This document shows, piece after piece, positions 1-64,000 of a DNA stretch of 64,000 bases. The DNA is taken from positions 156,941-220,940 of the forward strand of contig CAZRDX010000007.1 of assembly GCA_964599235.1 (NCBI GenBank). The letters run 5' to 3'. The position numbers were made by a program, and so were the translations under genes. The stretch's first letter is position 1. Each line of letters starts with the position of its first letter. The notes beneath the pieces are model-generated. The model searched no databases and had not been told where the DNA came from. It saw nothing but the letters and a program-made list of their open reading frames with translations. Source of the DNA: an uncultured Rikenellaceae bacterium. GTDB lineage: Bacteria > Bacteroidota > Bacteroidia > Bacteroidales > VadinHA17.

Positions 1-2
1 TC

Positions 3-980
3 AATCCCGAGATACACGAACCCAACGGATACAAGGTGGGCATCATCGGTGCCGGCCCCTCGGGCCTGACCGCCGCCTATTATCTGGCGCTGCGCGGCTT
101 CGACTGCACCATTTACGAAGCCAACCCCAAAGCAGGCGGGATGACGATGTACGGGATCCCCAAATACCGCTTCCCCGAGGAGAGCCTCGACAAGCAGATC
201 GAATACATCCAGAAGATAGGTGTCAAGATCCACTTCAACACCAAGGTGGGCAAAGACATCTCCTTCAAGGAGATCTACGAGAAGTACGATGCCGTCTTCG
301 TAGGTGTCGGCTTCCCCAAACCCTGGACGCTGGGTGTCGAGGGCGAGGAGCTGAAGGGTTCGATCCAGGCGGTCAACTTCCTCTACGAGATCAACAACGG
401 CAAGCAGGTGGACGTGGGCGACAAGGTGATCGTCATCGGCGGCGGCAACGTGGCCATCGATGCGGCACGTGTGTCGCGGCGTCTGGGTGCCGACGTGACG
501 ATCCTCTACCGTCGTCGTGTGCAGGACATGCCGGCCGACTGGGAAGAGATCGAAGGAGCCGAACAGGAAGGGGTGCACATCATCCCGCAGGCCATCCCCG
601 TCAAGTTCCACGGCGACGAGCGCGGGCATGTCAAGGCGGTGGAATACCTCAAGGCCGAGATGGTCCCCGACGAGAAGGGAGGCCGTCCGCGTCCCGTGCC
701 CATCGAGGGCAGCAATACGATCATCGAGGCTACGGCCGTCCTGGGCGCTATCGGACAGCAGGGCGACTACAGCTTCCTGGAAGGGGAGTTCGCCGAGCGT
801 ATCAAGATCGAGCGGGGACGTTTCGTCGTCAACGAGAAGCAACAGACCACCGATCCCAAGGTGTTCGCCGGCGGCGACGCGGCCAACCGCACCGCCGACG
901 CCATCAGCGCCATCGCCGACGGCTACCGTGCCGTCAAAGGCATCGAGGAGATGCTGCTCGGAAAGGCGCGGAAAGCATAA
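3..980 (+). CDS. FAD/NAD(P)-dependent oxidoreductase, GltD/SudA(NfnA)-like; 5'-truncated by the window edge
   Basis: Frame is open from base 3 (NPEIHEPNGYKVGIIG...). Motifs: GIIGAGPSG (FAD), YGIPKYR, VIGGGNVAIDAAR (NAD(P)), YRR, VFAGGD. The Fe-S N-terminus is outside the window, so the exact enzyme cannot be named. Confidence 0.85.
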   Translation, partial: NPEIHEPNGYKVGIIGAGPSGLTAAYYLALRGFDCTIYEANPKAGGMTMYGIPKYRFPEESLDKQIEYIQKIGVKIHFNTKVGKDISFKEIYEKYDAVFVGVGFPKPWTLGVEGEELKGSIQAVNFLYEINNGKQVDVGDKVIVIGGGNVAIDAARVSRRLGADVTILYRRRVQDMPADWEEIEGAEQEGVHIIPQAIPVKFHGDERGHVKAVEYLKAEMVPDEKGGRPRPVPIEGSNTIIEATAVLGAIGQQGDYSFLEGEFAERIKIERGRFVVNEKQQTTDPKVFAGGDAANRTADAISAIADGYRAVKGIEEMLLGKARKA

Positions 981-1055
981 CGTCCTCGCCCGGCGGCAAC
1001 CACCGCCAGACGAACATAATGTAATCAACTCTATTTCAGACACATATACAGAATC

Positions 1056-1087
1056 CTACGTAGGTTTCTACGTAGGATTCTACGTAG
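1056..1087. repeat. Triad of CTACGTAG palindromes at 12-bp period (site 1)
   Basis: CTACGTAG at 1056-1063, 1068-1075 and 1080-1087. Bases 1051-1063 and 1068-1080 also form a 13-bp perfect inverted repeat. AT-rich gap between convergent genes. Confidence 0.95.
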
Positions 1088-1144
1088 TATAAACAATACA
1101 TTCGATTGAGTATCAACCAATAATCAATACAGTAAACAAGGATT

Positions 1145-1176
1145 TTGGACATCACCTTGCAACAAGTAATGTCCAA
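1145..1176. terminator. Possible stem-loop between convergent genes
   Basis: TTGGACAT...ATGTCCAA arms with an inner CTTG/CAAG pair; no clear adjacent U-tract. Confidence 0.35.
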
Positions 1177-1238
1177 GCCCTTTTCTGTTCATTGGCTGTC
1201 AGTTGTATACGAAGAGATTATCCCTGTCCTGTTCTCTC

Positions 1239-2420
1239 TCACTCCAATCCCAGAGCTTTCATCATGATGTAAAAGATCCCGGTGTTGTCATGGATGCCGC
1301 TGAGGCTGCAGGCTCCGGGACCGAAAGCGAAGACCGGCACCATTACGGCGGTATGGTTGGTGGAGGTGTAGCGTGTGACGACACTGTCGGCCCGGATGCT
1401 GCCGCCGTTGATGGTGAGGCCACCCGTCTCATGGTCGGCGGTGATGATGACGAGGGTATGGCCGTCGTGTGCTGCGAACTCGAGGGCTTTGCCTATGGCG
1501 CGGTCGAAATCCAGCATCTCGGTCACGAGATAGGGGGTATGGTTGTTGTGTCCGGCCCAATCGATCTGCGATCCTTCGACCATGAGGAAGAAGCCTTTCC
1601 TGTTGCGGCTAAGCATCTCGATGGCCAGTTCGGTGGCCTGAGGCAGGTAATCACCGCGGCCCAGGGCATAGGGCGGCAGATGGCCTTCGTCAACCAGGGC
1701 TGCAAGCTTGCGGTTGCGATCGGCATATTGCAGCGAATCGGGACGGGTGATCACCTGGTAACCTTTGTGTTTCAGTTCGGACACCAGGTTGCGGCCGTCG
1801 CGGCGTTGGACGAACTCCTTCAGGCCGCCGCCTATGAAGAGGTCTATATCGGTATCCAGAAACTGGGCTGCGATCTCCTCGTACATGCTTCTCCGTGGCA
1901 CATGGGCAATGAAACTGGCCGGAGTGGCATGCTCGATCTTACATGTGACCACCATTCCGGTGGCCAGTCCCTGTTCCGCAGCCTTTTCGAGGATGCTCCT
2001 GACCGGTCGGAGATCACTGTCCATGCCCAGCACGCCGTTGTTGGTCTTGTGGCCCGTGGCCAGAGCTGTGCCTCCGGCGGCCGAATCGGTGATGAGCGAG
2101 GAGGCCGACCAGGTCTCCGAGAAACCGCTCACCGGACAGTTGTTCAGCCACAGTCTTCCTCCGTTGGCCACCATCGCAGCATAGACATGGGCCACCCCCA
2201 TCCCGTCACCAATCATCAGGATCACGTTCCGCACCTTCGTCCTGTCACAAGGTGCCGGCACAACCAGCTGCGGCACCCCGTACGGCTGAGGATGCCGGTA
2301 AACCAGCGTATCCGTGTATTTCCCCGTAACTGTGGGATAGTTCCACTTCTGCTGCGCCGCAACAGGCAAAAGCAGCAGGAACATCAGCAGGAAACCAAAC
2401 AAACGTCTCGTCGTTCTCAT
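1239..2420 (-). CDS. Alkaline phosphatase (PhoA family), secreted
   Basis: Signal peptide MRTTRRLFGFLLMFLLLLPVAAQ; motifs NVILMIGDGMG, TDSAAGGTALATG (Ser nucleophile), HATPA, FFLMVEGSQIDWAGH, TADHETGG. Start moved from the ORF-track 2774 to the ATG at 2420. Confidence 0.92.
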   Translation of the reverse strand: MRTTRRLFGFLLMFLLLLPVAAQQKWNYPTVTGKYTDTLVYRHPQPYGVPQLVVPAPCDRTKVRNVILMIGDGMGVAHVYAAMVANGGRLWLNNCPVSGFSETWSASSLITDSAAGGTALATGHKTNNGVLGMDSDLRPVRSILEKAAEQGLATGMVVTCKIEHATPASFIAHVPRRSMYEEIAAQFLDTDIDLFIGGGLKEFVQRRDGRNLVSELKHKGYQVITRPDSLQYADRNRKLAALVDEGHLPPYALGRGDYLPQATELAIEMLSRNRKGFFLMVEGSQIDWAGHNNHTPYLVTEMLDFDRAIGKALEFAAHDGHTLVIITADHETGGLTINGGSIRADSVVTRYTSTNHTAVMVPVFAFGPGACSLSGIHDNTGIFYIMMKALGLE

Positions 2421-2572
2421 CTTCTTTTTTTTCGGTTGAGAAACAAAAATACACCTTTCCTGCTGAAATGAAAAAGTCCCTATGGCCCCCTTTCCTTTGT
2501 CTTCCTGACTTTCTGTCAGGAGCCATGGCGAGGGAACATTTTTTGCTGAACATTCCGTGTCGCGGAAATGGC

Positions 2573-2580
2573 TATCTTTG
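2573..2580 (+). promoter_or_regulatory. Bacteroidota primary-sigma -7 box (TATCTTTG)
   Basis: Exact TAnnTTTG match 44 bp upstream of the 2625 ORF. Confidence 0.6.
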
Positions 2581-2624
2581 CCGCGTAAAACAATAAAAGT
2601 ACATTCATTAACATTCACAACATC

Positions 2625-2960
2625 ATGGTAGAACTGATCATCAAGAATCTGAACGAAGTAGAAGAACCTTTTCATCCGGAAATCGAACGGCTTGCCCGGG
2701 AGAAGAGCAAATTCTTCAAAGAGCTTTTCAAAAAGTATGACAAGGACATGGTTCTGGAGGTGATCTTCGATCACTCTTCAGCCGTTTATAAGGTGACCGC
2801 CTCGCTTAACCTGAAGAGCAAGAAAGTGCTGGTGGTGGAGGAGGGAAAGGATGTGGTCGTGGCCACCACCAACGCCTTCAACGCTCTGAAAAAAGCCGTA
2901 AAGAAGCAGTATGAGCTGGAGAAAAAGGAATACGAGTACAAGCGTAAGAACAGAAAATGA
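2625..2960 (+). CDS. HPF/RaiA-like (ribosome hibernation / sigma-54 modulation fold) small basic protein
   Basis: 111 aa; beta-alpha-beta-beta-beta-alpha-like pattern ending ATTNAFNALKKAVKKQ with a Lys-rich tail; has its own promoter and terminator. Divergent from canonical HPF. Confidence 0.5.
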   Translation: MVELIIKNLNEVEEPFHPEIERLAREKSKFFKELFKKYDKDMVLEVIFDHSSAVYKVTASLNLKSKKVLVVEEGKDVVVATTNAFNALKKAVKKQYELEKKEYEYKRKNRK

Positions 2961-2984
2961 GTTCCGTCACCGGAAAAAGGAAGG

Positions 2985-3005
2985 AGGCCCTTCGGGGCCT
3001 TTTTT
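2985..3005 (+). terminator. Rho-independent terminator
   Basis: AGGCCC-TTCG-GGGCCT followed by TTTTT. Confidence 0.85.
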
Positions 3006-3050
3006 ATTTGCCGCGAAACTGATATCTTTCGGTAAAAAGCCACCGTCCGC

Positions 3051-3605
3051 ATGAAACAGAGTTCACGTTACCTGATCATTGCCCTGGCCACCTTCCTGGC
3101 GGGGTATCTTTTTTTGAGACTGGCCTACTATGATACGGGCCAGATGCCTTTCGTCCAGGAACTGGTTCTTATCATCCTCGGGACCATTGTGACCATGGCC
3201 ATCACCGCCGCCCTGCTGAACAAACAGAGCGAGGTGGAACTGGAAAAGGAACAAAGGGTCAAGGTGTTCGACATCAAATCCGACCTTTATCTCAACCTGA
3301 TCAATTTCATCGAAAAGATCATCCTCAAGGGAGAGATCAACCACAACGACCTGATCTCGCTGGAGTTCCTCACACACAAGATCTCCATTATTGCCAGCAA
3401 GGAGGTTCTGTACGAATATTCCAAGTTCATCGACATTGTCAAGAAGGTGTCGCGGGAGGCGGAGATCACCCCTCTGGAGTCGGACGAGCTGTCGCTGAGT
3501 CTGGCACGGCTGTGCGGCAAGATACGTTACGATCTGATCATGGACGAAGACGAAAAACGGGAGGCCATCGCGGGACTGATCGAGGACAACATCGAGAAGA
3601 TCTGA
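3051..3605 (+). CDS. Hypothetical membrane protein (two N-terminal TM helices, helical C-terminal domain)
   Basis: 184 aa with host-like codon usage; hydrophobic stretches YLIIALATFLAGYLFL and LVLIILGTIVTMAITAALL. Confidence 0.7.
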   Translation: MKQSSRYLIIALATFLAGYLFLRLAYYDTGQMPFVQELVLIILGTIVTMAITAALLNKQSEVELEKEQRVKVFDIKSDLYLNLINFIEKIILKGEINHNDLISLEFLTHKISIIASKEVLYEYSKFIDIVKKVSREAEITPLESDELSLSLARLCGKIRYDLIMDEDEKREAIAGLIEDNIEKI

Positions 3606-3646
3606 ACCTATTACAGGCCTGCAGGCCCACGTAAAACCAACCAAAA

Positions 3647-5785
3647 ATGATCACTGCCATGATGAAGCGAGCTAGTCTTTTCTTGCTCCTGGTGTTCCTG
3701 CCGGGGTTTCTGTTCCCTGCGCGGGGTGCCGGGGAAGGGTCTTTCACGATGGCGCAGGTGCTTTCTTTTCCTTTCCCCACGGATGTGGCGACGGCTGCCC
3801 GTGCGCCGCGGGGTGTCTGGAGCATCCGTCTCCGGGGTGTCCGCAATCTGTATGTCACGGAGGCTCCCGGCTTTACGCTGCGTCAGCTCACGCATTATGA
3901 CGAGGATGACGGTCAGGAGTTCAGTAGTGTGCAGCTCTCAGCCGACGGCCGGTGGGTGGTGTATGTGCGGGGAGGTGAACCGGACGGCAACTGGGACGAG
4001 GAGCTGCCGGTGAACCCCCGTCATTTTCCCGACCCGCCGCAGGTGGGCATCTGGAGCATCCCTTTTGAGGGGGGCACGCCGGTGCTGCTGGGCGAGGGCA
4101 CCTCGCCGGTCATCTCGCCGGCGGGTGACAGTGTCGTTTTTCTGCGGGACGGTCAGCTGTGGGGCGTACCTGTCGACGGTCATGCCCCGGCACGGCAGCT
4201 CACCCGTCTGCGGGGCATCAACGACTCGCCCCGCTGGAGCCCCGACGGACGGCATATCGCTTTCCGTTCGGTACGCGGCGACCATGCCTTCATCGGTATC
4301 TTCTCCGGCGAGAAAGAGCCGGTGGTCTGGCTCGACCCGGCCTTCTGCTACGATCTCTCCCCACGCTGGAGCCCCGACGGACGGCGTGTGGCCTTCATCC
4401 GTATCGACGGCGAGGGGGGTGAGCCCGACTCGATCCTCTCCCCCGCCCCCGTACCGTGGCGCATCATCACGGCCGATATTGTCACGGGCGAGGGACGGGA
4501 GGTATGGCGTGCCCCGGCCACGCCCCAGGGCTCCTACCCCACCACCCACGGCCGCACCAACCTGCACTGGGCCCATGGCCGCATCGTCTTTCTCTCCTAC
4601 CACGACGGCTGGCCCCATCTCTACTCCGTACCCGAGGAGGGCGGCAAAGCCCTTCTCCTCACGCCGGGATCTTTCATGGCCGAATACATCTCCATGAGCA
4701 GCGACGGGCGTGAGCTTTACTTTGCCTGCAACACCGGCCCCGACAGCCTCGACCTGGAACGGCGCCACATCGCCCGTGTGCCGGTAGACCGGCCGGCCAT
4801 GGAGGTGATCACCCCCGGCACCGGCCTGGAATGGAAACCGTTCCGTCTGGGTGAGAGCCGCTGGCTCCTCTACGTCAGTGCCACCGCCCGGCGTCCTCCC
4901 GTGATGGCGGTGATGGACCTGAAGAAAAAGAAAGAGCAGCTCCTGACCCGCGATCTTATCCCGCAGGATTTTCCGGAGAAAGAGCTGGTCGTCCCCACGG
5001 CGGTCTCCTTCCGTGCCTCCGACGGCGTGACGGTGCATGCCGATCTGTTCATGCCGCAGGACGGCAGGAAAAAGCATCCCGCGGTCATTTTTGTCCACGG
5101 GGGGCCTCCGCGTCAGATGCTGCTGGGATGGCACTACTCCTCGTATTATTCCAATGCCTATGCCGTGAACCAGTACCTGGTGAGCCGCGGCTTCGTGGTG
5201 CTCTCGGTGAACTACCGTCTGGGCATCGGATATGGCTGGGCGTTCCATCATCCCCGTCATGCGGGGCCCAAGGGGGCCAGCGAGTACCGCGACATCGAGG
5301 CGGCGGGGCGCTGGCTAGCCGCTCAACCTTTTGTGGACGCCCGGCACATCGGTATCTACGGCGGCTCGTACGGGGGTTACCTCACCGCCCTGGCGCTGGC
5401 CCGCAACAGCGATCTTTTCGCCGCCGGAGTGGATATCTCAGGCGTACACGACCGCAGCATAGGCCGGTGGAAGAACTACCTTTTCCCCGAGAGCTACCAG
5501 AAGGCCCCCGATGCCGAGGAGGCAGCCCGCACCACCTGGACCTCTTCCCCCACCGCTTCGATGGTGGGATGGCGTTCGCCCGTGCTGGTGATCCATGCCG
5601 ATGACGACCGCAATGTACCTTTTTCCCAGTCGACCGATCTGGTACAACGGCTCATCCGTTACGGCATCCCGCACGAGACCCTTGTCATCCCCGACGACAC
5701 CCACCATTTTCTGCTGCACCGCAACCAGCTGCGCGTCGACGAGGCCACCGCCGACTTCCTGATCAGGCATTTGAAGACCCAATGA
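3647..5785 (+). CDS. S9 family serine peptidase (prolyl oligopeptidase-like) with PD40/TolB-type beta-propeller
   Basis: Signal peptide; repeated (S)PRWSPDGR units; VHGGP, GIYGGSYGGY (nucleophile), DDRNV (Asp), DDTHH (His). Confidence 0.92.
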   Translation: MITAMMKRASLFLLLVFLPGFLFPARGAGEGSFTMAQVLSFPFPTDVATAARAPRGVWSIRLRGVRNLYVTEAPGFTLRQLTHYDEDDGQEFSSVQLSADGRWVVYVRGGEPDGNWDEELPVNPRHFPDPPQVGIWSIPFEGGTPVLLGEGTSPVISPAGDSVVFLRDGQLWGVPVDGHAPARQLTRLRGINDSPRWSPDGRHIAFRSVRGDHAFIGIFSGEKEPVVWLDPAFCYDLSPRWSPDGRRVAFIRIDGEGGEPDSILSPAPVPWRIITADIVTGEGREVWRAPATPQGSYPTTHGRTNLHWAHGRIVFLSYHDGWPHLYSVPEEGGKALLLTPGSFMAEYISMSSDGRELYFACNTGPDSLDLERRHIARVPVDRPAMEVITPGTGLEWKPFRLGESRWLLYVSATARRPPVMAVMDLKKKKEQLLTRDLIPQDFPEKELVVPTAVSFRASDGVTVHADLFMPQDGRKKHPAVIFVHGGPPRQMLLGWHYSSYYSNAYAVNQYLVSRGFVVLSVNYRLGIGYGWAFHHPRHAGPKGASEYRDIEAAGRWLAAQPFVDARHIGIYGGSYGGYLTALALARNSDLFAAGVDISGVHDRSIGRWKNYLFPESYQKAPDAEEAARTTWTSSPTASMVGWRSPVLVIHADDDRNVPFSQSTDLVQRLIRYGIPHETLVIPDDTHHFLLHRNQLRVDEATADFLIRHLKTQ

Positions 5786-5819
5786 GCACGGCCCCTGCAG
5801 CATGCTCCATAACCACAAA

Positions 5820-5849
5820 AAGAAAGGACAGCCGCGGCTGTCCTTTCTT
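5820..5849. terminator. Bidirectional terminator (30-bp perfect palindrome)
   Basis: AAGAAAGGACAGCCGCGGCTGTCCTTTCTT between the convergent S9 peptidase and SusD genes. Confidence 0.85.
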
Positions 5850-5872
5850 CGTTCCTGTAATGCCTGTCTCTT

Positions 5873-7234
5873 TCAGATAGCAGGATCAGGCGGACAATTG
5901 GGGTTGTTGTTACGCTCGTCGTAAGGATAGGGATAATAGTTCCTGTTCCTTTCGCTGAGGATGTCTTTGTCAGGGCTGGGGGTAAAGGAGCTGTGGATCC
6001 TGCGACTGTCCTCGAGACGCTGACCGCTCATGAAGAGCTCTATGCAGCGCTGGATGTAGATCTCATCGAGGACAGCCTGTTGGTTGGTGGCATCGCCGCC
6101 CCAGGGCCCCAGCCCGGCATTCACGCCGAAGACATCGTCGGTCTTGGTACGCACCAGGTCGATCTGCTGCACGGCCTGGATAAGATGTCCCATCCGGGCA
6201 TGCGCCTCCGCCTTGACAAGGAGCATCTCACCGGGGAGGTAGACGGGGATCTTCGAGTCGGGTGTCCCCCAGAAACCCAAAAGGTTATGAACTTCGAAAC
6301 CACCGAACTCCGGCAGGGCATATTCATGCACCGTGGTATCCATATAGAAGGTAAGCCTTCCGTCGCCATCTTCCAGCACATACTCCTCATAACCGTTGCC
6401 GTTGTCAACCATGATGCCGAAGTTATGACGAGGTTTGGTATCGGGCTCGCCATCCACTGCAAAGACATAGACAGGGTTCTTGTTCTCGCTGGCATCGTAC
6501 CACCATTGCGACATCGAGGTAAGGTCCACCTGGTCGGCAAAACCGATGGCCTGATCGTAGTTGCCCAGGTAAAGGCTGTAGCGTGCGAGATAGGCCAGGA
6601 TGGAGTTGTACAGGTCGATGGTAGGGATCACTTTGTTCTGGAACTCTTCCGAGACGGGGTCCTGTTGGATGAGGTGGAGTGCTTCCTGGAGGAGGCTGAC
6701 CGCCTCGGTAAGGTTAGCCTGTCGGTCGCTGAATTCCACGTCGACGCCGTTCATCAGGGGCGCCTGCTCGAAGTCCATCACCAGGTAGCCCAGGGTGAGG
6801 GCCTTCATGAAACGTGCGAGGGCGGCGATGCCGCTTTTGGTGCCGGCGGGCATCTCGACCGCATCGACGCTGGCGATGATGTTCTCGGCCATGCCCTTGT
6901 CGCGCAACAGGCGGCTCCACAGACGCGAGACCCCGGCGTTCTCGCCACTGAGGGCGGTACCGCCGTAAGTGAGTTCCATGGGCGTCACATAGGTACTCGA
7001 GACACCGAACTCACGCGTCGTGATCCCCGGCACCTCGACGATAGGGGAAAGTGTGGAAGTGGTGAAATGCTGTACCAGACCAATGCTGGCCGCCATCAGA
7101 CCGTCCTTGTCCCGGAAGATCTGATCATCGCTCGGCGCATTGATGTTCTGGAAGTCTTTCTCACAGGAGGTCAGCAACACCCCTGCCAGAAAAACGATCG
7201 AAGTAATTCGTATGATCTTTTTCATCTTTTTCAT
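5873..7234 (-). CDS. SusD/RagB family outer-membrane lipoprotein
   Basis: Lipobox LLTSC; EMLLVKAEAHAR and QRCIELFMSGQRLEDSRR SusD-type C-terminal motifs; directly follows SusC. Confidence 0.9.
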   Translation of the reverse strand: MKKMKKIIRITSIVFLAGVLLTSCEKDFQNINAPSDDQIFRDKDGLMAASIGLVQHFTTSTLSPIVEVPGITTREFGVSSTYVTPMELTYGGTALSGENAGVSRLWSRLLRDKGMAENIIASVDAVEMPAGTKSGIAALARFMKALTLGYLVMDFEQAPLMNGVDVEFSDRQANLTEAVSLLQEALHLIQQDPVSEEFQNKVIPTIDLYNSILAYLARYSLYLGNYDQAIGFADQVDLTSMSQWWYDASENKNPVYVFAVDGEPDTKPRHNFGIMVDNGNGYEEYVLEDGDGRLTFYMDTTVHEYALPEFGGFEVHNLLGFWGTPDSKIPVYLPGEMLLVKAEAHARMGHLIQAVQQIDLVRTKTDDVFGVNAGLGPWGGDATNQQAVLDEIYIQRCIELFMSGQRLEDSRRIHSSFTPSPDKDILSERNRNYYPYPYDERNNNPNCPPDPAI

Positions 7235-7255
7235 GGTTTTTTAGTAGGGGTTTGA

Positions 7256-10200
7256 TCAAAAATGAGCCGTTACGCCGAACCTGTAGACACGCGGGATGGG
7301 CACGTTGGCCATGTCCTGTCCCCGCACACCGTTGCTCTGGCCTTCGGTATTGACCTCTGGATCGAAACCGTAGTAGTTGTCCCACGAGACAAGGTTGGTC
7401 CCGCTGAGTGTGAACTTCAGGTCATCGATCCAGGAGGTCTTGAGCTTGAGGTCATAACTGAGTGAGAGCTCACGCAATTTGACGAACGATCCGTCCTCGA
7501 TGAATGATTCGTAGATGAAGAACTTGGGGAAGGAGCTTCCTTTGGGGATCTCGCCACGCAGTTCTTTGGCCGTGGCCTCGCCGCCGGGGAAGAGATCGAA
7601 CATTCGTTTGTCCCAGCTCATCACATTGTAACCCTGCACCATATCGATCTTGACGAAGAGAGTAAAAGCCTTGTAACGGAACTGATTGGATAGGGAGCCG
7701 ATCCATTTGGGATTGGGATCGCCGATGATCTTCTTGAGGTTGATCCCGGTAGGTTGTCCGGTAACGGGGTCGTAGTCCTGGACGGCCACGGGGATGGTCT
7801 CTCCGTCGGGGAGGGTTTTCATCTCGTAGTGTCCTTTGGCGCGCTGGACGAATCCGTTCTCGTCAAGCAGGAGTGTGCCGTCGGGGTTACGTGCATAGAA
7901 ATAACCGTAGAAGATACCCAGCGGCTGTCCCGACTGAGCGATGGAAGTGCCCCACATGCCCAGGTCGATCTTGCCACCCACGACATGGGTCACCTCGTTG
8001 TGGTTCTGGCTGAAGGTAGCGGTGATGTCCCAGGAGAAAGATTTTCCGGCCACCGGTTTGCCACGGAGCATCAGTTCCCAGCCCTGATTGGTCATGGTCC
8101 CTACGTTCTCATAACGGTTGCCGAATCCGGTGGAGGGAGCCAGGCTGCGCAGCAGGAGCAGATCTTCGATATCCTGCTTGTACCAGGAGAACTCGATACC
8201 GAGACGGTTGCTGAGAAGGCCCATGTCGAATCCGGCCTCCAGCTCGGTCTGTCTCTCCGGCCTCAGGTCGGAATTACCTGAGGTGGTCGGAGCCACCAGA
8301 CCGGTCTGGCCGTTGATGGGGGCCAGATTGTAACTGGTATAGATGGAATAAGGTGCCAGAGCGGTGAGGTTACCGGCCTGTCCCCAGGAGAGCCGCAGCT
8401 TGAACAGATCAACGAAGGATCCCAGTGAATTCTTGAAGAAATCTTCCTCCGACATCAGGTAAGAGGCAGAGGCTTTGGGATAGAACTGGTTGCGTTCCTC
8501 TTTCCCAAAGGTGGAAGCACCATCGATACGACCTGCCAGTGTGAAGAACAGCTTCTCCCTGACACCGATGGTCTCCTGCAGGTAACCACCCCAGATGGAA
8601 CGCTGCGTACGGTAATCCGAGCGGCCGGTCACCGTGCCGGCATCGGTCACCTTCGACACCGGACCCAGATGATTGGTTCGGATGGCAAAATACTGCGACT
8701 CATCATACTGGTAGGTATATCCCGCCCCGGTGACCGACTTGATGGAGGGAGAGATCTGCACGGTGTAAGAAGCGCTCAGGTCGGAGTTGAGCATCGTGGT
8801 GTTCATGGTGGCTTTTTCCGAAACGCCATAAGGTTTGGTATTGAACCCCACGGGGATATAAAGCCTGCCGTCGTTGAAAGCATGGTCGTAACCCAGCACA
8901 TAGTTGATGTTGAGCCCTTTGAGGGGGGTGATCTTCAGCTGCACATCACTGATAGAGCGTGTGTTGGTCCGGGGAGCTTCGATACGGTCGACCGCCTCGT
9001 AAGGGTTGGCCATCCAGCCGATGGAAGGATAGACACCGTCGACGGGGCGCGGATCTTTCACGTTGTCGGCGAAGAGCAGACTGGTGATGGGCCCGTAGTT
9101 CTTGCCATTCGGCATCTCATGAGCGTTGTTCCGCGAGACCATCGTACCCACCGATACCGACATCCATCGGGTGAGCGTCTGGTCGAGACGTACCCGGAAA
9201 TTGTAGCGGCTGAAGTCGGTATTGCGAAGGATACCACCGTTGTAATATTGCGAACCGGAGATTATGTATTTGGTGTTGCCCTGTCCTCCGGATACCGAGA
9301 GGTAGTTTTCCGTACCGTAGGCTTTGGTGAAGATGTAAGCCTGGTAGTTGTACCGTGTGGCGGGGATGGTCTGTGTGGGATTGTCGGGGTCCCACATCAG
9401 CTGGGCATCGTTCCACGGCAGATATTTGCGGATCTCGTTCATGTTGACACTCGAGGAGAAGGTGATACTGGGTTTGCCGCTTTGTCCTCTTTTGGTAAAG
9501 ATCTGGACCACGCCGTTGCTGGCGCGCGAGCCATAGATGGCAGCGGCGGCCGCACCTTTGAGCACCTCGATATGGTCGATCTCGTTGGGATCGATGTCGA
9601 CCAGGCGGTTCTGTGAATAACCTCCGAGGTTGATGAGCTGTGTTGAGTTGTTGTTGACGATGACCCCGTCGATGATGTAGAGGGGGTCGGAGCTGCCGAC
9701 GACGGTGCTGGCACCGCGCAGTCGTACGGAGACGCCGCCGGCGGGGTTGCCTGAATTGCGCATCACGAGCGCACCAGCCACATTGCCCTGCAGCGCCTGA
9801 TCGATACTCAGATGACCGGCCTGGCCCAGATCCTCACGGTCAACCGTGGAGATGGAATTGCCCAGCTGGCTCTTCTTGGTGAAGCCGGAGACGCCGGTGA
9901 CCACCACCTCATTGAGACGGGTGACATCGGTGGACAATGCCACATCCAGGGTTATCGTGGCAGCGCTGCCCAGCTCAACCTCTTTTTCTTCGGTCTTATA
10001 CCCCACAGAGCTGAAGACCACCTTGTAGGTACCCGGCTGCAGCCTGAGGGTCAAGGTGTAATGCCCGTTCATGTCGGTCGCCGTCCCCAGATTGGTGTTG
10101 GCGACCATCACCGTCACACCCGGGATAGGTTCTTCGTTACCCGCATCGGTCACGGTACCCTCCAGGGTGTACGTCACTCCTCCTGTGGTCTGCCCCGCAA

Positions 10201-10270
10201 GGGTCAAACTCACCCCCAGGAACAGCGACATCAGGAAAAGACTGATCTTACCAGTAAAAGTACTTTTCAT
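7256..10270 (-). CDS. SusC/RagA family TonB-dependent transporter
   Basis: N-terminal CarboxypepD_reg-like domain; plug motifs IRGAS/PLYIIDGV and IEVLKGAAAAAIYGSRASNGVVQIFTK; GFDPEV; C-terminal Phe. Confidence 0.95.
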   Translation of the reverse strand: MKSTFTGKISLFLMSLFLGVSLTLAGQTTGGVTYTLEGTVTDAGNEEPIPGVTVMVANTNLGTATDMNGHYTLTLRLQPGTYKVVFSSVGYKTEEKEVELGSAATITLDVALSTDVTRLNEVVVTGVSGFTKKSQLGNSISTVDREDLGQAGHLSIDQALQGNVAGALVMRNSGNPAGGVSVRLRGASTVVGSSDPLYIIDGVIVNNNSTQLINLGGYSQNRLVDIDPNEIDHIEVLKGAAAAAIYGSRASNGVVQIFTKRGQSGKPSITFSSSVNMNEIRKYLPWNDAQLMWDPDNPTQTIPATRYNYQAYIFTKAYGTENYLSVSGGQGNTKYIISGSQYYNGGILRNTDFSRYNFRVRLDQTLTRWMSVSVGTMVSRNNAHEMPNGKNYGPITSLLFADNVKDPRPVDGVYPSIGWMANPYEAVDRIEAPRTNTRSISDVQLKITPLKGLNINYVLGYDHAFNDGRLYIPVGFNTKPYGVSEKATMNTTMLNSDLSASYTVQISPSIKSVTGAGYTYQYDESQYFAIRTNHLGPVSKVTDAGTVTGRSDYRTQRSIWGGYLQETIGVREKLFFTLAGRIDGASTFGKEERNQFYPKASASYLMSEEDFFKNSLGSFVDLFKLRLSWGQAGNLTALAPYSIYTSYNLAPINGQTGLVAPTTSGNSDLRPERQTELEAGFDMGLLSNRLGIEFSWYKQDIEDLLLLRSLAPSTGFGNRYENVGTMTNQGWELMLRGKPVAGKSFSWDITATFSQNHNEVTHVVGGKIDLGMWGTSIAQSGQPLGIFYGYFYARNPDGTLLLDENGFVQRAKGHYEMKTLPDGETIPVAVQDYDPVTGQPTGINLKKIIGDPNPKWIGSLSNQFRYKAFTLFVKIDMVQGYNVMSWDKRMFDLFPGGEATAKELRGEIPKGSSFPKFFIYESFIEDGSFVKLRELSLSYDLKLKTSWIDDLKFTLSGTNLVSWDNYYGFDPEVNTEGQSNGVRGQDMANVPIPRVYRFGVTAHF

Positions 10271-10320
10271 GCCGTAGATCTTTTAATTAGGTTAATACAA
10301 TAATAAAGGTGATGATATGT

Positions 10321-10330
10321 TGTCCGACCA
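10321..10330. promoter_or_regulatory. Candidate GntR/FadR operator TGTCCGACCA
   Basis: TGTCnnACCA box 50 bp upstream of the susC start; same consensus as 10574-10583. Confidence 0.5.
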
Positions 10331-10407
10331 TGGCGGAAAGGTGCTTTGTACAGGATGGAAGGATAAAAGAAGGAAAGAATCCTGAAAATTCCAAATATTT
10401 ATATGAC

Positions 10408-10435
10408 ATCTTACATAATATATATTACAAAAACC
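10408..10435 (-). other. dif-like Xer recombination site candidate
   Basis: Minus strand reads GGTTTTTGTAA-TATATA-TTATGTAAGAT (11-6-11). Right arm matches 9/11 to the E. coli XerD arm TTATGTTAAAT; shares AATATATATTATGTAA with B. subtilis dif as I recall it. Confidence 0.55.
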
Positions 10436-10543
10436 CTTTTCCAACGTCTTTTTTCCGAAAATCGGGCCATTGTATCTTATCAGGTATCTTTCAATGCTTT
10501 ACATTTTTTCATTCTTCGAGAGGCTCACTTTCAGAAAAATGTT

Positions 10544-10551
10544 TACCTTTG
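10544..10551 (+). promoter_or_regulatory. -7 box (TACCTTTG) of the GntR gene
   Basis: Exact TAnnTTTG match 44 bp upstream of ATG 10596. Confidence 0.6.
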
Positions 10552-10573
10552 TGTTAGGACCGATCTCTCAACA

Positions 10574-10586
10574 TGTCATACCAATT
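10574..10586. promoter_or_regulatory. Candidate GntR/FadR operator TGTCATACCAATT
   Basis: Lies between the -7 box and the GntR start codon; the ACCAATT half-site resembles FadR-subfamily operators. Confidence 0.55.
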
Positions 10587-10595
10587 ACCCAACCT

Positions 10596-11357
10596 ATGGA
10601 AAAAGAGAACCTGTTCGGCCCCATAGGGGAATCTCTGACTTTAAGCCAGCGGATCGAACGGAAGATTGAGGAAGCGATCCGGGAGAAGCGTTTACCGGTA
10701 GGGTCGAAGCTTCCCTCGGAAAGGGAGCTTTGTGAGATGTTCGCTGTGAGCCGGACGGCATTGCGTGAGGCGCTGCGTCGACTGAGTGCACGGGGCCTGG
10801 TGGATATCCGCAAAGGAAGTGGTGTTTATGTCTCCGACTACAACATCAAGGATGCCATTTCTTCACTCCTGCTCTATTATGACCTGAAGTTCGATCAGGA
10901 TCTGGTGTTGCAGATCAACCAGGCACGGGCGATGTTTGAGCCGGAGATCGCCCGGCTGGCCGCACGCAATCGCACCGACGAGCATCTGAAAGGATTGCGT
11001 CAGGCGATCGACGATCTGATCGACTGCGACCCGGACAACACCCAGCGGGAAGCCGATCTGGTGAACCGTTTCCATGCCAAGGTCACCGAAGCCAGCGGCA
11101 ACTCGTTCGTGATCATCTCCATGGAACCCATCTTTTCCCTCGTCCCCCGGATCCGGAATTTCATCTATGCCAACATCGAAGGAGAAAAAATGAACATCGT
11201 CCGCGACCATGAACGTATTTACAAGGCCATCCTGAACCAGGACGGAGATACCGCCTACGGCGTGATGAAAGCCCTGATCGAACGAACCAACCGCATCTAC
11301 CTCGAACATCTCCATAAATACAACGTAGAGGAGGGTATCGCCGGCAGCACTTCCTGA
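10596..11357 (+). CDS. GntR family (FadR subfamily) transcriptional regulator
   Basis: wHTH LPSERELCEMFAVSRTALREAL plus FCD-like C-terminal domain (R.MFEPEIARLAARN, FH...EASGN, DHERIY.AI). Start placed at ATG 10596, not 10470. Confidence 0.92.
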   Translation: MEKENLFGPIGESLTLSQRIERKIEEAIREKRLPVGSKLPSERELCEMFAVSRTALREALRRLSARGLVDIRKGSGVYVSDYNIKDAISSLLLYYDLKFDQDLVLQINQARAMFEPEIARLAARNRTDEHLKGLRQAIDDLIDCDPDNTQREADLVNRFHAKVTEASGNSFVIISMEPIFSLVPRIRNFIYANIEGEKMNIVRDHERIYKAILNQDGDTAYGVMKALIERTNRIYLEHLHKYNVEEGIAGSTS

Positions 11358-11747
11358 TTCTTCCTCCGGGAGAAACAGCTCCTCATTTTTGCAACATTCC
11401 GTTCATCCGGCTTTCCTGTGTGGACAGCATCCCTCCAGGAAACGACTGCTGAGCAGGATCACGAAATCCCCGGTCGGCCGTGATGATCCGGGAAGCCACT
11501 CGCTCTCGGGCCCGCATGATCACGGTCCGGGCACGGGTTTCCGGCGGATCCAGGCAGGGTTGTCCGGACATTCACGGCTGATGGCGCCTTCACCCGGCAT
11601 TCTTTGCCTGAAGGGCGGGATCCTTCCCACCCACTACCCGGTATTACGTTGACCCGTCCTGTCATGTAAAGCATCCGCCGTACTTCCCGAAGAACACCTT
11701 TCGGGGTGAGAGGTGGTCATTTTTTTCCGACTCTTCCAAAGATTACA

Positions 11748-11755
11748 TATATTTG
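11748..11755 (+). promoter_or_regulatory. -7 box (TATATTTG) of the AraC gene
   Basis: Exact TAnnTTTG match 34 bp upstream of ATG 11790. Confidence 0.6.
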
Positions 11756-11789
11756 GTATTGTGCCATCTTGTTCAAGAAAGTCAGTTTT

Positions 11790-12974
11790 ATGGAGATCAC
11801 CAGCTATTTCCAGCTCATTCTGCTGATCGGAAGTGCCCTGGCACTTGTGATGGCCTTTTTTCTGTGGCTTAACTCGTCAGGTCTGTTCCAGAACAAGATC
11901 CTGGGCACGATGAACTTTTTCTGGTTCATCATTGTGTTCGTGTTCGCCCTTCAGTCGAAGGATTTCTATCTCAAGTTCCCGCATCTCTCACGCATCGTAT
12001 CGATCGTTCCGCTGACGCTTTTCCCGTTGTTGTTCATATACATCAAGTCGTACCTCTCGGAGGAGCGTTGGCATTTCTGGAACTTTTCCATACACTTCTT
12101 GCCTGCCCTGGCTTATCTCATTGCGATCTCGCCATACTATTTCCAACCGGCCGAAGTCAAGAGGGAGCTGATCGCCAACAATGAGATCCCGGCCTACATT
12201 TATGCAGTAGGGAAAGTGTTCGACGGAGTGATCATCCTGCAGGGTATTTTCTATTCTTCGGCATCGATGCGTCTGATCCAGCATTTCCATCGATCTGTGG
12301 GACGACGGCTAACCCGTTCGCAACGTTACATCCTGGACTGGCTCAAGTTCTTTGTGTTGTCCTATGTCTTTCTCTGGGCCACAGGGGCGGTGGGAGCCAT
12401 TCTGGAGATGCTCGACATCTCCGTACCGCTCGACCTTTTCAAGGTGTTCTACCTGGGGCTCACCGCTCTGACGATCAGTATCGGGATCTTCTCACTGCGC
12501 CGGCCTGAGATCCTGACGAGGAACATACAGGGAGGGAATATGTCCCATGCGGACGAAAATGAAGAGAGGACCAGTCCCGAAGAGGATCTTCATGAGCTGG
12601 AACGCATCCTCGATTATCTGGAAAAAGAAAAGGCTTATCTCAAGAACGATCTTTCTCTGGCCGATCTAGCGGAGGCCACGGGCATTCCCAAGCACCGTAT
12701 CTCCGCCCTGCTCAACAACGAGCTGGGAAAGAACTTTTATGAAGTGATCAATGAATACCGCACGCGGGAAGCCATCCGTCTGATGAACGAAGGAAAACAC
12801 CTTAATTTCACCCTTACCTACATCGCCGAGATGGCCGGTTTCAACTCCAAGGCCACCTTCAACAGGATCTTCAAGAAGATCACCAAGCAGACCCCGTCGG
12901 AATACATCCAGTCACTCTATTCCCGAAAAGAGAAGAGAAAAACCGGCGGAAAAGAAAAAGACGGGGAAACATAG
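11790..12974 (+). CDS. Membrane-anchored AraC family regulator (multi-TM sensor plus C-terminal HTH)
   Basis: About 7 hydrophobic helices followed by YLKNDLSLADLAEATG...GKNFYEVINEYR...AEMAGFNSKATFNRIFKK. Confidence 0.9.
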   Translation: MEITSYFQLILLIGSALALVMAFFLWLNSSGLFQNKILGTMNFFWFIIVFVFALQSKDFYLKFPHLSRIVSIVPLTLFPLLFIYIKSYLSEERWHFWNFSIHFLPALAYLIAISPYYFQPAEVKRELIANNEIPAYIYAVGKVFDGVIILQGIFYSSASMRLIQHFHRSVGRRLTRSQRYILDWLKFFVLSYVFLWATGAVGAILEMLDISVPLDLFKVFYLGLTALTISIGIFSLRRPEILTRNIQGGNMSHADENEERTSPEEDLHELERILDYLEKEKAYLKNDLSLADLAEATGIPKHRISALLNNELGKNFYEVINEYRTREAIRLMNEGKHLNFTLTYIAEMAGFNSKATFNRIFKKITKQTPSEYIQSLYSRKEKRKTGGKEKDGET

Positions 12975-13133
12975 CCTTTCCCCTGTCCAACACCCACATA
13001 CAAGAACAACGTCTCAATAAAAAAAGACTCATTCGTTTGAATGAAACGGATAGGGGCATGCTTCTCCTTGTTCAGATGTAAAAGGGTACTTTCTTTGCTG
13101 CGGTAAAAATCAATTTTTCAAAAAACAAAAAAA

Positions 13134-15368
13134 ATGAGAACGAAGATTTTAGGGATCTTTTTGATCGCCGTGCTTTTTCTGGCGGGTTGTGTAAAACAGG
13201 ATGATATCGACAACCTGCAGAAACAGATCGACGAACTGGAGGAACAGGTGGCCAAAAACACCGAAGCCATCCAGAAGGACCTGCTGCAGCAGATCGCTTC
13301 GCTTCAGTCGGAGCTGGAAGCACTGTCCGCAAAGACCGACGAAGATAATGAAGAGCTGAACGACCTGATCGCCGGTCTTCAGGCCAGTCTTGACACCATC
13401 AGCGAGGATGTCGAGAACAATGCCAAGAGCGTATTTTACGGCAACCTGATCACCGATGAGGATTATGCTGCCTATGTGGAGGCCGGTGCCAATGTGGTGA
13501 CCGGCAAGGTGGTCATTTCCACCGAGGAACAGGCTGACGTCGTAAGCAACCTGCGCTGGGTAGGCCAGGAACTGATCTCCGCCGTAGGTACCCTTGAAGG
13601 TATCCAGAACGTGGGTGGCGATGTGATCATCACCTCCACCGACACCGTCATCGACCTGAAAGGAATGGTCTCCATCGGTGGCGATTTCATGATCCCTGTC
13701 AATCCCAACCTGAAGAACGTGGTAGCCGACGACCTGATGGTGCTGGCCGGTGAACTGGGCATGGAAAGCGGCAACGAGCAGCTCACCTCCATCTCCATGA
13801 AGAACCTGCAGGTCGTGGGTTCCATCTTGCTCGAGAACAACTCCGACAACCTCGGCGGTGCCACTGCCGGCCCCCTCACCGTGATCGAGCTCAACAACGC
13901 CCATGTGGCCGGTGACCTGGAGATGTACTACGTGGTCGACAAATACAGCAACACCGGCACTTCCTTTTCCATCGGACAGGTCGACGGCGATGTGATATTC
14001 GACAACTGCGGTATCGAGACCGTCACCATCGGCACCACCACCCTCCGCGGCGACCTTTCGATCACGAACAACAACATCAAAAACTTCCAGCTTCCCGACC
14101 TGACGAGTGTGGACGGGGATGTCTATCTGGTGGATAACTATTTCAACACCTCGGGAGGTCCTGTGAAGGCCACTTACGTGGGTCTGGAGAACTTCAACGT
14201 ACCCAAACTGGCTGTCATCTCCGGCGACCTGATCGTTGAAGACAACCGTCTGCTGGGGGATGTGCTCAACAAGCTGCCCCGCGTCGACGGTGACATCGTT
14301 TTTTATGTCAAGAACACCTCTCTCGATGTGATCGCTTTTGAGAGCCTGGAGAGCGCAGGCCACGACATCCTGGTTGCCGGCCAATTGAACTCCCTCACGG
14401 CCTTCAACGCCCTGACGACGGTCGACGACTACCGGTCCGTCAGCCTGGGTGCCGACCTCTCTCCCTACAACTTCCTGGTAGTAAGCAATGAGATGAAAGT
14501 GTTCAACAACCTGGAATCCGCCAACGCCACGCTGAAAGTTAGCCGTTACTTCAACAGCAACGGCGGCCTCGGCACCAGCTTCGAGAAGCTTTCCTTCATG
14601 AAGAACATCTATCTCTATTTCTTCTATCGTTACGACGATCTTCCTGACAACAGCTTTGCCTCCCTGAAAAAAGTGGAGAATCTCAAGGTGTACGGTGACA
14701 AGTACAAGGCTCTCGATCTGGATCTGAGCAACTCTTTCGCCAACCTCGATTCCATCACGGGGACCCTCAGCATCTCCAACGACTGGACCTCGTTCACCGG
14801 TCTAATGGCCAAGAACATCAACAAGATCAGCTATTACAACAACATCCAGTACCTCGGGATGCCCGAGTTGGTTTCGCTCTATGCCACTTACGGTGTGACT
14901 TTCCAGGCATATTCGGAAGGGATGACGCTTGATTTCCCCAAGCTGGAGATGATGAACAAACTGACGGTCAAGACCCGTGAGGCCGGCGGCGACATCACCG
15001 TGAACATGCCGGTGCTGGACAGCTGCAACCAGGTGGTGTTCGACTTCTACTATTACACCCCCAACAGCATCACGGCCCAGCTGCCCAATCTGACGGAGGT
15101 GACCAAGCTGACGGTCAAGTTCAAGGAGGTGCTCGACGCTTCCGAGCTGCTGACCGGCCTCACCACCCTGGGCGACAACGCCTACAACCGCAGCAACGAT
15201 GTCATGATCTATTATGTGACGGGACAGACTTTCTGCGGCATGAGCGACTTCTTGAACAATCTTGTCAACAAGAACCAGCTTGACCGGGTGATGCTATACA
15301 AAGACAAAAAATTGGTCCCGGCCAGCAACGAAACTACAGAGATTGGTCTCCTGACCAGCGGCTGTTAA
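13134..15368 (+). CDS. Surface lipoprotein with N-terminal coiled coil and L-domain/LRR-like beta-solenoid repeats
   Basis: Lipobox FLAGC; heptad-rich DDIDNLQKQIDELEEQV...; repeated LxxL/VxGD(L/V)x(I/L)xxN units. Confidence 0.75.
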   Translation: MRTKILGIFLIAVLFLAGCVKQDDIDNLQKQIDELEEQVAKNTEAIQKDLLQQIASLQSELEALSAKTDEDNEELNDLIAGLQASLDTISEDVENNAKSVFYGNLITDEDYAAYVEAGANVVTGKVVISTEEQADVVSNLRWVGQELISAVGTLEGIQNVGGDVIITSTDTVIDLKGMVSIGGDFMIPVNPNLKNVVADDLMVLAGELGMESGNEQLTSISMKNLQVVGSILLENNSDNLGGATAGPLTVIELNNAHVAGDLEMYYVVDKYSNTGTSFSIGQVDGDVIFDNCGIETVTIGTTTLRGDLSITNNNIKNFQLPDLTSVDGDVYLVDNYFNTSGGPVKATYVGLENFNVPKLAVISGDLIVEDNRLLGDVLNKLPRVDGDIVFYVKNTSLDVIAFESLESAGHDILVAGQLNSLTAFNALTTVDDYRSVSLGADLSPYNFLVVSNEMKVFNNLESANATLKVSRYFNSNGGLGTSFEKLSFMKNIYLYFFYRYDDLPDNSFASLKKVENLKVYGDKYKALDLDLSNSFANLDSITGTLSISNDWTSFTGLMAKNINKISYYNNIQYLGMPELVSLYATYGVTFQAYSEGMTLDFPKLEMMNKLTVKTREAGGDITVNMPVLDSCNQVVFDFYYYTPNSITAQLPNLTEVTKLTVKFKEVLDASELLTGLTTLGDNAYNRSNDVMIYYVTGQTFCGMSDFLNNLVNKNQLDRVMLYKDKKLVPASNETTEIGLLTSGC

Positions 15369-15397
15369 TTCGATCGACCCTGATACACACATACCGG

Positions 15398-15444
15398 ACC
15401 ACTCCCTGCCACCTGGTTCTGCCAGGCCAGGGGGTGGTTTTTTT
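15398..15444 (+). terminator. Rho-independent terminator or attenuating hairpin between the lipoprotein and susC
   Basis: ACCACTCCCTG...CAGGGGGTGGT stem followed by a T-run. Confidence 0.65.
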
Positions 15445-15509
15445 CTTTTCCGGCCGGGCCGGTACCGGCGGACTGATCAGGAACAATGAACCCTAACAGA
15501 AACAACATC

Positions 15510-18500
15510 ATGAAACGTTTGCCAGCCGTGCTCGTCCTGCTTCTGCTGATGGCTGTGACGCTGCATGCCCAGATCACCGTCACGGGGACGGTCACCGACC
15601 GTGAGAGCGGCGAGACCCTTCCGGGGGTCAATGTCGTCGTCGAAGGTACGGGCCAGGGGACCATCACCGACCTCGACGGCACCTATTCCGTCACCGTCCC
15701 ATCTGACACAGCGGTGTTGGTTTTCTCTTTTGTAGGTATGGAGACGGTCCGCGAGCGTGTCGGTGACCGGCGGGTCATCGATGTGGCGTTGGCGCCGGCC
15801 ACCAGGCAGCTTCAGGAGGTGATGGTGGTGGCCTACGGCGTAGCCACCAAGGAGGCCTACACCGGCTCGGCCGAAGTGGTCGACCGCGAGGTGATCGAGA
15901 ACAGGCCCGTCACCACCTTCCAGAAGGCGCTGCAGGGCACTACGCCGGGGCTGCAGATCACCAGCAGCACAGGCCAGCCCGGAGCTACACCCACGGTACG
16001 TATCCGCGGAATAGGCTCGTTGAGCGCCGGCAGCGCACCCCTCTATGTCCTGGACGGCGTCCCCATGTCGGGATCCCTCTCCGACCTCAACCCCAACGAC
16101 ATCGAGAGCGTCACCGTTCTCAAGGACGCTGCGGCAGCCTCCCTCTACGGCTCACGGGCCGCCAACGGCGTGATCATCGTCACCACCAAACAGGGCAAAA
16201 AAGGCTCCACCGCCATCTCCTTCACCGCCCAGACAGGTCTCTCCTCGCGCATATCAAAAGGATATCGCCTGATGAACTCCACCGAGTTCTACGAACACTC
16301 CTGGATGGGCCTCTACAACCGCGGCCTCCATGACGGCCTCACCATCGACGAGGCCCGCCTGTTCGCACACGACCATGTTGAGGAGATCGTGGGCTTCAAT
16401 CCTTTTGCCATCGACGACCCGCTCGATGACAACGGCAAAGTGAAACCCGGCACCCGCGTGCTCATCGACACCGACTGGCGTGACGAGGTGTACCATACCG
16501 GCGTGATCCAGGACTACAACCTCAACGTCTCGGGAGGCAGCGAGAGCACCAAGGTCTATTTCTCGCTGGCCTATTTCGATGACAGCGGCACCACCATCGG
16601 CTCCAACTTCACCCGGTATTCCGGCAAGGTGAACGTCTCGCACAAAGTGAACAAGTTCATCACCGCCGGCATGAATAACTATTTCTCCTATTCCGTTGTG
16701 AACGCGCCGCCTTCGGGGTCGGGTCATGCCAATCCGGTACGTTCGGCCGAGGTGATCAATGCCGCCACGCCGGTATACAACGGCGACGGCACCTTCAACT
16801 GGGTGAACACGGCAGTGTATGATTTCAATCCGGTGGGGCTGTCCAAGCTGGACAAATACAATTACAAGACGGCCCGGGCGCTGCTGAACGCTTTCCTGGA
16901 GCTGCACATCCTCCCCACCCTGACGTTCAAGACCAACGGTTCGTTCGACTACAGCAATGCGGACAACCTGCTTTTCTACAATCCCGAACACGGCAACGGC
17001 GCCGGTGTCAACGGTCGCAGCAGCATGTCGCGTTCCAACAACAAAGCCTGGAACATCTCCAACCTGCTCAGCTGGCGCAAGCAGTTCCACCGTTCGAGCT
17101 TCGATGTCATCGCCGGCCAGGAAGCACACGGCGAGACCTACTCGCCTCTGAGCGCTGAGGTGACCGATTTCTCCATCCCCGGCGAATACCATCTCATCTG
17201 GGGTGCCCAGCCGGGCATGCCTTCGAGCTATTCCACCGAGTGGAACATGATCTCCTACCTCAGCCAGGTGAAGTACAGCTACGACGGCCGTTACTATGCC
17301 ACGGCCAGCATCCGTGCCGACGGCAGCTCGCGTTTCGGTGCCAACAACAAGTACGGGGTGTTTTACTCCCTGGGAGGCAGCTGGATCCTCACCAAGGAAG
17401 CATGGATGAACCCTCCCGGATGGCTCAACAACCTTAAATTGCGTACCAGCTACGGCACCTCGGGCAACAACAACATCGGCAACTTCGCCTCTCTCGGTCT
17501 CTACGGCGGCGGGGCCAACTACGGCGGCTACCCCGGCATCACCCCCGTGCAGCTGGCCAACGACAACCTCTCGTGGGAGAAGATCACCACCTTCAACGTG
17601 GGCGTAGAGTTCTATCTCTTCGATCGTCTCAGCGGCGATATCGAATATTACGACCGCAAGTCGGACGCCCTTCTCTATTCCAATCCCCTGTCAGCAGCCA
17701 AAGGTTTCGGCTCGATCATGACCAACCTGGGTGCCATGGTCAACCGCGGTGTGGAGGGTTCGCTGAACTACGATGCCGTGAAACGGGACCATCTCACCTA
17801 CTCGCTGGGCATCAATCTCTCCACCAACCGCAACAAGATCCTCAACCTCAACCAGGACAAGATCCTGGCAGGCACCAAGATCCTCGAGGTGGGCGGCGAC
17901 GTCTACCAGTTCTATCTGCGTGAGTGGGCCGGGGTCAACCCCGACAACGGCCGGCCCATGTGGTACACCCATGCTGAGTCGGACGATGACGAGAACAACA
18001 ACGGCGAGCCCGCCTCCGCCTACCCCGACCCGCTGGGCAGCGGCAAGATGGTGACCAGCGAATATTCCGATGCCGAACGCGTACGGATGGGTTCTGCCCT
18101 CCCGAAGTTCTTCGGCGGCTTCACCAACGACCTGCGATACAGGAACCTCTCGCTAAGCTTTTACTTCTATTTCTCCGTCGGCGCCAAGGTCTACAACGGT
18201 GACTATGCCACCAACATGCACGACGGCAGCAGTCCCGGCTACAACCTGGCCGCCGATGCGTTGCGCGCATGGACCCCCAACAATCGTTACACCGATGTGC
18301 CGCAATATGTGATCAACAACCAGAGCTACAGCAACCAGCTCTCTTCCCGTTTCCTGCAGGATGCCTCTTACCTGCGGCTGAAGAACCTCACCCTCAGCTA
18401 TAACCTTCCCCGCCACTGGGCAGAGAAAGCCCGGATGAAAGGCCTGCGCATCTACCTCACGGCCGAGAACATCTGGACCCTCACCGGTTACGAAGGGTTC

Positions 18501-18587
18501 GACCCCGAAGTAGCCATCAACGGCACCACCGGCAACACCATCCCGGGCACGAAGGTCGTTTCCGTAGGCATCAAACTGGACATGTAA
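15510..18587 (+). CDS. SusC/RagA family TonB-dependent transporter
   Basis: Signal peptide MKRLPAVLVLLLLMAVTLHAQ; VRIRGIGS, PLYVLDGVP, LKDAAAASLYGSRAANGVIIVTTK, GFDPEV. Alternative start at 15486. Confidence 0.95.
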   Translation: MKRLPAVLVLLLLMAVTLHAQITVTGTVTDRESGETLPGVNVVVEGTGQGTITDLDGTYSVTVPSDTAVLVFSFVGMETVRERVGDRRVIDVALAPATRQLQEVMVVAYGVATKEAYTGSAEVVDREVIENRPVTTFQKALQGTTPGLQITSSTGQPGATPTVRIRGIGSLSAGSAPLYVLDGVPMSGSLSDLNPNDIESVTVLKDAAAASLYGSRAANGVIIVTTKQGKKGSTAISFTAQTGLSSRISKGYRLMNSTEFYEHSWMGLYNRGLHDGLTIDEARLFAHDHVEEIVGFNPFAIDDPLDDNGKVKPGTRVLIDTDWRDEVYHTGVIQDYNLNVSGGSESTKVYFSLAYFDDSGTTIGSNFTRYSGKVNVSHKVNKFITAGMNNYFSYSVVNAPPSGSGHANPVRSAEVINAATPVYNGDGTFNWVNTAVYDFNPVGLSKLDKYNYKTARALLNAFLELHILPTLTFKTNGSFDYSNADNLLFYNPEHGNGAGVNGRSSMSRSNNKAWNISNLLSWRKQFHRSSFDVIAGQEAHGETYSPLSAEVTDFSIPGEYHLIWGAQPGMPSSYSTEWNMISYLSQVKYSYDGRYYATASIRADGSSRFGANNKYGVFYSLGGSWILTKEAWMNPPGWLNNLKLRTSYGTSGNNNIGNFASLGLYGGGANYGGYPGITPVQLANDNLSWEKITTFNVGVEFYLFDRLSGDIEYYDRKSDALLYSNPLSAAKGFGSIMTNLGAMVNRGVEGSLNYDAVKRDHLTYSLGINLSTNRNKILNLNQDKILAGTKILEVGGDVYQFYLREWAGVNPDNGRPMWYTHAESDDDENNNGEPASAYPDPLGSGKMVTSEYSDAERVRMGSALPKFFGGFTNDLRYRNLSLSFYFYFSVGAKVYNGDYATNMHDGSSPGYNLAADALRAWTPNNRYTDVPQYVINNQSYSNQLSSRFLQDASYLRLKNLTLSYNLPRHWAEKARMKGLRIYLTAENIWTLTGYEGFDPEVAINGTTGNTIPGTKVVSVGIKLDM

Positions 18588-18598
18588 ACACCTCAGTC

Positions 18599-20029
18599 AT
18601 GATCAAAAACATATCCATATCCATATCCAGATCCTTCCTTCTGTTTGTTGCGGGAGCTGTACTTCTGACCTCCTGCGGCAAGGATTTCCTCTACCCAGAG
18701 CCCACCACGGCGCTCGACGAGGAGAAGGTCTTCACCACCCTCACCAATGCCCGGGCTGCCATGATCGGGGCGTACGACCAGCTGAGCTATTACGGTTTTG
18801 ACGGTCTTTATCTCCCCATCATGTCGGATCTGACGGGTGAGGACCTGATGCTCAACTCGACGAACAACTACAACTGGTTCGTGGCTGTGTACCAGCTCAA
18901 TGTCCTGCCCAACTACCAGTATGCTTCGCGGCCGTGGCGGGGCGGCTACAAGGTGATCTACGATGCCAACCGCATCATTGCCGGCGCTCCCCGCATCGGC
19001 GATGCCAGCCAGGAAGAGATCGACGCACTCATTGCCGAGGCGAAGGTGATGCGTGCCTATGCCCTGCTGAAGATGGTGGAGGTGTTCGCTCCCGCCTATG
19101 CGCGCAACCCGGATGCGCCGGGCATCCTGCTGGTGACCACCCCCATGGCTTACGATGCTCCCGACATAGGGCGCAGCAGTGTCCGTGATGTCTACACGCA
19201 GATCGTCAGCGACCTGCTGGTAGGCGCCCAGGTGCTGGACGACGAGCAGGGCACCGCTTTCTTCGGCCGGCGTGCCGCCCATGCCCTGCTGGCCCGCGCC
19301 TACCTCGACATGGGCATGTGGGAGGATGCCCGTGACCATGCCCGCCTGGCCTACGAAGGCCTCGAGCTGATGTCGCAGAACGACCTCGTCGGCGGCTTCT
19401 ACAGCCCCAACAGCGAAACCATCTTCTCCATCGCCTACACCGCCGAGGACAACAACATCTACCTCAGTATCCCCTCTTTCTACTGGCCCGTGGGAGGCTA
19501 CAGCTCCATGCGTGCCGACAGCCGTTTTGTCGACCTCTTCGCAGCCAGCGACGTACGCCGTTTCCTTTTCCTGCGTGTCGATGATATCGACCCCGACAAC
19601 TGGCTCATCCTGAAATTCCAACACAACGAACAAGTGGGCAATGCCCAGCGCATCAGCATACGCGCCTCGGAGATGTACCTCATCGAGGCGGAGTGCGAGG
19701 CCGAACTGGGCAACGATGCCGCCGCCCAGGAAGCCCTCTACAAGATACAGTCGCGGGCCCAGCCGGGAGCACCCAGGCCCACCGTCACCGGCCAGGAGCT
19801 GATCGACATGATCCTCGTGGAACGCCGCAAGGAGCTCTTCGGCGAAGGATTCCGCTGGAACGACATCAAACGCCGTAACCTGCCCCTCGTACGCGAAGGC
19901 GACCACTGGGTGAAACTGAACATCCAGCCCGGCGACGAAGACTACTACCGTCTCACCTTCCCCATCCCCCAGGGTGAGATCGACGCCAACAAAGCACTCG
20001 ACGAAAAAGATCAGAACGCGGGATACTGA
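18599..20029 (+). CDS. SusD/RagB family lipoprotein
   Basis: Lipobox LLTSC; EAKVMRAY, RASEMYLIEAE, ERRKELFGEGFRWNDIKR, FPIPQGEIDAN. Confidence 0.93.
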   Translation: MIKNISISISRSFLLFVAGAVLLTSCGKDFLYPEPTTALDEEKVFTTLTNARAAMIGAYDQLSYYGFDGLYLPIMSDLTGEDLMLNSTNNYNWFVAVYQLNVLPNYQYASRPWRGGYKVIYDANRIIAGAPRIGDASQEEIDALIAEAKVMRAYALLKMVEVFAPAYARNPDAPGILLVTTPMAYDAPDIGRSSVRDVYTQIVSDLLVGAQVLDDEQGTAFFGRRAAHALLARAYLDMGMWEDARDHARLAYEGLELMSQNDLVGGFYSPNSETIFSIAYTAEDNNIYLSIPSFYWPVGGYSSMRADSRFVDLFAASDVRRFLFLRVDDIDPDNWLILKFQHNEQVGNAQRISIRASEMYLIEAECEAELGNDAAAQEALYKIQSRAQPGAPRPTVTGQELIDMILVERRKELFGEGFRWNDIKRRNLPLVREGDHWVKLNIQPGDEDYYRLTFPIPQGEIDANKALDEKDQNAGY

Positions 20030-20074
20030 CCCTCGTTGGAACGAAACTTTTGAAATAAAAAAGCACTCACATCC

Positions 20075-21517
20075 ATGCAACGCAAGTATTTCTTCCTGAT
20101 CCTGCTCCTGACAGCTTTCCTCGGATGTTCGAAGAACGAGGGAACGATCGTCCTGGAGCCTGATGCGGGCAACAGTTTCCTGGACGTAGAGAACGACGGC
20201 TATGTGGTGACGCTCAATGCGCAGCCCCCCGGGCCCGGCCAGCAAGGGATCTGGCGTCTCTATCTGGGCGAGAACGGCCGTTTCGAGGATCCCGCCGATC
20301 CCCACACCCGTTTTTACGGCGAGCCGGGGGAGACCTATCTGCTGGGCTGGGAGATCAGCCAGGGCAAGCATTACAAGGCCTCGACCATCAGTGTCTCTTT
20401 CCGGCCATTGCATCCGGTGGTGCTCACGTCTCCCGGCGACACGCTCCGCGGCAATGTCTCGTGGTGGCTGGAGGCCGAGGCGGCACGTTACGGTGCCACG
20501 GGGCACTGGGAGCTGGTCGACGGCGAGGGAGGCACGCTACTGAGCCCCGACAGCAGCCGCACCGCCTTCGTGGGGGAGGCCCGCACCACCTACACCCTGC
20601 GATGGGTGCTCACCTACGGCTCCAAGAGCGCCGCCGAGGAGCTCACCTTCACCACCGACAGCCTGCGCGCTGATGCCGGGGAAGATGATCTCGACATCCT
20701 CACAGCCAAAGGTGCGGAACGCAAGTTCTACACCCTGCAGGCTTATCTCCCCGCCGGCGGCAGCGGCCGCTGGGAGCTGCTCCAAGGCACACCTGCCCGC
20801 ATCTACCTGCCCGACAACCCCGCCTCCCTCTTCGAGGGGGTGGCCGACACCCTTTACCGCCTGGTCTGGCACGTGCAGGTGGGCCCCTACCGGGACAGCG
20901 ACACCCTGCAACTGCACTTCCGCGGTAAATGGGGTCTATGGGAAGATCCGCGCGATAAACAGAAATACCGCTACATCCGCATCGGCAACACCGAATGGAT
21001 GGTCGACAACTACAACTACGATTTTCCCAGTCATCTCTCCCAGTACGGTCGTTCCTGGTACTACGGCCAGACCCCCCGTGCCAACATCGTCGACGGCCAT
21101 CCCGTGGAGACCGAAGAAGAGCGCAGGTTCTACGGCCGCCTTTACAACTATTTCGCAGCGGTGGAGATGACCCCCGACGGATGGCGCCTGCCCCGCACCG
21201 AGGACTTCCAGAACCTCCTGCGGCTCCTGGGCGGCGAGTTCTACGCCTGGGAAAAGGTCATCCTCGGCGGGGAGGCAGGAACCGAGTTCAACTTCCCGGG
21301 AGCCCTCTCGGCCAGCTGGGACAACATCAACTTCCGCGACAACTTCTACGGCCAGGATATGATCGGACTTTACATGACCTCCGACAAGGTCATTGGACGC
21401 CCCGAGATCCTGGCCTATGTCTTCGACAAGGCGAACGAAAACAGTTTTCAGATCCGCCAGTCGATGTATATCGGAGGCCTGACGGTGCGGTATGTACGTG
21501 ATGTGAATGTGAAATAA
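20075..21517 (+). CDS. Lipoprotein with three PKD/Ig-like repeats and a C-terminal FISUMP (Fibrobacter succinogenes major paralogous) domain
   Basis: Lipobox FLGC; three L.A...G.W...P...F.G...Y.L.W units; DPRD..KY..I.IG..EWM..N, GRLYNY, PDGWRLP, VRYVRD. Confidence 0.8.
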   Translation: MQRKYFFLILLLTAFLGCSKNEGTIVLEPDAGNSFLDVENDGYVVTLNAQPPGPGQQGIWRLYLGENGRFEDPADPHTRFYGEPGETYLLGWEISQGKHYKASTISVSFRPLHPVVLTSPGDTLRGNVSWWLEAEAARYGATGHWELVDGEGGTLLSPDSSRTAFVGEARTTYTLRWVLTYGSKSAAEELTFTTDSLRADAGEDDLDILTAKGAERKFYTLQAYLPAGGSGRWELLQGTPARIYLPDNPASLFEGVADTLYRLVWHVQVGPYRDSDTLQLHFRGKWGLWEDPRDKQKYRYIRIGNTEWMVDNYNYDFPSHLSQYGRSWYYGQTPRANIVDGHPVETEEERRFYGRLYNYFAAVEMTPDGWRLPRTEDFQNLLRLLGGEFYAWEKVILGGEAGTEFNFPGALSASWDNINFRDNFYGQDMIGLYMTSDKVIGRPEILAYVFDKANENSFQIRQSMYIGGLTVRYVRDVNVK

Positions 21518-21532
21518 ATGATCCTCTCCCCG

Positions 21533-24500
21533 ATGAAAAAAAGGTTCTCACTCCTGATCTTGCTGCTCCTGCCTTTCCTGATGCCTCTGCCTGAAGCCGG
21601 AGCGCAGGGAGGTATGACCGACACGGTCAACGTTTATTATCCCGGCCGCATCCGGCTCAAGCTCAAGCACGAACTGCTGGACGAGGTGGGTCGTGTCGCC
21701 CCCTCCGGCCGCAAGTCGGCCATCGTCGAGACCGGCATACGCCGTCTGGATGATCTGAACAGGAAATACGGTGTCAAGAGCATCCGCCGTGTCTTTCCCT
21801 TTTCCCTGCGTTTCGAGGAAAAACACAGAAAATACGGTCTGCATCTTTGGTATGAGCTGGAGTATGACGGCGATACCGATCCCCGGGCCATGGCCGGGGA
21901 GTATGCCCGTCTGGAGGAGGTAATGATCGCCAAGCCGGTGTATGTGAAGGTGCCCCTTGAGGGAGACCAGAAGCCCGTGGTGGTCATGCCGGACACGCTG
22001 CACACTCGGGGTGTGCGTCTCACCACGCCGGGCGGCAGCACGCTCAAGTCGGCCCTGGCCGACAGCATCCCCGGCGTCTCTTTCAACGACCCTTTCCTGC
22101 CCGACCAGTGGCATTACTACAACGACGGCCGCATCGGCACCAAAGGTGTCGACATCGACCTGCTGAAGGCCTGGACCAAGGCCACCGGCGACACCAACGT
22201 CATCGTCTCGGTCGTGGACGGCGGCATCGACCTGGAACATGAGGATCTGAAGGACAATCTCTGGACCAACTGGGCGGAGCTGAACGGCGAGGAAGGCAAG
22301 GATGATGACGGCAACGGTTACGTTGACGACATCCACGGTTACAACTTCGTGTACAACTCGCCGGTGGTGACGCCGCACCATCACGGCACCCATGTGGCCG
22401 GCACGGTAGGTGCCGTGAACAACAACGGCATCGGTGTGGCCGGCGTGGCCGGCGGCGATGGCTCGGGCAACGGCGTGCGGCTGATGTCGTGCCAGGTGTA
22501 CGACGAGCGGGGCGGCGCCGGCAACTATGCCGCAGCGATCGTCTACGGTGCCGACAACGGCGCCGTCATCTCCCAGAACTCCTGGGGCTACAAGCAGCCC
22601 GGTTTTTTCGAGCCGGAGGTGTACGATGCGGTGCGTTATTTCATCGCCGAGGCGGGACAGTATGAGGGCAGTCCCATGCGCGGCGGGGTGTTCATAGCCG
22701 CCGCCGGCAACGACGGCCGTGAGCAGACCCACTATCCCGGCGCCTTCGACGAGGCGGTGGGTGTGGCCGCCACCGGCCCTACCGGCCAGCCCGCCCCCTA
22801 CAGCAACTACGGCGACTGGGTCGACATCTCCGCCCCCGGCGGCGACCAGGCCTACTTCGGCGAAAAAGGAGGCGTGCTGAGCACCCTCCCCGACAACCAG
22901 TACGGCTACTACCAGGGCACCTCCATGGCCACCCCCCACGTCTCGGGGGTGGCCGCACTCATCGTCGCCCGTTTCGGCGGCAAGGACTTCCGGGCCGAAG
23001 ACCTGAAAAAGATCCTCCTCAACGCCACCACCCCCTTCCTCTTCGACAGCCAGGGCAAGTTCGGCAGCGGTAACCTCAACGCCCTGCTGGCCCTCGAGAA
23101 GAACGAGTTCATCGCCCCCGACCCCATCACCGACCTGCGGGCCGACGAGATCTTCCACAACGAGGTGCGCCTCAAATGGACCGTCCCGCGCGACTCCGAC
23201 GACTTCCAGCCGGCCTACTTCTACCTGGCCATGGACGACGAACCCATCACCGCCGCCAACTTCGGCCAGCAACAGGTGTTCCGCATCCTCAACTATTACG
23301 AGGCCGGCACCGAGCTGGCCGTCACCGTCACCGGCCTGCTGAAACTCACCGACTACTGGTTCGCCATCAAATCGTCCGACCGTCACGGGAACATCTCCGA
23401 CATCTCCAACATCCTCAAGGTGACCACCACCGACGAACCCCACTTCCACGCCCCCCAACGTTCTTTCGAATACATCATCGACGTCCGGGATAACCCGGTG
23501 AGGACGGCCACCTTCCCCATCTCCAACATCGGGAAAGGCATCATCTACTGGAACAGCTACACCGTCAACGAGAACCCCTGGTGGATCCCGCTGGAAGAGT
23601 GGCACGACCATCTCGACTCGCTGAAGAAGAGCGCCTCCGGCCTCAAGAGCGCCAAACAGACCCTCTATCCGCTGACAGGTACGAAAGGTGAAGAGTTCGC
23701 CGAATACTGGAAAGACGACAAGACCCTTTACTACGAAGGCTATACGTATGTCTACGCCGATCCCACGGCACTTGTGGGAAGCAACAACATCAACACGGGG
23801 CTGATCCATGCCACACGCTTCCAGACCACGGAGGGCGACTTCCACCTCACCCATCTGGAGATGGGCCTCTTCACGGTCACCCGCGAGCCGGTCTACATTG
23901 AGATACGTAAAGGCTCCGACAAACTGGAGGAGGCCCGGCCCGTACTGGTGCAGAAATACATCCCCGACACCACGGGGGTGCTCCGACTGGCCCGCGTCCC
24001 GCTCGCCCGTACACTGCATTTCGACAAGGACGAATATTTCTGGGTGATGCTCTATTTCTCAAAGCGGGAGCCCAAACCCCTGCTTGTCCATAAGAGCATT
24101 TACTTTCCCAAGACCTTTTATGTCTCGTTCGACAACGGCAACACCTTTACCGAGCAATGGCAACTTTTGGGCAATGTGGTCCCTTACCTGTATGCATACA
24201 GCACGGGTGAGGACATGTCGTACACCTTCATCCATCCCACCGAGGGTGAGCTGCATGAGGGGGAGAAGCAGGACATCCGGCTGACGGTCGATGCCAGCCG
24301 CATACGCAACGGCCGCCACATCGCCACGGTGGGCATACGCACTTCCGACAGGAACGTGCCGGGGGTGGGCATCGAGGTGAAGGTGACCGTCCGCGGACAG
24401 CGTGCCGAGGCCGATCTGAAGGAACAGTATGATTATGATGTGTATATCGGTCGTGACAACCACCTGCTGATGCCGGTGAAGAACATCGGTCTCGACTCGC

Positions 24501-27500
24501 TCCGTATCTGGGACATCACCGACGATGCCACGGGAGAGAGTGTCCGTGATTTCACCGACACCGTCCGTATCGGCGTACACGACACCCGTGATGTCTCTTT
24601 TGTGTACACTCCCACGGTCACAGGTATCCTCACCCCGCGTTTCACGCTGCACACCAACATCGGCGAGCTGCAGGTGAAGACCCAGATGCGTTCGATGGTC
24701 GCTCCCGTGATAGGGGCGTATCTCGACCGTGACAGCCTGTCCCTCGCCACCGGCCAGAAGGACCGGGTACATCTCACCCTAACCAACGTCGGACCAGAAG
24801 GGACGTTCCTGAACTACGACCTCGACCATTACGATCCGGCACGTCTGACCAACGGGGCCCTCTCCTGTACCTTCGGGTATGTCCTGTCCACCTCCGACGA
24901 TGCCGTCCACCCGTTGCCGTCACAGTGGATCGCGCTCGAACATTACGGGCTTACCCCGCCGATGAGCAAATGGTACCGTTATGTCCATCTGCCCAACGGC
25001 TTCCCGTTCTATAACAAGATGGTCGACTATATCATCGAGATCGGTTCGGGAGAGCTCTTTATCTACGGGCTCGGAAGCTTCGACTTCGACAACCCTTCCC
25101 TGCGCGACCGGGCCAAAGGTGTGATCGCGCCGCTGCATCTGAACATCAGCGGTGAACTGGTGCGTTCTTACTATCACGACTTCGGCGACAAGTATGTCTT
25201 CACTTATGTGATGCAGCTTCGTAAACGTCTTCCCACAGGATGGTACCAGAAACTCAAGAACATCACCTACCAGGTAGTGCTGTACCGCGACGGCACCGTC
25301 GAGTTCAACTACCTTGACGTGGACGCTTTACAGGAAGTGCCTGAACTGAAGTACACCGTGGGCATCCAGGGCCCCATGCCCGGCCAGTCGATCTTCTACC
25401 ACACCTATCACGACACCACGAACTATGTGCACAGCGGACTTTCCCTGCGTTTCATCCCCAACCGGGATCTTCCTGTCATGACCATCTCGTCGGTGCGTAA
25501 GGGTATGCTGGGCAGGAACGATACCGCCACTTTCGCCGTGGATATCGATCCGGCGCTGTATGGTCATCATCTTCCTGCCGGGAACTATGAAACGCCGCTG
25601 GTAGTCTACAGCAATGCCGATTCTTCGGCCTATGAGTTGCCTCTCACCGTGGAGGTCAGGGGCATTGCCGACCTCAGTGCCGGCGACACGTTGTTGTTCG
25701 GCCTCACCAACCTGGGATACGACACCCTGCAATACCTGCGGGTGGACAATGCCGGCTCAGGGACCGCAAGGATCATCTCGGTAACTTTTTCCGATCCCGC
25801 TTTCTCAGTGGATGATACGCTCACACTGGTACCCGGCTATGCCAACATCATGCTGCCGGTACGTTTCACCCCGGCCCATGCCGGTACGACCACCGCCACA
25901 ATGACACTGGTCTTCGACAACGGTCACAGCGAGCAGGTATGGCTCCGGGGCACTGGCCGGCCCGATCCTGTCTATACGGTAGAGATCGAGCAGGATATCT
26001 CCCGCACCCTCCGGGGTGGCGATACGGTGAGCATCCCCTTCCGGGTGATCAGCCACGACAACGGCGCCGACCTCGACCTGGTGTTCCACAACACCGTCAT
26101 CAGCAAGGCCACCACCCCCGGCATCCCGGCTGCCTCCCAACCCAAACCCGACACCCTGCAGCTTTACGGCTACACCTGGCAGGTGAGCGACTCCACCCGC
26201 AGCTTCTTCAAATGGAAGGATGTCAAGGCCGACCCCCGTGCCGTAGCCTACAACATCCAGCGCAACGAGCCGCAGAGGATGGCTTTGCCGTTCCGTTTCC
26301 CCTTCTACGGGGAGATGTTCGACACCATCTGGATCTCGATGCAGGGTTACGTGTCGGTCTTTGAGCCGGAGAACGATGATTTCCATCTGGAGTTCCGGCC
26401 CGGCGACGGCCAGCGGGGGATGATCGCACCATTCTTCTCCGATTTCATCCCCGACGGTCCCAACAGCCGTGTCTGGGTCCTGGAGGAGGACGACCGGGTA
26501 TATGTTTTGTGGGACGGTTACCGCGGCTCGTATGCCGGCGGTGCCGGCGGCGCCGTCTATTTCCAGCTGGAGCTGGTACGCAACGGCTCGATCTATTTCC
26601 ACTATCTGAGCGTGAGCAACTTCACCTTCACGTTGCAGTACGGGCTGGAGAGCCCCGATGAGCGGGAAAAGCTGGAGACACCCCACTCCTGGATCCTCAA
26701 GTGGAGCGTCGTGGCCGACACCACCACCCTCGCCATCACCCCGCCCCTGCGGCTCAGGATGAACTCGGGCGATACGAGAGATCACCGGCTGCTCCTCTCC
26801 GCCGAACATCTTTACCGCAGCGGGGTCTACCACGACACTCTCGAACTTTCCACCAACAGCCTTACCCAGCCACGTTACCTCATCCCCGTGACACTCACCG
26901 TCGAGGGTACACCCAAGGTCGAAGCCCCCGACAGCCTCGTTTGGGAGGAGGAGATCTTCGTACAGAACAAAAAGATCAGGAAAAGGTTCGTCCTCACCAA
27001 CACCGGTCACGACGTGGCCGAGGTGAACACGATCGTCACAAGCGGCCTTACGGATGCCCGCCTGTATGACGACAAGGGGGAAGAGATCAAGCGCACCTCG
27101 CTGGGCACGCTTTTCCGTCCCCTGCAGCTGGCACCGTGGGACCGTCTCACGCTCGAGCTGGAGATCTCGCTGCCTTCTCTTGCCGACCAGACGGGGACCG
27201 TCACTTTCGAGGGTAATTTTCCCTCCGTGGCGATACCGGTAAAGGCCCGTGTGGTCAGCTCACCGGTCTTCACCTGGGATGCTGCCGACCAGCATTTCCT
27301 GCTCAACAACACCGCAAAGGGGATCTACCGTTTCACCTTGCGCAACGAGGGGGAGACCGACCTGCATTTCCGGGTCATTCCGGCTATCATCCCTTCGGAA
27401 GAGGGGGAGGACACCCCGCCGCGCGACACGATCGTGGAGGAACTGGGCCGCTACCAGTTCCTGCAGCCTACGACGGTCGACTCCCTGGCCGTCGACAGCA

Positions 27501-29065
27501 AGGAAAAAGCCGACGGCTATGAGACTCCGCTCATCGAGGTATGGCTGGCCTTCGCCAACGACTTCACCGCCCCGCCGGGCGGCTTCTACCTCACCCACAT
27601 CAAGGTGAACGCCATCTTCAAGCAACTGGACGAATACATCCGCATCCAGGTATGGAAGGGGGGCGACAAGCCGATGGAAGGTGAGCTGGTCTACCAGCAG
27701 GACTTCGTCACCGACAGATATGTGACGGAGCAGTGGGTCTATTTCCCGCTGAAACACCCACTCAACTTCAACGAGGGTGAGCGATTCTTCCTGGTGGTGA
27801 TCCCCCCGTATGCCTCGCGCTATCTGGGTTACGACATCGCTCCTAACCAGCAGGCCGTGGAGCACTGCTGGGCGGCCAACTACCAGTCGTGGGCCGAGCA
27901 CTGGAACTGGCAGCAGTACAAGAACCTGCTGCGTATCTACAAGATACGTGCTCTGACCGCGGCAGGTGAGAACCTGTGGCTCGAGCTCGACCCGCTCGAG
28001 GGGGTCATCCCCGGCGGCGGCAGCCGGGAGGTGGTGACCTCCGTCGACCCCGTACTGGCCGGCAAAGGCACCCATCAGGCCCTCGTGAAGGTAAACACCA
28101 ACGATGTCAACCATCCCCACGACCATTTCTCGCTGACGGCCGAAGTCAACGGCCCGCCCGATATCCTCTTCCGGCCCAACCTCTACCATGACACAGTCGT
28201 CATCGTAGAGACGGAAGACAAGACACTCAACTATCTTTTCGAGGACCCGGAACAGGAAGAGGTGGAGGTCACACTGGACGATCACCAGCAGGCGGTCCGT
28301 CCCGTCCTGGAGCGTACCGGTCCCAACACGCTGCAGCTCCGTTTCCATACCGGCTACAGCAGTGCCGGTCTTTACCGCTATACCCTCACCTTCACCGATG
28401 AGGCAGGCAATATGGTGAAGGATGAGCTGCTGGTGAAGGTGCTCGATAAGAACCGGCCGCCGGTGCTCAATCCCGATTATGCACGGATCACGATCAACAT
28501 GGCCGACGAGGAAGTGCTGACCGTTGATCCTGCCGGGCTTTTCACCGATCCCGACGGGGATGTGTTGCAGATATATGCCGGCAACTACACGCCTGAGGTA
28601 CTCGACATGGCTTTGGGCAACCATTTCATCGATCTGCATCCTCTGCAGCCGGGGGTGGGTTTCGTGGTCTTCGCCGCCGATGACGGCCATGAGGGAGGCT
28701 TTGTGGCTTACGGCGTCTATGTGCAGGTGATCAACGATGCCGGCACTTCGGCCACCGCCGCTGATGCGCTGGTGCACGATGCCGAGGTGCTGGTCAGCCA
28801 CGGGGGGACTTTCGCCCTCTATCCCAACCCTGTCCAGACAGGCCATCCCCTCCATCTCATCTACAAACTCGACACCACGGCCCACATCAGGCTGGAGGTG
28901 TACGATGTGCAGGGCATCCGCAGAAGCGTGTATGAAGCATCGCGCCAGCAGGCCGGCATCCACAGCACCTTACTCGACATCTCCGGCCTCCGCCAGGGGA
29001 TCTACTTCTGCCGGCTGATGTTCGACGGCCACATCATGGAAACGAAAAAGATCATCATCCGCTGA
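21533..29065 (+). CDS. Giant S8 (subtilisin-like) serine protease with FN3/Ig-like, NIDO-like and T9SS C-terminal sorting domains
   Basis: Catalytic triad VSVVDGGID / HHGTHVAGTVG / GTSMATPHVSG; oxyanion AAAGNDG; C-terminus FALYPNPV...GIYFCRL...KKIIIR. Alternative start at 21518. Confidence 0.92.
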   Translation: MKKRFSLLILLLLPFLMPLPEAGAQGGMTDTVNVYYPGRIRLKLKHELLDEVGRVAPSGRKSAIVETGIRRLDDLNRKYGVKSIRRVFPFSLRFEEKHRKYGLHLWYELEYDGDTDPRAMAGEYARLEEVMIAKPVYVKVPLEGDQKPVVVMPDTLHTRGVRLTTPGGSTLKSALADSIPGVSFNDPFLPDQWHYYNDGRIGTKGVDIDLLKAWTKATGDTNVIVSVVDGGIDLEHEDLKDNLWTNWAELNGEEGKDDDGNGYVDDIHGYNFVYNSPVVTPHHHGTHVAGTVGAVNNNGIGVAGVAGGDGSGNGVRLMSCQVYDERGGAGNYAAAIVYGADNGAVISQNSWGYKQPGFFEPEVYDAVRYFIAEAGQYEGSPMRGGVFIAAAGNDGREQTHYPGAFDEAVGVAATGPTGQPAPYSNYGDWVDISAPGGDQAYFGEKGGVLSTLPDNQYGYYQGTSMATPHVSGVAALIVARFGGKDFRAEDLKKILLNATTPFLFDSQGKFGSGNLNALLALEKNEFIAPDPITDLRADEIFHNEVRLKWTVPRDSDDFQPAYFYLAMDDEPITAANFGQQQVFRILNYYEAGTELAVTVTGLLKLTDYWFAIKSSDRHGNISDISNILKVTTTDEPHFHAPQRSFEYIIDVRDNPVRTATFPISNIGKGIIYWNSYTVNENPWWIPLEEWHDHLDSLKKSASGLKSAKQTLYPLTGTKGEEFAEYWKDDKTLYYEGYTYVYADPTALVGSNNINTGLIHATRFQTTEGDFHLTHLEMGLFTVTREPVYIEIRKGSDKLEEARPVLVQKYIPDTTGVLRLARVPLARTLHFDKDEYFWVMLYFSKREPKPLLVHKSIYFPKTFYVSFDNGNTFTEQWQLLGNVVPYLYAYSTGEDMSYTFIHPTEGELHEGEKQDIRLTVDASRIRNGRHIATVGIRTSDRNVPGVGIEVKVTVRGQRAEADLKEQYDYDVYIGRDNHLLMPVKNIGLDSLRIWDITDDATGESVRDFTDTVRIGVHDTRDVSFVYTPTVTGILTPRFTLHTNIGELQVKTQMRSMVAPVIGAYLDRDSLSLATGQKDRVHLTLTNVGPEGTFLNYDLDHYDPARLTNGALSCTFGYVLSTSDDAVHPLPSQWIALEHYGLTPPMSKWYRYVHLPNGFPFYNKMVDYIIEIGSGELFIYGLGSFDFDNPSLRDRAKGVIAPLHLNISGELVRSYYHDFGDKYVFTYVMQLRKRLPTGWYQKLKNITYQVVLYRDGTVEFNYLDVDALQEVPELKYTVGIQGPMPGQSIFYHTYHDTTNYVHSGLSLRFIPNRDLPVMTISSVRKGMLGRNDTATFAVDIDPALYGHHLPAGNYETPLVVYSNADSSAYELPLTVEVRGIADLSAGDTLLFGLTNLGYDTLQYLRVDNAGSGTARIISVTFSDPAFSVDDTLTLVPGYANIMLPVRFTPAHAGTTTATMTLVFDNGHSEQVWLRGTGRPDPVYTVEIEQDISRTLRGGDTVSIPFRVISHDNGADLDLVFHNTVISKATTPGIPAASQPKPDTLQLYGYTWQVSDSTRSFFKWKDVKADPRAVAYNIQRNEPQRMALPFRFPFYGEMFDTIWISMQGYVSVFEPENDDFHLEFRPGDGQRGMIAPFFSDFIPDGPNSRVWVLEEDDRVYVLWDGYRGSYAGGAGGAVYFQLELVRNGSIYFHYLSVSNFTFTLQYGLESPDEREKLETPHSWILKWSVVADTTTLAITPPLRLRMNSGDTRDHRLLLSAEHLYRSGVYHDTLELSTNSLTQPRYLIPVTLTVEGTPKVEAPDSLVWEEEIFVQNKKIRKRFVLTNTGHDVAEVNTIVTSGLTDARLYDDKGEEIKRTSLGTLFRPLQLAPWDRLTLELEISLPSLADQTGTVTFEGNFPSVAIPVKARVVSSPVFTWDAADQHFLLNNTAKGIYRFTLRNEGETDLHFRVIPAIIPSEEGEDTPPRDTIVEELGRYQFLQPTTVDSLAVDSKEKADGYETPLIEVWLAFANDFTAPPGGFYLTHIKVNAIFKQLDEYIRIQVWKGGDKPMEGELVYQQDFVTDRYVTEQWVYFPLKHPLNFNEGERFFLVVIPPYASRYLGYDIAPNQQAVEHCWAANYQSWAEHWNWQQYKNLLRIYKIRALTAAGENLWLELDPLEGVIPGGGSREVVTSVDPVLAGKGTHQALVKVNTNDVNHPHDHFSLTAEVNGPPDILFRPNLYHDTVVIVETEDKTLNYLFEDPEQEEVEVTLDDHQQAVRPVLERTGPNTLQLRFHTGYSSAGLYRYTLTFTDEAGNMVKDELLVKVLDKNRPPVLNPDYARITINMADEEVLTVDPAGLFTDPDGDVLQIYAGNYTPEVLDMALGNHFIDLHPLQPGVGFVVFAADDGHEGGFVAYGVYVQVINDAGTSATAADALVHDAEVLVSHGGTFALYPNPVQTGHPLHLIYKLDTTAHIRLEVYDVQGIRRSVYEASRQQAGIHSTLLDISGLRQGIYFCRLMFDGHIMETKKIIIR

Positions 29066-29539
29066 GGAACCAAACCAGAAAGGGAAAGGCGGCCGCAAGG
29101 GAAAGAGCGTCCTCCTCCGGAACAACAAAGTGATCCAGGAGGAGCGTTCTCCCACCTTTGTGATCATGGAAGAGGACATTGAGTTCATGGCCCGTCAGCC
29201 TGACGGTCGTCTTCCGCCCCGCCGCCTCAGCAGCCCCGTGTTCTCTGTCGGGCGAGCGGAGGTACGACGGCGGCAGACTCATCCTCCCTCCTCACCGGCG
29301 AACGAAAAGGTCCGCCACACGATGTTTTCCACCGTGAAACCGACCATCATCAGGCCATGCGTACCATCGACCGGATCTCTGCACACGGGATCAATGCCTC
29401 GAACCTTACAACATCCGGAAAGAAAGAAAAGATACGACCTTTACCGGCAGGTCCCCGACACTTTTCTGTTTCCCGCCGAAAAGGGATGAACGAGCTGTAG
29501 CAATATCCGATGTTGAGGATCAAGGCGAGTGCCGATCCT

Positions 29540-30427
29540 TTAGCGTTCTTTTTTCAGATCTTTCAATGCTTCAGCCGCTTCGTCGGCTGTGGGGAAACGC
29601 CCGGCGATCCCTTCCCTGAGCATGGCGACGATCTCTTCCCTGCGGTAGTAGGCAGGTGGTTTGGGAAAGCTTTTTTTGGATGTTGCTTTTCTGATGAACG
29701 GGAACAGCTTTCCAGGGATCCTGCGGTGTTCTTTCAGGGGCTGGTTGAGCTGCAGGTTGATCACCGCCGAGGGATGGGAGGCATGAAAAGGTCTTTCGCC
29801 GGTGAGCAACTCCCACATCACCACTCCCAGGCTGTAGATATCTGCGGGAGGTCCGATGAGCGGGGTCATGCCCAGCACCTGTTCCGGGGAAGCGTAGAGC
29901 ATGGCGAAGGGCAGACGCCCCCGGGGCGGGCGGTCGAGCCACAACGCACCTGCCGTGTCGAGGAGACGGGCATGGTCGCGGCCGTCACGGCCGGTATAGA
30001 TAAGAACATTGGATGGTTTGATGTCGGCATGGACGAACCGCTGCTGATGGAGGAGCTGCAGACCTTCCAGCAGCTCGCCGGCAAGACGCACCGCCGTGGC
30101 CGGATCCTTCACTCTGCCATGGCGGGCCAGCCAGGCCTTGAGGTCGGTCCCTTCGCGATAGGCCATGACCAGATAGGTGGCCCCGTAAGCCTGAGCCAGC
30201 CCCACCATACGCTGCAGAGCAGGATGACGCAGCCGTGACAGCCGCTCATACCGGGAGGCCTCCTCCTCTCCGTGAGCACGCAACAGCCGCTTTACCAGAA
30301 CATGTCCCCCCGTGGAGAGCGAAGTCCCCAGGTAAGCCACGGAGAACTTACCCGCCCCTCCTTCCAGAGGAACACCGGGGTCGAACAGAACCACCTCCTG
30401 ACCCACACGGAGCCTTATCTTTCCCAT
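29540..30427 (-). CDS. Soluble Hanks-type Ser/Thr protein kinase with atypical motifs
   Basis: GAGKFSVAY (Gly loop), VLVK, HADIKPSN, DTA at the DFG position, YASPEQ, DIYSLG, ELLTG..PF. No TM or PASTA domain. Alternative start at 30457. Confidence 0.8.
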   Translation of the reverse strand: MGKIRLRVGQEVVLFDPGVPLEGGAGKFSVAYLGTSLSTGGHVLVKRLLRAHGEEEASRYERLSRLRHPALQRMVGLAQAYGATYLVMAYREGTDLKAWLARHGRVKDPATAVRLAGELLEGLQLLHQQRFVHADIKPSNVLIYTGRDGRDHARLLDTAGALWLDRPPRGRLPFAMLYASPEQVLGMTPLIGPPADIYSLGVVMWELLTGERPFHASHPSAVINLQLNQPLKEHRRIPGKLFPFIRKATSKKSFPKPPAYYRREEIVAMLREGIAGRFPTADEAAEALKDLKKER

Positions 30428-30523
30428 GGGAATAAAAATAAATCTTTTTTCATACATGCCCCTGCCCGTCCTTTTCCTGAAAAAAGGTACCTTTACTTTC
30501 CGTAATCTTCATCATCCACGAGC

Positions 30524-31147
30524 ATGCACAGCGACCTTCTTTCCTTTTCGTTGATGGTTTTCACGGGGTTCTTTGCCATCATGAACCCCATCGCCAACAC
30601 GCCCATTTTCATTGGTCTGGTGGAGGACCAAGATGCGGCGGAACGGCGTCGTACGGCACGTCGGGCCACGATCACGGCTTTTCTGATCGTAACGTCGTTC
30701 ATCCTTTTCGGAAAGTTCATCTTCCAGGTGTTCGGCATCACCATCCCGGCCTTCAAGATCACAGGGGGTATTCTCGTCTTCTTTGTGGGTTTCGACATGT
30801 TGCGGTCACGTAAATCGGAGGTACATGGCCATGACACACCCACCACACCTGACGATGACATTGCCATCTCTCCTCTGGCCATTCCCATCCTGGCCGGCCC
30901 GGGGACGATCGTCACCGCGATGAACTATGTGACCAGCGGAGGGCTCACCAGGATGTGCCTGGTCATTCTGATCTTCGCGGTGATCATCCTGCTCACTTAC
31001 CTGGCTTTTACCCTGAGCGACCGTATCATGGAAAAGCTGGGCAGAAATCTGATCATGGTCGTGGCCAAGATCATGGGGCTGATCATTGCCATCATCGGCA
31101 CCGAAATGGTGCTGTCCGGGATCAAGATGTCTTTTTCCCTGAACTGA
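30524..31147 (+). CDS. MarC family inner-membrane protein
   Basis: FAIMNPIANTPIF, FGITIPAFKITGG, ISPLAIPILAGPGTI, KIMGLII; six TM helices. Confidence 0.92.
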   Translation: MHSDLLSFSLMVFTGFFAIMNPIANTPIFIGLVEDQDAAERRRTARRATITAFLIVTSFILFGKFIFQVFGITIPAFKITGGILVFFVGFDMLRSRKSEVHGHDTPTTPDDDIAISPLAIPILAGPGTIVTAMNYVTSGGLTRMCLVILIFAVIILLTYLAFTLSDRIMEKLGRNLIMVVAKIMGLIIAIIGTEMVLSGIKMSFSLN

Positions 31148-31148
31148 A

Positions 31149-33848
31149 TCATTTGAGGATGCCGAGTTTACTGGCGCGGGCCACGGCTTCCTGACGTTTT
31201 CCCACACCCAGTTTGCGGTAGATGGTGATGGTATGCCGTTTCACGGTGGCCACGGAGATGAAGAGCTGGCTGGCGATCTCCTTGTTCGATTTCCGCTGGG
31301 CCAACAGGTGCAGGACGTCCAGTTCGCGGTTGGTGAGGATGTTCCAGACATCGGGAGAGTCATTCCCTTCTTCCTGTTGTTCCGTGAGGTCAGGCAACCG
31401 GCCTGTCTGGGGATAACGGGAAAAATGTCTCAGGAGGGTCAACCTGAAGGAGGTTGTTCCGGCGGGAGGGGAGACCTCTTCGAGCAGACGGCGCATGGTT
31501 TCGCCGGCCTCGAAGAAGGGACGTACCCATTCGCCGGAGGCGGCGATGGTGAGGGCTTCGCCCACCAAGGCCAGAGCCTCCCGACGGGCCCCGCGCCGGT
31601 CCCGGAGAAGAGCGGACAACACCAGCATCTGCACCTGCTGGGGCACGTTGCGGGTCTCCCTGGCCAGCTGCATGGTGCCGGCCACCAGCCGCTCCGCCTC
31701 CTCCAGCGCCTCGTCGTCACCCCGTACCAGAAGATATTTGCATCGTGTCACCCGCGGCGTCTCGATCCAGAAAAACAGATTGCCCGACTCGAAATACATG
31801 TTCACCCTCTTCAGATGTCTGGCGGCACGTTCCTTATCGCCCTCCAGCAAGGCCAGCCGACCCAGGAAAGAGGCCAGGAAGGTGTCCATCGCCGGGTTGT
31901 CCCGCTGCCGGACAAAGGCCTGCATTCTTTCCACCACCTCCTGCAGTTTCCTTTTCTTCCCCAACGTCTGGAGCGTCAGACCGTATCCCGCAAAACAGTC
32001 GACAGGTCCCAGGAGGTTCAGCATGTAGATGTGGTCGAGCGTTCTGGCAAAGGCGCCCTCAGCCCGCTCCAGGTCGTTCCGGTAGAAGGCGGCCATCCCC
32101 TCCAGATAGGATGACCACACCTTGAGAAAGGGACTCTTCAGCCCTTCCCCGATGGCATACACTCTCCTTATCAGCTCCATCACACCATCGAGGTCACCTT
32201 CCAGCATCCTCACATAGGCGATGCCGCCCAGGATGGTAGCCCGGTAGAAAGGATCGAGCGACTCGTTGAGCAGCAGCTTGCGGATCTCCCGTACAGCCTT
32301 ATCCCCTTTCCCGTTGATGTGGGATGCCATGAGATAGTAATAGTTGTTGATACTGGTAGCTCCCCTTTTTTCTGCGGGCAGGTTCTTTTTCACGTATTCA
32401 AAGCTCTCCAGGCTTTCCCGGAAACGGGTCCCCCAGTATTGCACCACTCCTCTGAAGAAACGTACCTGGACTGCGATGGCGGCATCCACTTCCTGTTCTT
32501 TCCATTGTCTGTCAAACTCCCGGAGCAGATCGGGTATGAGCCAGGTTGCCTTGTTGTGCATCACCCACATGCGGGCCACCAGCAATCCAGGACGGCTGGA
32601 CAGGTAGCTCTCCGGAAGGCGTCCCAACCATTCATCAAGCAGATACCATTTGTCTTCGTTGAGCGGCCGGTCCAGATGAACCTCGATCATTGTGGCCATT
32701 CTCCCATGGTCGCCGATGATCCCCGCATGATGGAAAGCCTCTTCGATGAAATCGTTCGCCTCGAACCATTCGATACAACGCTCATGAAGCGCTCTGATCT
32801 CCTCGGGAGGGGACTCTCTCTCCAGCTCCCGCTGCAAAGCCTCCCTGAAAAGCTGATGGTAACGGAACCAGTGTCCGTGCTCATCAAGCGGGGTCAGGAA
32901 AAGGTTGCCATGCAGGACCTTTTCCAGGACCTCGGCACTGCTGCCCCCCTCGAAAGAGTGTCCCATCAGGTGATCTGCCAGTGAAGAGGAAAAACGTTCC
33001 GGCACGGAAGTGCGCAGGAGGAAAGTTTTCAGGGAAGGATCGAGTCCTTTCATCACCTCTTCCATGAAGTATCTTCCCGTCAGATCACTCTCGTCCAGAA
33101 AACGGATGGTTTCGTTCAGGTCGCTGCTTTTCATGGAAGCATGGAGCAAGGCCAGGCGGAGTCCCGTGATCCATCCTTCGGTTTTCTTTTCCAGGAGGCT
33201 GACCAGTTCGTCCAGATCGTCACGCCGGAGATGTTTCTGCAGGAAAGTACGGATCTCAAGGGTGTTCATACGCAGATCGTCAGGTCCGATGCGGAACATC
33301 CTGTCATGTGCTTTCAGGCGCTCCAGCGGCAAGGGAGGATCCTGACGGGAGATGATCACCAGATGGAAGCGCGGCGGGGGAAAGGCAAGCATCTCTCCGA
33401 GGATACGATGGATCTCCCGGTCCCGGATCAGATGCAGGTCATCGATCACGAGGGTGATGTCCCGGGTAAGAGTGTTCAGCTCATTGATCAGGGTATGTCC
33501 CAGCTCATCGGATGAGGGCAGGTGGGTGGCCGCCAGCAGCGACAGGGTACGCTCACCGAAGGAAGGAAGCTGACGATGCAGCGCCATCACAAAATAGCTG
33601 AAGAAAATGCGAAGATCATCATCGGAAGGATCCAACGACACCCAGGCTGTCACATGGGGCATCCGTTCCATACAGCTGCGGACAAAGAGACTCTTTCCGG
33701 ATCCGCTCCCCGAAGAGACCAGGATAAGGGGTTTGGCGGCATTCGCAACAAAACGTTCGACAAGCACTTCCCGAAAAACAAAGTCGTCGGGCAGGTACGG
33801 AAACTGGAACTTGGTCGTCAGCAGATTATCTATTTTTCCCCATTCCAT
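31149..33848 (-). CDS. MalT-like (LAL) large ATP-binding LuxR family regulator
   Basis: TKFQFP...RE.L N-terminus; P-loop GSGSGKS; LVIDDLH; KTEGWITGLRL; WFRYHQLFREAL; C-terminal HTH LTNRELDVL..LA...SNKEIA..LFIS..TVKRH. Confidence 0.92.
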   Translation of the reverse strand: MEWGKIDNLLTTKFQFPYLPDDFVFREVLVERFVANAAKPLILVSSGSGSGKSLFVRSCMERMPHVTAWVSLDPSDDDLRIFFSYFVMALHRQLPSFGERTLSLLAATHLPSSDELGHTLINELNTLTRDITLVIDDLHLIRDREIHRILGEMLAFPPPRFHLVIISRQDPPLPLERLKAHDRMFRIGPDDLRMNTLEIRTFLQKHLRRDDLDELVSLLEKKTEGWITGLRLALLHASMKSSDLNETIRFLDESDLTGRYFMEEVMKGLDPSLKTFLLRTSVPERFSSSLADHLMGHSFEGGSSAEVLEKVLHGNLFLTPLDEHGHWFRYHQLFREALQRELERESPPEEIRALHERCIEWFEANDFIEEAFHHAGIIGDHGRMATMIEVHLDRPLNEDKWYLLDEWLGRLPESYLSSRPGLLVARMWVMHNKATWLIPDLLREFDRQWKEQEVDAAIAVQVRFFRGVVQYWGTRFRESLESFEYVKKNLPAEKRGATSINNYYYLMASHINGKGDKAVREIRKLLLNESLDPFYRATILGGIAYVRMLEGDLDGVMELIRRVYAIGEGLKSPFLKVWSSYLEGMAAFYRNDLERAEGAFARTLDHIYMLNLLGPVDCFAGYGLTLQTLGKKRKLQEVVERMQAFVRQRDNPAMDTFLASFLGRLALLEGDKERAARHLKRVNMYFESGNLFFWIETPRVTRCKYLLVRGDDEALEEAERLVAGTMQLARETRNVPQQVQMLVLSALLRDRRGARREALALVGEALTIAASGEWVRPFFEAGETMRRLLEEVSPPAGTTSFRLTLLRHFSRYPQTGRLPDLTEQQEEGNDSPDVWNILTNRELDVLHLLAQRKSNKEIASQLFISVATVKRHTITIYRKLGVGKRQEAVARASKLGILK

Positions 33849-33916
33849 AAACCTTCTTCCTGCCTCTGCATGATCAGATCAAAGATGCATTTTCTTGCCA
33901 TGCCGGATCATACCGG

Positions 33917-34528
33917 TCACTTTTTGAACCGGATCAGGGTTTCCGACAGTGTCTCCGGATCGATGATGATGGCATCGAAAGGTTTCACCTCTCCTTTTTT
34001 TTCTTTCTCGAGGGCACGTCGCACCATGCTTCTTACTTTGTCGTACAGCAGGCCGCGGGCGGCACGCAGGGAATAGTCGGCGGGCCATTCGGCCACCACC
34101 TCATAATCTGCGTCGGGGAGGGAGAAGAAATAGAGGGGCACACCTTCCTGGCGCAACACTTTGGCGGCCAGGCTGTCCTCCTGACGGAGGGTGACCGCCA
34201 GGGCTTTGTCTTTGTCGAGGTCGAGGATGATGGCATCGAATGCAGGCACTTTCCCTTTCCGCTGCCGTTCCCTGGCCATCTTCACCAGTGTGGCGGCTTT
34301 GTCCTTCACCGTCGACCCTTCGTCGACGGCCAGACGGATGAAGTGGCCGACTGTGGCGGCCTTGCCCACCACTTCATAGCCGCCGGCAGGCACGGCATAG
34401 AGGAAGAAAGGCACGCCCTCCACCTTCATCACATGCGCCGGGGCCGCCGGACGCTCCTGCGCCCCAAGCATCCCGGAGATGAACATCAGAGCAACCAGAC
34501 ACAACGTTCTCATGAGAGTTCTCTTCAT
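33917..34528 (-). CDS. Exported hypothetical protein made of two tandem ~80-aa homologous domains
   Basis: Signal peptide; EGVPFFLYAVP..GYEVV...PAFDAIILD versus EGVPLYFFSLP..DYEVV...KPFDAIIID. Confidence 0.75.
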   Translation of the reverse strand: MKRTLMRTLCLVALMFISGMLGAQERPAAPAHVMKVEGVPFFLYAVPAGGYEVVGKAATVGHFIRLAVDEGSTVKDKAATLVKMARERQRKGKVPAFDAIILDLDKDKALAVTLRQEDSLAAKVLRQEGVPLYFFSLPDADYEVVAEWPADYSLRAARGLLYDKVRSMVRRALEKEKKGEVKPFDAIIIDPETLSETLIRFKK

Positions 34529-34532
34529 AGGG

Positions 34533-35936
34533 TCAACGGATCATTTCAGCCTTAGGCACCTTCCAGCTCTTCATCTTCTCCCAGTCGGGAACGTAGATAC
34601 GCATGATCAGGTCCAGGTCGATATTTTCCCGGTTGATGGGAAGCCAGTTCTCTTCGGGCACGCCTTCCGGTTTTTCGGCAGCGATGTATATGTCGACGCC
34701 GCCCCGCTCGTTGTATTTGACACCGCCGTTAACGCCGACGATGTATTTATGCCGGTCGTTGGGTATGAAGAAGCCGGTCCGGGCATCGTAGAGGGTGACC
34801 GACCAGAAGGCTTTGGCGGGGGGTAGGTCGTCGCGTGTGGGCATCCGCACCACATAGTCGTGCATGGCGTTCAGGGGTTTGCCGTCGACGGTGCCTATGC
34901 CGGGATAGATGGCCTCCGTGGCCGGCAGGCCGATGGGCCCCACGGCCGACTGCACCACCATCGCCTCCAGGTTCATCTGTCCCTTGGGCTTGAAGACCTG
35001 CATCAGGTAAGGGTTACCCTCGGGGTTGTTCCAGATGGCCAGAGAGGCTTGGGCAATGCTGTCGGCGATGGCGGCCAGCTGCTCTCCGTCGGGATGGACC
35101 ACCCCGGCCGAATCATACTCCTGACCGGGCCGCACCCCCAAAGGCTCAAAAGCCTCCAGCACCGCTCTGTCCATCTCATTCTCCGGATCCCAGCTCACGT
35201 GATTGAAGACGAACTGCATCACCTCCATGAAATCGTTGCGGAAAACGAACTGATCGTTCTTCCATGGCGGAAAACGGACGGGGGTGCGGGCCACCGGCGG
35301 CCTGCCCATGAACTCCGAAAGGGTCTGCAGCTTCATCTCGTCTATCTGCTTCCTGATGCGGGCATTCCGCTCCGGCTCACTGAGATGGGTCATCAGCCGC
35401 ACGAAGGAGATCACAAAATCGCCCGTCATCTTCACAATGGTATCCACCCCCTCGACCGGCTCCCCGTGATAGTTCCTGGTATGGTCGGAATAATACAGCA
35501 TCGTCACCGGTTCACGGAAATCGCCTTTGGAGGTGGCCAGCGGGATCTCGACATAATGATCATAGGCCGAGGTCTCCACCGAGACGTATTTGCTGTCAAA
35601 GGCGGGATAGCTGATCACCACGGCATCATCCCGCAGGTCGAGCGTTGACAGGACGTAATAGGTGTCGTTGTTGGGTCGGGCAATGGCCTTCACCGTATGG
35701 TCAGCCAGCTGCGTGTTCTTGAGCGTGCTGTTCCAGCCTCCCGTCCAGAGCGGGTTGTTCTCGGCCATGGCGAAGTTGTTGATGACATTGTACATCGCCA
35801 CGTACTGGTAGGAACGCTTCACCAGGTTGACGAGCTCCGCGTGACTGAGCTCTTTTTTCTTTTCGCGGGGGGCACAGCCTGCCACAGAGAGGACCAGCAG
35901 ACCCAGCATCAGGATTCTCATCGTTTTCATGGTCAT
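34533..35936 (-). CDS. DUF1254/DUF1214 domain lipoprotein
   Basis: Lipobox VAGC; IARPNNDTYY..STLDL; EAIYP; GKPLNA...YVV; PPAKAFWSVTLYD; GGVDIYI..EKP; NWLP; L.MRIY.P. Confidence 0.85.
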   Translation of the reverse strand: MTMKTMRILMLGLLVLSVAGCAPREKKKELSHAELVNLVKRSYQYVAMYNVINNFAMAENNPLWTGGWNSTLKNTQLADHTVKAIARPNNDTYYVLSTLDLRDDAVVISYPAFDSKYVSVETSAYDHYVEIPLATSKGDFREPVTMLYYSDHTRNYHGEPVEGVDTIVKMTGDFVISFVRLMTHLSEPERNARIRKQIDEMKLQTLSEFMGRPPVARTPVRFPPWKNDQFVFRNDFMEVMQFVFNHVSWDPENEMDRAVLEAFEPLGVRPGQEYDSAGVVHPDGEQLAAIADSIAQASLAIWNNPEGNPYLMQVFKPKGQMNLEAMVVQSAVGPIGLPATEAIYPGIGTVDGKPLNAMHDYVVRMPTRDDLPPAKAFWSVTLYDARTGFFIPNDRHKYIVGVNGGVKYNERGGVDIYIAAEKPEGVPEENWLPINRENIDLDLIMRIYVPDWEKMKSWKVPKAEMIR

Positions 35937-36130
35937 TTTGAGTTCATGTCATTTTGGGGTCTTGCGACCACGCCCGTTTCACAGGGGGGGGACAGATCTT
36001 CAAGACCTTATACCGTTGCTCAAAATACGAAAAATATTACAATCGACATCATCCTGCCGCTCCTGCAAGCCTGATGACAGGGCTGAGGGGCGGACATCAT
36101 GGTCGATGTACGTCATATGAGGAAAAGGGA

Positions 36131-37738
36131 CTATGGGTTTCCCGGCCGGCTGCCCCACCAGTCGCTGTTGGGCTGCCAGGAGGGGTCCAGCATTCTTTTT
36201 CTTTGTGCTTCGAGACGGGGCCAGAGCACCTCGCGGTACCACCGGAGTTTCTCTTCATGTTTTTGTTCGTCGTATTCGGGGTCGGGCTGCGGGTAAAGGG
36301 CCTTCACCGACCGCAGCCATCCCAGCAGTTGCCGGGAGAGGGTATCCCGCACCGCCGGATAGGCGTCAGCCACGTCGTGCTGCTCACTGAGGTCGCGGCG
36401 CAGGTCGTACAGCTCCTCATGGTCATCCTCCCAGTAATGGATCAGCTTCCAGTGGCCTAGGCGGATCATAGAGGAAGGATCGCCTCCCTGGTTGCCGTAA
36501 TGAGGATAATGCCAGAACAGGGGTCGTACGGGCAGGGTGTCACCCCGCAGCAGGGGTACCAGGCTGCGACCGTCCACATGCTGGTGCGGGAGCATGGGCA
36601 GGCCGGCCAGATCCAGCAGGGTAGGATAAAGATCGGCACCGGTGACGGGTGTCTCCTCGTGTCTGCCGCCCAGGTCCATCCAGGGAACACGGATGAAGAG
36701 CGGCACGCGTATGCCTCCCTCCCACTGGTAGCCCTTGCCGCCCCGCAGCGGGGCCAGGTTCGTGGAATAAGCATCGCCGGAGACCACCCCGCCGTTGTCG
36801 GAGGTGAACACGACGATCGTCTTTCGGTCCAGTCCCAACCGCTGAAGGGCATCGAGCACATAACCCACCGCATCGTCCATCTGGGAGACCAGCCCGGCAT
36901 AGACGGGGTTGTCCTGATGCAGCCGGTAAGGGAGCCGCCGCTCCATGGCAAAGCCCTGCGGAGCGATACCCAGCGAATCAGCCTTGTCACGGAAATGACG
37001 CCACTTCTCCTCAGTGGTCTGGATAGGGGCGTGTACGGCATAAAAAGCCAGATAGGCCAGGAAAGGCTCGTCGCTGTGCTGCTCCATGAACTTCACTGTC
37101 TCCCGTGCCAGCTTCATCGAAAGGCTCATCCCCTTCTCTTCGGGGAGATCTTGCATCTTGGGATCATGAAAAGGAGAGAAATAGCGGCCGTGCGGCGGGC
37201 TGCCGGTTTCATAACCGCCTATGTTGACCTCGAAGCCGTTGTCCTCGGGATAATGTCCTTCGCCGCCCAGATGCCATTTCCCGGCGAAGAAGGTGCGGTA
37301 GCCATGCATCCGGAACGCTTCGGGGAGGAGGGTGTCCTCTCCGGCAATGTGATGGAGGTAAGGAGCGGGCAGGAGACGTGTATGACGCCCCACCATACGC
37401 CACTTCTCGCCCGAGGGCGCCCCGATCCAGTCGGTGATGCCGTGACGGGCGGTGAACTTGCCTGTCAGCAGGCTTGCACGCGAAGGACTGCACACCCCGC
37501 ACGTGGCATATGCGTTCGTGAAGACCATCCCCTCCGCAGCAATGCGATCCACATGGGGCGTCTCGTAATAGCGGCTGCCCATGCAACTGAGGTCCTTGTA
37601 CCCCAGATCATCCACCAGAATGAACAGAACATCGGGTTTTTCAGGAACTCCCTGCTTCCGCGACGACGTGGAACAGGAAACCAGAAAAGCCAGAAAAAAA
37701 GTTGAAAAAATACGTACCATGACTGCAGGATTTTTCAT
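36131..37738 (-). CDS. Formylglycine-dependent sulfatase (S1), Cys-type, probable lipoprotein
   Basis: PDVLFILVDDLG, CSPSRASLLTG, GYRTFFAGKWHLG, HAP, FTSDNGG, GKG..WEGGIRVP, ELYDL..D..E. Alternative start at ATG 37720. Confidence 0.93.
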   Translation of the reverse strand: MKNPAVMVRIFSTFFLAFLVSCSTSSRKQGVPEKPDVLFILVDDLGYKDLSCMGSRYYETPHVDRIAAEGMVFTNAYATCGVCSPSRASLLTGKFTARHGITDWIGAPSGEKWRMVGRHTRLLPAPYLHHIAGEDTLLPEAFRMHGYRTFFAGKWHLGGEGHYPEDNGFEVNIGGYETGSPPHGRYFSPFHDPKMQDLPEEKGMSLSMKLARETVKFMEQHSDEPFLAYLAFYAVHAPIQTTEEKWRHFRDKADSLGIAPQGFAMERRLPYRLHQDNPVYAGLVSQMDDAVGYVLDALQRLGLDRKTIVVFTSDNGGVVSGDAYSTNLAPLRGGKGYQWEGGIRVPLFIRVPWMDLGGRHEETPVTGADLYPTLLDLAGLPMLPHQHVDGRSLVPLLRGDTLPVRPLFWHYPHYGNQGGDPSSMIRLGHWKLIHYWEDDHEELYDLRRDLSEQHDVADAYPAVRDTLSRQLLGWLRSVKALYPQPDPEYDEQKHEEKLRWYREVLWPRLEAQRKRMLDPSWQPNSDWWGSRPGNP

Positions 37739-37742
37739 TGTC

Positions 37743-37750
37743 CAAAGATA
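37743..37750 (-). promoter_or_regulatory. -7 box (TATCTTTG) of the sulfatase gene
   Basis: Exact TAnnTTTG match on the minus strand, 4 bp from ATG 37738; this favours ATG 37720 or a leaderless start. Confidence 0.55.
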
Positions 37751-38011
37751 AGGATAATCAAAGCTGCTGCTTTCCCTTTTCCGGCAGGGTCATCTCACCG
37801 ATCATCCCCACGCTCCCACCTTCCGGCACATCCGCCCTTTCTTCCCTTACTGGCTGACAAACTATATGTTACAAGTCGTATTCCGCAAAAAGGACCAGGA
37901 ACGGACACCGAATTTACAAAAATTTTCACACAACTTCTTCCCTCCCGTCATATACAATCAGTCATAATAAATTGTATTGAAAACACTTACAAAAGTCACC
38001 GGATACACATC

Positions 38012-38043
38012 CTACGTAGACAACTACGTAGCCAGCTACGTAG
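38012..38043. repeat. Triad of CTACGTAG palindromes at 12-bp period (site 2)
   Basis: CTACGTAG at 38012-38019, 38024-38031 and 38036-38043 in an AT-rich intergenic region. Confidence 0.95.
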
Positions 38044-38118
38044 ATCTTTCATTACAATGTGATTATCAAGATCTTACCGAAACCTGATGCAACGGGGTTG
38101 TAACTGCGGGAAACATGG

Positions 38119-38769
38119 TCATTCTGTTTTTCTTTTTTTTCTGATCAGGTCGCTTGCCCGGGATTCCTCGCCACGTGCTATTCTCCGGATGTTGGAGCGG
38201 TGGGTCCAGATGAGGAGCAGGGCCACGAAGATGCCGAAGATCCGAAGCGATAAATAGGGAGAAGGCAGGATGAACCAGACGGTGACGGGGAACATGGCCC
38301 CGGCGATCATGGAGCTGAGCGACACGTAATTGAAGAGGAAGACCGAGACGATATAGGCGGCGAGGCTGATGAGCGTGGCTTCGGGGGCGATGGCCAGGGC
38401 CACGCCGAGGAAGGTGGCCACCCCTTTGCCTCCGCGGAAACGCGCAAAGAGGGGGAAGATATGTCCCAGCACGGCCGCCAGGCCCAGCACCAGCTGACGG
38501 ATCATGTAAGCTTCTTCGCCCGGCAGGGGCAGCTGATGGGTGAAGGTGGCCAGGCGCACCGCCAGCCATCCTTTGAAAGCATCGAACACCAGCACCACCA
38601 CCCCCGCCTTCCAGCCCAGGACCCGGAAGGTGTTGGCCGCACCGGCATTGCCGCTGCCGTGCTCACGGATGTCCAGATGAAAGAAAACCTTGCCGATGAT
38701 GATCGAAGAGGGGATCGAACCGAGCAGGTATGCTGCCACGACCAGCAGCACAAAACAGAGGTTCTCCAT
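38119..38769 (-). CDS. plsY: Glycerol-3-phosphate 1-O-acyltransferase
   Basis: YLLGSIP, DIREHGSGNAGAANTFR, GHIFP.F..FRGGKGVAT, HRSNIRR. Confidence 0.95.
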   Translation of the reverse strand: MENLCFVLLVVAAYLLGSIPSSIIIGKVFFHLDIREHGSGNAGAANTFRVLGWKAGVVVLVFDAFKGWLAVRLATFTHQLPLPGEEAYMIRQLVLGLAAVLGHIFPLFARFRGGKGVATFLGVALAIAPEATLISLAAYIVSVFLFNYVSLSSMIAGAMFPVTVWFILPSPYLSLRIFGIFVALLLIWTHRSNIRRIARGEESRASDLIRKKRKTE

Positions 38770-38844
38770 GGCCGGGGACTTTTTATTTTCCGCAAATTAA
38801 CAAAAAAAAAACACAGATATGTTCCGGAACGGGTGTTCACAAAA

Positions 38845-38868
38845 AAAGGGGATCCGCGGATCCCCTTT
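38845..38868 (-). terminator. Terminator of maeB-mdh (24-bp perfect palindrome)
   Basis: AAAGGGGATCCGCGGATCCCCTTT, followed by a T-run on the minus strand. Confidence 0.8.
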
Positions 38869-38888
38869 CATTTTCTCCCGGAGGAGGA

Positions 38889-39824
38889 TCAGAAAAGATG
38901 CATATTGTCGAGGACATCCATCACCTCGCGCACAGCTTTGGCCGAAGTATTGAGGAGTTCGCGTTCCTGATCGTCGAGCTCCACCTCGATGATCTCCTCG
39001 ATACCGTTGCGGCCCAGTTTCACCGGCACGCCGATGTAGATATCCTTCAGTCCGTATTCGCCGTTGAGGTAAGCACATACGGGCAGGATACGTTTCTGGT
39101 CCATGACGATCGACTCGACCATCTGGGCCACGGCGGCGCCGGGAGCGTACCATGCCGAGGTGCCGAGCAACTTGACGATCTCGCCCCCTCCTTTCTTGGT
39201 ACGTTCAACGATGGCATCCAGCTTTTCCTTGTCCATCAGCTGTGTTACGGGGATACCGGCCACCGTGGTGTACCGGGGCAGGGGCACCATCGAGTCGCCG
39301 TGGCCGCCCATCAGCAAGGCCTGAATGTCCTTGGGCGAGACGTTCAGCGCCTCGGCGATGAAGGCACGGTAACGGGCCGTGTCGAGCACTCCAGCCATAC
39401 CGAACACCTTGGAGGTGTCCTTCTTCGAGGCCAGATGCGCGGTGTACGACATCACATCCAAGGGATTGGTCACCACAATGATGATGGCCTCGGGCGAATA
39501 TTTCATCACGTTCTCGGTCACCGACTTGACGATGGCCGCATTGGTGCCGATGAGGTCATCACGGCTCATCCCCGGCTTGCGGGGTTTGCCCGAGGTGATC
39601 ACCACCACCTCCGACCCTTCGGTCTTGGTATAGTCGTTCGTACTGCCCGTGATACGCGTGTCGAACATCTGCACGGGCGACGACTCCCACATGTCGAGGG
39701 CTTTGCCCTCGGCCTGGTTCTCCACCACGTCCAGCAGGACGATCTCATTGACGATGTCTTTCTCTGCAAGAACGTTGGCTACGGTAGCACCTACGTTTCC
39801 TGCTCCGATCACTGATACTTTCAT
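38889..39824 (-). CDS. mdh: Malate dehydrogenase (LDH-like)
   Basis: VIGAGNVG, GKALD, RKPGMSRDDL, VTNPLD, LDTARY, GGHGD.MVP, SAWYAP. Confidence 0.95.
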   Translation of the reverse strand: MKVSVIGAGNVGATVANVLAEKDIVNEIVLLDVVENQAEGKALDMWESSPVQMFDTRITGSTNDYTKTEGSEVVVITSGKPRKPGMSRDDLIGTNAAIVKSVTENVMKYSPEAIIIVVTNPLDVMSYTAHLASKKDTSKVFGMAGVLDTARYRAFIAEALNVSPKDIQALLMGGHGDSMVPLPRYTTVAGIPVTQLMDKEKLDAIVERTKKGGGEIVKLLGTSAWYAPGAAVAQMVESIVMDQKRILPVCAYLNGEYGLKDIYIGVPVKLGRNGIEEIIEVELDDQERELLNTSAKAVREVMDVLDNMHLF

Positions 39825-39869
39825 GATACTTCTCTTTTTTATGGTTATGGTTAAAGCTATGAACGAGAC

Positions 39870-42146
39870 TCAAAGTTTGGTCCATTCCTGTGCGTCGACG
39901 ACGGCCATGGCCGTGACGTCGACGATCTCCTGCACCGAGCAGCCCATCTGCAGCACATGAATGGGTTTGCCGATGCCCATCAGGATGGGGCCGATGGCTT
40001 CCGAACCGCCGATCTCCTGCAGCATCTTATAGGCGATGTTACCGGCGTTCAGCGACGGGAAGATGAGGGTGTTCACCTTATGGTCGACCAGCTTGGAGAA
40101 AGGGAAGATGCTCTTCTGCAGGCTGTCGTTGAGGGCAAAGTTGGCTTGCAACTCGCCGTCGACGATCAGATCGGGATGATCGCGGTGCAGGATCTCCACC
40201 GCCCGGCTCATCGTCTTGGGCGAATCACCCCGCTGTGCCGACCCGAAGTTGGAATACGACAGGAGGGCGATGTGCGGCTCGATGTTGAACTTGTTCACCT
40301 GTTCGGCCGTCAGGAGCGTGATATCCACCAGCTCCTCGGCGGTAGGCAGGATATTGACCGTGGTGTCGGCGAAGAAGAAAGGTCCTTTGGGGGTCATCAT
40401 GATGTACATCCCCGCGATGGTCCGTACGCCGGGTTTGGTGCCCACGATCTGCAGCGCCGGCCGGATGGTGTCGGCATACTTGCTCTCGTAACCCGAGATG
40501 AAAGCATCCGCATCGCCCAGTTCCACCATCATCACGCCGAAGTAATAAGGATTGTGGATGAGGCTCTCCGCCTCGTCGAGGGTGATGCCTTTGCGCTGCC
40601 GTTTCTCGAAAAGCACCTTGGCATAACGCTTGCGTATGCGTGCTTCCAGCGACGAGTGAGGATTGATGATCTTCACCTTGTCCAGCTCCAGGTTGTTCTC
40701 TTCGATGATCTTCTTGATCTTCTTGGTATCCCCCAGCAGGATGGGTTTGGCGATACCTTCCAGGTAGACGATCTCGGCAGCCTTCAGGACGTTGAAGTTA
40801 TCGGCATCGGCGAACACCACCCGTTTGGGGGATTTTTTGGCTTTGTTGGTAATGAAGCGGATGAGCTGGTTGTCGTTGCCGAGGCGTTTGTTGAGCTCGT
40901 TGCGGTAGGCATCCCAGTCCTTGATCTTCTTGCGTGCCACGCCGCTCTCGATAGCTGCTTTGGCCACGGCGGGTGCCACGGTGGAGATCAGACGCGGATC
41001 AAGCGGCTTAGGGATGATGTACTCTCGGCCGAATGTAAGGTTCTTGGTGTTGTAGGCGATGTTGACCACCTCGGGCACGGGTTGTTTGGCCAGTTCGGCC
41101 AGGGCGCGTGCCGCGGCGATCTTCATCTCCTCGTTGATGGCTCTCGCCCGCACATCCAGTGCGCCGCGGAAGATGAAGGGGAAGCCCAGCACGTTGTTGA
41201 TCTGGTTGGGATAGTCCGAACGTCCCGTGGCGAAGATGATGTCCTTCCGGGCGGCGACGGCCTCCTCGTAGGTGATCTCCGGCATAGGGTTGGCCATGGC
41301 AAAGACGATCGGATCCTTGGCCATGCTCTTGAGCATCTTAGGGGTGAGCACCCCCGCCACCGACAGTCCCAGGAAGACATCCGCCCCCTTGAGGGCTTCC
41401 TCGAGCGTCTCCACGTCGCGGTCGGTAGCGAACATCTGCTTGTACTTGTTGAGATCCTTGCGTTTGGTGCTGATCACACCCCGGCTGTCGAACATCACGA
41501 TGTTCTCCTTCTTCATCCCCATGGCCACATAGAGCTTGGTACATGAAATCGCCGCGGCACCCGCCCCGTTGACCACCATGGTCAGATCTTCGATCTTCTT
41601 ACCATTGAGTTCCAGCGCATTGACCAGCCCCGCCGCCGAAATGATGGCCGTACCATGCTGGTCGTCATGCATCACCGGGATATCGAGCTCGGCCTTCAGC
41701 CGCTCCTCGATCTCGAAGCATTCAGGTGCCTTGATATCCTCGAGGTTGATCCCCCCGAAGGTGGGGGCGATGAGCTTGACCGTCTCGACGAACTTGTCGA
41801 CATCCTTGGTATCGATCTCGATATCGAAGACATCCACATCGCCAAAGATCTTGAAGAGGAGCCCTTTCCCTTCCATCACCGGTTTGCCGGCCTCCGGACC
41901 GATGTCGCCCAGTCCCAGGACGGCCGTTCCGTTGGAGATCACGGCCACCAGATTGCCCTTGGCAGTGTATTTGTAAACATCCTCGGGCTTGCTGTGGATC
42001 TCAAGACAGGGCTCAGCAACCCCGGGGGAATAGGCCATGGAAAGATCCCGCTGCGTACTGTGCGGCTTGGTGGGGATCACCTCGATCTTTCCCGGACGCC
42101 CCTTGCTGTGATACTCAAGAGCATCCTTCTTACTTATCTTGGTCAT
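39870..42146 (-). CDS. maeB: NADP-dependent malic enzyme with C-terminal phosphotransacetylase-like domain
   Basis: [54 protein letters not shown]; PTA-like tail KRVVFAD...DGELQAN. Start placed at ATG 42146. Confidence 0.95.
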
Positions 42147-42380
42147 GGTCGTTCCTTTTTGGTTTTTCAGGATCATTCCTGTTACAAAGCTAAAAATATT
42201 TGGCGCTTTCAGGTATGATATATCCCCATCCTTCGATATGTTTTACGATAGTTTTTACGGAGGATGGTTGTAAAACATATCCTGGGACGATACAACCTTG
42301 GTTCATTTATGGTAATTTTACAGAACATTTGAAACAAACGTTTTAGTCAATATTCCATAACCATTAAAAGTTCAAGAACT

Positions 42381-43688
42381 ATGTCCAACATCAAAAAGAA
42401 ACTACAGGAAAAGATCGAGGGGTGGCGTCCGCGGACGGCCCGTCTTGCCAAGGAATTCGGTGATGTGAAGCTGAGTGAGGTGACCATTGGCCAGGCCATT
42501 GGCGGCATGCGGGGTGTGAAGTGTCTGGTCACGGACATCTCTTACCTCGACCCTTATGAAGGTATCCGTTTCCGTGGTTACACCATCCCCGAGGTGCTCG
42601 AGAAGCTTCCCAAGCCGGAGGGGGCCGAGTATCCGACGGTGGAGTCGTTCTTCTATCTGCTGCTCACCGGCGACATCCCCACCGAGGAGGATGCCCGTGA
42701 GATCGGCGAGGAGTTCAAGGCCAGGGCCAAGGTACCCCAGTATGTTTTCGACGTCATCAACGCCCTGCCCGAAGACAGCCATCCGATGGTGATGTTCTCC
42801 ACGGCCATCCTGTCGATGGAGAAGGAGTCGATCTTCGCCCGCAAGTACAAGGAGGGCATCAGCAAGATGGATTACTGGGATCCCACTTACGAGGATGCCA
42901 TGAACCTGCTGGCCAAGCTGCCCGAGATCGGGGCATACATCTACCGCAAGAAGTTCAAGGGTGGTGACATCATTCCGCCCGATCCGAACCTCGATTTCGG
43001 AGCCAACTTTGCCCACATGATGGGTGTGCCGCATCCTTATGATGAGCTGTCGCGGCTTTATTTCATCCTGCACAGCGACCACGAGAGCGGCAACGTGAGT
43101 GCCCACACCGGTCATCTGGTGGCCAGCGCCCTCTCGGATGTGTACTATGCCATCTCTGCCATGATCGACGGTCTGGCCGGCCCGCTGCACGGCCTGGCCA
43201 ACGAGATGGTGCTGCGCTGGATCCAGGGGGTGATGGAAAAGATGGGAGGCAAGGTGCCCGACGAAGAGGAGATGAAGAAATTCGTCTGGGACACCCTCAA
43301 CTCGGGCCAGGTGATCCCCGGATACGGTCATGCCGTGCTGCGTAAGACCGACCCGCGTTACACCGCCCAGCGTGAGTTCAGCCTCAAGCATCTGCCCGAC
43401 GATCCCATTTTCGCCTATGTGGACATCCTCTACAAGGTGGTACCCGACATCCTCCGCGAACACGGCAAGGCTAAGAACCCCTGGCCCAACGTCGACGCCC
43501 AGTCGGGGGTCATCCAGTGGCACTATGGCGTGCGGGAGTACGACTTCTACACCGTGCTCTTCGGCATCGGCCGCTCCTTGGGTGTCCTCTCGAACATCAT
43601 CTGGGACCGCGGACTGGGCTATCCCATCGAACGGCCCAAGTCGGTCACCACGGACATGCTCGAAGAGGTGGCAGGCATCAAGAAATAA
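42381..43688 (+). CDS. gltA: Citrate (Si)-synthase, eukaryotic/type I-like
   Basis: IGGMRG, GIRFRG, LHSDHESGNVSAH, LAGPLHGLAN, PGYGHAVLRKTDPR, NPWPNVDA, ERPKS. Confidence 0.92.
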   Translation: MSNIKKKLQEKIEGWRPRTARLAKEFGDVKLSEVTIGQAIGGMRGVKCLVTDISYLDPYEGIRFRGYTIPEVLEKLPKPEGAEYPTVESFFYLLLTGDIPTEEDAREIGEEFKARAKVPQYVFDVINALPEDSHPMVMFSTAILSMEKESIFARKYKEGISKMDYWDPTYEDAMNLLAKLPEIGAYIYRKKFKGGDIIPPDPNLDFGANFAHMMGVPHPYDELSRLYFILHSDHESGNVSAHTGHLVASALSDVYYAISAMIDGLAGPLHGLANEMVLRWIQGVMEKMGGKVPDEEEMKKFVWDTLNSGQVIPGYGHAVLRKTDPRYTAQREFSLKHLPDDPIFAYVDILYKVVPDILREHGKAKNPWPNVDAQSGVIQWHYGVREYDFYTVLFGIGRSLGVLSNIIWDRGLGYPIERPKSVTTDMLEEVAGIKK

Positions 43689-43710
43689 TCCCCTGCCGAC
43701 AGCACAAAGC

Positions 43711-43745
43711 AAAGGAAGCCGGGAAATTCCCGGCTTCCTTTTTTC
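43711..43745. terminator. Bidirectional terminator between gltA and the export operon
   Basis: AAAGGAAGCCGGG-AAATT-CCCGGCTTCCTTT followed by a T-run. Confidence 0.88.
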
Positions 43746-43802
43746 ATGTTCCCCTGCTCTCTCCCGTTACCGTTGTTCCTTTCGCTCTCTTTCCCTCCGC
43801 AT

Positions 43803-44540
43803 TCATCTGATGAACTTTTCCCTCTTCTGAAGGTTGAGCAGGCCGGTAAGCAGGAAAAGGGTCCCGCCACTAAGAAGGAAAATACGGTTCCTGACGGTCA
43901 CCGCATGCCACAATGCCTCGTTCATGCGAGAAGGTATGTCGTAAGGGTTATGGAAGACGTTCCAGAAGCTTCTGTACAGGGCTTCTCCCAGGATGAACAT
44001 TCCCACACCCAGGACGACCAGCACCACGGCGGTGCCGGTGCCGCTGCGGATGATCGTGGAAAGCATGAAGGCCAGCATGCCGGTGAAGTACATGGGGACC
44101 ATCAGTTGGGCACTCACCTCAAAGATCCGTATCCGGTAGAGGGTGACGGAGGCGATCTCCGCAAAGAGCAACAACAGGAGATAGAGGATCAGATAAATGA
44201 TCACCAGTCTGACCAGCCACACCTTGTAACGGTAGTTGGGGATGCCGAACAGGATCTCCAGCACTCCCGCATCTTCATCATTCTGAATGCCAAAGACGGT
44301 GGGATAGAAAAGCATGAGGATGCCGGGAAGGATCAGAGCCCCGTAAATGAAAGGGGTTTCCACCGGGCTGCCGTCGTAGACCTTGAGGCCGGCAATGAGA
44401 AGAAAGACCAGGAAAGCCACCAGCACGAACCAGCCAAAGCGCTGGGCAAAGATGATCTTCACATTGTAACGGACCATATTCCGTATGAGAACGACGAGGT
44501 TCCTCACTTTTTTGTTTCTTTTTTTCGGACCAGTCATCAT
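43803..44540 (-). CDS. Small ABC-2-type permease-like membrane protein
   Basis: About 6 TM helices; NDEDAGVLEILFGIP resembles the ABC-2 ERExGTLELLxxxP motif; last gene of the operon. Confidence 0.65.
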   Translation of the reverse strand: MMTGPKKRNKKVRNLVVLIRNMVRYNVKIIFAQRFGWFVLVAFLVFLLIAGLKVYDGSPVETPFIYGALILPGILMLFYPTVFGIQNDEDAGVLEILFGIPNYRYKVWLVRLVIIYLILYLLLLLFAEIASVTLYRIRIFEVSAQLMVPMYFTGMLAFMLSTIIRSGTGTAVVLVVLGVGMFILGEALYRSFWNVFHNPYDIPSRMNEALWHAVTVRNRIFLLSGGTLFLLTGLLNLQKREKFIR

Positions 44541-44553
44541 CTTTCCATTATCG

Positions 44554-47500
44554 TTACCGGATGTCTTTCAGCAGGCAGAGATAAGCGTCTTCGAGGAGGG
44601 GTGTGACCTCCAGGGCCTGTGGCAGGGGTTTTTCCCGTGCGATGAGGCGCACGCGTATCCGTCCGTTCACCTGCATATGATGGACCACCAGCCATTCGCC
44701 GGTTTTTTTTCTGAACTCCTCTTCGCTCACCTCCACCTGCCACACCTTGCCCCGGCCGAAGCGGGTCATCTCCTGGGGGTCGCCCAGATATTTCAGCTCA
44801 CCCCGGTCGATCACGGCCACACGGTTGCAGGAGCTGGCAATGTCTTCGATGATGTGGGTAGAGAAGAGAACGATGCGGTCGCGTGACAGCTCCACCAGCA
44901 GGTTACGGAAACGTATCCTCTCACGCGGGTCGAGGCCTGCGGTGGGTTCGTCCACCACGAGGATACGCGGCAGATGGAGAAGGATCTGTGCGATGCCGAT
45001 ACGTTGTTTCATTCCTCCCGAGAAGGAGCCGATCAATTCGTCGCGGTGGTCCACCATGTGCACGGCCCGCAAGACGTACTCCACACGCTTCTTGCGTGCG
45101 GCAGCATCGGTAAGACCTCTCAGCATCGCCTGGTAATCCAGGTAGTCGCCGGCGGTCATGTTCTCGTACATCCCGAACTCCTGCGGCAGGTAACCGATAT
45201 ATCCCTGCAGTTCCTCCCTTCTCTGCAGCGTATCGTGGCCGTTGATCCACACCTTGCCGTAGCTCTGATCGTAGATGCCGCATACGATACGCATGAGGGT
45301 GGTCTTACCGGCGCCGTTGGGACCGAGCAGGCCGAACATCCCCGTGCCGATCTCGAAGCTGATGCCTTTCAGGGCTTTGAAAGGTGTCCTTTTCCTGCCC
45401 AGCCAGGGGATGATCATCACCAGACGATAAAAGGCACGCCGCAGCCCGCCCAGACGCCCGGTGATCTCCTCTATGTTCACCTTATCACGGTACAGTCTCC
45501 CGGACACGGAAGAGACCGTCAGGGAGAAATACCACAGCAAAGCCGTCAGGATCACCAGGGCTTTGTTGTCCAGCGAGAAGAACAGCCATCCCAGCATCCC
45601 TGCGGGGAGGAACCAGTACAAAAGACGGTGTATCCATTTGTCAAGGCGAGGACCGCTCTTTTTGCCCGTTCTTCGGGAACGGTACTGCAGCATCTGCTGC
45701 CAGGGACGGCAGAGCCACAGGGTCGCCTTCCAGGTGAGGATGGTGAAGACGATCACCCAGAAAGCTTTTTCAAGGTGGATGAACGTGAACCATACCAGGA
45801 AGAGGCAGAGGGGCAGTTGCCACACGAGGTCGTGGAGATCTGCGATCGTGTGGTAGTTCTTTTCCCTGACGGCTTTTTCGCGGATGATCTTTCCCGCCTG
45901 CCACTGACGCACGAACCGGCCCGGGCGGTCGTAGATCTTTACCACGTTCCGGAGCCGGATGGTGATGGGATGCCCTTCGGGGATCAGGCGGGTGCCGGCA
46001 CTGCGGAGGCTGGTGAGCACGAACCAGGTCAGCGCCGGCACACCGACCGTCAGAAGGATCAGCAGGAGCATCCGCCACAGGAAAGAGGCACCGCCCTGCC
46101 AGATCAGCAGCATCCCCGACAGCCAGGACACGGCCATCAGGAGCCTGGTACGCAACGGAAGACGACGTATCCATATCAGGGCATTCTCCAGTCCCGAATA
46201 GAAGACCGGGATCACGACCAGGGTGAGGAGGGTGCTCACCGAGAGACCGCCGATGACGGTGATGGCAAAAGGTGCCCCGATGGCGCTGACATACTCCGCG
46301 TCACCCAGAGCCAGCGGCATCATGGCCACGATGGTGGTGATCGCCGTGATCAGGATGGGTCGCACACGCGAGATACCGGCAGTGAGGATCGCCCGTACCT
46401 TGCGGTTGCCTCGCTGCCTCAGGATGCTGGTGAAATCGATCAGGAGGATGCCGTTGTTAACGACGATACCGATCAGGATGATGAAGCCGGTGAGGGTATT
46501 GGCATTGAACAGGGCGGTACGGGTAAAGATCAGTGCCAGGAAAGAGCCGATGGCTGCCAGGGGGATGGAGAGCATCAGCACGAAGGGGACCGTCAGCGAC
46601 TCGAAGACCGAGGCCAGGATCATGAAGATCAGGAGGACGGCGGCCCCCATCAGGAAATAGAAGTCCCTGAACTGCTCTTCCGGCTTGACGATCTCCAGGC
46701 TCACTCCCGGCGGAAGATGATAGGCATGGAGGAGGGCGGCTACCTCGTCGCGGTAGGAGGCCAGCATTTTTTTTGAGCGGTAGGCTTCCCGCAAGAAAGC
46801 ATATCTGACGGAGATCTGTTTGCTTTGGTTCACGCGCTGGATGTTCCCCTTACCGCTGGCCACGATGATCCTGGCAAAGGTCTGCAGCTCGTGCAGGCTG
46901 CCTCCGCCGCCCCGGACCGGCAGATGGCGCAAGTCGTCCAGGGTCTTACGGGGAATCTGCCCCACGGTGTCGGGGCGGCTGTCGCGGAGGATGATATCGT
47001 AGAGGTCGCCTCCCTGCCTGAAAGTGACCCCCGCCCCCATCTCACCGGAGAAACTGTTCAGCGCCATGCTCACCGCCCCCAGGTCGATACCGTATTCGGT
47101 CATCCTCAGCGGATCGAAATGCAGATGGACCTCGGGACGCACCCAGGGGGAGCTCACCCAGACATAGCTGACCGACTCGAGGGTGTGCAGGAGGTAATCC
47201 AGGTCTTTGGCGACGCGTCGCATGACAGGATAGTCCTCCCCCCTGATGATGAGCTCCTCCCGGTCGCCGCCCATGCCCAGCAGACGCCGAAAACCGGACA
47301 TCATATCCGTGGCTGCTCCGGCGTCGCCGCCGGCCAGGCTCCCCTCTGTCCTGATGGTGGCATGGCTGACATTCCTGAACTTCGCACGTATGTCGCCTAT
47401 GATCTCTTCCATGCTGCGGCCGGTACGGCGGTAGTCTTCTTTCAGGTGGACCGTGATCACCGCTTCACCTGCACGGATGTTACTGATGACCATGCTGCTC

Positions 47501-49257
47501 TCTTCCATCTTCTCCACCGCCTCCTCGATGTTCCGCACCAGCCTGTCGGTGGCGGCGAGAGTAGCCCCCGTGACCATGTTCACACGGATGGTGAGGACCC
47601 GGCTTTTCTCCTCATTCACATTGCGAACATTGATCGACAAAGCGATGAAGATGGTGATGAAAAAGAGGGCCACCGCTCCCAACACCGTTGCGACAGGATG
47701 ACGCAGGCCCGTTTTGAGCAACAGGAGGTAGATCCTGATGATACGATGGCGGATGCTCATCGTCTCGTACAGCGCACCTTTTTTCTTTTGCCGGGAAAGA
47801 ACGGTGTGGGTCGTCATAGGGATGAAGAGCAGGGCCACCGCCAGCGACAACAACAGGGTGGAGATGATGGAGATGCTGATCTCCCGTCCCAGCAGCCTGA
47901 TGAGCATGTTCTGTGCAAACAGGAAAGGCACAAAGACCATCACCGTGGTGAGGGTGGCGGCGAAGACCGACCGCCATACTTCGCGTGTCCCTTCTGTCAC
48001 CGCAAGATCAGGCGGCTCACCCCGTGCCGACCGCCGGTAGATGTTCTCCAGCACCACCACGGAGTTGTCGAGCAGCATGCCGATGGCCAGGACCATCCCG
48101 ATGAGCGAGAAGCTGTTGAGGGTGATGTTGTAGAGATAGAAAAGATTGAACGCACCAAAGACGGAGATGGGCAGGGCGAGGGCCACGAAAGCCACCACGC
48201 GGATGTTCTTCAGGAAGATCCACAGCACCAGGATGGCCAGCAATCCGCCAGTCAGTGCCAGTCGCATGATCTGGTCGATGTTCCGTTCCATGGTTTCGGC
48301 CACGTTGGAGCGGATGATCACGGAAAGCCCCAGCGGCCGGTACTGTTCGTTGAGGTGGCGGATCACCTGTTCGGTCCTGTGGGACAGGTCGATGAGGTTG
48401 GACCGGGTATCGTTGACGAGGGCCACGGAGACGGCATTCTTTCCGTTGACACGGCTCAGGGAAGTCTCTTCCTTGAGGCCGAAATAGACCGTGGCCACGT
48501 CACGCAACAGGATGGGCCCCGGGGCGACGACGATGTTCTCTATCTGGCTCACATCCCGGAAATCGGAGGAGACATACACGAACCACCGTCTTTCCCCGTC
48601 GCGGACGCTGCCGGCGTAGGAGCGGTTTCCCGAGTTCTTTGCCAGGGCCGACCGTACCTGGGCGGGTGTCACGTGATAGATCTTGCAGGCTCCTTCGTCG
48701 AGACGCACCTCGATGCTTCTCTCCCTGCCGCCAAAGATCTGCACTCCGGCGATGCCGTCGATGTTTTCCAGGGCGGGGCGTATCTTCCTCTCGGTGAGCG
48801 CCCGCACCCTGTCCACATCCCCCTCGCCGGTCACCTGCAGCTCCATGAAACGTCTGTTGATACGGCCGGGATCGATGCGTACCACCATCACACGGAAACC
48901 CTCCGGGAGACGGGAACGCGCCGCATTCACCTTCTCCTGCAGCCGCAGATAGGCCAGACGGAAATTCGTCCTTTTCTTGAAAGAGACCCGGATCGTAGCA
49001 TTCCGGCTGTTGAGGTCGGAGCGCACCTCCTCGATCCCTTCGAGGGTGCTCACCACCTCCTCGAGAGGGATCACGGCCGCATTCTCCATGTAGACGGGAT
49101 CCACCTCCGTAGGCGAGATCACCCGGACGATCAGGTAAGGAAGCTCGGGACTGGGATAGAGTTCCACAGGAAGCTGTCGGTACGAGACATACCCCAGCAG
49201 TGTCAGCCCAGTGAAGAGCATGCTGATCAGTACTTTCCTGCGGATGATGAAGTCCAT
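44554..49257 (-). CDS. RND (AcrB/MdtB-like) permease fused to extra TM helices and a C-terminal ABC ATPase
   Basis: RND motifs LPVELYP, GMLLDNSVVVLENI, GIVVNNGILLID, RVRPILITAITT; ABC motifs GPNGAGKTT, YLPQ, FSGGMKQR, ILVVDEPT, STH. Confidence 0.9.
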   Translation of the reverse strand: MDFIIRRKVLISMLFTGLTLLGYVSYRQLPVELYPSPELPYLIVRVISPTEVDPVYMENAAVIPLEEVVSTLEGIEEVRSDLNSRNATIRVSFKKRTNFRLAYLRLQEKVNAARSRLPEGFRVMVVRIDPGRINRRFMELQVTGEGDVDRVRALTERKIRPALENIDGIAGVQIFGGRERSIEVRLDEGACKIYHVTPAQVRSALAKNSGNRSYAGSVRDGERRWFVYVSSDFRDVSQIENIVVAPGPILLRDVATVYFGLKEETSLSRVNGKNAVSVALVNDTRSNLIDLSHRTEQVIRHLNEQYRPLGLSVIIRSNVAETMERNIDQIMRLALTGGLLAILVLWIFLKNIRVVAFVALALPISVFGAFNLFYLYNITLNSFSLIGMVLAIGMLLDNSVVVLENIYRRSARGEPPDLAVTEGTREVWRSVFAATLTTVMVFVPFLFAQNMLIRLLGREISISIISTLLLSLAVALLFIPMTTHTVLSRQKKKGALYETMSIRHRIIRIYLLLLKTGLRHPVATVLGAVALFFITIFIALSINVRNVNEEKSRVLTIRVNMVTGATLAATDRLVRNIEEAVEKMEESSMVISNIRAGEAVITVHLKEDYRRTGRSMEEIIGDIRAKFRNVSHATIRTEGSLAGGDAGAATDMMSGFRRLLGMGGDREELIIRGEDYPVMRRVAKDLDYLLHTLESVSYVWVSSPWVRPEVHLHFDPLRMTEYGIDLGAVSMALNSFSGEMGAGVTFRQGGDLYDIILRDSRPDTVGQIPRKTLDDLRHLPVRGGGGSLHELQTFARIIVASGKGNIQRVNQSKQISVRYAFLREAYRSKKMLASYRDEVAALLHAYHLPPGVSLEIVKPEEQFRDFYFLMGAAVLLIFMILASVFESLTVPFVLMLSIPLAAIGSFLALIFTRTALFNANTLTGFIILIGIVVNNGILLIDFTSILRQRGNRKVRAILTAGISRVRPILITAITTIVAMMPLALGDAEYVSAIGAPFAITVIGGLSVSTLLTLVVIPVFYSGLENALIWIRRLPLRTRLLMAVSWLSGMLLIWQGGASFLWRMLLLILLTVGVPALTWFVLTSLRSAGTRLIPEGHPITIRLRNVVKIYDRPGRFVRQWQAGKIIREKAVREKNYHTIADLHDLVWQLPLCLFLVWFTFIHLEKAFWVIVFTILTWKATLWLCRPWQQMLQYRSRRTGKKSGPRLDKWIHRLLYWFLPAGMLGWLFFSLDNKALVILTALLWYFSLTVSSVSGRLYRDKVNIEEITGRLGGLRRAFYRLVMIIPWLGRKRTPFKALKGISFEIGTGMFGLLGPNGAGKTTLMRIVCGIYDQSYGKVWINGHDTLQRREELQGYIGYLPQEFGMYENMTAGDYLDYQAMLRGLTDAAARKKRVEYVLRAVHMVDHRDELIGSFSGGMKQRIGIAQILLHLPRILVVDEPTAGLDPRERIRFRNLLVELSRDRIVLFSTHIIEDIASSCNRVAVIDRGELKYLGDPQEMTRFGRGKVWQVEVSEEEFRKKTGEWLVVHHMQVNGRIRVRLIAREKPLPQALEVTPLLEDAYLCLLKDIR

Positions 49258-49270
49258 CTTTTCTTTGCGT

Positions 49271-52200
49271 TCAGTCTTGCTGCAGTTTGCTGGCCGTTCT
49301 GCCGGTGATCTTCTCCTTGAACGTGTCGAGGATGTCGTAGATGCAGGGGATCACCACAAGGGTCAGGAGGGTGGAGGTGATGAGGCCGCCGATGACGGCC
49401 AGGGCCATGGAGGAGCGCAGGGCCACGTTCTCTCCGAAACCGATGATCAGTGGCAGCAGGGCCAGGACGGTGGTGATGCTGGTCATCAGGATGGGGCGTA
49501 TGCGTTGCCGGCCGGCCTCGATGATGGCCTCGTGGCGTGGTTTGCCCTCGCGTCGCAGCTGGTTGATGCGGTCGACCAGGATGATCGAGTCGTTCACCGC
49601 GATACCTGCCAGCAGGATCACGCCGATGAGAGCCATGATGTCGAGCGGTCTTCCCAGGATCCAGAAGAGCAGCACCGTCCCCACACCTGCCAGGGGGATG
49701 GTGAGCAGGATGGTGAAGGGATGCACCAGCGACTCGAACTGTGAGGCCAGCACCATGTAAACCAGAAGGATGGAGAGGAGCAGGGCGAAGCGCAGGTTTT
49801 CCATCGAAGCCTTCCGGCGGGCCTCTTCACCTGCCACACGGATACGGTATTCGCGGGGCAAGGTGATACCTGCCAGGACGGCCTCCACCTTTGCGGCCGT
49901 CTTGTCGAGGGCCTCCCCGTCCTCCGTCCGGGCGGTGATGCGTACGAGGCGGCTCTGGTTGCGGCGGAGGATCTCGCGCGGCAGGGTGGTCTGACGTATC
50001 TCCGCAACCTCACCCAGGGTGACGGTGGTATTGCCTTTCCTGATGGCAAGGTCGGCCAGGGCACGCCGGTCCATGGGAGGCAGCTTCACCACGACGGGCT
50101 CCATCCCGCCCCCCAGATCCACCGTGCCACTCTCCCGTCCTGAGAGTTTGTTGCGCAAGGTGGTGGCAACCGTAGCCACATCCAGATCGTATAGGCCGGC
50201 ACGCAGACGGTCGATCACCACCTCCAGGCCGGGGGCCCCCTCTTCCAGAGAGGTGCGGATGTTGAAGATACCTTCGACGGTCCCCATCCGTGACGCCACT
50301 TCCCGGGCAAGATGTTCCAGCACCGTGGGGTCCTCTCCCTGCACCTCCACCACCAGGGGGGCTTCGCCGGTACCCAGGATGGTACGCAAGGCTGTCTCGT
50401 CCCGCACGACCTCCAGTTTCATGCCTTCCACACCTCCGGCCACGCTGCTCAGGGCCCTGACCACTGCCACCGTACTCTCCGGGCGTTCTTTTTTCAGGAT
50501 GATCCGGAGGGTACCGGTGTTCTCTCCCGTGAAGACGCTCTCCCGGTCTCCCCCGCCACTTCTTTCAGCGCCTGCGTGGGTGTACAACATCTCCACGTCG
50601 TCGCCCAGGACTTCCCGCACGACTTCTTCCAGGTTATGCAGCGTTTGTGAAGTATAGGGCAGGGTGGTGCCTTCGGGCAGTGAGACCTTCACGAGGAGCT
50701 CGCTGCCCGGGGCCTGTGGCATGAAAACCATGCCGAGGCGCGGCAGGAGAAAGAAGGCGGCCGCCACCAGGACCACGGCGGCGGCGGTCACCGGCCAGCG
50801 ACGCCGCAACAGCCGCGCCAGAAAAGCGGCATAGCCTCTGAACTTCACCGAATAATGGGCAGGCTTCACCGGCCTGTGACGGAAAAGACGGTAATAAAGC
50901 ATGGGGATCAGGAAGATGGCCACAAAAAGGGAGGAGAGCAGCGAGAAGGCGACGGTCCAGGCCTCGTCCCTGAAGAGCTCGCCGGAAGCACCGTGCATGT
51001 ATACGATGGGCAGGAAGACGACAATGGTGGTGAGCGTGGAGGCGGTAATGGCGCCTCCCACCTCTGCCGTGCCGGTGACCGCCGCCTCCCGCACCCCCAG
51101 GCCGGCCTCGCTGTTGCGGAAAATATTCTCCATCACCACGATGGCATTGTCCACCAACATGCCGGCACCCAGCGCCAGTCCCCCCAGGGTCATGATGTTG
51201 AGCGTCAGACCACCGAAGTACATCAGGTTGAAGGTGGCAATGATCGAGACCGGGATGGCGAGGCTGATGATCAGCGTCACTCCCATACGTCGCAGAAAGA
51301 GGAAGAGCACCAGCACGGCCAGGAGGATACCCAGCAGGGCGGTATCCTTCACCTCACCCACGGCCGCGCTGATATAGGCTCCCTGGTCGTTCACGCGGAG
51401 CAGGTGGTAGCCGGTGAGGGTGGCTTCCATCTCCCGGAGGCGTTCGTTGACCTGTTCCACCGCTTTGACGGTATTGTAACGGGTCTCTTTGTAGAGGGAG
51501 AGGCCCAGGCAACGCCGGCCGTTAAGACGCACGATGCTTTCCGGAGCTTTGTTGTGGTAGGTGATGTCGGCCACCTCGTCCAGATAGACGGGCACCTTCG
51601 TCGCGCCGGTCGCGGAGGGCTGCCCTGTCTGGGGCACAGCTGCGGCGCTTTTGTATCCGACGATGATGTTGCGGAAGTCGTCGAGGCTGCGCAGCAGGCT
51701 CACCCCCTTGACGAGGTACTGCCGTCCCATCTCGGTGACGCTGCCACCGGAGACCGTGCGGTTGAAGCTCTGGATACGCTGTCCCACCCCGTCGAGTGTG
51801 AGGCCGTACGAGCGCAGACGGTACTCGTCGGTGGAGATCAGCACTTCGCCCTCCTCCTCTCCGGCGATCTCCACTGCGGCAATGCCTTCGAGACGTACCA
51901 GCTCATTGCGGAGGTAGCTCTCCGCCACCATCCGCAGACGGTTCATATCGGTGATGTTGTCGTGATAAAAGGCCAGCTGCATCACCGGCGCGCTGTTGGG
52001 ATCATGACGGGTGACGTTCAGCTCAGCGATATCACGGTCCTGTGCTATCGTGCCCAGCGCTTTCTGCAGATCCAGGAAGGCCTCGTCCATGTCTTTGTTC
52101 CAGGCATATTCCACCGTGATGCGCGCCCGGCCCGTACGACACTCGGAAAAAACCTGCACCACCCCGCGCTGCCGGATTGCCAGCGACTCGATGTTTTTCA

Positions 52201-52393
52201 CGAAACGCTTCTCCATCTCCTCCGGAGGACGCTCCCCCGCCCGTATCTCCACATAGAGACGCGGGTTGTTCAGGTCGGGGAAAAGATCGACACCCAGACG
52301 GTCGTAAGAGATCCACCCCAGCAGCACCACCGCCAGGGTGACCATCAGCACTGTGACAGGATGATCGACCGCGAACTGTACCAGTTTCTTCAT
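49271..52393 (-). CDS. RND efflux permease (AcrB/MdtC-like)
   Basis: LGVDLFPDLN, GMLVDNAIVVMENI, GIAVNDSIILVD, RIRPILMTSITT; 1040 aa. Confidence 0.95.
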   Translation of the reverse strand: MKKLVQFAVDHPVTVLMVTLAVVLLGWISYDRLGVDLFPDLNNPRLYVEIRAGERPPEEMEKRFVKNIESLAIRQRGVVQVFSECRTGRARITVEYAWNKDMDEAFLDLQKALGTIAQDRDIAELNVTRHDPNSAPVMQLAFYHDNITDMNRLRMVAESYLRNELVRLEGIAAVEIAGEEEGEVLISTDEYRLRSYGLTLDGVGQRIQSFNRTVSGGSVTEMGRQYLVKGVSLLRSLDDFRNIIVGYKSAAAVPQTGQPSATGATKVPVYLDEVADITYHNKAPESIVRLNGRRCLGLSLYKETRYNTVKAVEQVNERLREMEATLTGYHLLRVNDQGAYISAAVGEVKDTALLGILLAVLVLFLFLRRMGVTLIISLAIPVSIIATFNLMYFGGLTLNIMTLGGLALGAGMLVDNAIVVMENIFRNSEAGLGVREAAVTGTAEVGGAITASTLTTIVVFLPIVYMHGASGELFRDEAWTVAFSLLSSLFVAIFLIPMLYYRLFRHRPVKPAHYSVKFRGYAAFLARLLRRRWPVTAAAVVLVAAAFFLLPRLGMVFMPQAPGSELLVKVSLPEGTTLPYTSQTLHNLEEVVREVLGDDVEMLYTHAGAERSGGGDRESVFTGENTGTLRIILKKERPESTVAVVRALSSVAGGVEGMKLEVVRDETALRTILGTGEAPLVVEVQGEDPTVLEHLAREVASRMGTVEGIFNIRTSLEEGAPGLEVVIDRLRAGLYDLDVATVATTLRNKLSGRESGTVDLGGGMEPVVVKLPPMDRRALADLAIRKGNTTVTLGEVAEIRQTTLPREILRRNQSRLVRITARTEDGEALDKTAAKVEAVLAGITLPREYRIRVAGEEARRKASMENLRFALLLSILLVYMVLASQFESLVHPFTILLTIPLAGVGTVLLFWILGRPLDIMALIGVILLAGIAVNDSIILVDRINQLRREGKPRHEAIIEAGRQRIRPILMTSITTVLALLPLIIGFGENVALRSSMALAVIGGLITSTLLTLVVIPCIYDILDTFKEKITGRTASKLQQD

Positions 52394-52534
52394 GACAAAT
52401 GATCAAAAAATGGTGTATGGTCTGAAATTTCCATGGACTATTTCCTCATCGTTTCCCGTTCATGTGAGTCTTCCGGTGATCGTCCCTTGCGGGACCTTTT
52501 CCGTAGGCTTTTTCATGTCCGGCCGTCTCCTGCA

Positions 52535-53593
52535 TCACTGGATCACTTTCACTTTCGACTCATTGCGCAGGGTCTCGAAGCCTTTGATTACCAGGCTCAT
52601 GTTCTTCTCAAGGCCGTCCACCACCTCCACTTCCCCGGCGTTCTCAATGCCGGTGACGATCTTGCGTTCGCGGGCCAGGCCGTTCCGGACGATGAACACT
52701 CTTTTTCTTCCGTCCCTTTCCAGGATGTATTTCTTGGGGATGACGATGACACTGTCCTTGCGCCGGAGGATGATGTCCGTCTTCACGAACATGCCGGGGC
52801 GGAAGATCCTGTCGGGATTGTCGACCGTCATCACCACCTTGAAGGTACGGGTTTCGGTGCTGAGTGCCGGCGAGATCTCGCTGATGCGGCCGTAGAGGGT
52901 ATCTTCCCGGATCACATAGCTGACGATCCGCACCTGCTGACCCGTTTTCACTTGGGGAAGGTATTTCTCCGGCAGTTGCACCTCCGCATACATTTTCCGG
53001 TAATCCATCAGGCGGAACATCTCCTGTCCCGCCGGCAGCCGGACGCCGTCGGTATGGTGCGGCAGGTCGACAAGGTAACCGGTGAAAGGGGCCCGAACCT
53101 TCATCTTTTCCAGCTTGAGGAGGGTATTGCGGTACTCATTCTCGGCATTGATCCAGGCGATCTCCGCATTGCGCAGCTCGCGGAGGGTCACTCCTCCTTT
53201 TTCATAGAGTGATCTCTGTTTGTCGTACTCCTGTCTGGAGATCTCCATGTTCAGTTTCCTGGACCGCAGGTTGAGGTTGTATTCATATTCCTTGTCCTCC
53301 ATCACCACGATCACTGCATCTTTTTCCACCCTGTCCCCCATGCGATAGGGGCGGCCGGTGACAGGGTTGTTCTGCAGACGGTACCTGCCGGCCACCTCGT
53401 TCTTCACCACCGCCTCCCTGACCGGCATAAGGGTACCGCTGGTGGTGATAAGAGCCTCGATGCTTCCGGTGCCCACCTTCATCACCGTGACGGGCAGCGC
53501 TACCTCCTTCTCGTATCCGGGCTCCCATGTCCGGCACATAGTGAGCGAAAGCGAGATGCCGAGAAAAAAGGTCCATTGGATCATTTTCTTCAT
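52535..53593 (-). CDS. RND periplasmic adaptor (membrane fusion protein)
   Basis: Lipoyl halves, coiled hairpin, KVRAPFTG, TRTFKV, FRPGM, VEVVDGL. Alternative start at 53626. Confidence 0.92.
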   Translation of the reverse strand: MKKMIQWTFFLGISLSLTMCRTWEPGYEKEVALPVTVMKVGTGSIEALITTSGTLMPVREAVVKNEVAGRYRLQNNPVTGRPYRMGDRVEKDAVIVVMEDKEYEYNLNLRSRKLNMEISRQEYDKQRSLYEKGGVTLRELRNAEIAWINAENEYRNTLLKLEKMKVRAPFTGYLVDLPHHTDGVRLPAGQEMFRLMDYRKMYAEVQLPEKYLPQVKTGQQVRIVSYVIREDTLYGRISEISPALSTETRTFKVVMTVDNPDRIFRPGMFVKTDIILRRKDSVIVIPKKYILERDGRKRVFIVRNGLARERKIVTGIENAGEVEVVDGLEKNMSLVIKGFETLRNESKVKVIQ

Positions 53594-53632
53594 GGCTGAT
53601 GTTGTTTGGATGATCATTTTGTTCAATTTTTT

Positions 53633-55180
53633 TTATTGTTCTCCGGCCTCCGGAGTCCGGAGGAAAAGATTGGCTGGCACCAGGGGTTGTTGGTGCTCAA
53701 AGTCGTAAAGGGTCTGTATTTTCAGATTGAGCAGCTCCAGCTTGTAGTTGATGAGCGCCTGGGCATAGGCCATCTTTTTCTGGGACAGCTGGTTCTGGTA
53801 AAGGTTCAGGTCCATGCTCGTCAGGTCGCCGTTGCGGTAGCGTTCGAGGTTGATCTCATAAGTGAGCTCTGCATTCCTGACATTCTGTTTGGCTATGGAG
53901 ATCTGGTTGAGCTGGTTCCTGAGGTTCCTGTACACTTTTCTGATGTCGATGATGATCTGTTTCTTCTCCTCGTCGAGGTTGAGCTGCTGGCTTTCGATAA
54001 CGGCCTCCTGGGCGCGTATGCGTGCTTTCTTCTCTCCCCAGTCGAAGAGGGGGATGCGGAAAGAGAGGGCGACGCTGGGGTTGTTGGTGGGTTTGTCGTA
54101 GATCTGTCCCAGGGCCGGGTCGTCCCCCATGATGCCGATGGCGAGCCCCAGATCCCCCCGGAACTCGTTCATGGCCCGTGTACGTATCAGCTGGAACTGC
54201 GAGCTCTCGATGTCGATCTCCCGCTGGCGCAGCTCCATGCGCGAACTGAGACCGTACTGCACGGCTTTTTCGAGATCGACTTCCACCTGGGGTACGGAAA
54301 TATCGGCCAGGATGACGATCGAATCATGCAGGTCCATGCCGAGAAAACGCTTGAACTCATCCTTGGCGTTCTCCAGGTCCACCTTCTTGTTCTCCACCGC
54401 CGAGCGGGCCGTGGCCAGGTTCAGCTCAGCCTGGTAAAGCTCTTCTTTGGCCGACAATCCGGCCTCCACCTTGCGTTTGATGATCTCGTAGCTGCGTTGG
54501 GTATTGTCCAGCTCGGCACGGGCAATGTCAAGGCTCATCTGATAGAGATAGACATTGTAAAAAAAGCGTGTGACGTTCTTTTCCAGGTTCAGCTTCTGCA
54601 AGGCATAGCTGATGTTGGCATTCTCGTAGTTGAGCTCCAGCTCCCGCAGGTCGAGCTTCATCCGGTTGTAGGTGAAAAGGGGCTGGTTGTAGCTCAGGTA
54701 GAGACGGTTCGTAAAGCTCTCGTTCTGCTCGACGTCCCCCGTGAAATCCGACATGTTCTTCTGCCAACCGAAACGGTTGATCAGCGAGACGGTACCGTCG
54801 GTCCATTTGATGGGCTGATCGATACGGAAAGTACCGTATGACTGGAAGTTCCTGTTGGTGAACCACTTGTTGAAACGGTTGTCGAACATCCTGCTCTGAT
54901 CGAAGGTGACGGGGTTAAGGTCCATCGAGAACTTCGACCTGAGCGAGGCCCGCTGGGCGTTGAGCGATTCCCGGTAACGGGAGAGGTTGAGCAACGACCG
55001 CCGGATGTCGGGACTGTTGCGGCCCGCGATGGCGATCGACTTGTCCAGAGTGAGAGCCACCTGGGCACCGCTCTCCCGGAGCAGCATCGGAAACGACAAC
55101 AGGACCAGTGCGAGAAGGCACCTTTTCCACGAGGCGATCGGTTTCATGACGACATTTCTTTTCATGCTGTTCTTTTTCAT
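53633..55180 (-). CDS. TolC family outer-membrane factor
   Basis: LTLDKSIAIA, YNQPLF, RIPLFDWG, ERYRNG.LTS.DL; helical OEP repeats. Start uncertain (55180/55165/55147). Confidence 0.9.
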   Translation of the reverse strand: MKKNSMKRNVVMKPIASWKRCLLALVLLSFPMLLRESGAQVALTLDKSIAIAGRNSPDIRRSLLNLSRYRESLNAQRASLRSKFSMDLNPVTFDQSRMFDNRFNKWFTNRNFQSYGTFRIDQPIKWTDGTVSLINRFGWQKNMSDFTGDVEQNESFTNRLYLSYNQPLFTYNRMKLDLRELELNYENANISYALQKLNLEKNVTRFFYNVYLYQMSLDIARAELDNTQRSYEIIKRKVEAGLSAKEELYQAELNLATARSAVENKKVDLENAKDEFKRFLGMDLHDSIVILADISVPQVEVDLEKAVQYGLSSRMELRQREIDIESSQFQLIRTRAMNEFRGDLGLAIGIMGDDPALGQIYDKPTNNPSVALSFRIPLFDWGEKKARIRAQEAVIESQQLNLDEEKKQIIIDIRKVYRNLRNQLNQISIAKQNVRNAELTYEINLERYRNGDLTSMDLNLYQNQLSQKKMAYAQALINYKLELLNLKIQTLYDFEHQQPLVPANLFLRTPEAGEQ

Positions 55181-55225
55181 TCGTTGGTCATTCTTTTTCC
55201 CGCCCTTATCCGCCGGCGCGCAGGA

Positions 55226-58200
55226 TCATTCTTTCATCAGTTTCACGGCATCGGCCACCACGATCCAGTAACCGGTCTTGTCGGAGAGTTCGATGACAGC
55301 GGTATCAGCAGGAAAGTAATAGAATCCCAGGCTGTTCCATCCGGGACTGCTGCCTCTGAGCACCAGCGAGGTCTCATCGACCACATCGCCGTGACGGATG
55401 CGGAACTCATACCTGTTGTCCCCCCGTCTGTTGTTCCAGCGGAATTTTCTGTAGTCGAGGTAATAGTAGACGGTGTAATACCCTGCTTCCGGCACGGGGA
55501 CTTTCCAGGTGGCCTTTTTCTTCCCCTCACCGGCGCGGACGAACCAGGCCGAACGTACGAACCTGCCGTAGAAAGCATTGCTGGTGGTCAGGGTCCAGTT
55601 GATCGGCCGCCACCATGAAAACCCGGAATATTTTTTCCCCTGTTGTTTGGACTTCACCAGCAGTCTGTAGAAAAGGCCTTCGTTGCCGGGTTCCGTGAGA
55701 GAAAAACCCGGATCCTCGTTATCCACCAGGAGGGTTCCCTCGGGTATGTAACGGAACTGATCCGCCGGGAAGGTCACGCTTCCCCTCTCGGGGGGGTACG
55801 TCAGCACGGTATGATCCACAACAGGATCCTCGTAAAGGATCATGGGGATGTTGCGGGAGACCATGGTGACATAGGTCACTCCGCCTCTGGTCCCGTCCAC
55901 CAGATAACGGATCCTGCGGGCCTGGCGGGCACCGAACCATACCACATGCTCGACGGGCGGATCGAGGCCCTCGAAGAGGATCCTCACCGCGCCGCTCCCC
56001 TCCCCTTTGTTGGCGATGGTGACCGAAAAAAGCCACCGTACATACCCCTCCTCCGTCACCCTGGTAAAACGGGCCTGAGAAAAAAGATAGGCAGGGAGGC
56101 TTTTGCCGGAATACCAGTTCTCCAGGTATTTCCCCAACGGATAGCCGGACAGCTGTTCCAGGTCTTCCAGCAAAGTATCGAAGGGGACCTTCGAGAACCA
56201 TCTTTGTTCCAGCCACCGGTGCAGGAAAGTATCCAACACTTCCTCCTCTTCCAGGTGGGCTTTCACTGCCAAGAAGAACATCTCTCCCTTCAGGCGTATG
56301 ACATTGTCCAGGATATCTTGTCCGGAGGGGGTGGTCAACAGTTCGCGGAAGCTTTTGTTCTGCAGTGCCATGTTGGCTCGTTCATCCTCACTCAGACCCG
56401 TATAGCGCCGTACCCAGTCGTTGCCTGTACCCACCCACGGCACTTTCAGGTAAGCTTCCATCACCCGGTTCATCACCGGCCAGCTGGAGGAGCTGAGGAA
56501 AAAACGGTGGTCGAAATATTCCGGGAATATGTTCAGCTCATTGGGGCGGGAGTTCAGCGCCCCTGCTCCCCCCGCCACCCTGCGCAGATTGTACTGAACG
56601 GTCTCCGTCAGGAACAGGTAAAAGAAACTGTTGAGAACGGTACCCATCATCTCCTTTTCCGTTCTTTTCTCCCGCGACCATCTGGACCATCTTTTCAGAT
56701 TCTCGAAATACCCCGAGAAGTTGGCCTGATAATGGGCTGCTCCTTTTTCCTCCATGAAGACGATGGCGGGCTGTACATTCTCCATGGCACCCATCCAAAG
56801 ATGCTGGTAGGAATGGAACTGGATGGGCACCTCCACCAGCGAGAAAGTGCGAAAAGGATAGTGCAGTCCCAGCTTGTTCTCGTATTCCTGCATCCTTTCC
56901 CGCAGGATCTTACGGATGGTATCATTGTCCAGCCTGGGCAGGGAACCCACAAAATAATCATGCCCCCGGAGGGTAAAGACCCTGAAGAGGATGCTGTCGG
57001 AGGGTGTAGGCAGGCTGTCGACGGTGAGACGGTGCTCCACATAATCCCCGATGGCCAGTGAGATCTGCGGCAGCAGGGTGTCACAAATGAAAGTGATGCC
57101 GTCCCCTTCGCGGCGGGCCGTACCCTGGCTGATGACACGGCTGCTGTCGATCCCCTCCACATGGAGACGGAAACGGATGAAGTCTTTTCTGAACCACCCC
57201 GGATGACGGGGACTATAAGTGGTGCCGGTCACGGGATACCAGAGTGTCTCAGGAGTCAGCAACACATAATCCGGCGTGACAAAGGCAAAGGAGGATGCCA
57301 CTTTCACCCCTCCCAGGAGATGGGGCATGCGGAAAGTGTCGATGTCGGGATAGCAGATACGGTCATCGATGGTCCCCGCATAGCGAAGATCCAGCGAGAG
57401 GGTATCCCCCGGCCGGAGCGGATGAGGTGGGGTCACCAGCAACAGGTGCAGCCGGCGTTGCCAGGCGACCTTCTTCCCGCCGGCCGCGAGAGAAGAGACA
57501 TGCAGACCGGGGTTGAGGCTCAGCACCACCCTGTCGACGACCGTGTCGTTGTCATTGACCAGCAACATATGGGATGTGAGAGCAAGATGGCGACCCTGAT
57601 GACGGAGCCCGATACGGTGTTCCTTCACCGACAGTGCAGGCCGTCTTGCATAGGCATCATTGAGTCCGAGCAGGCGGGCACGCAGCTCTCTCTCCTCCTG
57701 ACGCAGATAGAGATGCTGCCAGGCAGCCCCACCTGCAGCCGCCAGAAAGAAAAAAGCCAGCCCCAGTGAGACCACCCGCTCCCACCCCGCAGCGGGAAGA
57801 CGCCGCAACAGAAAGACCGTCAAAAAAACAAAGGAGACCCCAAGAAAAGAATAGAAAAGACGCTGGAAAAGAAAATCTTCCCAACGGTCAAAACCGGTGA
57901 TGCCGGACTTCAGCATCGGCATTTCCCATCCGGAAAAGTCGAAAAGGCCACCGGCACGCCCCTTCAGGTAAAATAGCACCAGGGCCAGGTATCCCAGCAC
58001 GAGAAGGAAAGTGACCGCCTGGTTGCGCAACAGGGTCATCAGCAGAAAGGCAAGACCCACGATGAAAAGCAACGTGGGCAGGACCAGGAACAGGAGGTAC
58101 TCAAAATAGGCAGCCACATCGAGCGAGGCCTGCCCGGAGATGATGTTGAAGACCGTCACCACAGCCATCAGCAGGAGGTCGGTCACGAGGAAAACCAGCA

Positions 58201-58546
58201 GGTTGGCCCAGGCCTTGCCCAGCACATATTCATGATTGCTCACGGGTCGGGTGTAGACCACCTCGGCCGTGTCCAGGTTCCGGTCACGCCTGAGGAAATC
58301 GGCGGCGAGGAAGACGGCCACCACCGACTGGGCCAGGTTAATGTACAGGAGATTGCGATAGGGGATCGAAGCAGGAAGGGCCACCCATTCCCAGGAAGGG
58401 GATTCCTGGACTCCCGTGACGAGAAAAAGATTGACGAAAAAAAGGAGGATCAGCCCCAGGAAAAGGAAGACCCGCAGGAACCAGCTGCGCTGCAGGGTGG
58501 TCCTCTCATAGCGGGCAATGGTACCGATGGCAGAGAAAGAGATCAT
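55226..58546 (-). CDS. ABC-2 permease fused to an M1 aminopeptidase-like domain (GAMEN present, no HExxH) and a Golvesin/xanthan-lyase-C-like beta-sandwich
   Basis: RDRNLDTAEVVYTRPVS...GK; TM bundle; LNPGL, L.PGD...Y.G, WYP, YPF...LVEVP...GAMEN; C-terminal VDNED.GF...ATW...EAGYY.VY...GWNSLG.Y...ADAVK. Confidence 0.8.
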   Translation of the reverse strand: MISFSAIGTIARYERTTLQRSWFLRVFLFLGLILLFFVNLFLVTGVQESPSWEWVALPASIPYRNLLYINLAQSVVAVFLAADFLRRDRNLDTAEVVYTRPVSNHEYVLGKAWANLLVFLVTDLLLMAVVTVFNIISGQASLDVAAYFEYLLFLVLPTLLFIVGLAFLLMTLLRNQAVTFLLVLGYLALVLFYLKGRAGGLFDFSGWEMPMLKSGITGFDRWEDFLFQRLFYSFLGVSFVFLTVFLLRRLPAAGWERVVSLGLAFFFLAAAGGAAWQHLYLRQEERELRARLLGLNDAYARRPALSVKEHRIGLRHQGRHLALTSHMLLVNDNDTVVDRVVLSLNPGLHVSSLAAGGKKVAWQRRLHLLLVTPPHPLRPGDTLSLDLRYAGTIDDRICYPDIDTFRMPHLLGGVKVASSFAFVTPDYVLLTPETLWYPVTGTTYSPRHPGWFRKDFIRFRLHVEGIDSSRVISQGTARREGDGITFICDTLLPQISLAIGDYVEHRLTVDSLPTPSDSILFRVFTLRGHDYFVGSLPRLDNDTIRKILRERMQEYENKLGLHYPFRTFSLVEVPIQFHSYQHLWMGAMENVQPAIVFMEEKGAAHYQANFSGYFENLKRWSRWSREKRTEKEMMGTVLNSFFYLFLTETVQYNLRRVAGGAGALNSRPNELNIFPEYFDHRFFLSSSSWPVMNRVMEAYLKVPWVGTGNDWVRRYTGLSEDERANMALQNKSFRELLTTPSGQDILDNVIRLKGEMFFLAVKAHLEEEEVLDTFLHRWLEQRWFSKVPFDTLLEDLEQLSGYPLGKYLENWYSGKSLPAYLFSQARFTRVTEEGYVRWLFSVTIANKGEGSGAVRILFEGLDPPVEHVVWFGARQARRIRYLVDGTRGGVTYVTMVSRNIPMILYEDPVVDHTVLTYPPERGSVTFPADQFRYIPEGTLLVDNEDPGFSLTEPGNEGLFYRLLVKSKQQGKKYSGFSWWRPINWTLTTSNAFYGRFVRSAWFVRAGEGKKKATWKVPVPEAGYYTVYYYLDYRKFRWNNRRGDNRYEFRIRHGDVVDETSLVLRGSSPGWNSLGFYYFPADTAVIELSDKTGYWIVVADAVKLMKE

Positions 58547-59466
58547 CGGGAAGGGCTGAGGTTACGGAAAGCTTCATCCTCCACCTCTTCCCTCAGCACA
58601 TTCTCCATATAGTGGACGTAGGCATGTTCCAGGTTGGGTTCAACAGGTTCGGCATCATACCCTCCGGGATCATCCGCGACCACCTGCATGATCCACCCCT
58701 CACGTCCCGGCATGGTCGAGATGACGGAGAACCTTTCGTTCACCCGCACATATTCCTCATCGCCGGCCCTGATCTGCCACACATGCCCCCGGGCCATGTC
58801 GATGAGTTCGGAAGGAGTGCCGTGGAAGGCGATCCTTCCCCGGTGGAGGAGGGTCATCTGATTGCAGGTACTGGAGATATCCCCCACGATGTGTGTAGAG
58901 AGAATGACGATCACCTCACCGGCACCGATATCGGAAAGGAGGTTACGGAAACGGATACGTTCTTCGGGGTCGAGACCGGTGGTGGGCTCATCGACGATGA
59001 GCACGCGGGGCCGGTGGATGAGCGCCTGGGCGATCCCCAGTCGTCTTTTCATCCCGCCGGAGAGTTTCGTGGCCATTCTGTCCCGGGCCTCAAAAAGTCC
59101 AACCTCACGCAGGATACGGTCGATCTCCTCACCCCGCCGCCGGCCGTTACGCATCCCGCCCAGACGGGCCATGTAGTCCATGAACTCATATACGCGCAAA
59201 CGCGGAAAACGGCTGAACTCCTGGGGAAGATACCCCAGCAGCCGGCGTACCCTGCCCCGCTGCCGCTGCAGGTCAAGACCCGCTATCTTCACCTCACCCG
59301 CAGTGGGAAGCATCAGCGTCACCAGAATGCGCATCAGGGTCGACTTGCCGGCACCATTGGGCCCCAGCAGACCGAAAATACCCGTACCTATGTCCAGATC
59401 GATCTCTTCCAAGGCCACGTGACCGTTGGGATAGACCTTGCGAAGCGAACGAATGGTGATCTCCAC
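58543..59466 (-). CDS. ABC transporter ATP-binding protein (ABC-2/DrrA-like)
   Basis: GPNGAGKST, YLPQ, LSGGMKRR, LIVDEPT, STH. Probable GTG start at 59466 (ORF track gives 59520); ATGA overlap with the next gene. Confidence 0.93.
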   Translation of the reverse strand: MEITIRSLRKVYPNGHVALEEIDLDIGTGIFGLLGPNGAGKSTLMRILVTLMLPTAGEVKIAGLDLQRQRGRVRRLLGYLPQEFSRFPRLRVYEFMDYMARLGGMRNGRRRGEEIDRILREVGLFEARDRMATKLSGGMKRRLGIAQALIHRPRVLIVDEPTTGLDPEERIRFRNLLSDIGAGEVIVILSTHIVGDISSTCNQMTLLHRGRIAFHGTPSELIDMARGHVWQIRAGDEEYVRVNERFSVISTMPGREGWIMQVVADDPGGYDAEPVEPNLEHAYVHYMENVLREEVEDEAFRNLSPSR

Positions 59467-59619
59467 GATATTTTTGTAAATGACCGTTACATAAAAATAG
59501 CCATCCCACCGGTCAATCACCTGTCACATTTCCCTGTCTCTCCAAGGACCGGGGCCCTGTCTTCCCTGATATCATTCAGAAACTTTCCGTTCCTCCCTGT
59601 TTCATCCTTAACAACGTAT

Positions 59620-59646
59620 GACGTATGGGGTTATTGTTTTGTTACA
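59620..59646 (-). promoter_or_regulatory. ECF-sigma-type promoter candidate (TGTAAC-N17-CGTC)
   Basis: Minus strand reads TGTAAC AAAACAATAACCCCATA CGTC, about 150 bp upstream of the export operon. Confidence 0.5.
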
Positions 59647-59653
59647 AGAATCG

Positions 59654-59667
59654 AAAAAAAAAAAAAA
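59654..59667. repeat. A14 homopolymer
   Basis: 14 consecutive A residues, 7 bp from the putative ECF -35 element. Confidence 0.9.
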
Positions 59668-59699
59668 TTTTCAGTGCATTTTTCGGGGATGGTGCCCGC

Positions 59700-60362
59700 T
59701 CATACGGCGTTGCTCTGCCAGAAAGTCTTGGTGTCGATGTCCATGATGGTGAGCGGGCCTCCCCATCCGGCACCCGTATCCATCATCCACACCCCTTTGA
59801 TGAAGACAGGTTCCCGGAAGCCGTAGTTGATGGTGGGGGTATGGCCCACATATACCTCGCGGTAAGGGGTGATCTGTTCCACGTCGGGGTCGTCGATGAG
59901 GGCGAGGGCCTTTTCCACCAGGTCCCTGCTCCAGAGGAGATCGTAAGGGTTTTGTTCTTCAAGCGGTCGTGCGGGGTCGATGCCGGCATGTACGAAGAGA
60001 CGGGTGTCTTCGTCGAGCAGGTAGTAGTAGGGGGCTTCTTCCAGGAGACGACGGTGTGTTTCGGGGACACCGTCGTTGTCGTAGCTCCGCATGGTCTCTT
60101 TGCCGCCCTGCATGGTCCAGGAGAGCTCGGCCTGGCCGGTGAGGATCCACTCGAGGAACCAGCGGTCGTGGTTGCCCAGGATGTAGACCAGGTGTCTGAC
60201 CTGCAACAGGATGTCGATGCTGCGGCGTGTGTCGGGCCCGCGGTCACATACATCCCCCAGGCATATCAGCAGGTCGTGCTCCGGGTCGAGACCCGCCCTG
60301 CCCAGACACTCTTCGAGGGCCGCAGCCCGGCCGTGGATGTCACCGATGACGAACCTTCTCAT
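59700..60362 (-). CDS. Calcineurin-like metallophosphoesterase (PrpA/ApaH-like Ser/Thr phosphatase family)
   Basis: GDIHG, GDVCDRG, GNHD, HAG, GHTP, DTG. Confidence 0.9.
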   Translation of the reverse strand: MRRFVIGDIHGRAAALEECLGRAGLDPEHDLLICLGDVCDRGPDTRRSIDILLQVRHLVYILGNHDRWFLEWILTGQAELSWTMQGGKETMRSYDNDGVPETHRRLLEEAPYYYLLDEDTRLFVHAGIDPARPLEEQNPYDLLWSRDLVEKALALIDDPDVEQITPYREVYVGHTPTINYGFREPVFIKGVWMMDTGAGWGGPLTIMDIDTKTFWQSNAV

Positions 60363-60814
60363 CCCCGCCTCGTCGTTCCCCCTTTGCCGGCGGCCAGGTG
60401 CAGACGCAACGCCTCCACCCCCAGCCGGTACGAATCAAGACCGAAACCGGTGATGGTACCCAGACATACCGGTGCGAGCAGCGACTTATGCCGGAACTCC
60501 TCCCGCTTGAGGATGTTGGAGATATGCACCTCCACCACCGGCGCCGGCACCGCCGCCACCGCATCGGCAATACTCACCGACGTGTGCGTGTATCCGGCGG
60601 CATTGAGCAGAATGCCGTCAACGGAAAAACCGGCCTCCTGGATCTTCGTGACCAGCTCCCCCTCCACATTGCTCTGGAAATATTCGAACCCGATGTCGCG
60701 ATAGAGCTCCTTCAGCAGTTCAAGGTACTCCTCAAAAGAGGTGCGGCCGTAGGTCTCCGGCTCCCTTTTGCCGAGGAGGTTGAGGTTGGGTCCGTTGATG
60801 ATGGTGATCTTCAT
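60359..60814 (-). CDS. aroQ: Type II 3-dehydroquinate dehydratase
   Basis: INGPNLNLLGKREP..YG, QSNVEGELV, NAAGYTHTS, EVHISNI..RE.FRH.S. Alternative start at 60820. Confidence 0.96.
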   Translation of the reverse strand: MKITIINGPNLNLLGKREPETYGRTSFEEYLELLKELYRDIGFEYFQSNVEGELVTKIQEAGFSVDGILLNAAGYTHTSVSIADAVAAVPAPVVEVHISNILKREEFRHKSLLAPVCLGTITGFGLDSYRLGVEALRLHLAAGKGGTTRRG

Positions 60815-60837
60815 GTTCATTTCTTTGAACGCTCTGT

Positions 60838-60845
60838 CAAAAATA
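60838..60845 (-). promoter_or_regulatory. -7 box (TATTTTTG) for aroQ-phosphoesterase
   Basis: Exact TAnnTTTG match on the minus strand; back-to-back with a one-mismatch plus-strand box TATTTTCG (60848-60855) facing xerD. Confidence 0.5.
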
Positions 60846-60870
60846 GTTATTTTCGGGGAAACGCTGCGGC

Positions 60871-61773
60871 ATGGATGCTTACTGGCAGGGTCTGTTCGAC
60901 CGTTATCATCTTTATCTGAAGCTGGAGAGGTCGCTTTCGCCGGCTTCGGTGGAGGCTTATCTGCGTGATGTGCGGCGTTTTCTGGAGCATGTCCTGGCGG
61001 AGCGGCCGGGGCTGCGGCCCCCGGATATCGATCTGGCGCTGCTGGAAGGATACCTGCGGGAGCTGCATGACACCGGCATCGCCCTGCGCACCCAGGCGCG
61101 CCAGGTGTCGGGCATACGTTCCTTCTTCGGCTTCCTGATGCTGGAGAAAGAGATCACCGACAACCCTGCCCTTTTGCTGGAGGTGCCGCGTACGGGACGT
61201 CGTCTGCCGGAGGTGCTGACGGTCGAGGAGATCGACCGCATCGAGGAAGCCATCGACCTGAGCCGGCCGGGAGGACACCGCGACCGGGCCATCGTGGAGA
61301 TGATGTACGGCTGCGGACTGCGTGTCTCCGAGGTGATCACGCTGCGTATCTCCCACCTCTACCGCAAGGAAGGCTACCTGCGCATCCTGGGCAAGGGCAG
61401 CAAGGAGCGTCTGGTGCCGGTGAACCGCCGCGCCCTGCATGAGGTAGAGCTCTACCTCACCGACCGCCTGCAGATGGAAACCGAGCCGCAGCACCGCGAC
61501 ATCCTCTTCCTCAACCGCCGGGGACATCCCCTGAGCCGGGTGTATATCTTCCGCATGGTGAAGGAGCTGGCCCGCCGCGCCGGCATACGCAAGAACATCA
61601 GCCCCCACACCTTCCGCCACTCTTTCGCCACCCACCTGATGGAAGGAGGGGCCGACCTGCGGGCCATCCAGCAGATGCTCGGCCATGAGTCGATCCAGAC
61701 CACCGAGATCTACACTCATCTCGACCGCGAATACCTGCGGTCCACCATCCTCGACCACCACCCCCGGGCATGA
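60871..61773 (+). CDS. xerD: Site-specific tyrosine recombinase XerD (chromosomal Xer family)
   Basis: LERSLS..SV.AY, LPEVLT.EE, RDRAI.E.MYG.GLRVSE, GKGSKERLVP, HTFRHSFATHL.EGGADLR.IQ.MLGHESI.TT.IYTH. XerC versus XerD not formally tested. Confidence 0.85.
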   Translation: MDAYWQGLFDRYHLYLKLERSLSPASVEAYLRDVRRFLEHVLAERPGLRPPDIDLALLEGYLRELHDTGIALRTQARQVSGIRSFFGFLMLEKEITDNPALLLEVPRTGRRLPEVLTVEEIDRIEEAIDLSRPGGHRDRAIVEMMYGCGLRVSEVITLRISHLYRKEGYLRILGKGSKERLVPVNRRALHEVELYLTDRLQMETEPQHRDILFLNRRGHPLSRVYIFRMVKELARRAGIRKNISPHTFRHSFATHLMEGGADLRAIQQMLGHESIQTTEIYTHLDREYLRSTILDHHPRA

Positions 61774-61811
61774 CATCCCCTCCTCCGACTGATTTTCCTA
61801 TCTTCGCCACG

Positions 61812-64000
61812 ATGAAGAGCAAGCTTCTCATCCTCTTCCTTGTCCTGCTGCAGCCGTCTCTGCTGACAGCCCAGGAGAAAGTGGTTGAGGGACGTGTCAC
61901 CGATGCCGGCGACGGCACCCCTCTGGCTTTTGTGCATCTCGTCACCCCTGACGGACGTTACGGCACCGTCACCGATGTGGAGGGGCGTTTCACGTTGCGT
62001 CTCCCCCGCGGGGCATGTTGCCTGAAGGTCTCTTGCGTGGGGTATGCCCCCGTCACCTACCGCATCGACCCGCAGAAGAAAGTGCAGCAGATACGTCTGC
62101 ACTACCGTCCTCTCGACATCGCCGCGGTGACCGTCCGTCCCGGCCGCAACCCTGCCCATCGCATCATCCGTCTGGCGGTGGTCCGCCGCCGCCGGAACGA
62201 CCCGGAACGGCTGAAAGAGTACAGCTTCATCTCCTATAACAAGATGATCCTGACCGTCGACGCCGACACGCTGCTCACCTGCGACACCACCCTCCTCGAC
62301 AGCACCGAACGTGCCATCCGCCGTCTGCTGCGCAAACAGCACTTCTTTATCTCCGAGACCGTCACGCGCAGGATCCACCGCCGGCCCGGCACCGACCAGT
62401 CGGTGGTGCTGGCCTCGCGTATCTCCGGTTTCCGCGACCCGGGGATGATCCTCCTCCTCTCGCAACTGCAGGAGCCCACCTTCTACCGCGAACAGATACA
62501 TATCCTTGGGAAGGACTATGTCAACCCCGTCAGCCGGGGCAGCACACGCAAATATGTTTTCCTGCTGGAAGACACGCTGATACGTGCTCCCGGCGACACC
62601 ACTTACACCATCTCCTTCCGTCCGCGCAGGAACACCTCTTTCGCCGCGCTGGAGGGCTTTCTCTCCATCAACAGCCGCGGCTGGGCCATTGAGAACGTCC
62701 AGGCGCGGCCGGCCCGCGACACCGGCGACATCATGGTGACGATCCGGCAGGCCTACAGCCGCTTCGATACGGTTTGGTTCCCCGTGCAGCTCAACACCGA
62801 CCTGCTTTTCCGCACCGGTGCCATCGAGGCCGGAGGCCGCACATACCATCCCGTGGCACGCGCTGTCAGCTATCTGCGTGACATCGACCTTACGCCCGGC
62901 CTCCGGAAAAAGGACATGGCCTTCGACGACGTGCAGGTGGTACCACAGGCCATACGCCGCGACTCCGCCTACTGGGCCCATTACCGCGTGCGGCCTCTCG
63001 ACAGCCTCGAACGGGAGACCTACCGCGTGCTCGACTCCATCGGAAGAGCGGAGCATCTCGACCGAAAAGCCCGTTTCCTGACGACCCTCCTCTCCGGTGC
63101 CATCCCGGCAGGACCGTTCGACATCGACCTGGAGAGGCTTATGCATTACAACGATTATGAAGGATTTTACCTGGGTGCCGGCCTGCATACGAACGATCGG
63201 GTCTCCAAGGTGGTGCGGGCGGGTGGCTACGGCGGCTATGGTTTCCGTGACCGCTCGGCCAAATACGGCGCCGACGTGGAGGTACTGCTCCACCCTCCTT
63301 CCGGCACCGCTCTGCGCATGGCATACGACCATACCGTTTTCACCGAAGGGGGCACCTCCTTCCCCGGCATGAGGAGAGCCCTGCTCGATGTCGACCATTA
63401 CAGCAGCTTCTTCGTCCGCAGGATGAACAGGACCGACCGTCTGGCCCTCGCCCTCCGTTTCCGTCTGAAGCCCCTGCGCCGCTTCCGGTGGGATCTCTCC
63501 CTGGAACGACTGCGCAAAGAGGCTTACGGCAACTACATGTACCTTCCTTTCGATGCCGTCGACACCACGCAGGTGTATCACCTCACCCGGATCTCACTGT
63601 CGTTCCGCTATGCTTTCCGGGAGCGTGTGCTCCACACGACCCGCAGCTCTTTTTTCCTCGGCTCCGATAGTCCCGTCATCCATTTCCGTTACACGCGGGG
63701 GTTCAGGGACCTGCTTGGAGGGGATTTTTCGTACGGGCGTTACGACCTGCGTGTGGAGGGGCGTGTGCGTACGAGGTACCTGGGCGATCTGCTCTGGCGT
63801 ACGGAGGGCGGGCTGGTCTCCGGCCACGTGCCGGCCACCGAGCTGTTCATCCCCATGGGCACATACCGCGGGTTCACCCTCTACACCCCTTATGCTTTCG
63901 GCACGATGCGGACGAACGAGTTCCTCGCCGACAGGTATGCTTCCCTCTTCCTGACGTGGGATCTGCGTGACCTGCTCATCCGCATACGCCAATGGAAGCC
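61812..64000 (+). CDS. Outer-membrane protein with CarboxypepD_reg-like N-terminal domain, DUF5686-type; 3'-truncated (absent from the ORF track because there is no stop in the window)
   Basis: MKSKLLILFLVLLQPSLLTAQ signal; GRVTDAGDGTPLAFV...GTVTDVEGRF.L...SCVGY; NPAHRIIR...NDP; still in frame at the window end (...WDLRDLLIRIRQWK). The interior was only spot-checked for stops. Confidence 0.8.
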   Translation, partial: MKSKLLILFLVLLQPSLLTAQEKVVEGRVTDAGDGTPLAFVHLVTPDGRYGTVTDVEGRFTLRLPRGACCLKVSCVGYAPVTYRIDPQKKVQQIRLHYRPLDIAAVTVRPGRNPAHRIIRLAVVRRRRNDPERLKEYSFISYNKMILTVDADTLLTCDTTLLDSTERAIRRLLRKQHFFISETVTRRIHRRPGTDQSVVLASRISGFRDPGMILLLSQLQEPTFYREQIHILGKDYVNPVSRGSTRKYVFLLEDTLIRAPGDTTYTISFRPRRNTSFAALEGFLSINSRGWAIENVQARPARDTGDIMVTIRQAYSRFDTVWFPVQLNTDLLFRTGAIEAGGRTYHPVARAVSYLRDIDLTPGLRKKDMAFDDVQVVPQAIRRDSAYWAHYRVRPLDSLERETYRVLDSIGRAEHLDRKARFLTTLLSGAIPAGPFDIDLERLMHYNDYEGFYLGAGLHTNDRVSKVVRAGGYGGYGFRDRSAKYGADVEVLLHPPSGTALRMAYDHTVFTEGGTSFPGMRRALLDVDHYSSFFVRRMNRTDRLALALRFRLKPLRRFRWDLSLERLRKEAYGNYMYLPFDAVDTTQVYHLTRISLSFRYAFRERVLHTTRSSFFLGSDSPVIHFRYTRGFRDLLGGDFSYGRYDLRVEGRVRTRYLGDLLWRTEGGLVSGHVPATELFIPMGTYRGFTLYTPYAFGTMRTNEFLADRYASLFLTWDLRDLLIRIRQWK

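Follow-up and report, generated by a model that had tools for sequence, protein, structure and literature searches.

The DNA sites of AbrB are notoriously degenerate. MraZ, a member of the AbrB superfamily, represses its own gene by binding to a preceding series of regularly spaced repeats, namely three or more GTGGG at a 10-bp spacing upstream of the dcw cluster. Tandem palindromic octamers are characteristic of the metboxes of MetJ (AGACGTCT), two to five of which each take up one dimer, adjacent dimers making cooperative contacts. At the level of the chromosome, the pairs parS/ParB, NBS/Noc, SBS/SlmA and matS/MatP each combine a few to about one hundred palindromic sites per chromosome with one dedicated protein. 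Furthermore, REP, BIME and REPIN elements are dispersed, mostly extragenic hairpin palindromes which carry a GTAG tag, are often clustered, vary between relatives and sometimes lie in genes, a REP being defined by a GTAG at the foot of a conserved, imperfect stem-loop of 20–40 bp (PMC3733652). Neither the octamer array analysed here nor the AbrB-like protein found beside it appears to have been described previously, as no description of the array or of the protein subfamily was found in the searchable literature under the octamer or under AbrB or REPs in Bacteroidetes.

In the window, i.e. the whole 64-kb stretch of DNA that was analysed, the exact octamer CTACGTAG occurs six times (at 1056, 1068 and 1080 and at 38012, 38024 and 38036), compared to 0.23 copies expected, and six copies were reached in none of 100 shuffles. 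An earlier note on this DNA had claimed that these octamers form two 12-bp-phased triads beyond chance, and both clusters are indeed triads in an exact 12-bp register (sites 1 and 2; table below). No further CTACGTAG dyad was found in the window with up to three mismatches tolerated, while octamers with a single mismatch number 12 elsewhere in the window against 8.9 by chance, i.e. they remain at chance level.

Features of the window around the two octamer arrays (positions are those of the window; a dot denotes a feature without strand)
Feature	Position	Strand	Description
Pyr_redox_2 oxidoreductase gene	36..980	+	stop 75 nt before site 1 array
AT-rich island around site 1	1000..1274	.	30–44% GC versus about 60–66% in the flanking genes; between convergent 3' ends
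Site 1 perfect inverted repeat	1050..1081	.	14-bp stem AGAATCCTACGTAG-GTTT-CTACGTAGGATTCT, loop GTTT
Site 1 array	1056..1087	.	three exact CTACGTAG, 4-nt spacers GTTT and GATT, 12-bp register
Separate 13-bp hairpin with T-rich tail	1145..1176	-	63 nt past alkaline phosphatase stop
Alkaline phosphatase gene	1239..2420	-	393 aa true product; stop 151 nt after site 1 array
Sulfatase gene	36131..37738	-	start codon 273 nt from site 2 array
AT-rich stretch around site 2	37925..38124	.	begins at synteny breakpoint
Site 2 array	38012..38043	.	three exact CTACGTAG, spacers ACAA and CCAG
plsY	38119..38769	-	stop 75 nt from site 2 array

Site 1 lies between convergent genes, as originally stated (stops at 980 on the plus and at 1239 on the minus strand), and the inverted repeat reported there is real, although its stem measures 14 bp and is thus one base longer than the 13 bp claimed. 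This inverted repeat spans units 1 and 2 and reaches two bases into unit 3, and it folds as a single strand with -14.2 kcal/mol (z = -6.9). The separate hairpin between the array and the alkaline phosphatase gene is the likely terminator of that gene, and the triad is therefore not needed for this purpose. With regard to the flanking genes, relatives have a longer Fer4/Pyr_redox gene, of which the Pyr_redox_2 gene of the window represents the 3' part, and the listed alkaline phosphatase ORF (1239–2774) is too long at its start. A sigma-54 promoter downstream of site 1 was considered and rejected: the candidate TGGACATCACCTTGC has three mismatches to TGGCAC-N5-TTGC, matches to this consensus occur at chance frequency in the window, and the candidate constitutes one arm of a terminator-like hairpin. 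An IHF-like near match, to which the earlier note had drawn attention, exists as a string but is not a feature of the family, since the consensus is present in 2 of 207 array flanks where about 1 is expected.

At site 2, a Bacteroidetes-type -7 box (TATCTTTG, minus strand, 37753–37760), as read from the sequence, adjoins the sulfatase start and is far from the array, and the array lies about 250 bp ahead of the likely promoter of the sulfatase gene. The arrangement suggests a gene-specific operator at neither site, and the view that site 1 is unlikely to hold an ordinary promoter operator stands. Additionally, site 2 was found again in an independent Logan contig (from the same run, SRR8542060), and it is therefore not an artefact of assembly, an explanation which had been raised at the outset.

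Beyond the window, further copies of the array, whose absence the earlier note would have counted against its reading, were sought by a scan for the exact triad in one genome per species, all counts of which are lower bounds. At least 110 loci were recovered, many of them at orthologous places in different species, where the flanks have diverged to 70–90% identity. Almost all belong to about seven Bacteroidales MAGs carrying at least 5–22 arrays each, namely JBNGDI (at least 22 loci), DQWH (at least 19), JALVJE (at least 17), WFRO (at least 14), DSCJ (at least 12), CAZYQV (at least 9) and JAMOUS (at least 5); in addition, at least 5 loci are contributed by a 'Chlorobiota' MAG, at least 2 by a CPR (Spechtbacterales) MAG and at least 5 by singletons. 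Among the matches listed, the arrays comprise three units in 75 cases, four in 33 and five in 2, all in exact 12-bp phase (at least three exact units per array being guaranteed by the search pattern), and their flanks are mutually unrelated, with only the octamer and the phase conserved. The alignment of the flanks of all copies, which had been suggested earlier, was run on 600 bp all-against-all and revealed orthologous pairs and two short lineage-specific motifs, the remaining flanks being unrelated; as no common body emerged, a MITE or larger mobile element was rejected. A phage origin was also rejected, since 2.9 million viral contigs contained a single triad. A transcription-factor regulon would rarely consist of more than 100 sites with near-perfect octamers, and the pattern is more reminiscent of copied elements, an observation that counts against a binding-site reading.

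The arrays are embedded in AT-rich DNA, with an average GC content of 35% within 80 bp versus 49% at 150–230 bp away (207 flanks). Their spacers approximate TTAA, and the unit is thus in effect a 12-bp palindrome, AACTACGTAGTT, repeated head to tail. Only about 12 of 112 arrays bear an extra flanking unit with one or two mismatches, and degenerate phased arrays beyond the selected ones do not exceed chance in 820 kb. Likewise, only about four isolated CTACGTAG octamers are present beyond the arrays in 820 kb, and none is present in the window. Spacers 1 and 3 of four-unit arrays are reverse-complementary to each other at 2.94 of 4 positions versus 1.83 by chance, and compensatory spacer differences are seen between orthologous arrays. 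This complementarity is not obviously needed by a protein filament, while base pairing or palindromic templating would need it. Adjacent units fold into perfect hairpins of 8–20 bp (z = -3.9 to -11.5), and a search of the window and of eight array loci against Rfam matched only an unrelated TPP riboswitch and a tRNA.

To define the genomic context, crude ORF calls were used for the related loci. On this basis, and among the matches listed, the spacers holding an array are tandem in 43, convergent in 14 and divergent in 11 cases, and about 90% of arrays lie outside long ORFs. The median distance of an array to a gene 3' end is 131 nt, somewhat less than the 198 nt to a 5' end. The 71 downstream genes scanned belong to 70 different Pfam families without functional enrichment, and the idea of a regulon of phosphatase/sulfatase or carbohydrate genes was rejected accordingly. 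Occurrence in all intergenic classes, presence within genes without indels and the lack of enrichment among neighbours together speak for a genome-wide function, architectural or global, more than for a gene-specific operator. A role in chromosome organisation had been among the options of the earlier note, and its broader form is favoured by the missing regulon signature. The proposed link to the terminus or to dif is not supported: the arrays are scattered over many contigs per MAG, and no dif-like site was found in the window with up to three mismatches to the dif consensus, which is that of the E. coli type. Arm-type sites of a tyrosine integrase, another option put forward initially, found no backing, as neither the neighbours of the two window sites nor the 71 genes scanned next to arrays in the related loci include an integrase.

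The organism from which the window derives is related to the array-rich MAGs, its PlsY, Mdh and malic enzyme being 89–98% identical to those on contigs from the sample of the JAMOUS MAG. The closest available relative lacks an array at the orthologous place of either window site: at site 2 the similarity stops at the plsY stop codon, where synteny breaks, and at site 1 the convergent spacer is 166 bp long and cannot be aligned. Any role of the arrays must therefore tolerate rapid gain and loss, and such gain and loss between close relatives is odd for a family of binding sites. Orthologous arrays elsewhere differ in unit number by steps of 12 bp. No insertion boundary or target duplication could be defined at intergenic sites, either by empty-site comparison with the closest relative or at orthologous loci. 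In a cellobiose 2-epimerase gene the array encodes LRSQLRSLLRSF, which aligns without gaps to LAARLQALIELF of solved, array-less homologues, and a conserved Leu and a conserved Phe are encoded by the array spacers, the ancestral residues thus being kept. It follows from this gap-free alignment and from the conserved spacer residues that the octamers arose in place, under selection or drive acting on the DNA motif, and at least some arrays were thus written in place and not inserted. Similarly, a RuvX/YqgF gene and a LuxC-like gene contain arrays, which are read as LRS-x or YV-x-x repeats.

Two lineage-specific partners accompany the arrays outside the window. The palindrome TACTTT-N4-AAAGTA flanks about 20 arrays on one side, at 53, 64 or 77 bp (JALVJE, WFRO, CAZYQV and JAMOUS), and its core, which occurs 22 times in 820 kb, is never more than 135 bp from an array. 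Between palindrome and array the length of the DNA is constant and the sequence is not, and the side of the array bearing the palindrome usually faces a gene start while the opposite side faces a gene end. Additionally, an element of about 50 bp (CTTGAGTTCAAGAATTTAGTGCAAC...) abuts nine arrays in constant orientation (JBNGDI, DQWH and DSCJ). Neither partner is present at the window sites. These partners suggest that the arrays are modules of larger protein-DNA assemblies.

To identify a candidate protein, all ORFs whose start lies within 150 nt of an array were clustered. Among the matches listed, only one recurrent family emerged, a protein of 60–69 aa that lies 7–55 nt from the array, with arrays 7–100 nt upstream of its gene over the six loci. 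This gene adjoins an array at loci L034, L085, L022 (where it is cut by the block end), L049 and L060 and at the CPR locus L047, and within the fetched loci it is present in five of the seven array-rich Bacteroidales MAGs as well as in the CPR MAG; for JALVJE and CAZYQV no copy was found among the fetched loci. The window itself contains no homologue by tblastn, and the PIR-30/JAMOUS MAG, a close relative of the genome of the window, carries the gene (L060/L125). In the related genomes this protein consists of just a SpoVT-AbrB domain, which matches PF04014 with E-values from 3e-9 to 8e-7 (above the gathering score) and bears the signature TK[IV][AS]GGSSY, and its profile matches in the PDB are AbrB N-domains. 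Among structures, the best matches of the AlphaFold model (pLDDT 85) are MazE (1ub4_C, TM 0.68), AbrB-N, VapB, SpoVT and Sso7c4. The family is small, comprising 166 representatives among 1.84 billion sequences in an exhaustive search, nearly all of 55–65 aa, while a word-indexed protein search returned just two relatives; the NCBI name of the protein is generic only. No toxin partner is adjacent, and the downstream genes vary by locus and start 50–400 nt away: at L112, which was fully read, proteins of 206 and 409 aa follow and no toxin-like gene is present, and at L167 a PIN gene lies 860 nt away. As no toxin gene directly follows or overlaps, a type II toxin-antitoxin module with a MazE/VapB-type antitoxin was rejected.

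The association was also approached from the side of the protein, by a metagenome scan independent of the DNA motif, which yielded 55 loci with 43 distinct upstream regions. Two to four phased CTACGTAG-like units (12 bp) are present within 150 nt of the start codon in 19 of these 43 regions and in none of 780 control windows. In the majority of the remaining regions the octamers are diverged, the 8+4 register being kept and the outer units inverted, as exemplified by CAACGTAT-taaa-AGCAGTAT-taaa-AGCAGTAC-ctta-ATACGTTG, CTCAGTAT-ttta-ATCAGTAT-ttta-ATACTGAG and CTACTGAG-atgt-CTACTGAG-ataa-TTCAGTAT. The class of operator broadly tracks the subclade of the protein, and no simple specificity code relating protein residues to operator class emerged. 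As the direct repeats inside these variants are incompatible with hairpins, recognition of duplex DNA in a 12-bp register fits the family better than a hairpin. Thus, the arrays constitute a family of uniform anatomy which is tightly associated, and co-varies, with a family of AbrB-like proteins, and the array preceding the AbrB-like gene looks like an autoregulatory operator, judging by sequence comparison.

We consider it fairly probable (roughly 0.6) that this protein, about 60 aa long and of the AbrB/MazE/SpoVT fold, binds cooperatively to the triads, that the array before its own gene mediates autoregulation and that the dispersed copies are generic architectural, boundary or roadblock sites. 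The cooperative binding array proposed in the earlier note thereby gains support from comparative evidence, together with a candidate protein. As regards binding, its stoichiometry, autoregulation and the role of the dispersed sites, we infer the following scheme. The 12-bp unit, with a consensus of roughly AA-CTACGTAG-TT, would form a high-affinity platform when repeated head to tail, each palindromic octamer taking one swapped-hairpin homodimer. Neighbouring dimers 12 bp apart would touch, such that three to five of them may build a short nucleoprotein stack with cooperative occupancy, in which each step of 12 bp would turn the next dimer by about 50 degrees around the helix. At the promoter of the AbrB-like gene this stack would repress transcription of that gene. 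In one Bacteroidales clade, the same array would have been multiplied to dozens of places per genome, in all kinds of intergenic regions and in coding sequence, and for these dispersed arrays, both window sites included, a generic architectural, boundary or roadblock role seems most likely, in view of their placement between transcription units, their indifference to gene function, their AT-rich setting and their occurrence in genes. A bolder extension of this scheme is possible but tentative: the arrays and the AbrB-fold protein may form a previously unrecognised genome-wide 'punctuation' system of the Bacteroidales clade, in which arrays, under selection or drive, occur about once per 30–130 kb regardless of gene function, overwrite genes codon by codon and are often coupled to TACTTT-N4-AAAGTA, and which could mark boundaries of chromosome domains or transcription units, or could represent the first transcription-factor operator amplified genome-wide by a REP-like mechanism.

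The binding reading has to be weighed against the view that the arrays are GTAG-tagged hairpins of the REP/REPIN kind, made or moved by a RAYT on single-stranded DNA, with binding by the AbrB-like protein being secondary or coincidental. We judge this to be rather unlikely, although several traits would suit it. CTACGTAG consists of CTAC and GTAG and so presents the tag typical of REPs (PMC3733652) on both strands, adjacent units form the perfect 8–20-bp hairpins described above, and spacers 1 and 3 of four-unit arrays co-vary like a stem. The arrays are also multi-copy (at least 5–22 per MAG), mainly extragenic with a 3'-end bias and variably present between close relatives, and their octamers are near-perfect, like copied elements. 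Furthermore, at L064 a 205-aa HUH/Y1 protein has its stop 7 bp from an array and matches the NCBIfam model REP_Tyr_transpos (NF047646; E 2e-19, 69.8 bits) and E. coli TnpA-REP 4ER8 (E 1.6e-4), a RAYT-like remnant persists at the orthologous L032 site (JALVJE), and a partial copy lies 2.7 kb from the array in L078. However, such a neighbour is found at one of the 110 loci listed, its score falls under the curated cut-off of 80 and it has no Pfam match, and the L064 array lies only past the stop with none 5', whereas classic REPtrons are flanked on both sides; the RAYT search, seeded with an approximate E. coli RayT sequence, found no RAYT-like gene in the window. The stem, loop and tail of a REP are absent, nothing beyond octamer and phase being conserved and loops and spacers varying freely, and no target duplication or insertion boundary was found at the arrays. 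In the one case where insertion can be judged, the epimerase array replaces homologous codons at unchanged length. The homologous operators of other clades use direct repeats that are incompatible with hairpins, and the association of arrays with the AbrB-like gene is statistically far stronger than that with a RAYT. The core of a small non-autonomous element, as suggested in the earlier note, partly survives in this REP/RAYT-like form, although a conserved body and an insertion signature are missing and arrays occur in genes without length change. A hybrid is also conceivable, with a REP-like operator captured and dispersed by a RAYT.

Two further models explain less. That the arrays act as transcribed RNA hairpins, be it as bidirectional terminators, stabilisers of mRNA 3' ends or RNase III targets, is in our estimation very unlikely. 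The strong predicted hairpins, the frequent position 50–150 nt past stop codons with 14 arrays in convergent spacers, the spacer co-variation and the flagging of site 2 units 2–3 as terminator-like by a simple scan would all suit such a role; against it, no U-tract follows the arrays, only TT being enriched there, site 1 has a terminator hairpin of its own, eleven arrays lie in divergent spacers and several in genes, the strict conservation of the stem sequence is unlike that of a pure structure element, no Rfam family was matched, and the variants upstream of the AbrB-like gene are direct repeats. An intrinsic (Rho-independent) terminator in particular was rejected, as there is no T-run beyond the TT and the arrays also occur in divergent spacers and genes. 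Least probable of all is that the octamers are a genome 'signature' like DNA-uptake sequences (DUS) or cyanobacterial HIP1, spread by molecular drive (biased uptake, repair or gene conversion) and devoid of a dedicated structural role. Perfect copies formed in place in coding sequence without indels, neighbours without functional enrichment and a word common to related species would be expected of such drive, but isolated octamers are not over-represented (the four or so beyond the arrays in 820 kb), the density is 10–100 times below that of DUS, USS or HIP1, and both the phasing of three or more units and the link to the AbrB-like gene would be left unexplained.

If the binding reading is true, an undescribed repeat family of environmental Bacteroidales is provided with a named protein-DNA pair, a 60-aa protein and a 32-bp site, in a group for which we know of no nucleoid-associated or global regulators, and the pair would show, in an unusually clean natural form, how a minimal AbrB-fold domain recognises an array cooperatively. 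A DNA word that overwrites codons in conserved enzymes at unchanged protein length bears on how families of binding sites and REP-like repeats originate, whether by selection, drive or transposition. The arrays are in addition a compact marker of this Bacteroidales clade, and they call for caution in annotation, since hairpins, 'terminator' calls and short LRS/YV protein repeats all derive from one DNA motif.

With respect to known systems, the arrays are not members of the terminator, integrase-arm/dif, IHF-site or toxin-antitoxin classes. In genomic distribution they resemble REP elements or dispersed organisation sites. Like REP, BIME and REPIN elements, they are dispersed, mostly extragenic, hairpin-forming palindromes with a GTAG tag that are often clustered, vary between relatives and sometimes lie in genes, and one RAYT-like gene abuts an array; they differ in lacking a 20–40-bp stem-loop body, in being strictly phased and formed in place, in having no RAYT flanked on both sides and in their link to a DNA-binding protein. 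Like parS, NBS, SBS and matS, they are independent of the function of their neighbours and tolerated or selected in coding sequence, although those sites are single, unphased palindromes of 12–16 bp bound by proteins of unrelated folds. The candidate protein resembles AbrB, MazE and SpoVT in matching PF04014 and in its predicted fold, which is like that of MazE, AbrB-N, VapB and SpoVT, and it resembles autoregulated antitoxins in being small, probably dimeric and encoded directly behind its presumed operator. With about 60 aa and nothing beyond the domain, it is the size of the chromatin-like Sso7c4, and PDB 2l66 and 5itj are among its structure matches. It departs from AbrB and the antitoxins by the lack of a toxin partner, by a GGSSY loop signature of its own and by a similarity to AbrB that is only weak (E about 1e-3), and its arrays, unlike AbrB operators, are strictly phased sets of three to five perfect palindromic octamers multiplied across the genome. 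For the proposed mode of binding, MetJ is the closest analogue, with its ACGT-core palindromic octamers in tandem, even though it has a ribbon-helix-helix fold, its degenerate metboxes follow one another every 8 bp without a spacer, and these define a methionine regulon where the present arrays form a function-blind dispersed set. As to function, the arrays would be most like operators of AbrB-superfamily proteins. Closest in kind is MraZ, which combines membership of the AbrB superfamily with evenly spaced repeats before its own gene; however, it forms rings, has two domains and measures about 150 aa, compared to about 60 aa for the candidate, and it recognises direct pentamers of 10-bp period at a single locus, whereas here palindromic octamers recur every 12 bp at dozens of loci.

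Some of the arrays of phased octamers are accompanied by one of two kinds of flanking sequence. Approximately 20 have a 16-bp palindrome, TACTTT-N4-AAAGTA, on one side; its distance from the array is quantised, at 53, 64 or 77(79) bp, and the AT-rich DNA between palindrome and array is fixed in length and not in sequence. When 820 kb of DNA from related loci (L-numbers, with coordinates counted within each locus) was searched for the shorter form ACTTT-N4-AAAGT, all 22 occurrences were located at most 135 bp from an array. The gene start is mostly found on the palindrome side, and some copies read TACTTTTG, which fits the Bacteroidetes -7 box TAnnTTTG.

Additionally, an element of approximately 50 bp (CTTGAGTTCAAGAATTTAGTGCAACATTTAGTAAGTTGCACTATGAAAAAG), for which Rfam returned no match, adjoins nine arrays of the Bacteroidales genomes JBNGDI, DQWH and DSCJ at a distance of 0–20 bp and in a single constant orientation. 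Its core, TTCAAGAATTTAGT, is also present in L164 and L165, in the interval between the presumed operator and the start codon of the gene for the AbrB-like protein, the candidate array binder. At L018, a TPP riboswitch forming the leader of an 800-aa gene lies approximately 250 nt downstream of an array and its adjoining element, representing one case in which this composite is positioned upstream of a defined 5' leader.

Coordinates of arrays, flanking elements and neighbouring features.
Feature	Location	Strand	Remark
TACTTT-N4-AAAGTA	L003, L006, L029, L030, L032, L039, L051, L056, L059, L064, L066, L071, L074, L075, L087, L089, L093, L095, L104, L106		example L064:7470-7485
~50-bp element	L002, L005, L008, L018, L025, L031, L072, L079, L097		example L005:5044-5095
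TPP riboswitch	L018:5270-5365	-	
Synteny breakpoint	window 38119, leftwards		plsY stop; compared with L171:4648 onwards
AGGATT/AGGATG units	L174:4640-4730		
13-bp hairpin, T-rich tail	window 1145-1176	-	TTGGACATTACTTG...GGTGATGTCCAA; 63 nt past alkaline phosphatase stop
IHF-consensus matches near window arrays	38064-38076; 1111-1123; 1122-1134		exact in one: TATCAAGATCTTA
Two arrays on one contig, among those listed	DSCJ01000115.1 (L027, L035); JBNGDI010000014.1 (L023, L092); window		
RAYT-like gene	L064:6760-7374	+	stop codon-array gap 7 bp
RAYT-like remnants	L032:3943-4020; L064:5122-5190		
RAYT-like partial copy	L078:3-248		
Array in cellobiose 2-epimerase	L035:2017-2048; L019:119-150		encodes LRSQLRSLLRSF
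Array in LuxC-like protein	L083:2196-2227; L102:3802-3833		encodes NYVVNYVDNYVD
Array in RuvX/YqgF nuclease	L013:1028-1059		encodes LRSSLRSMLRS

At the second window array, synteny with the closest relative is interrupted at the plsY stop codon. The citrate synthase, malic enzyme, mdh and plsY block is shared at 89–98% protein identity; directly past plsY the relative carries a 325-aa gene, MscS, CdaA and folP, whereas in the window the array comes next, followed by a sulfatase gene and a DUF1214/DUF1254 gene. In another relative, plsY is immediately followed by short tandem heptamer-like units that are unrelated to the arrays. Near the first window array, the hairpin downstream of the alkaline phosphatase gene is likely an intrinsic terminator; its plus-strand arm resembles a weak sigma-54 promoter, a reading that was rejected.

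The window contains seven matches to the IHF consensus (at most one mismatch), three of which lie 20–35 bp to the right of its two arrays; the arrays of other genomes do not show this pattern. Arrays listed as pairs on one contig are 37, 40 and 48 kb apart, three cases being too few to judge regular spacing.

One array directly follows a gene resembling a REP-associated tyrosine transposase (RAYT), the product of which carries the HUH motif PNHIHGIL, a long insert rich in Asn and Asp and the C-terminal WQSRFYDR...YIRNNPVKW, and scores just under the NCBIfam cut-off. Furthermore, arrays were identified in frame within real genes, encoding a cellobiose 2-epimerase, a LuxC-like protein and RuvX/YqgF, and those of the epimerase and the LuxC-like protein are each kept in two species. 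The array-encoded epimerase segment aligns without gaps to LAARLQALIELF of 3WKF/9L8I.

Follow-up and report, generated by a model that had tools for sequence, protein, structure and literature searches.

The 64-kb stretch of DNA analysed here (the window) contains two arrays of the palindromic octamer CTACGTAG, each made of three exact copies at a 12-bp period, and we interpret these arrays as cooperative binding sites for the dimer of a small AbrB-type protein (mini-AbrB) that would repress its own gene and whose sites would have spread genome-wide in this lineage. We put the probability of this reading at roughly two in three. It draws on the recurrence and conservation of the arrays in related genomes, on the presence of such arrays immediately upstream of genes that encode the protein, on the co-variation of octamer and protein, and on the fold of the protein.

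Two phased triads in the window

It was found that CTACGTAG is present in the window in six exact copies, all of them inside two perfect triads with a 12-bp period, against a chance expectation of 0.23 copies on average and 2 at maximum in dinucleotide-preserving shuffles. Array 1 spans positions 1056 to 1087, with units at 1056, 1068 and 1080 separated by the spacers GTTT and GATT, and array 2 spans positions 38012 to 38043, with units at 38012, 38024 and 38036 separated by the spacers ACAA and CCAG; neither array is assigned to a strand. A search that allowed one mismatch returned 12 copies versus 8.9 expected, which is no enrichment, and 6 of these 12 were the exact ones. No degenerate phased array was found elsewhere in the window, and a motif-free scan of the 64 kb for any 8-mer occurring three times at a 12-bp period matched only arrays 1 and 2. 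Because the exact copies, the shuffles, the mismatch search and the motif-free scan agree, the two phased triads are far beyond chance. An earlier note on this DNA had described a second triad with phasing identical to the first and different spacers, and the positions, shuffles and scans bear this out.

Array 1 lies between convergent genes, 75 nt past the stop codon of a gltD-like gene for a pyridine-nucleotide-disulphide oxidoreductase (a flavoprotein; positions 36 to 980, + strand) and 152 nt past the stop codon of an alkaline phosphatase family gene (1239 to 2774, − strand). Array 2 lies between two genes of the − strand that were assigned by Pfam, 76 nt past the stop codon of the upstream gene plsY (PF02660; 38119 to 38769) and 274 nt ahead of the ATG of the downstream sulfatase gene (PF00884; 36131 to 37738). 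As for context, a terminator-like hairpin, TTGGACAT..ATGTCCAA, follows the alkaline phosphatase gene at 1145 to 1176 (− strand), 57 nt from array 1, and this separate hairpin fits a terminator role at site 1 better than the array does. At site 2, the sole match to an intrinsic terminator pattern belongs to the + strand, and no gene of that strand ends here. Searches of the whole window with Rfam at gathering scores and for tRNA genes gave no matches, and no public RNA run was found to contain the window sequence.

The surroundings of the two triads were compared as well. A resemblance of the form ATACA..ATC ahead of both triads (ATACAGAATC and ATACACATC), from which a shared polarity had been proposed, is present, but the flanks are identical at only 31 of 90 and 35 of 110 positions, which is the chance level; furthermore, the arrays are palindromic and carry no polarity. 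It had also been noted that TATCAAGATCTTA, at 38064 to 38076 on the + strand, matches the IHF consensus WATCAANNNNTTR. The match is exact, but the window contains 1 match to WATCAANNNNTTR versus 0.8 expected, 58 of 100 shuffles contain at least one, and an IHF-like match is present within 100 nt of only 5 of the 112 arrays listed from the window and related genomes. Because of this chance-level count and the low number of arrays concerned, we judge the match to be due to chance and not a conserved part of the element.

Dispersed arrays in related genomes

In a scan for the triad pattern that took a single genome for each species, at least 110 loci were found, nearly all of them in 8 Bacteroidales-type MAGs that have 5 to 22 loci per genome among the matches listed. 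The listed loci number 22 in JBNGDI01, 19 in DQWH01, 17 in JALVJE01, 14 in WFRO01, 12 in DSCJ01, 9 in CAZYQV01, and 5 each in JAMOUS01 and JAADHC01, with 2 more in a CPR (candidate-phyla-radiation) genome, JAWVZY01, and 1 in each of five other genomes. The MAGs that hold most of the arrays come from vents, hot springs and sediments.

Three units were present in 75 of the listed arrays, four in 33 and five in 2. Outside arrays of at least three units, the 755 kb of loci contained CTACGTAG as 1 pair and 3 singles, with one single located in a degenerate array. Among the listed arrays, the second base before the octamer (−2) was A in 95 of 109 cases and the second base after it (+2) was T in 92 of 110, and because of this bias the true unit is the 12-bp palindrome A-n-CTACGTAG-n-T, with units that abut head to tail.

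The setting of the arrays is almost always intergenic. Among the listed loci, 43 arrays were located between tandem genes, 16 between convergent genes (about a quarter of the 70 that could be classified) and 11 between divergent genes; an additional 11 listed arrays scored as inside an ORF appear to reflect small ORFs that are for the most part spurious, although one case is real. In the tandem settings, 29 of the 43 listed arrays were closer to the stop codon of the upstream gene than to the start codon of the downstream gene, and the median distance of listed arrays past stop codons was about 120 nt. The 70 nt on either side of the arrays are unusually AT- and TA-rich, with a GC content of 35%, whereas the remaining intergenic DNA of these loci has 44%.

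The genes that flank the arrays form at least 20 orthologue sets across the genomes, and the arrays have been retained in the corresponding intergenic regions. When these regions are aligned, the octamers and their phase are invariant, whereas the spacers, the unit number and the flanks diverge, sometimes beyond alignment. Because the octamers and phase hold while their surroundings drift, the boxes bear the signature of purifying selection. The earlier suggestion of selection for protein recognition is thus strengthened by the invariance of octamer and phasing at orthologous sites, and also by the candidate DNA-binding protein described below.

The listed arrays occur among housekeeping genes. 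When the neighbours of the listed arrays were compared with Pfam, 66 downstream genes matched 85 families and 79 upstream genes matched 111, and the 25 commonest families of these 145 genes included no transposase or integrase, the Y1 (RAYT) type among those looked for, in either the upstream or the downstream set. A pathway-specific regulon was rejected because the array-neighbour genes are functionally unrelated. Classical operator geometry was also rejected as a general description, in that Bacteroidetes −7 boxes (TAnnTTTG) have no consistent position relative to the arrays except at AbrB-like genes; a −7 box firing into a close array was found only at AbrB-like genes and at one other locus.

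Perfect palindromes are common among the listed four-unit arrays: in 14 of 33, spacers 1 and 3 are reverse complements of each other, versus 2.2 expected. This spacer dyad is not needed for binding to a single box, and therefore hints at formation of a hairpin or cruciform, or at a palindromic origin of the arrays. In the window, the dyad AGAATC-CTACGTAG-GTTT-CTACGTAG-GATTCT is present at 1050 to 1081 (no strand assigned), in which the left flank pairs with spacer 2 plus the next two bases, and as a single strand it folds with −22 kcal/mol (z −6.5). This pairing gives the left flank of site 1 an explanation other than the proposed resemblance to site 2. Because of the frequency of complementary spacers in four-unit arrays, we read the dyad of array 1 as what is left of a four-unit symmetric array, the fourth unit having decayed.

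A small AbrB-type protein encoded next to the arrays

A four-unit array directly follows a conserved promoter-like stretch in three orthologous loci (L022, L034 and L085), and 17 nt separate its end from the ATG of a conserved ORF of 60 residues. This ORF matches PF04014 (MazE/SpoVT-AbrB) above the gathering score with 34 bits and an E value of 2.9e-8. Genes homologous to it were found a short distance downstream of the arrays of L060, L049 and L047, of which L047 comes from a CPR genome. In six genomes of two phyla an array is located 15 to 60 nt upstream of a PF04014 (AbrB/MazE/SpoVT) gene of 58 to 65 residues, and the CTACGTAG array is at this same distance 5′ of the gene in L132 and L199.

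A search with the single 60-residue sequence found 2 relatives only, and a profile search found 393 protein clusters, mostly from Bacteroidales MAGs and with best matches of about 58 to 65 residues. These 393 clusters are annotated only with generic or misleading ‘antitoxin’ names. In a scan of metagenomes, 80 loci with homologues were obtained, and most of these homologues have 2 to 5 phased 8-mers at a 12-bp period, which start about 30 to 110 nt (mostly 45 to 75 nt) before the ATG. It was found in a motif-free scan of the homologue loci that phased triplets are located nearly only upstream of the gene, the exceptions being one match in L128 and, in L173, a further array identical to the first. 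Dispersed arrays of the other clades of the family were not found within the 6 to 20 kb around the gene.

The AlphaFold model of the protein (pLDDT 82.9) has a β-β-α-β-β topology, and its best matches in the PDB are MazE, the N-domain of AbrB, SpoVT, VapB, C68 and Sso7c4. At the level of this predicted structure, the swapped-hairpin AbrB/MazE/SpoVT fold of the protein is confirmed. DNA complexes are present among the fold matches.

In the neighbourhoods checked there was no adjacent toxin gene, the neighbours being cvpA, tyrS, a histidine kinase gene, a gene for a GH3 enzyme and genes for hypothetical proteins; in L112, a PIN gene is located about 860 nt from the mini-AbrB gene and is not adjacent to it. 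A type II toxin-antitoxin module (MazEF- or VapBC-like) was rejected because none of these neighbourhoods has an adjacent toxin gene in the same operon.

The 64-kb window itself contains no mini-AbrB gene. The sole public run that contains the window, a hydrothermal-vent metagenome, also includes a contig of 4.2 kb that is identical in sequence to the P0013 gene and its CTACGTAG array, and the read depth of this contig is 13.8 compared to 11.8 to 13.9 for the window contigs. P0013 matches PF04014. In the closest relative found (PlsY 89% identical), the orthologous gene P0003 also has an array and has no toxin gene beside it, and in the lineage of the window the gene neighbourhood is tsaD-efp-tyrS-cvpA, which is conserved and of a housekeeping nature. 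P0013 (MEKKKKGRVEVRHLTKIAGGSSYALVIPMDFVKRLGWKERQKLVIRLYGKKLVISDWEPKEK) is, from these sequence data, the candidate mini-AbrB of the organism from which the window came.

Co-variation of protein and octamer

Among the 80 metagenomic homologues, the 8-mer upstream of the gene varies with the clade of the protein. The strict CTACGTAG octamer is found with the clade SSYA(V/I/L)V(I/L)P, CTATGTAG or CTACGTAA with the clade SSYAVTIP, and CTCAGTAT with the clade SSYSVTIP. Octamers of the TTACGTAA type are found with the clade SSYGVTLP and with more distant homologues, the series CAACGTAT..AGCAGTAT..ATACGTTG with the clades SSYAVTIP and SSYGVTLP, and CTCAGTAG, TCATGAAT and TTCAGTAA with more distant homologues. 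All of the strict-CTACGTAG homologues read SSYA(V/I/L)V(I/L)P, and the CPR homologue reads DSYAVVIP. This residue rule is imperfect because L148 (SSYAVIIP), which fits the residue pattern, has an array of the CAACGTAT type.

Alternative explanations of the arrays

The earlier note had linked the triads to recombination or nucleoprotein platforms that bracket a 37-kb accessory-rich segment. In this island model, the triads would be recombination or attachment platforms, with IHF sites, at the two ends of a mobile island. Three observations point this way: synteny of the window with the relatives L200 and L202 (citrate synthase, maeB, mdh and plsY) ends right after plsY, beside site 2; L200 and L202 have no array after plsY; and the exact match to the IHF consensus is only 21 nt from array 2. 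Because synteny stops after plsY and these relatives are without an array there, site 2 is located at a variable junction. Nevertheless, the island model is very improbable and largely refuted, in that at least 110 identical arrays recur in related genomes, many of them within conserved synteny and among housekeeping genes, and an IHF-like match is rare beside them. The earlier note had suggested looking for relatives in which the gltD-like and plsY flanks are joined; in L200 and L202, plsY continues instead into hyp325-MscS-CdaA-FolP-Tmk, and therefore the predicted empty-site junction was not seen. The GC content is unchanged across the sites, with no difference between the segment and the DNA outside it, and the flanks of sites 1 and 2 have neither homology nor a target duplication. 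No integrase or transposase was found between or beside the sites in Pfam scans, which covered the neighbouring genes of the two sites and, between 3 and 38 kb, the larger ORFs, and left out a 111-residue ORF at 2625 to 2960; in this respect, the remark of the earlier note that there was no integrase or target duplication still stands. Four of the larger ORFs were without a Pfam match. The genes between the arrays encode SusC/SusD pairs, peptidases, regulators, a kinase and a sulfatase, so that the content described as accessory-rich consists of ordinary Bacteroidota nutrient-acquisition genes, without mobility genes. A phage or mobile-element origin of the arrays was rejected because a search of 2.9 million viral contigs gave a single match, which is an unrelated tandem repeat.

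It is unlikely, but has more in its favour, that the arrays are structural elements like the REPs, acting as RNA hairpins (3′-UTR stabilisers or terminators) or DNA cruciforms, which would have spread in the way of repetitive extragenic palindromes (REPs), the AbrB-like gene being one neighbour among many. The REP and BIME elements of Enterobacteria are dispersed intergenic palindromes with a GTAG-type motif, often 3′ of genes or between convergent genes, and some BIMEs bind IHF; presumably, the CTAC/GTAG in the arrays recalls the GTAG head of the REPs. Like REP and BIME elements, the arrays are extragenic imperfect palindromes able to form a hairpin, and any two neighbouring units can pair into a stem of 8 bp closed by a loop of 4 nt. 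The site 1 dyad folds well, a four-unit array folds with −39.6 kcal/mol (z −10), and the excess of complementary spacers 1 and 3 in four-unit arrays, the location of listed arrays past stop codons and in some cases between convergent genes, and the AT-rich flanks, which favour cruciform extrusion, are all in keeping with such a structure. However, the octamer is invariant with or without spacer pairing, the spacers of site 2 are non-complementary and its folds are weak (−10.6 and −13.4 kcal/mol), and the commonest form of the array has three units and is unable to make one perfect hairpin. In contrast to REPs and BIMEs, no RAYT was seen among the 25 commonest neighbour families, there are only dozens of copies, the spacers are variable, and a cognate AbrB-type gene shares the motif. 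The clade-specific phased array in the promoter of most of the small-protein homologues is left unexplained by a structural element. The structural and the mini-AbrB models are not exclusive. It is quite unlikely, in our view, that another factor binds the arrays and that the mini-AbrB gene is a conserved member of its regulon. We infer the binding by mini-AbrB, and in three array-rich MAGs (JALVJE01, CAZYQV01 and JAADHC01) the mini-AbrB gene was not seen in the fragments examined, both of which leave room for such a factor. However, this would need a second protein that changes its specificity in step with the AbrB-like clades in many lineages, and it is established that AbrB, MazE, VapB and MraZ autoregulate through palindromes in their own promoters.

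Discussion

In the mechanism that we favour, in which mini-AbrB binds the arrays, a homodimer of the 58- to 65-residue swapped-hairpin AbrB/MazE/SpoVT protein, encoded elsewhere in the genome, would recognise the arrays, and dimers would load side by side at 12-bp intervals and build up a short nucleoprotein filament cooperatively. The array of the mini-AbrB gene itself is located between the promoter −7 box and the start codon, from which it would follow that binding leads to autoregulation by repression. In the subfamily specific for CTACGTAG, AT-rich intergenic DNA would have gained dozens of arrays per genome, and the protein would act as a global factor of the nucleoid-associated type for which the window arrays are two of the sites; such a role fits better than a pathway regulon because the genes next to the arrays are functionally unrelated. 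Locally, the window arrays may serve as a roadblock or insulator between transcription units, or regulate the sulfatase gene from upstream. The convergent placement, the frequent nearness to the stop codon of the upstream gene, the lack of a fixed position of −7 boxes, the AT-rich flanks and the dyads do not agree with a simple operator; they suggest a roadblock, insulator or architectural role, and leave open a structural contribution through RNA hairpins or DNA cruciforms.

A bolder form of this proposal, which we consider doubtful, is that mini-AbrB is a sequence-specific chromatin ‘punctuation’ factor, the short filaments of which would start on the phased arrays in AT-rich DNA between transcription units and act as roadblocks or insulators or nucleate silencing, with arrays also extruding as cruciforms. 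The silencing would in this case target adjacent AT-rich or newly acquired DNA.

Several known systems resemble parts of this proposal. MraZ has a fold of the AbrB superfamily and represses its own gene through phased short repeats located upstream, and it has wider effects on transcription. It is a protein of about 150 residues with two domains that forms rings, has GTGGG-type direct repeats with a 10-bp period and heads the division (dcw) cluster, whereas here we find a single 60-residue domain, palindromes with a 12-bp period, a solitary gene and dozens of extra arrays. AbrB, Abh and SpoVT of Bacillus subtilis are similar in their swapped-hairpin N-domain (1yfb, 2k1n, 1z0r and 2w1t), autoregulation and many chromosomal targets, but AbrB tetramerises through a C-terminal domain and has no clear consensus site, whereas the protein found here has no C-domain and is associated with a strict repeated 8-mer. 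The best sequence and fold matches are the antitoxins MazE, VapB and PrlF (PF04014; 1ub4, 2mrn and 5l6l), which as dimers bind palindromes in their own promoter; the mini-AbrB genes differ in that there is no toxin gene beside them where the neighbourhood was checked, no C-terminal toxin-binding tail, and there are sites beyond their own promoter.

The same operator logic is found in MetJ, of which small dimers bind cooperatively to 2 to 5 abutting 8-bp met boxes, AGACGTCT, centred on ACGT. In contrast to the arrays described here, which have a 12-bp period and unrelated neighbour genes, MetJ is a ribbon-helix-helix protein with an 8-bp period and a methionine regulon. Other counterparts are Sso7c4 and similar small AbrB-fold chromatin proteins of archaea, and the C68/C56 proteins of pSSV plasmids, which are DNA-binding dimers of about 55 to 60 residues that consist of the swapped hairpin only (PMC3159460). 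They are also fold matches of the mini-AbrB model (2l66, 3o27 and 7xi6), but Sso7c4 is described as a general chromatin protein with no defined site, and the arrays have a strict motif and are bacterial.

A full-text literature search for CTACGTAG returned primers and unrelated matches only, and our literature searches gave no account of the protein family, of CTACGTAG arrays or of 12-bp-phased operators of solitary mini-AbrB proteins. The nearest literature concerns Sso7c4 and MazE. An AbrB/MazE-type autoregulator with a palindromic operator is known; what appears to be new is the strict architecture of phased arrays, their co-variation with the protein throughout the family, and their expansion over the genome.

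The hypothesis is cheap to test, with a 60-residue protein, a strict 12-bp box and a defined array architecture. As a caution, dispersed phased palindromes such as these should not be taken for the borders of islands. To our knowledge, few global DNA-binding proteins of the Bacteroidota have been characterised. If the hypothesis is confirmed, a family of several hundred members would be re-annotated as solitary autoregulators, and would offer a set of naturally matched proteins and operators, differing in specificity, with which to study how the swapped hairpin reads DNA. If the doubtful punctuation role were true, mini-AbrB would be a bacterial genome organiser of a kind so far undescribed. 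Confirmation of the hypothesis would also mean that one lineage has expanded the operator genome-wide, and this would suggest one way in which a local repressor could become a nucleoid-associated factor.

Gene order around the second window array

The second array of the window (38012-38043) adjoins plsY (38119-38769, minus strand) and a sulfatase gene (36131-37738, minus strand). The window interval 38119-43690, which carries citrate synthase, maeB (encoding a malic enzyme-PTA fusion), mdh and plsY, was found to be collinear with the corresponding block in two relatives, L200 and L202, and this collinearity ends directly past the plsY stop. Beyond plsY, the window continues with the sulfatase gene, genes of the DUF1214/DUF1254 type and some 35 kb that encode SusC/SusD, peptidases and regulators, none of which were present in the parts of L200 and L202 that were retrieved. 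The window also encodes a subtilase (family S8; 21518-29065, plus strand) of 2515 residues that combines Ig-like domains with a type IX secretion sorting domain at its C terminus.

Sequences flanking the arrays

Immediately after the array, a conserved element roughly 50 nt long, CTTGAGTTCAAGAATTTAGTGCAACATTTAGTAAGTTGCACTATGAAAAAG, was observed at nine loci from three MAGs (L002, L005, L008, L018, L025, L031, L072, L079 and L097), and it is absent from the window. Part of the element is a hairpin, GTGCAAC-N9-GTTGCAC. Among the copies, the longest resemble each other as far as ATGAAAAAG, after which the downstream sequence is locus-specific, and in L002 and L008 divergence sets in before that end point. 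Possible roles for the element are that of a promoter or leader, of a terminator acting on the opposite strand, or of a small mobile element.

Another palindrome, ATTACTTTnnnAAAAGTAAT, lies 60-90 nt from the arrays in the locus pairs L029/L071, L087/L104 and L028/L108, and a -7-like box, TACTTTTG, comes after it in L087/L104. The arrangement resembles a conserved promoter that has an operator of its own.

In L083 (2196-2227) and L102 (3802-3833), the array is located in frame (36 nt) within a conserved ORF of 357 residues, in which the differences flanking the array are of the third-codon-position type. This array is a rare coding-region copy.

Array copies in assemblies and other lineages

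In the source metagenome run of the window, several contigs match L132, a locus with a mini-AbrB gene and an array, across the 33-nt array alone (2900-2932) and diverge on either side; these contigs may represent further arrays, or the same locus fragmented during assembly. The contig that encodes P0013, the candidate mini-AbrB of the window organism, terminates at the array. Array counts in MAGs may be too low if assemblies break at such repeats.

The TTACGTAA-clade locus L173 has two identical arrays (1362-1393 and 2919-2950), the second lying downstream of the mini-AbrB gene at a distance of about 1.4 kb, which hints that additional array copies arise outside the CTACGTAG clade too. The sole viral match (L203, 8543-8700) was rejected as an array: it is a long tandem repeat built from CTACGTAGTGGG-like units, unlike the arrays, and no AbrB-like gene was found near it.

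A Spechtbacterales MAG (candidate phyla radiation) has CTACGTAGTTAA x3 arrays at L038 (36-67) and L047 (2619-2650). One of these precedes the MAG's own mini-AbrB gene, and the sequence after the other resembles, judged by eye, the start of a tRNA gene. The system therefore crosses phylum borders.

What the first reader, a model, noticed from the sequence alone, without database searches (positions are those of the whole stretch)
43803..59466. Seven-gene hybrid RND-ABC envelope machine of unknown function (top candidate system)
Seen, in transcription order: ABC ATPase, [ABC-2 permease::M1-like::Golvesin-like], TolC, MFP, RND, [RND::TM::ABC ATPase], small ABC-2-like permease. All are on one strand, with an ATGA overlap and mostly short gaps, and end at a terminator. 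The operon thus has two ATPases, two ABC-2 membrane subunits, two RND subunits, one MFP and one TolC. Established: RND pumps are proton-driven trimers and ABC exporters are ATP-driven; they normally form separate tripartite systems. Inference: the fusion physically couples an ABC complex to a heteromeric RND-MFP-TolC channel, for example an ABC flippase, extractor or sensor handing a peptide or lipid substrate to the RND. I know of no functional description, although homologs may exist as automatic annotations in other Bacteroidota.
Basis: partly seen in the sequence, partly recalled or inferred. Interest (0 to 1): 0.86.

Follow-up and report, generated by a model that had tools for sequence, protein, structure and literature searches.

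The report
Conserved RND pump fused to ABC ATPase
A seven-gene operon encodes a normally proton-driven three-part efflux pump whose second membrane subunit is permanently fused to an ATP-driven transporter motor; the operon recurs unchanged in hundreds of bacterial species, and no study of it was found.

Summary
Seven minus-strand genes (43803-59466) encode:
- an ABC ATPase;
- a 7-TM ABC-2 permease with a periplasmic M1-aminopeptidase-like domain and a Golvesin_C domain;
- an OMF, an MFP and an RND;
- an RND::linker::ABC-ATPase fusion of 1567 aa;
- a 6-TM protein with no Pfam family.

The fusion is not an artefact.
- More than 120 full-length homolog clusters (53-77% identity) were found.
- 143 clusters at 50% identity contain the linker, and every complete one is about 1570 aa.
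- 411 of 185,579 species genomes encode a relative of the linker.
- The gene order g2-g7 is colinear in 63 of 64 informative loci.
- The first six genes also occur in order in Calditrichota and Gemmatimonadota contigs.

New details:
- The M1-like domain has the M1 fold but no HEXXH zinc site.
- The fused ATPase has all catalytic motifs, but its first strand (A-loop Tyr) appears to be separated from the rest by an insertion of about 175 aa with four helices.
- Both RND paralogs carry a non-canonical proton relay (D-N / N-N/D instead of D-D / K).

The most likely function is a single envelope-spanning exporter in which an ABC-2 module is tethered to a heteromeric RND-MFP-OMF pump. The mechanism is inferred and the substrate is unknown. 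I found no functional description. It is a new variant of known kinds and of high interest.

The parts
59467..59699 (-). 5' intergenic region upstream of g1, with an A/T-rich tract around 59650-59675. This is the presumed promoter and leader.
   Evidence: Sequence read. No Rfam family was found. Promoter function was not tested, and the sigma-70 scan is not suited to Bacteroidota.
58543..59466 (-). g1: ABC ATPase, 307 aa, GTG start, DrrA/GldA-like.
   Evidence: ABC_tran 110 bits. Best NCBIfam hits are DrrA at 1.2e-56 and GldA at 2.7e-53, both below their cut-offs. Walker A, Q-loop, signature, Walker B and H-loop are all canonical. It is 47% identical to the g6 NBD over 268 aligned residues.
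55226..58546 (-). g2: 1106-aa membrane protein made of an ABC-2 type TMD, TM7 with a stalk, and a large periplasmic domain.
   Evidence: Pfam hits. AF2 model with pLDDT 88.7 and pTM 0.87. 237 homolog clusters (E <= 1e-5); all 120 listed cover 93-100% of the query at 30-63% identity.
57707..58546 (-). g2 residues 1-280: N-terminal interface helix and 7 TM helices (ABC-2 fold plus one extra TM).
   Evidence: ABC2_membrane_2 at 33.7 bits against a cut-off of 27.2. Helices in the AF2 model include a 46-residue helix at 254-299. Hydropathy profile.
56102..57649 (-). g2 residues ~300-815: M1-aminopeptidase-like fold without the zinc site (a pseudo-peptidase).
   Evidence: Foldseek against the PDB matches IRAP, ERAP1 and a two-domain M1 peptidase at E 4e-17 to 1e-16, probability 1.0. 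There is no HEXXH, GAMEN is not conserved, and Q592, P593 and E600 are invariant.
55235..55600 (-). g2 residues 983-1104: Golvesin_C beta-sandwich, related to CBM6/35/36-like modules.
   Evidence: PF25275 at 46.4 bits against a cut-off of 31.6. PMC9166713 groups golvesin with CBM6-CBM35-CBM36_like_2 domains.
53633..55180 (-). g3: outer-membrane factor (TolC family).
   Evidence: OEP at 147 bits in two stretches. TIGR01844 at 1.5e-28, below its cut-off.
52535..53626 (-). g4: periplasmic adaptor (MFP). The likely true start is the ATG at 53593.
   Evidence: TIGR01730 RND_mfp at 194.6 bits against a cut-off of 94.9. Most orthologs are 351-352 aa.
49271..52393 (-). g5: RND permease, 1040 aa.
   Evidence: ACR_tran at 700 bits, positions 2-1020 of 1021. 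Best PDB hit is MdtB at 5e-80. TM4 reads LVDNAIV and TM10 reads AVNDSII.
46192..49257 (-). g6 residues 1-1022: second RND permease module.
   Evidence: ACR_tran at 565 bits, full length. Best PDB hit is MdtB at 9e-67. TM4 LLDNSVV, TM10 VVNNG and TM11 R966 are invariant in 20 orthologs.
45388..46191 (-). g6 residues 1023-1290: a linker found only in this fusion. It contains 2 TM helices, a beta strand, then four long helices.
   Evidence: No Pfam or NCBIfam hit. AF2 secondary structure. Hydropathy profile. The linker profile finds only fusion proteins. It is unrelated to g7 or the g2 TMD by hhalign.
45922..45966 (-). g6 residues 1098-1112 (ITIRLRNVVKIYDRP): the presumed first strand and A-loop Tyr of the NBD, separated from the rest of the NBD by about 175 aa.
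   Evidence: VKIY[DE]R is invariant or nearly so. It is the best match to the g1 N-terminus; 55 of 2000 shuffles scored as high. The only beta strand in the AF2 linker model falls at residues 1100-1108.
44554..45387 (-). g6 residues 1291-1567 plus stop codon: ABC nucleotide-binding domain core and C-terminal domain.
   Evidence: ABC_tran at 98.7 bits. GPNGAGKT, FSGGMKQR, ILVVDEP and STH are invariant in 20 orthologs.
43803..44540 (-). g7: conserved 245-aa, 6-TM protein with no Pfam family. It is the probable membrane partner of an ABC ATPase.
   Evidence: Six hydrophobic segments. Present in 79 of 80 loci. 4384 clusters at E <= 1e-3, all listed ones without Pfam domains. The match to the g2 TMD is weak but in register.
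43711..43741 (.). Hairpin with a 14-bp stem (8 G-C pairs) between the convergent g7 and citrate synthase genes. It is the presumed bidirectional terminator.
   Evidence: Terminator scan. Sequence read.

Best explanation
The seven genes encode one self-contained, envelope-spanning export machine.

Proposed assembly (inferred):
- g5 and g6 form a mixed RND trimer of the MdtB/MdtC kind.
- This trimer docks to the adaptor g4 and the outer-membrane channel g3.
- Because g6 carries a covalently attached ABC ATPase held at the membrane by six extra helices, an ABC-2 type module is permanently tethered to the RND trimer. That module consists of the ATPases g1 and g6-C and the membrane subunits g2 and g7. 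It is most simply a g1/g2 + g6C/g7 heterodimer descended from a duplicated ATPase-permease pair.

Proposed mechanism (inferred):
- ATP hydrolysis by the ABC module extracts or flips an amphiphilic substrate from the cytoplasm or inner leaflet. A peptide or a glycan-bearing lipid is suggested by the inactive M1-like and CBM-like periplasmic domains of g2.
- The substrate is then presented at the periplasmic face.
- The RND-MFP-OMF part expels it across the outer membrane.

Shown here: the domain architecture, the intact ATPase motifs, the conservation of the fusion and of the gene set, the M1 fold without a zinc site, and the independence from neighbouring genes.

Inferred only: the physical complex, its stoichiometry, the hand-over step and the substrate class.
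For: - The fusion is conserved full-length in more than 120 clusters at 53-77% identity.
- The linker profile finds 143 clusters at 50% identity, and every complete protein is 1550-1590 aa.
- 411 of 185,579 species genomes encode a relative of the linker.
- g2C-g3-g4-g5-g6-g7 are colinear in 63 of 64 loci with enough upstream sequence.
- g1-g2 adjacency and full or six-gene order were seen in Gaoshiqia, another Bacteroidota chromosome, a close relative, and in Calditrichota, Gemmatimonadota and one unplaced contig.
- There is no conserved downstream neighbour; the largest cluster covers 11 of 62 loci. Upstream neighbours vary.
- Both ATPases have canonical Walker A, Walker B, signature and H-loop motifs. 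They are 47% identical paralogs that share a C-terminal domain.
- g2 passes the Pfam ABC-2 cut-off. Its model shows 7 TM helices, a 46-residue stalk helix and an M1-like domain.
- Two RND paralogs are always present, and the best solved match for both is MdtB, a subunit of the known heterotrimeric pump (PMC8277102).
- From my own knowledge: RND pumps capture substrates from the periplasm or outer leaflet, and single-component inner-membrane pumps cooperate with them. DrrABC (ABC-2) and MmpL7 (RND) jointly export PDIM in mycobacteria.
Against: - There is no direct evidence for a complex, for stoichiometry or for any substrate.
- g7 could not be shown to be an ABC-2 permease: hhalign probability is 0.3-0.5% and the best HMM E-value is 0.015.
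- Both ATPases have consensus sites, so homodimeric g1₂g2₂ and g6C₂g7₂ units are equally possible.
- The RND proton relay is non-canonical, so proton drive of the second step is assumed, not shown.
- No biosynthetic or regulatory gene is linked that would point to a substrate.
- g7 conservation was checked only in Bacteroidota loci.
Confidence: 0.45

Rival explanations
1. The ABC module is a mechanotransducer or gate rather than a first-stage transporter. ATP binding and hydrolysis in the cytoplasm would be transmitted through TM7 and the stalk of g2, and through the six linker helices of g6. This would move the periplasmic M1-like/Golvesin domain or the RND porter domains, as in MacB, LolCDE, FtsEX or NosDFY. 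Nothing would pass through the ABC membrane domains.
For: - g2 has a 46-residue continuous helix (254-299) that runs from TM7 into a large rigid periplasmic domain.
- The g2 TMD belongs to the NosY-type ABC2_membrane_2 family, and JGI names several homologs after the NosY COG.
- The first strand of the g6 NBD appears to be separated from the rest of the NBD by a membrane insertion, which ties the NBD closely to membrane helices.
- The M1-like domain is catalytically dead but conserved, as expected for a binding or scaffold domain.
Against: - No FtsX/MacB-type fold or family was detected.
- ABC-2 transporters are mostly true exporters.
- No model of the complex is available.
Confidence: 0.25
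2. Two or three functionally independent transporters are simply co-expressed: a g1/g2 ABC transporter, a g3-g6 RND pump, and a g6C/g7 ABC unit. The fusion would only ensure co-localisation or equal dosage, with no mechanistic coupling.
For: - Each part has a complete set of motifs for its own family.
- NBD-TMD gene pairs sit at the two ends of the operon.
Against: - The fusion and the exact gene order persist across at least three phyla and down to about 50% identity.
- No unfused version of the linker-NBD was found among 1.84 billion representatives. The shorter hits that retain the NBD have a complete C-terminus of about 270 aa and look like 5'-truncated fragments.
- That degree of conservation is hard to explain without a functional need for the covalent link.
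Confidence: 0.15
3. The RND trimer has lost or reduced proton coupling and is energised wholly or partly by the fused ATPase.
For: - Both paralogs have D-N in TM4 and N-N or N-D in TM10. Every solved HAE-1 pump that I inspected in alignment has D-D and K at these positions.
- A canonical D-D RND was found in one genome that carries the operon (L032).
- The NBD is welded to the RND through six helices.
Against: - The equivalents of AcrB D407 and R971 are invariant in g6 and conserved in g5. A single Asp/Arg pair is enough in other RND-superfamily members such as SecDF (my own knowledge).
- The baseline for D-N pumps that are not fused is a single flanking gene.
- g5 has no ATPase yet shares the same relay.
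Confidence: 0.1
4. The fusion is an assembly, frameshift or read-through artefact.
For: None found.
Against: The same 1550-1590-aa architecture occurs in complete chromosomes and in hundreds of independent assemblies.
Confidence: 0.01

Closest known systems
MdtABC-TolC (E. coli/Salmonella), a tripartite RND pump with two different RND subunits
   Same: - Two adjacent RND paralog genes sit beside one MFP gene.
- MdtB is the best solved match of both g5 (5e-80) and g6 (9e-67).
- RND heterotrimers are documented for MdtBC (PMC8277102).
   Different: - The OMF is encoded in the operon here.
- One RND carries six extra helices and an ABC ATPase.
- The proton relay is D-N / N-N/D, not D-D / K.
- The operon also holds an ATPase, an ABC-2 permease fusion and a 6-TM protein.
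- Sequence similarity to MdtB is distant: the scores fall far below the curated MdtB and MdtC cut-offs.
ABC-2 (type V) exporters with accessory periplasmic parts: NosDFY, GldAFG, DrrABC, KpsMT-KpsED
   Same: - The ATPases are DrrA/GldA-like.
- g2 passes the ABC2_membrane_2 cut-off.
- ATPase and permease are separate, adjacent genes.
- A large periplasmic domain is attached to the permease.
- From my own knowledge: DrrABC works with the RND protein MmpL7 in PDIM export, and KpsMT works with a periplasmic adaptor and an outer-membrane channel.
   Different: - In none of those systems is the ATPase fused to an RND protein.
- None has an NBD interrupted by membrane helices.
- The periplasmic domain here is an inactive M1 peptidase fold plus Golvesin_C, unlike NosD, GldG or KpsE.
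- All curated NCBIfam cut-offs (DrrA, GldA) are missed.
MacAB-TolC and DevBCA-HgdD (ABC-driven tripartite exporters)
   Same: An ATPase-driven inner-membrane unit is combined with an MFP and a TolC-like channel.
   Different: - MacB and DevC have the FtsX fold with 4 TM helices, and no such family was detected here.
- The MFP here is RND-type (TIGR01730).
- A full RND trimer is present.
M1 aminopeptidases (PepN, ERAP1, IRAP, two-domain M1 of Deinococcus)
   Same: The fold of g2 residues ~300-815 matches: Foldseek E 4e-17 to 1e-16, TM-score 0.6 against the two-domain enzyme. A few homologs have weak PF01433 hits.
   Different: - There is no HEXXH...E zinc site.
- GAMEN is not conserved in the family.
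- The domain is anchored to an ABC-2 membrane domain.

Membership tests
Tripartite RND efflux pump (AcrAB-TolC / HAE type) | A 12-TM RND permease with two large periplasmic loops | tested here: met
   ACR_tran covers positions 2-1020 of 1021 in g5 (700 bits) and 3-1018 in g6 (565 bits).
Tripartite RND efflux pump (AcrAB-TolC / HAE type) | A cognate periplasmic adaptor and an outer-membrane factor | tested here: met
   g4 scores 194.6 bits on TIGR01730 against a cut-off of 94.9. g3 has two OEP repeats, 147 bits.
Tripartite RND efflux pump (AcrAB-TolC / HAE type) | The AcrB-type proton relay: TM4 D407/D408, TM10 K940, TM11 R971 | tested here: not met
   The D407 and R971 equivalents are present. 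D408 is replaced by N and K940 by N in both g5 and g6 and in their orthologs.
Tripartite RND efflux pump (AcrAB-TolC / HAE type) | Curated NCBIfam subfamily score (RND_permease_2, cut-off 1250 bits) | tested here: not met
   g5 scores 578 bits and g6 scores 473 bits.
Heteromultimeric RND pump (MdtBC type) | Two RND paralog genes kept side by side with one adaptor gene | tested here: met
   g5 and g6 are adjacent in all 63 colinear loci, and in other phyla.
Heteromultimeric RND pump (MdtBC type) | A mixed trimer of the two subunits | not testable with these tools
   This needs multimer modelling, pull-down or cryo-EM.
ABC transporter ATPase (NBD) | Walker A, Q-loop, LSGGQ-type signature, Walker B with catalytic Glu, and H-loop | tested here: met
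   g1 has all five motifs. In g6, Walker A, signature, Walker B and H-loop are invariant in 20 orthologs and the LPQEF Q-loop residues are invariant or nearly so.
ABC transporter ATPase (NBD) | A contiguous NBD fold, with the A-loop strand about 25 residues before Walker A | tested here: not met
   In g6 the candidate A-loop strand (residues 1098-1112) lies about 200 residues before Walker A (1312-1319). Four predicted helices lie between them. The 3-D packing could not be checked because the model was lost.
ABC-2 (type V) permease | Pfam ABC2_membrane family score above the gathering cut-off | tested here: met
   This row is for g2: PF12679 scores 33.7 bits against a cut-off of 27.2.
ABC-2 (type V) permease | The same feature, tested for g7 | tested here: inconclusive
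   - The window protein has no Pfam hit.
- 1 of 41 orthologs hits PF12698 at E 0.001.
- hhalign against the g2 TMD gives probability 0.3-0.5%, but the alignment is in register over TM1-5.
- The best HMM E-value is 0.015.
M1 zinc aminopeptidase | The M1 fold: N-terminal beta domain plus thermolysin-like domain | tested here: met
   Foldseek E 4e-17 to 1e-16, probability 1.0, using a model with pLDDT 88.7.
M1 zinc aminopeptidase | The HEXXH-X18-E zinc site and a conserved GXMEN exopeptidase motif | tested here: not met
   There is no HEXXH. GAMEN occurs in the window protein but the family consensus differs. Pfam Peptidase_M1 was not detected at E <= 0.01.
MacB/FtsX type VII ABC mechanotransducer | FtsX-fold permease with 4 TM helices and a periplasmic Sabre/Porter domain | tested here: not met
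   No FtsX or MacB_PCD family was detected in any of the seven proteins.

The most novel reading that the evidence does not exclude
This would be a new mode of energy coupling. A primary (ATP) motor and a secondary (ion-gradient) transporter would be joined in one polypeptide. The ATPase domain is itself interrupted by a four-helix membrane insertion, so nucleotide binding would be read directly by membrane helices packed against the RND. The RND pump would then be ATP-gated or ATP-powered, not merely fed by an ABC exporter.
Probability: 0.15. Interest if true: 0.92.

Novelty: new variant of a known kind. Interest (0 to 1): 0.78.

Why it matters
- RND pumps and ABC transporters are the two main engines of export across the Gram-negative envelope. 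They are treated as separate machines with separate energy sources.
- A covalent, deeply conserved RND-ABC hybrid would be a natural test case for a long-discussed idea: that inner-membrane exporters and periplasm-capturing RND pumps act in series.
- It could also reveal ATP control of an RND pump.
- It gives context to two families without a known function: the g7 family (4384 clusters, no Pfam entry) and the ABC-2::inactive-M1::Golvesin_C family.
- Cultured carriers make experiments feasible. They include Draconibacterium orientale DSM 25947, Prolixibacter bellariivorans ATCC BAA-1284, Prolixibacter denitrificans DSM 27267, Maribellus luteus XSD2 and Gaoshiqia Z1-71.

Tried and rejected
1. 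**Is the fused RND (g6) specifically proton-dead compared with g5?** I rejected this idea. g5 orthologs vary between N-N and N-D in TM10, so the window's Asp is not conserved. The unusual relay is shared by both paralogs.
2. **Is g7 an ABC-2 permease?** hhalign, reciprocal HMM searches and Pfam scans of 41 orthologs gave only weak support, although the alignment is in register. My first run was invalid because the input file also held unrelated proteins. It was redone.
3. **Is the g6 linker related to g7 or the g2 TMD?** No; hhalign probability was 0.2% or less.
4. **Fold search of the g6 C-terminal model.** The packing of the split strand and the fold of the six extra helices are therefore untested.
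5. **Are there unfused linker-NBD proteins?** I found none that is convincing. The shorter hits that retain the NBD keep a complete C-terminus of about 270 aa with a variable N-terminus, so they look like 5'-truncated fragments.
6. **Are there conserved neighbours or regulators?** None downstream, and the upstream genes vary. There is no Rfam element or tRNA.
7. **Literature.** Five full-text searches for RND-ABC fusions, ABC-2/M1 fusions and related phrases found nothing relevant. A golvesin search gave only the CBM-like classification.
8. **Exact-sequence look-up of the window's own fusion protein.** It is not on record.


Full report
**1. The observation**

The region 43803-59466 holds seven ORFs on the minus strand. 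Pfam and NCBIfam give the following:
- g1 (58543-59466): ABC_tran.
- g2 (55226-58546): ABC2_membrane_2 above the gathering cut-off, and Golvesin_C above its cut-off.
- g3 (53633-55180): two OEP repeats.
- g4 (52535-53626): RND_mfp well above its cut-off.
- g5 (49271-52393): full-length ACR_tran.
- g6 (44554-49257): full-length ACR_tran followed by ABC_tran at residues 1296-1440.
- g7 (43803-44540): nothing.

The operon layout also matches the finding.
- g1 and g2 overlap by ATGA. The other gaps are 45, 6, 141, 13 and 13 nt.
- A 14-bp hairpin at 43711-43741 separates g7 from a convergent citrate synthase gene.

Small corrections are needed.
- g1 starts with GTG.
- g4 probably starts 11 codons later, judging by ortholog lengths.

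The window is from a member of the Bacteroidota: it carries SusC/SusD pairs and a protease with a T9SS sorting domain. The closest relatives of the fusion are in Bacteroidales and Rikenellaceae MAGs.

**2. The fusion is real and the gene set is conserved**

The evidence for the fusion itself is as follows.
- A search with g6 found more than 120 clusters that cover 99-100% of the query. They are 1550-1587 aa long and 53-77% identical. All carry ACR_tran plus ABC_tran, and all are named only by pipelines.
- A profile of the linker alone (residues 1022-1300) was scanned against one genome per species. It found relatives in 411 of 185,579 genomes. The best 80 are all Bacteroidales/Marinilabiliales and include cultured Prolixibacter, Draconibacterium, Maribellus and Gaoshiqia.
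- The same profile was searched against 1.84 billion representative proteins and found 143 clusters. Every complete protein is 1550-1590 aa with the linker at about 1022-1300. The shorter hits that still contain the NBD keep a full C-terminus of about 270 aa with a variable N-terminus, and the remaining short hits are partial pieces, so all look like gene fragments rather than unfused forms.

The evidence for the gene set is as follows.
- In the 80 loci, g2(C-terminus)-g3-g4-g5-g6-g7 are colinear in 63 of the 64 with enough upstream sequence. The one exception stops at a contig end.
- The g1-g2 end was checked in six further loci:
  - Gaoshiqia, with all seven genes;
  - a 4.6-Mb chromosome;
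  - a close relative;
  - a Calditrichota contig;
  - an unplaced 0.98-Mb contig;
  - a Gemmatimonadota MAG, which has two tandem g2 paralogs.
- g2 homologs also occur in KSB1.
- There is no conserved downstream neighbour, and upstream genes differ between lineages. The seven genes therefore form a self-contained module.

**3. Anatomy of the parts**

*ATPases.* Both g1 and the g6 NBD have canonical Walker A, signature, Walker B and H-loop motifs. In g6 these are invariant across 20 orthologs. The two are 47% identical paralogs and share a C-terminal domain.

*g6 linker.* It matches no family and is unrelated to g7 or to the g2 membrane domain. Hydropathy and the AF2 model (pLDDT 77) show this order: two helices after RND TM12, one beta strand at residues 1100-1108, four long helices (about 1138-1258), then the NBD core.

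Three lines of evidence suggest that the strand is the NBD's own first strand with the A-loop tyrosine.
- Its sequence (ITIRLRNVVKIYDRP) contains the invariant VKIY[DE]R.
- It is the best match in the linker to the N-terminus of g1 (EITIRSLRKVYP). Only 55 of 2000 shuffles scored as high.
- It is the only strand the model places in the linker.

I therefore read the g6 NBD as split by a membrane insertion of about 175 residues. This rests on three modest lines of evidence. It could not be checked in three dimensions because the model was lost before the fold search.

*g2.* The AF2 model is confident (pLDDT 88.7, pTM 0.87). From N- to C-terminus it shows:
- an N-terminal amphipathic helix;
- seven TM helices, the last running on as a 46-residue stalk;
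- a beta domain plus a helical domain;
- two beta sandwiches.

Foldseek against the PDB matches M1 aminopeptidases at E 4e-17 to 1e-16. The family alignment has no HEXXH. The window's GAMEN is not conserved, whereas Q592, P593 and E600 are invariant. The domain is therefore an inactive M1 fold, probably a binding or scaffold domain.

Golvesin_C is grouped with CBM6/35/36-like carbohydrate-binding modules (PMC9166713). This is a hint of glycan contact, not a demonstration.

*g7.* It has six hydrophobic segments and a very conserved loop between TM2 and TM3. There are 4384 homolog clusters, and none of those listed has a Pfam domain. Its similarity to the g2 membrane domain is in register but not significant.

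*RND modules.* The best solved match for both is MdtB. Both have TM4 D-N and TM10 N-N or N-D, where every solved pump I inspected in alignment has D-D and K. The R971 equivalent is kept. A canonical D-D RND lies in the flank of one carrier genome.

**4. How it most likely works**

*What is shown.*
- There are two RND paralogs, one adaptor and one channel.
- There are two catalytically intact ATPases and two non-identical membrane partners. One of these carries a large periplasmic domain.
- One ATPase is covalently and invariably joined to one RND.

*What is inferred.*
- A mixed RND trimer forms, with MdtBC as the precedent (PMC8277102).
- An ABC-2 type module is tethered to it, most simply as g1/g2 + g6C/g7.
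- The ABC module would bring an amphiphilic substrate to the periplasmic face, and the RND-MFP-OMF part would expel it.

The idea of serial action, and the DrrABC/MmpL7 analogy, come from my own knowledge.

I rate this model at 0.45. The rivals are:
- ATP-driven mechanotransmission or gating, 0.25;
- independent co-expressed pumps, 0.15;
- an ATP-powered RND, 0.10;
- an artefact, about 0.01.

The substrate is unknown. The inactive peptidase fold points towards peptides and the CBM-like domain towards glycans. No linked biosynthetic gene helps to decide.

**5. Comparison with known systems, and novelty**

- It works like a tripartite RND pump combined with an ABC-2 exporter.
- It fails the AcrB-type relay test and the curated NCBIfam cut-offs.
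- The M1 domain fails the catalytic-site test.
- The g6 NBD fails the contiguity test.
- No MacB/FtsX features are present.

Five full-text searches found no description of such a fusion or operon. All database names are automatic.

I class it as a new variant of known kinds. The parts are familiar. What has not been described is the covalent RND-ABC hybrid, the split NBD and the fixed seven-gene set.

**6. Verdict**

Interest is 0.78.

Noticed in passing
window 15486-29065 (+): A SusC-like TonB-dependent receptor (15486-18587), a SusD-like protein (18599-20029) and a Fib_succ_major protein (20075-21517) are followed by a 2515-aa S8 subtilase. The subtilase has Ig-like repeats and a T9SS C-terminal sorting domain (21518-29065). 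This looks like a PUL-like locus built around a giant secreted protease.
   Followed up: partly
window 55226-58546, g2 residues 586-590: The window's g2 carries a perfect GAMEN motif, the M1 exopeptidase signature. Only the Glu is moderately conserved in 120 homologs, and no HEXXH follows. The motif is therefore either a relic or chance.
   Followed up: yes
L085:6251-13423: The Gemmatimonadota version of the operon has two tandem g2 paralogs (1138 and 1140 aa) between the ATPase and the OMF. One of them has a weak Peptidase_M1 hit.
   Followed up: no
L001:15693-24704: In Gaoshiqia Z1-71 the operon is followed directly by a cluster of transposase and tyrosine-recombinase genes (DDE_Tnp_1, rve, Y2_Tnp, Phage_integrase).
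   Followed up: no
window 52394-52534: The 141-nt gap between g4 and g5 is the only long intergenic gap inside the operon. The gap length differs among relatives (roughly 5 to 170 nt by tblastn coordinates) and no Rfam family matches.
   Followed up: partly
window 59700-60362 (-) and L087:317-988: A calcineurin-like metallophosphoesterase gene lies just upstream of g1 on the same strand, both here and in a close relative. It is absent in more distant carriers.
   Followed up: partly
window 60847-63581 (-): Two ORFs of 309 and 621 aa upstream of the operon have no Pfam family at E <= 0.001.
   Followed up: no
window 31149-33848 (-): An 899-aa regulator combines a MalT-like TPR region with a LuxR/GerE HTH domain.
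   Followed up: no
window 59650-59675: A run of about 15 T (on the minus strand) preceded by A-rich sequence sits about 190 nt upstream of the g1 start. Its function is unknown.
   Followed up: no
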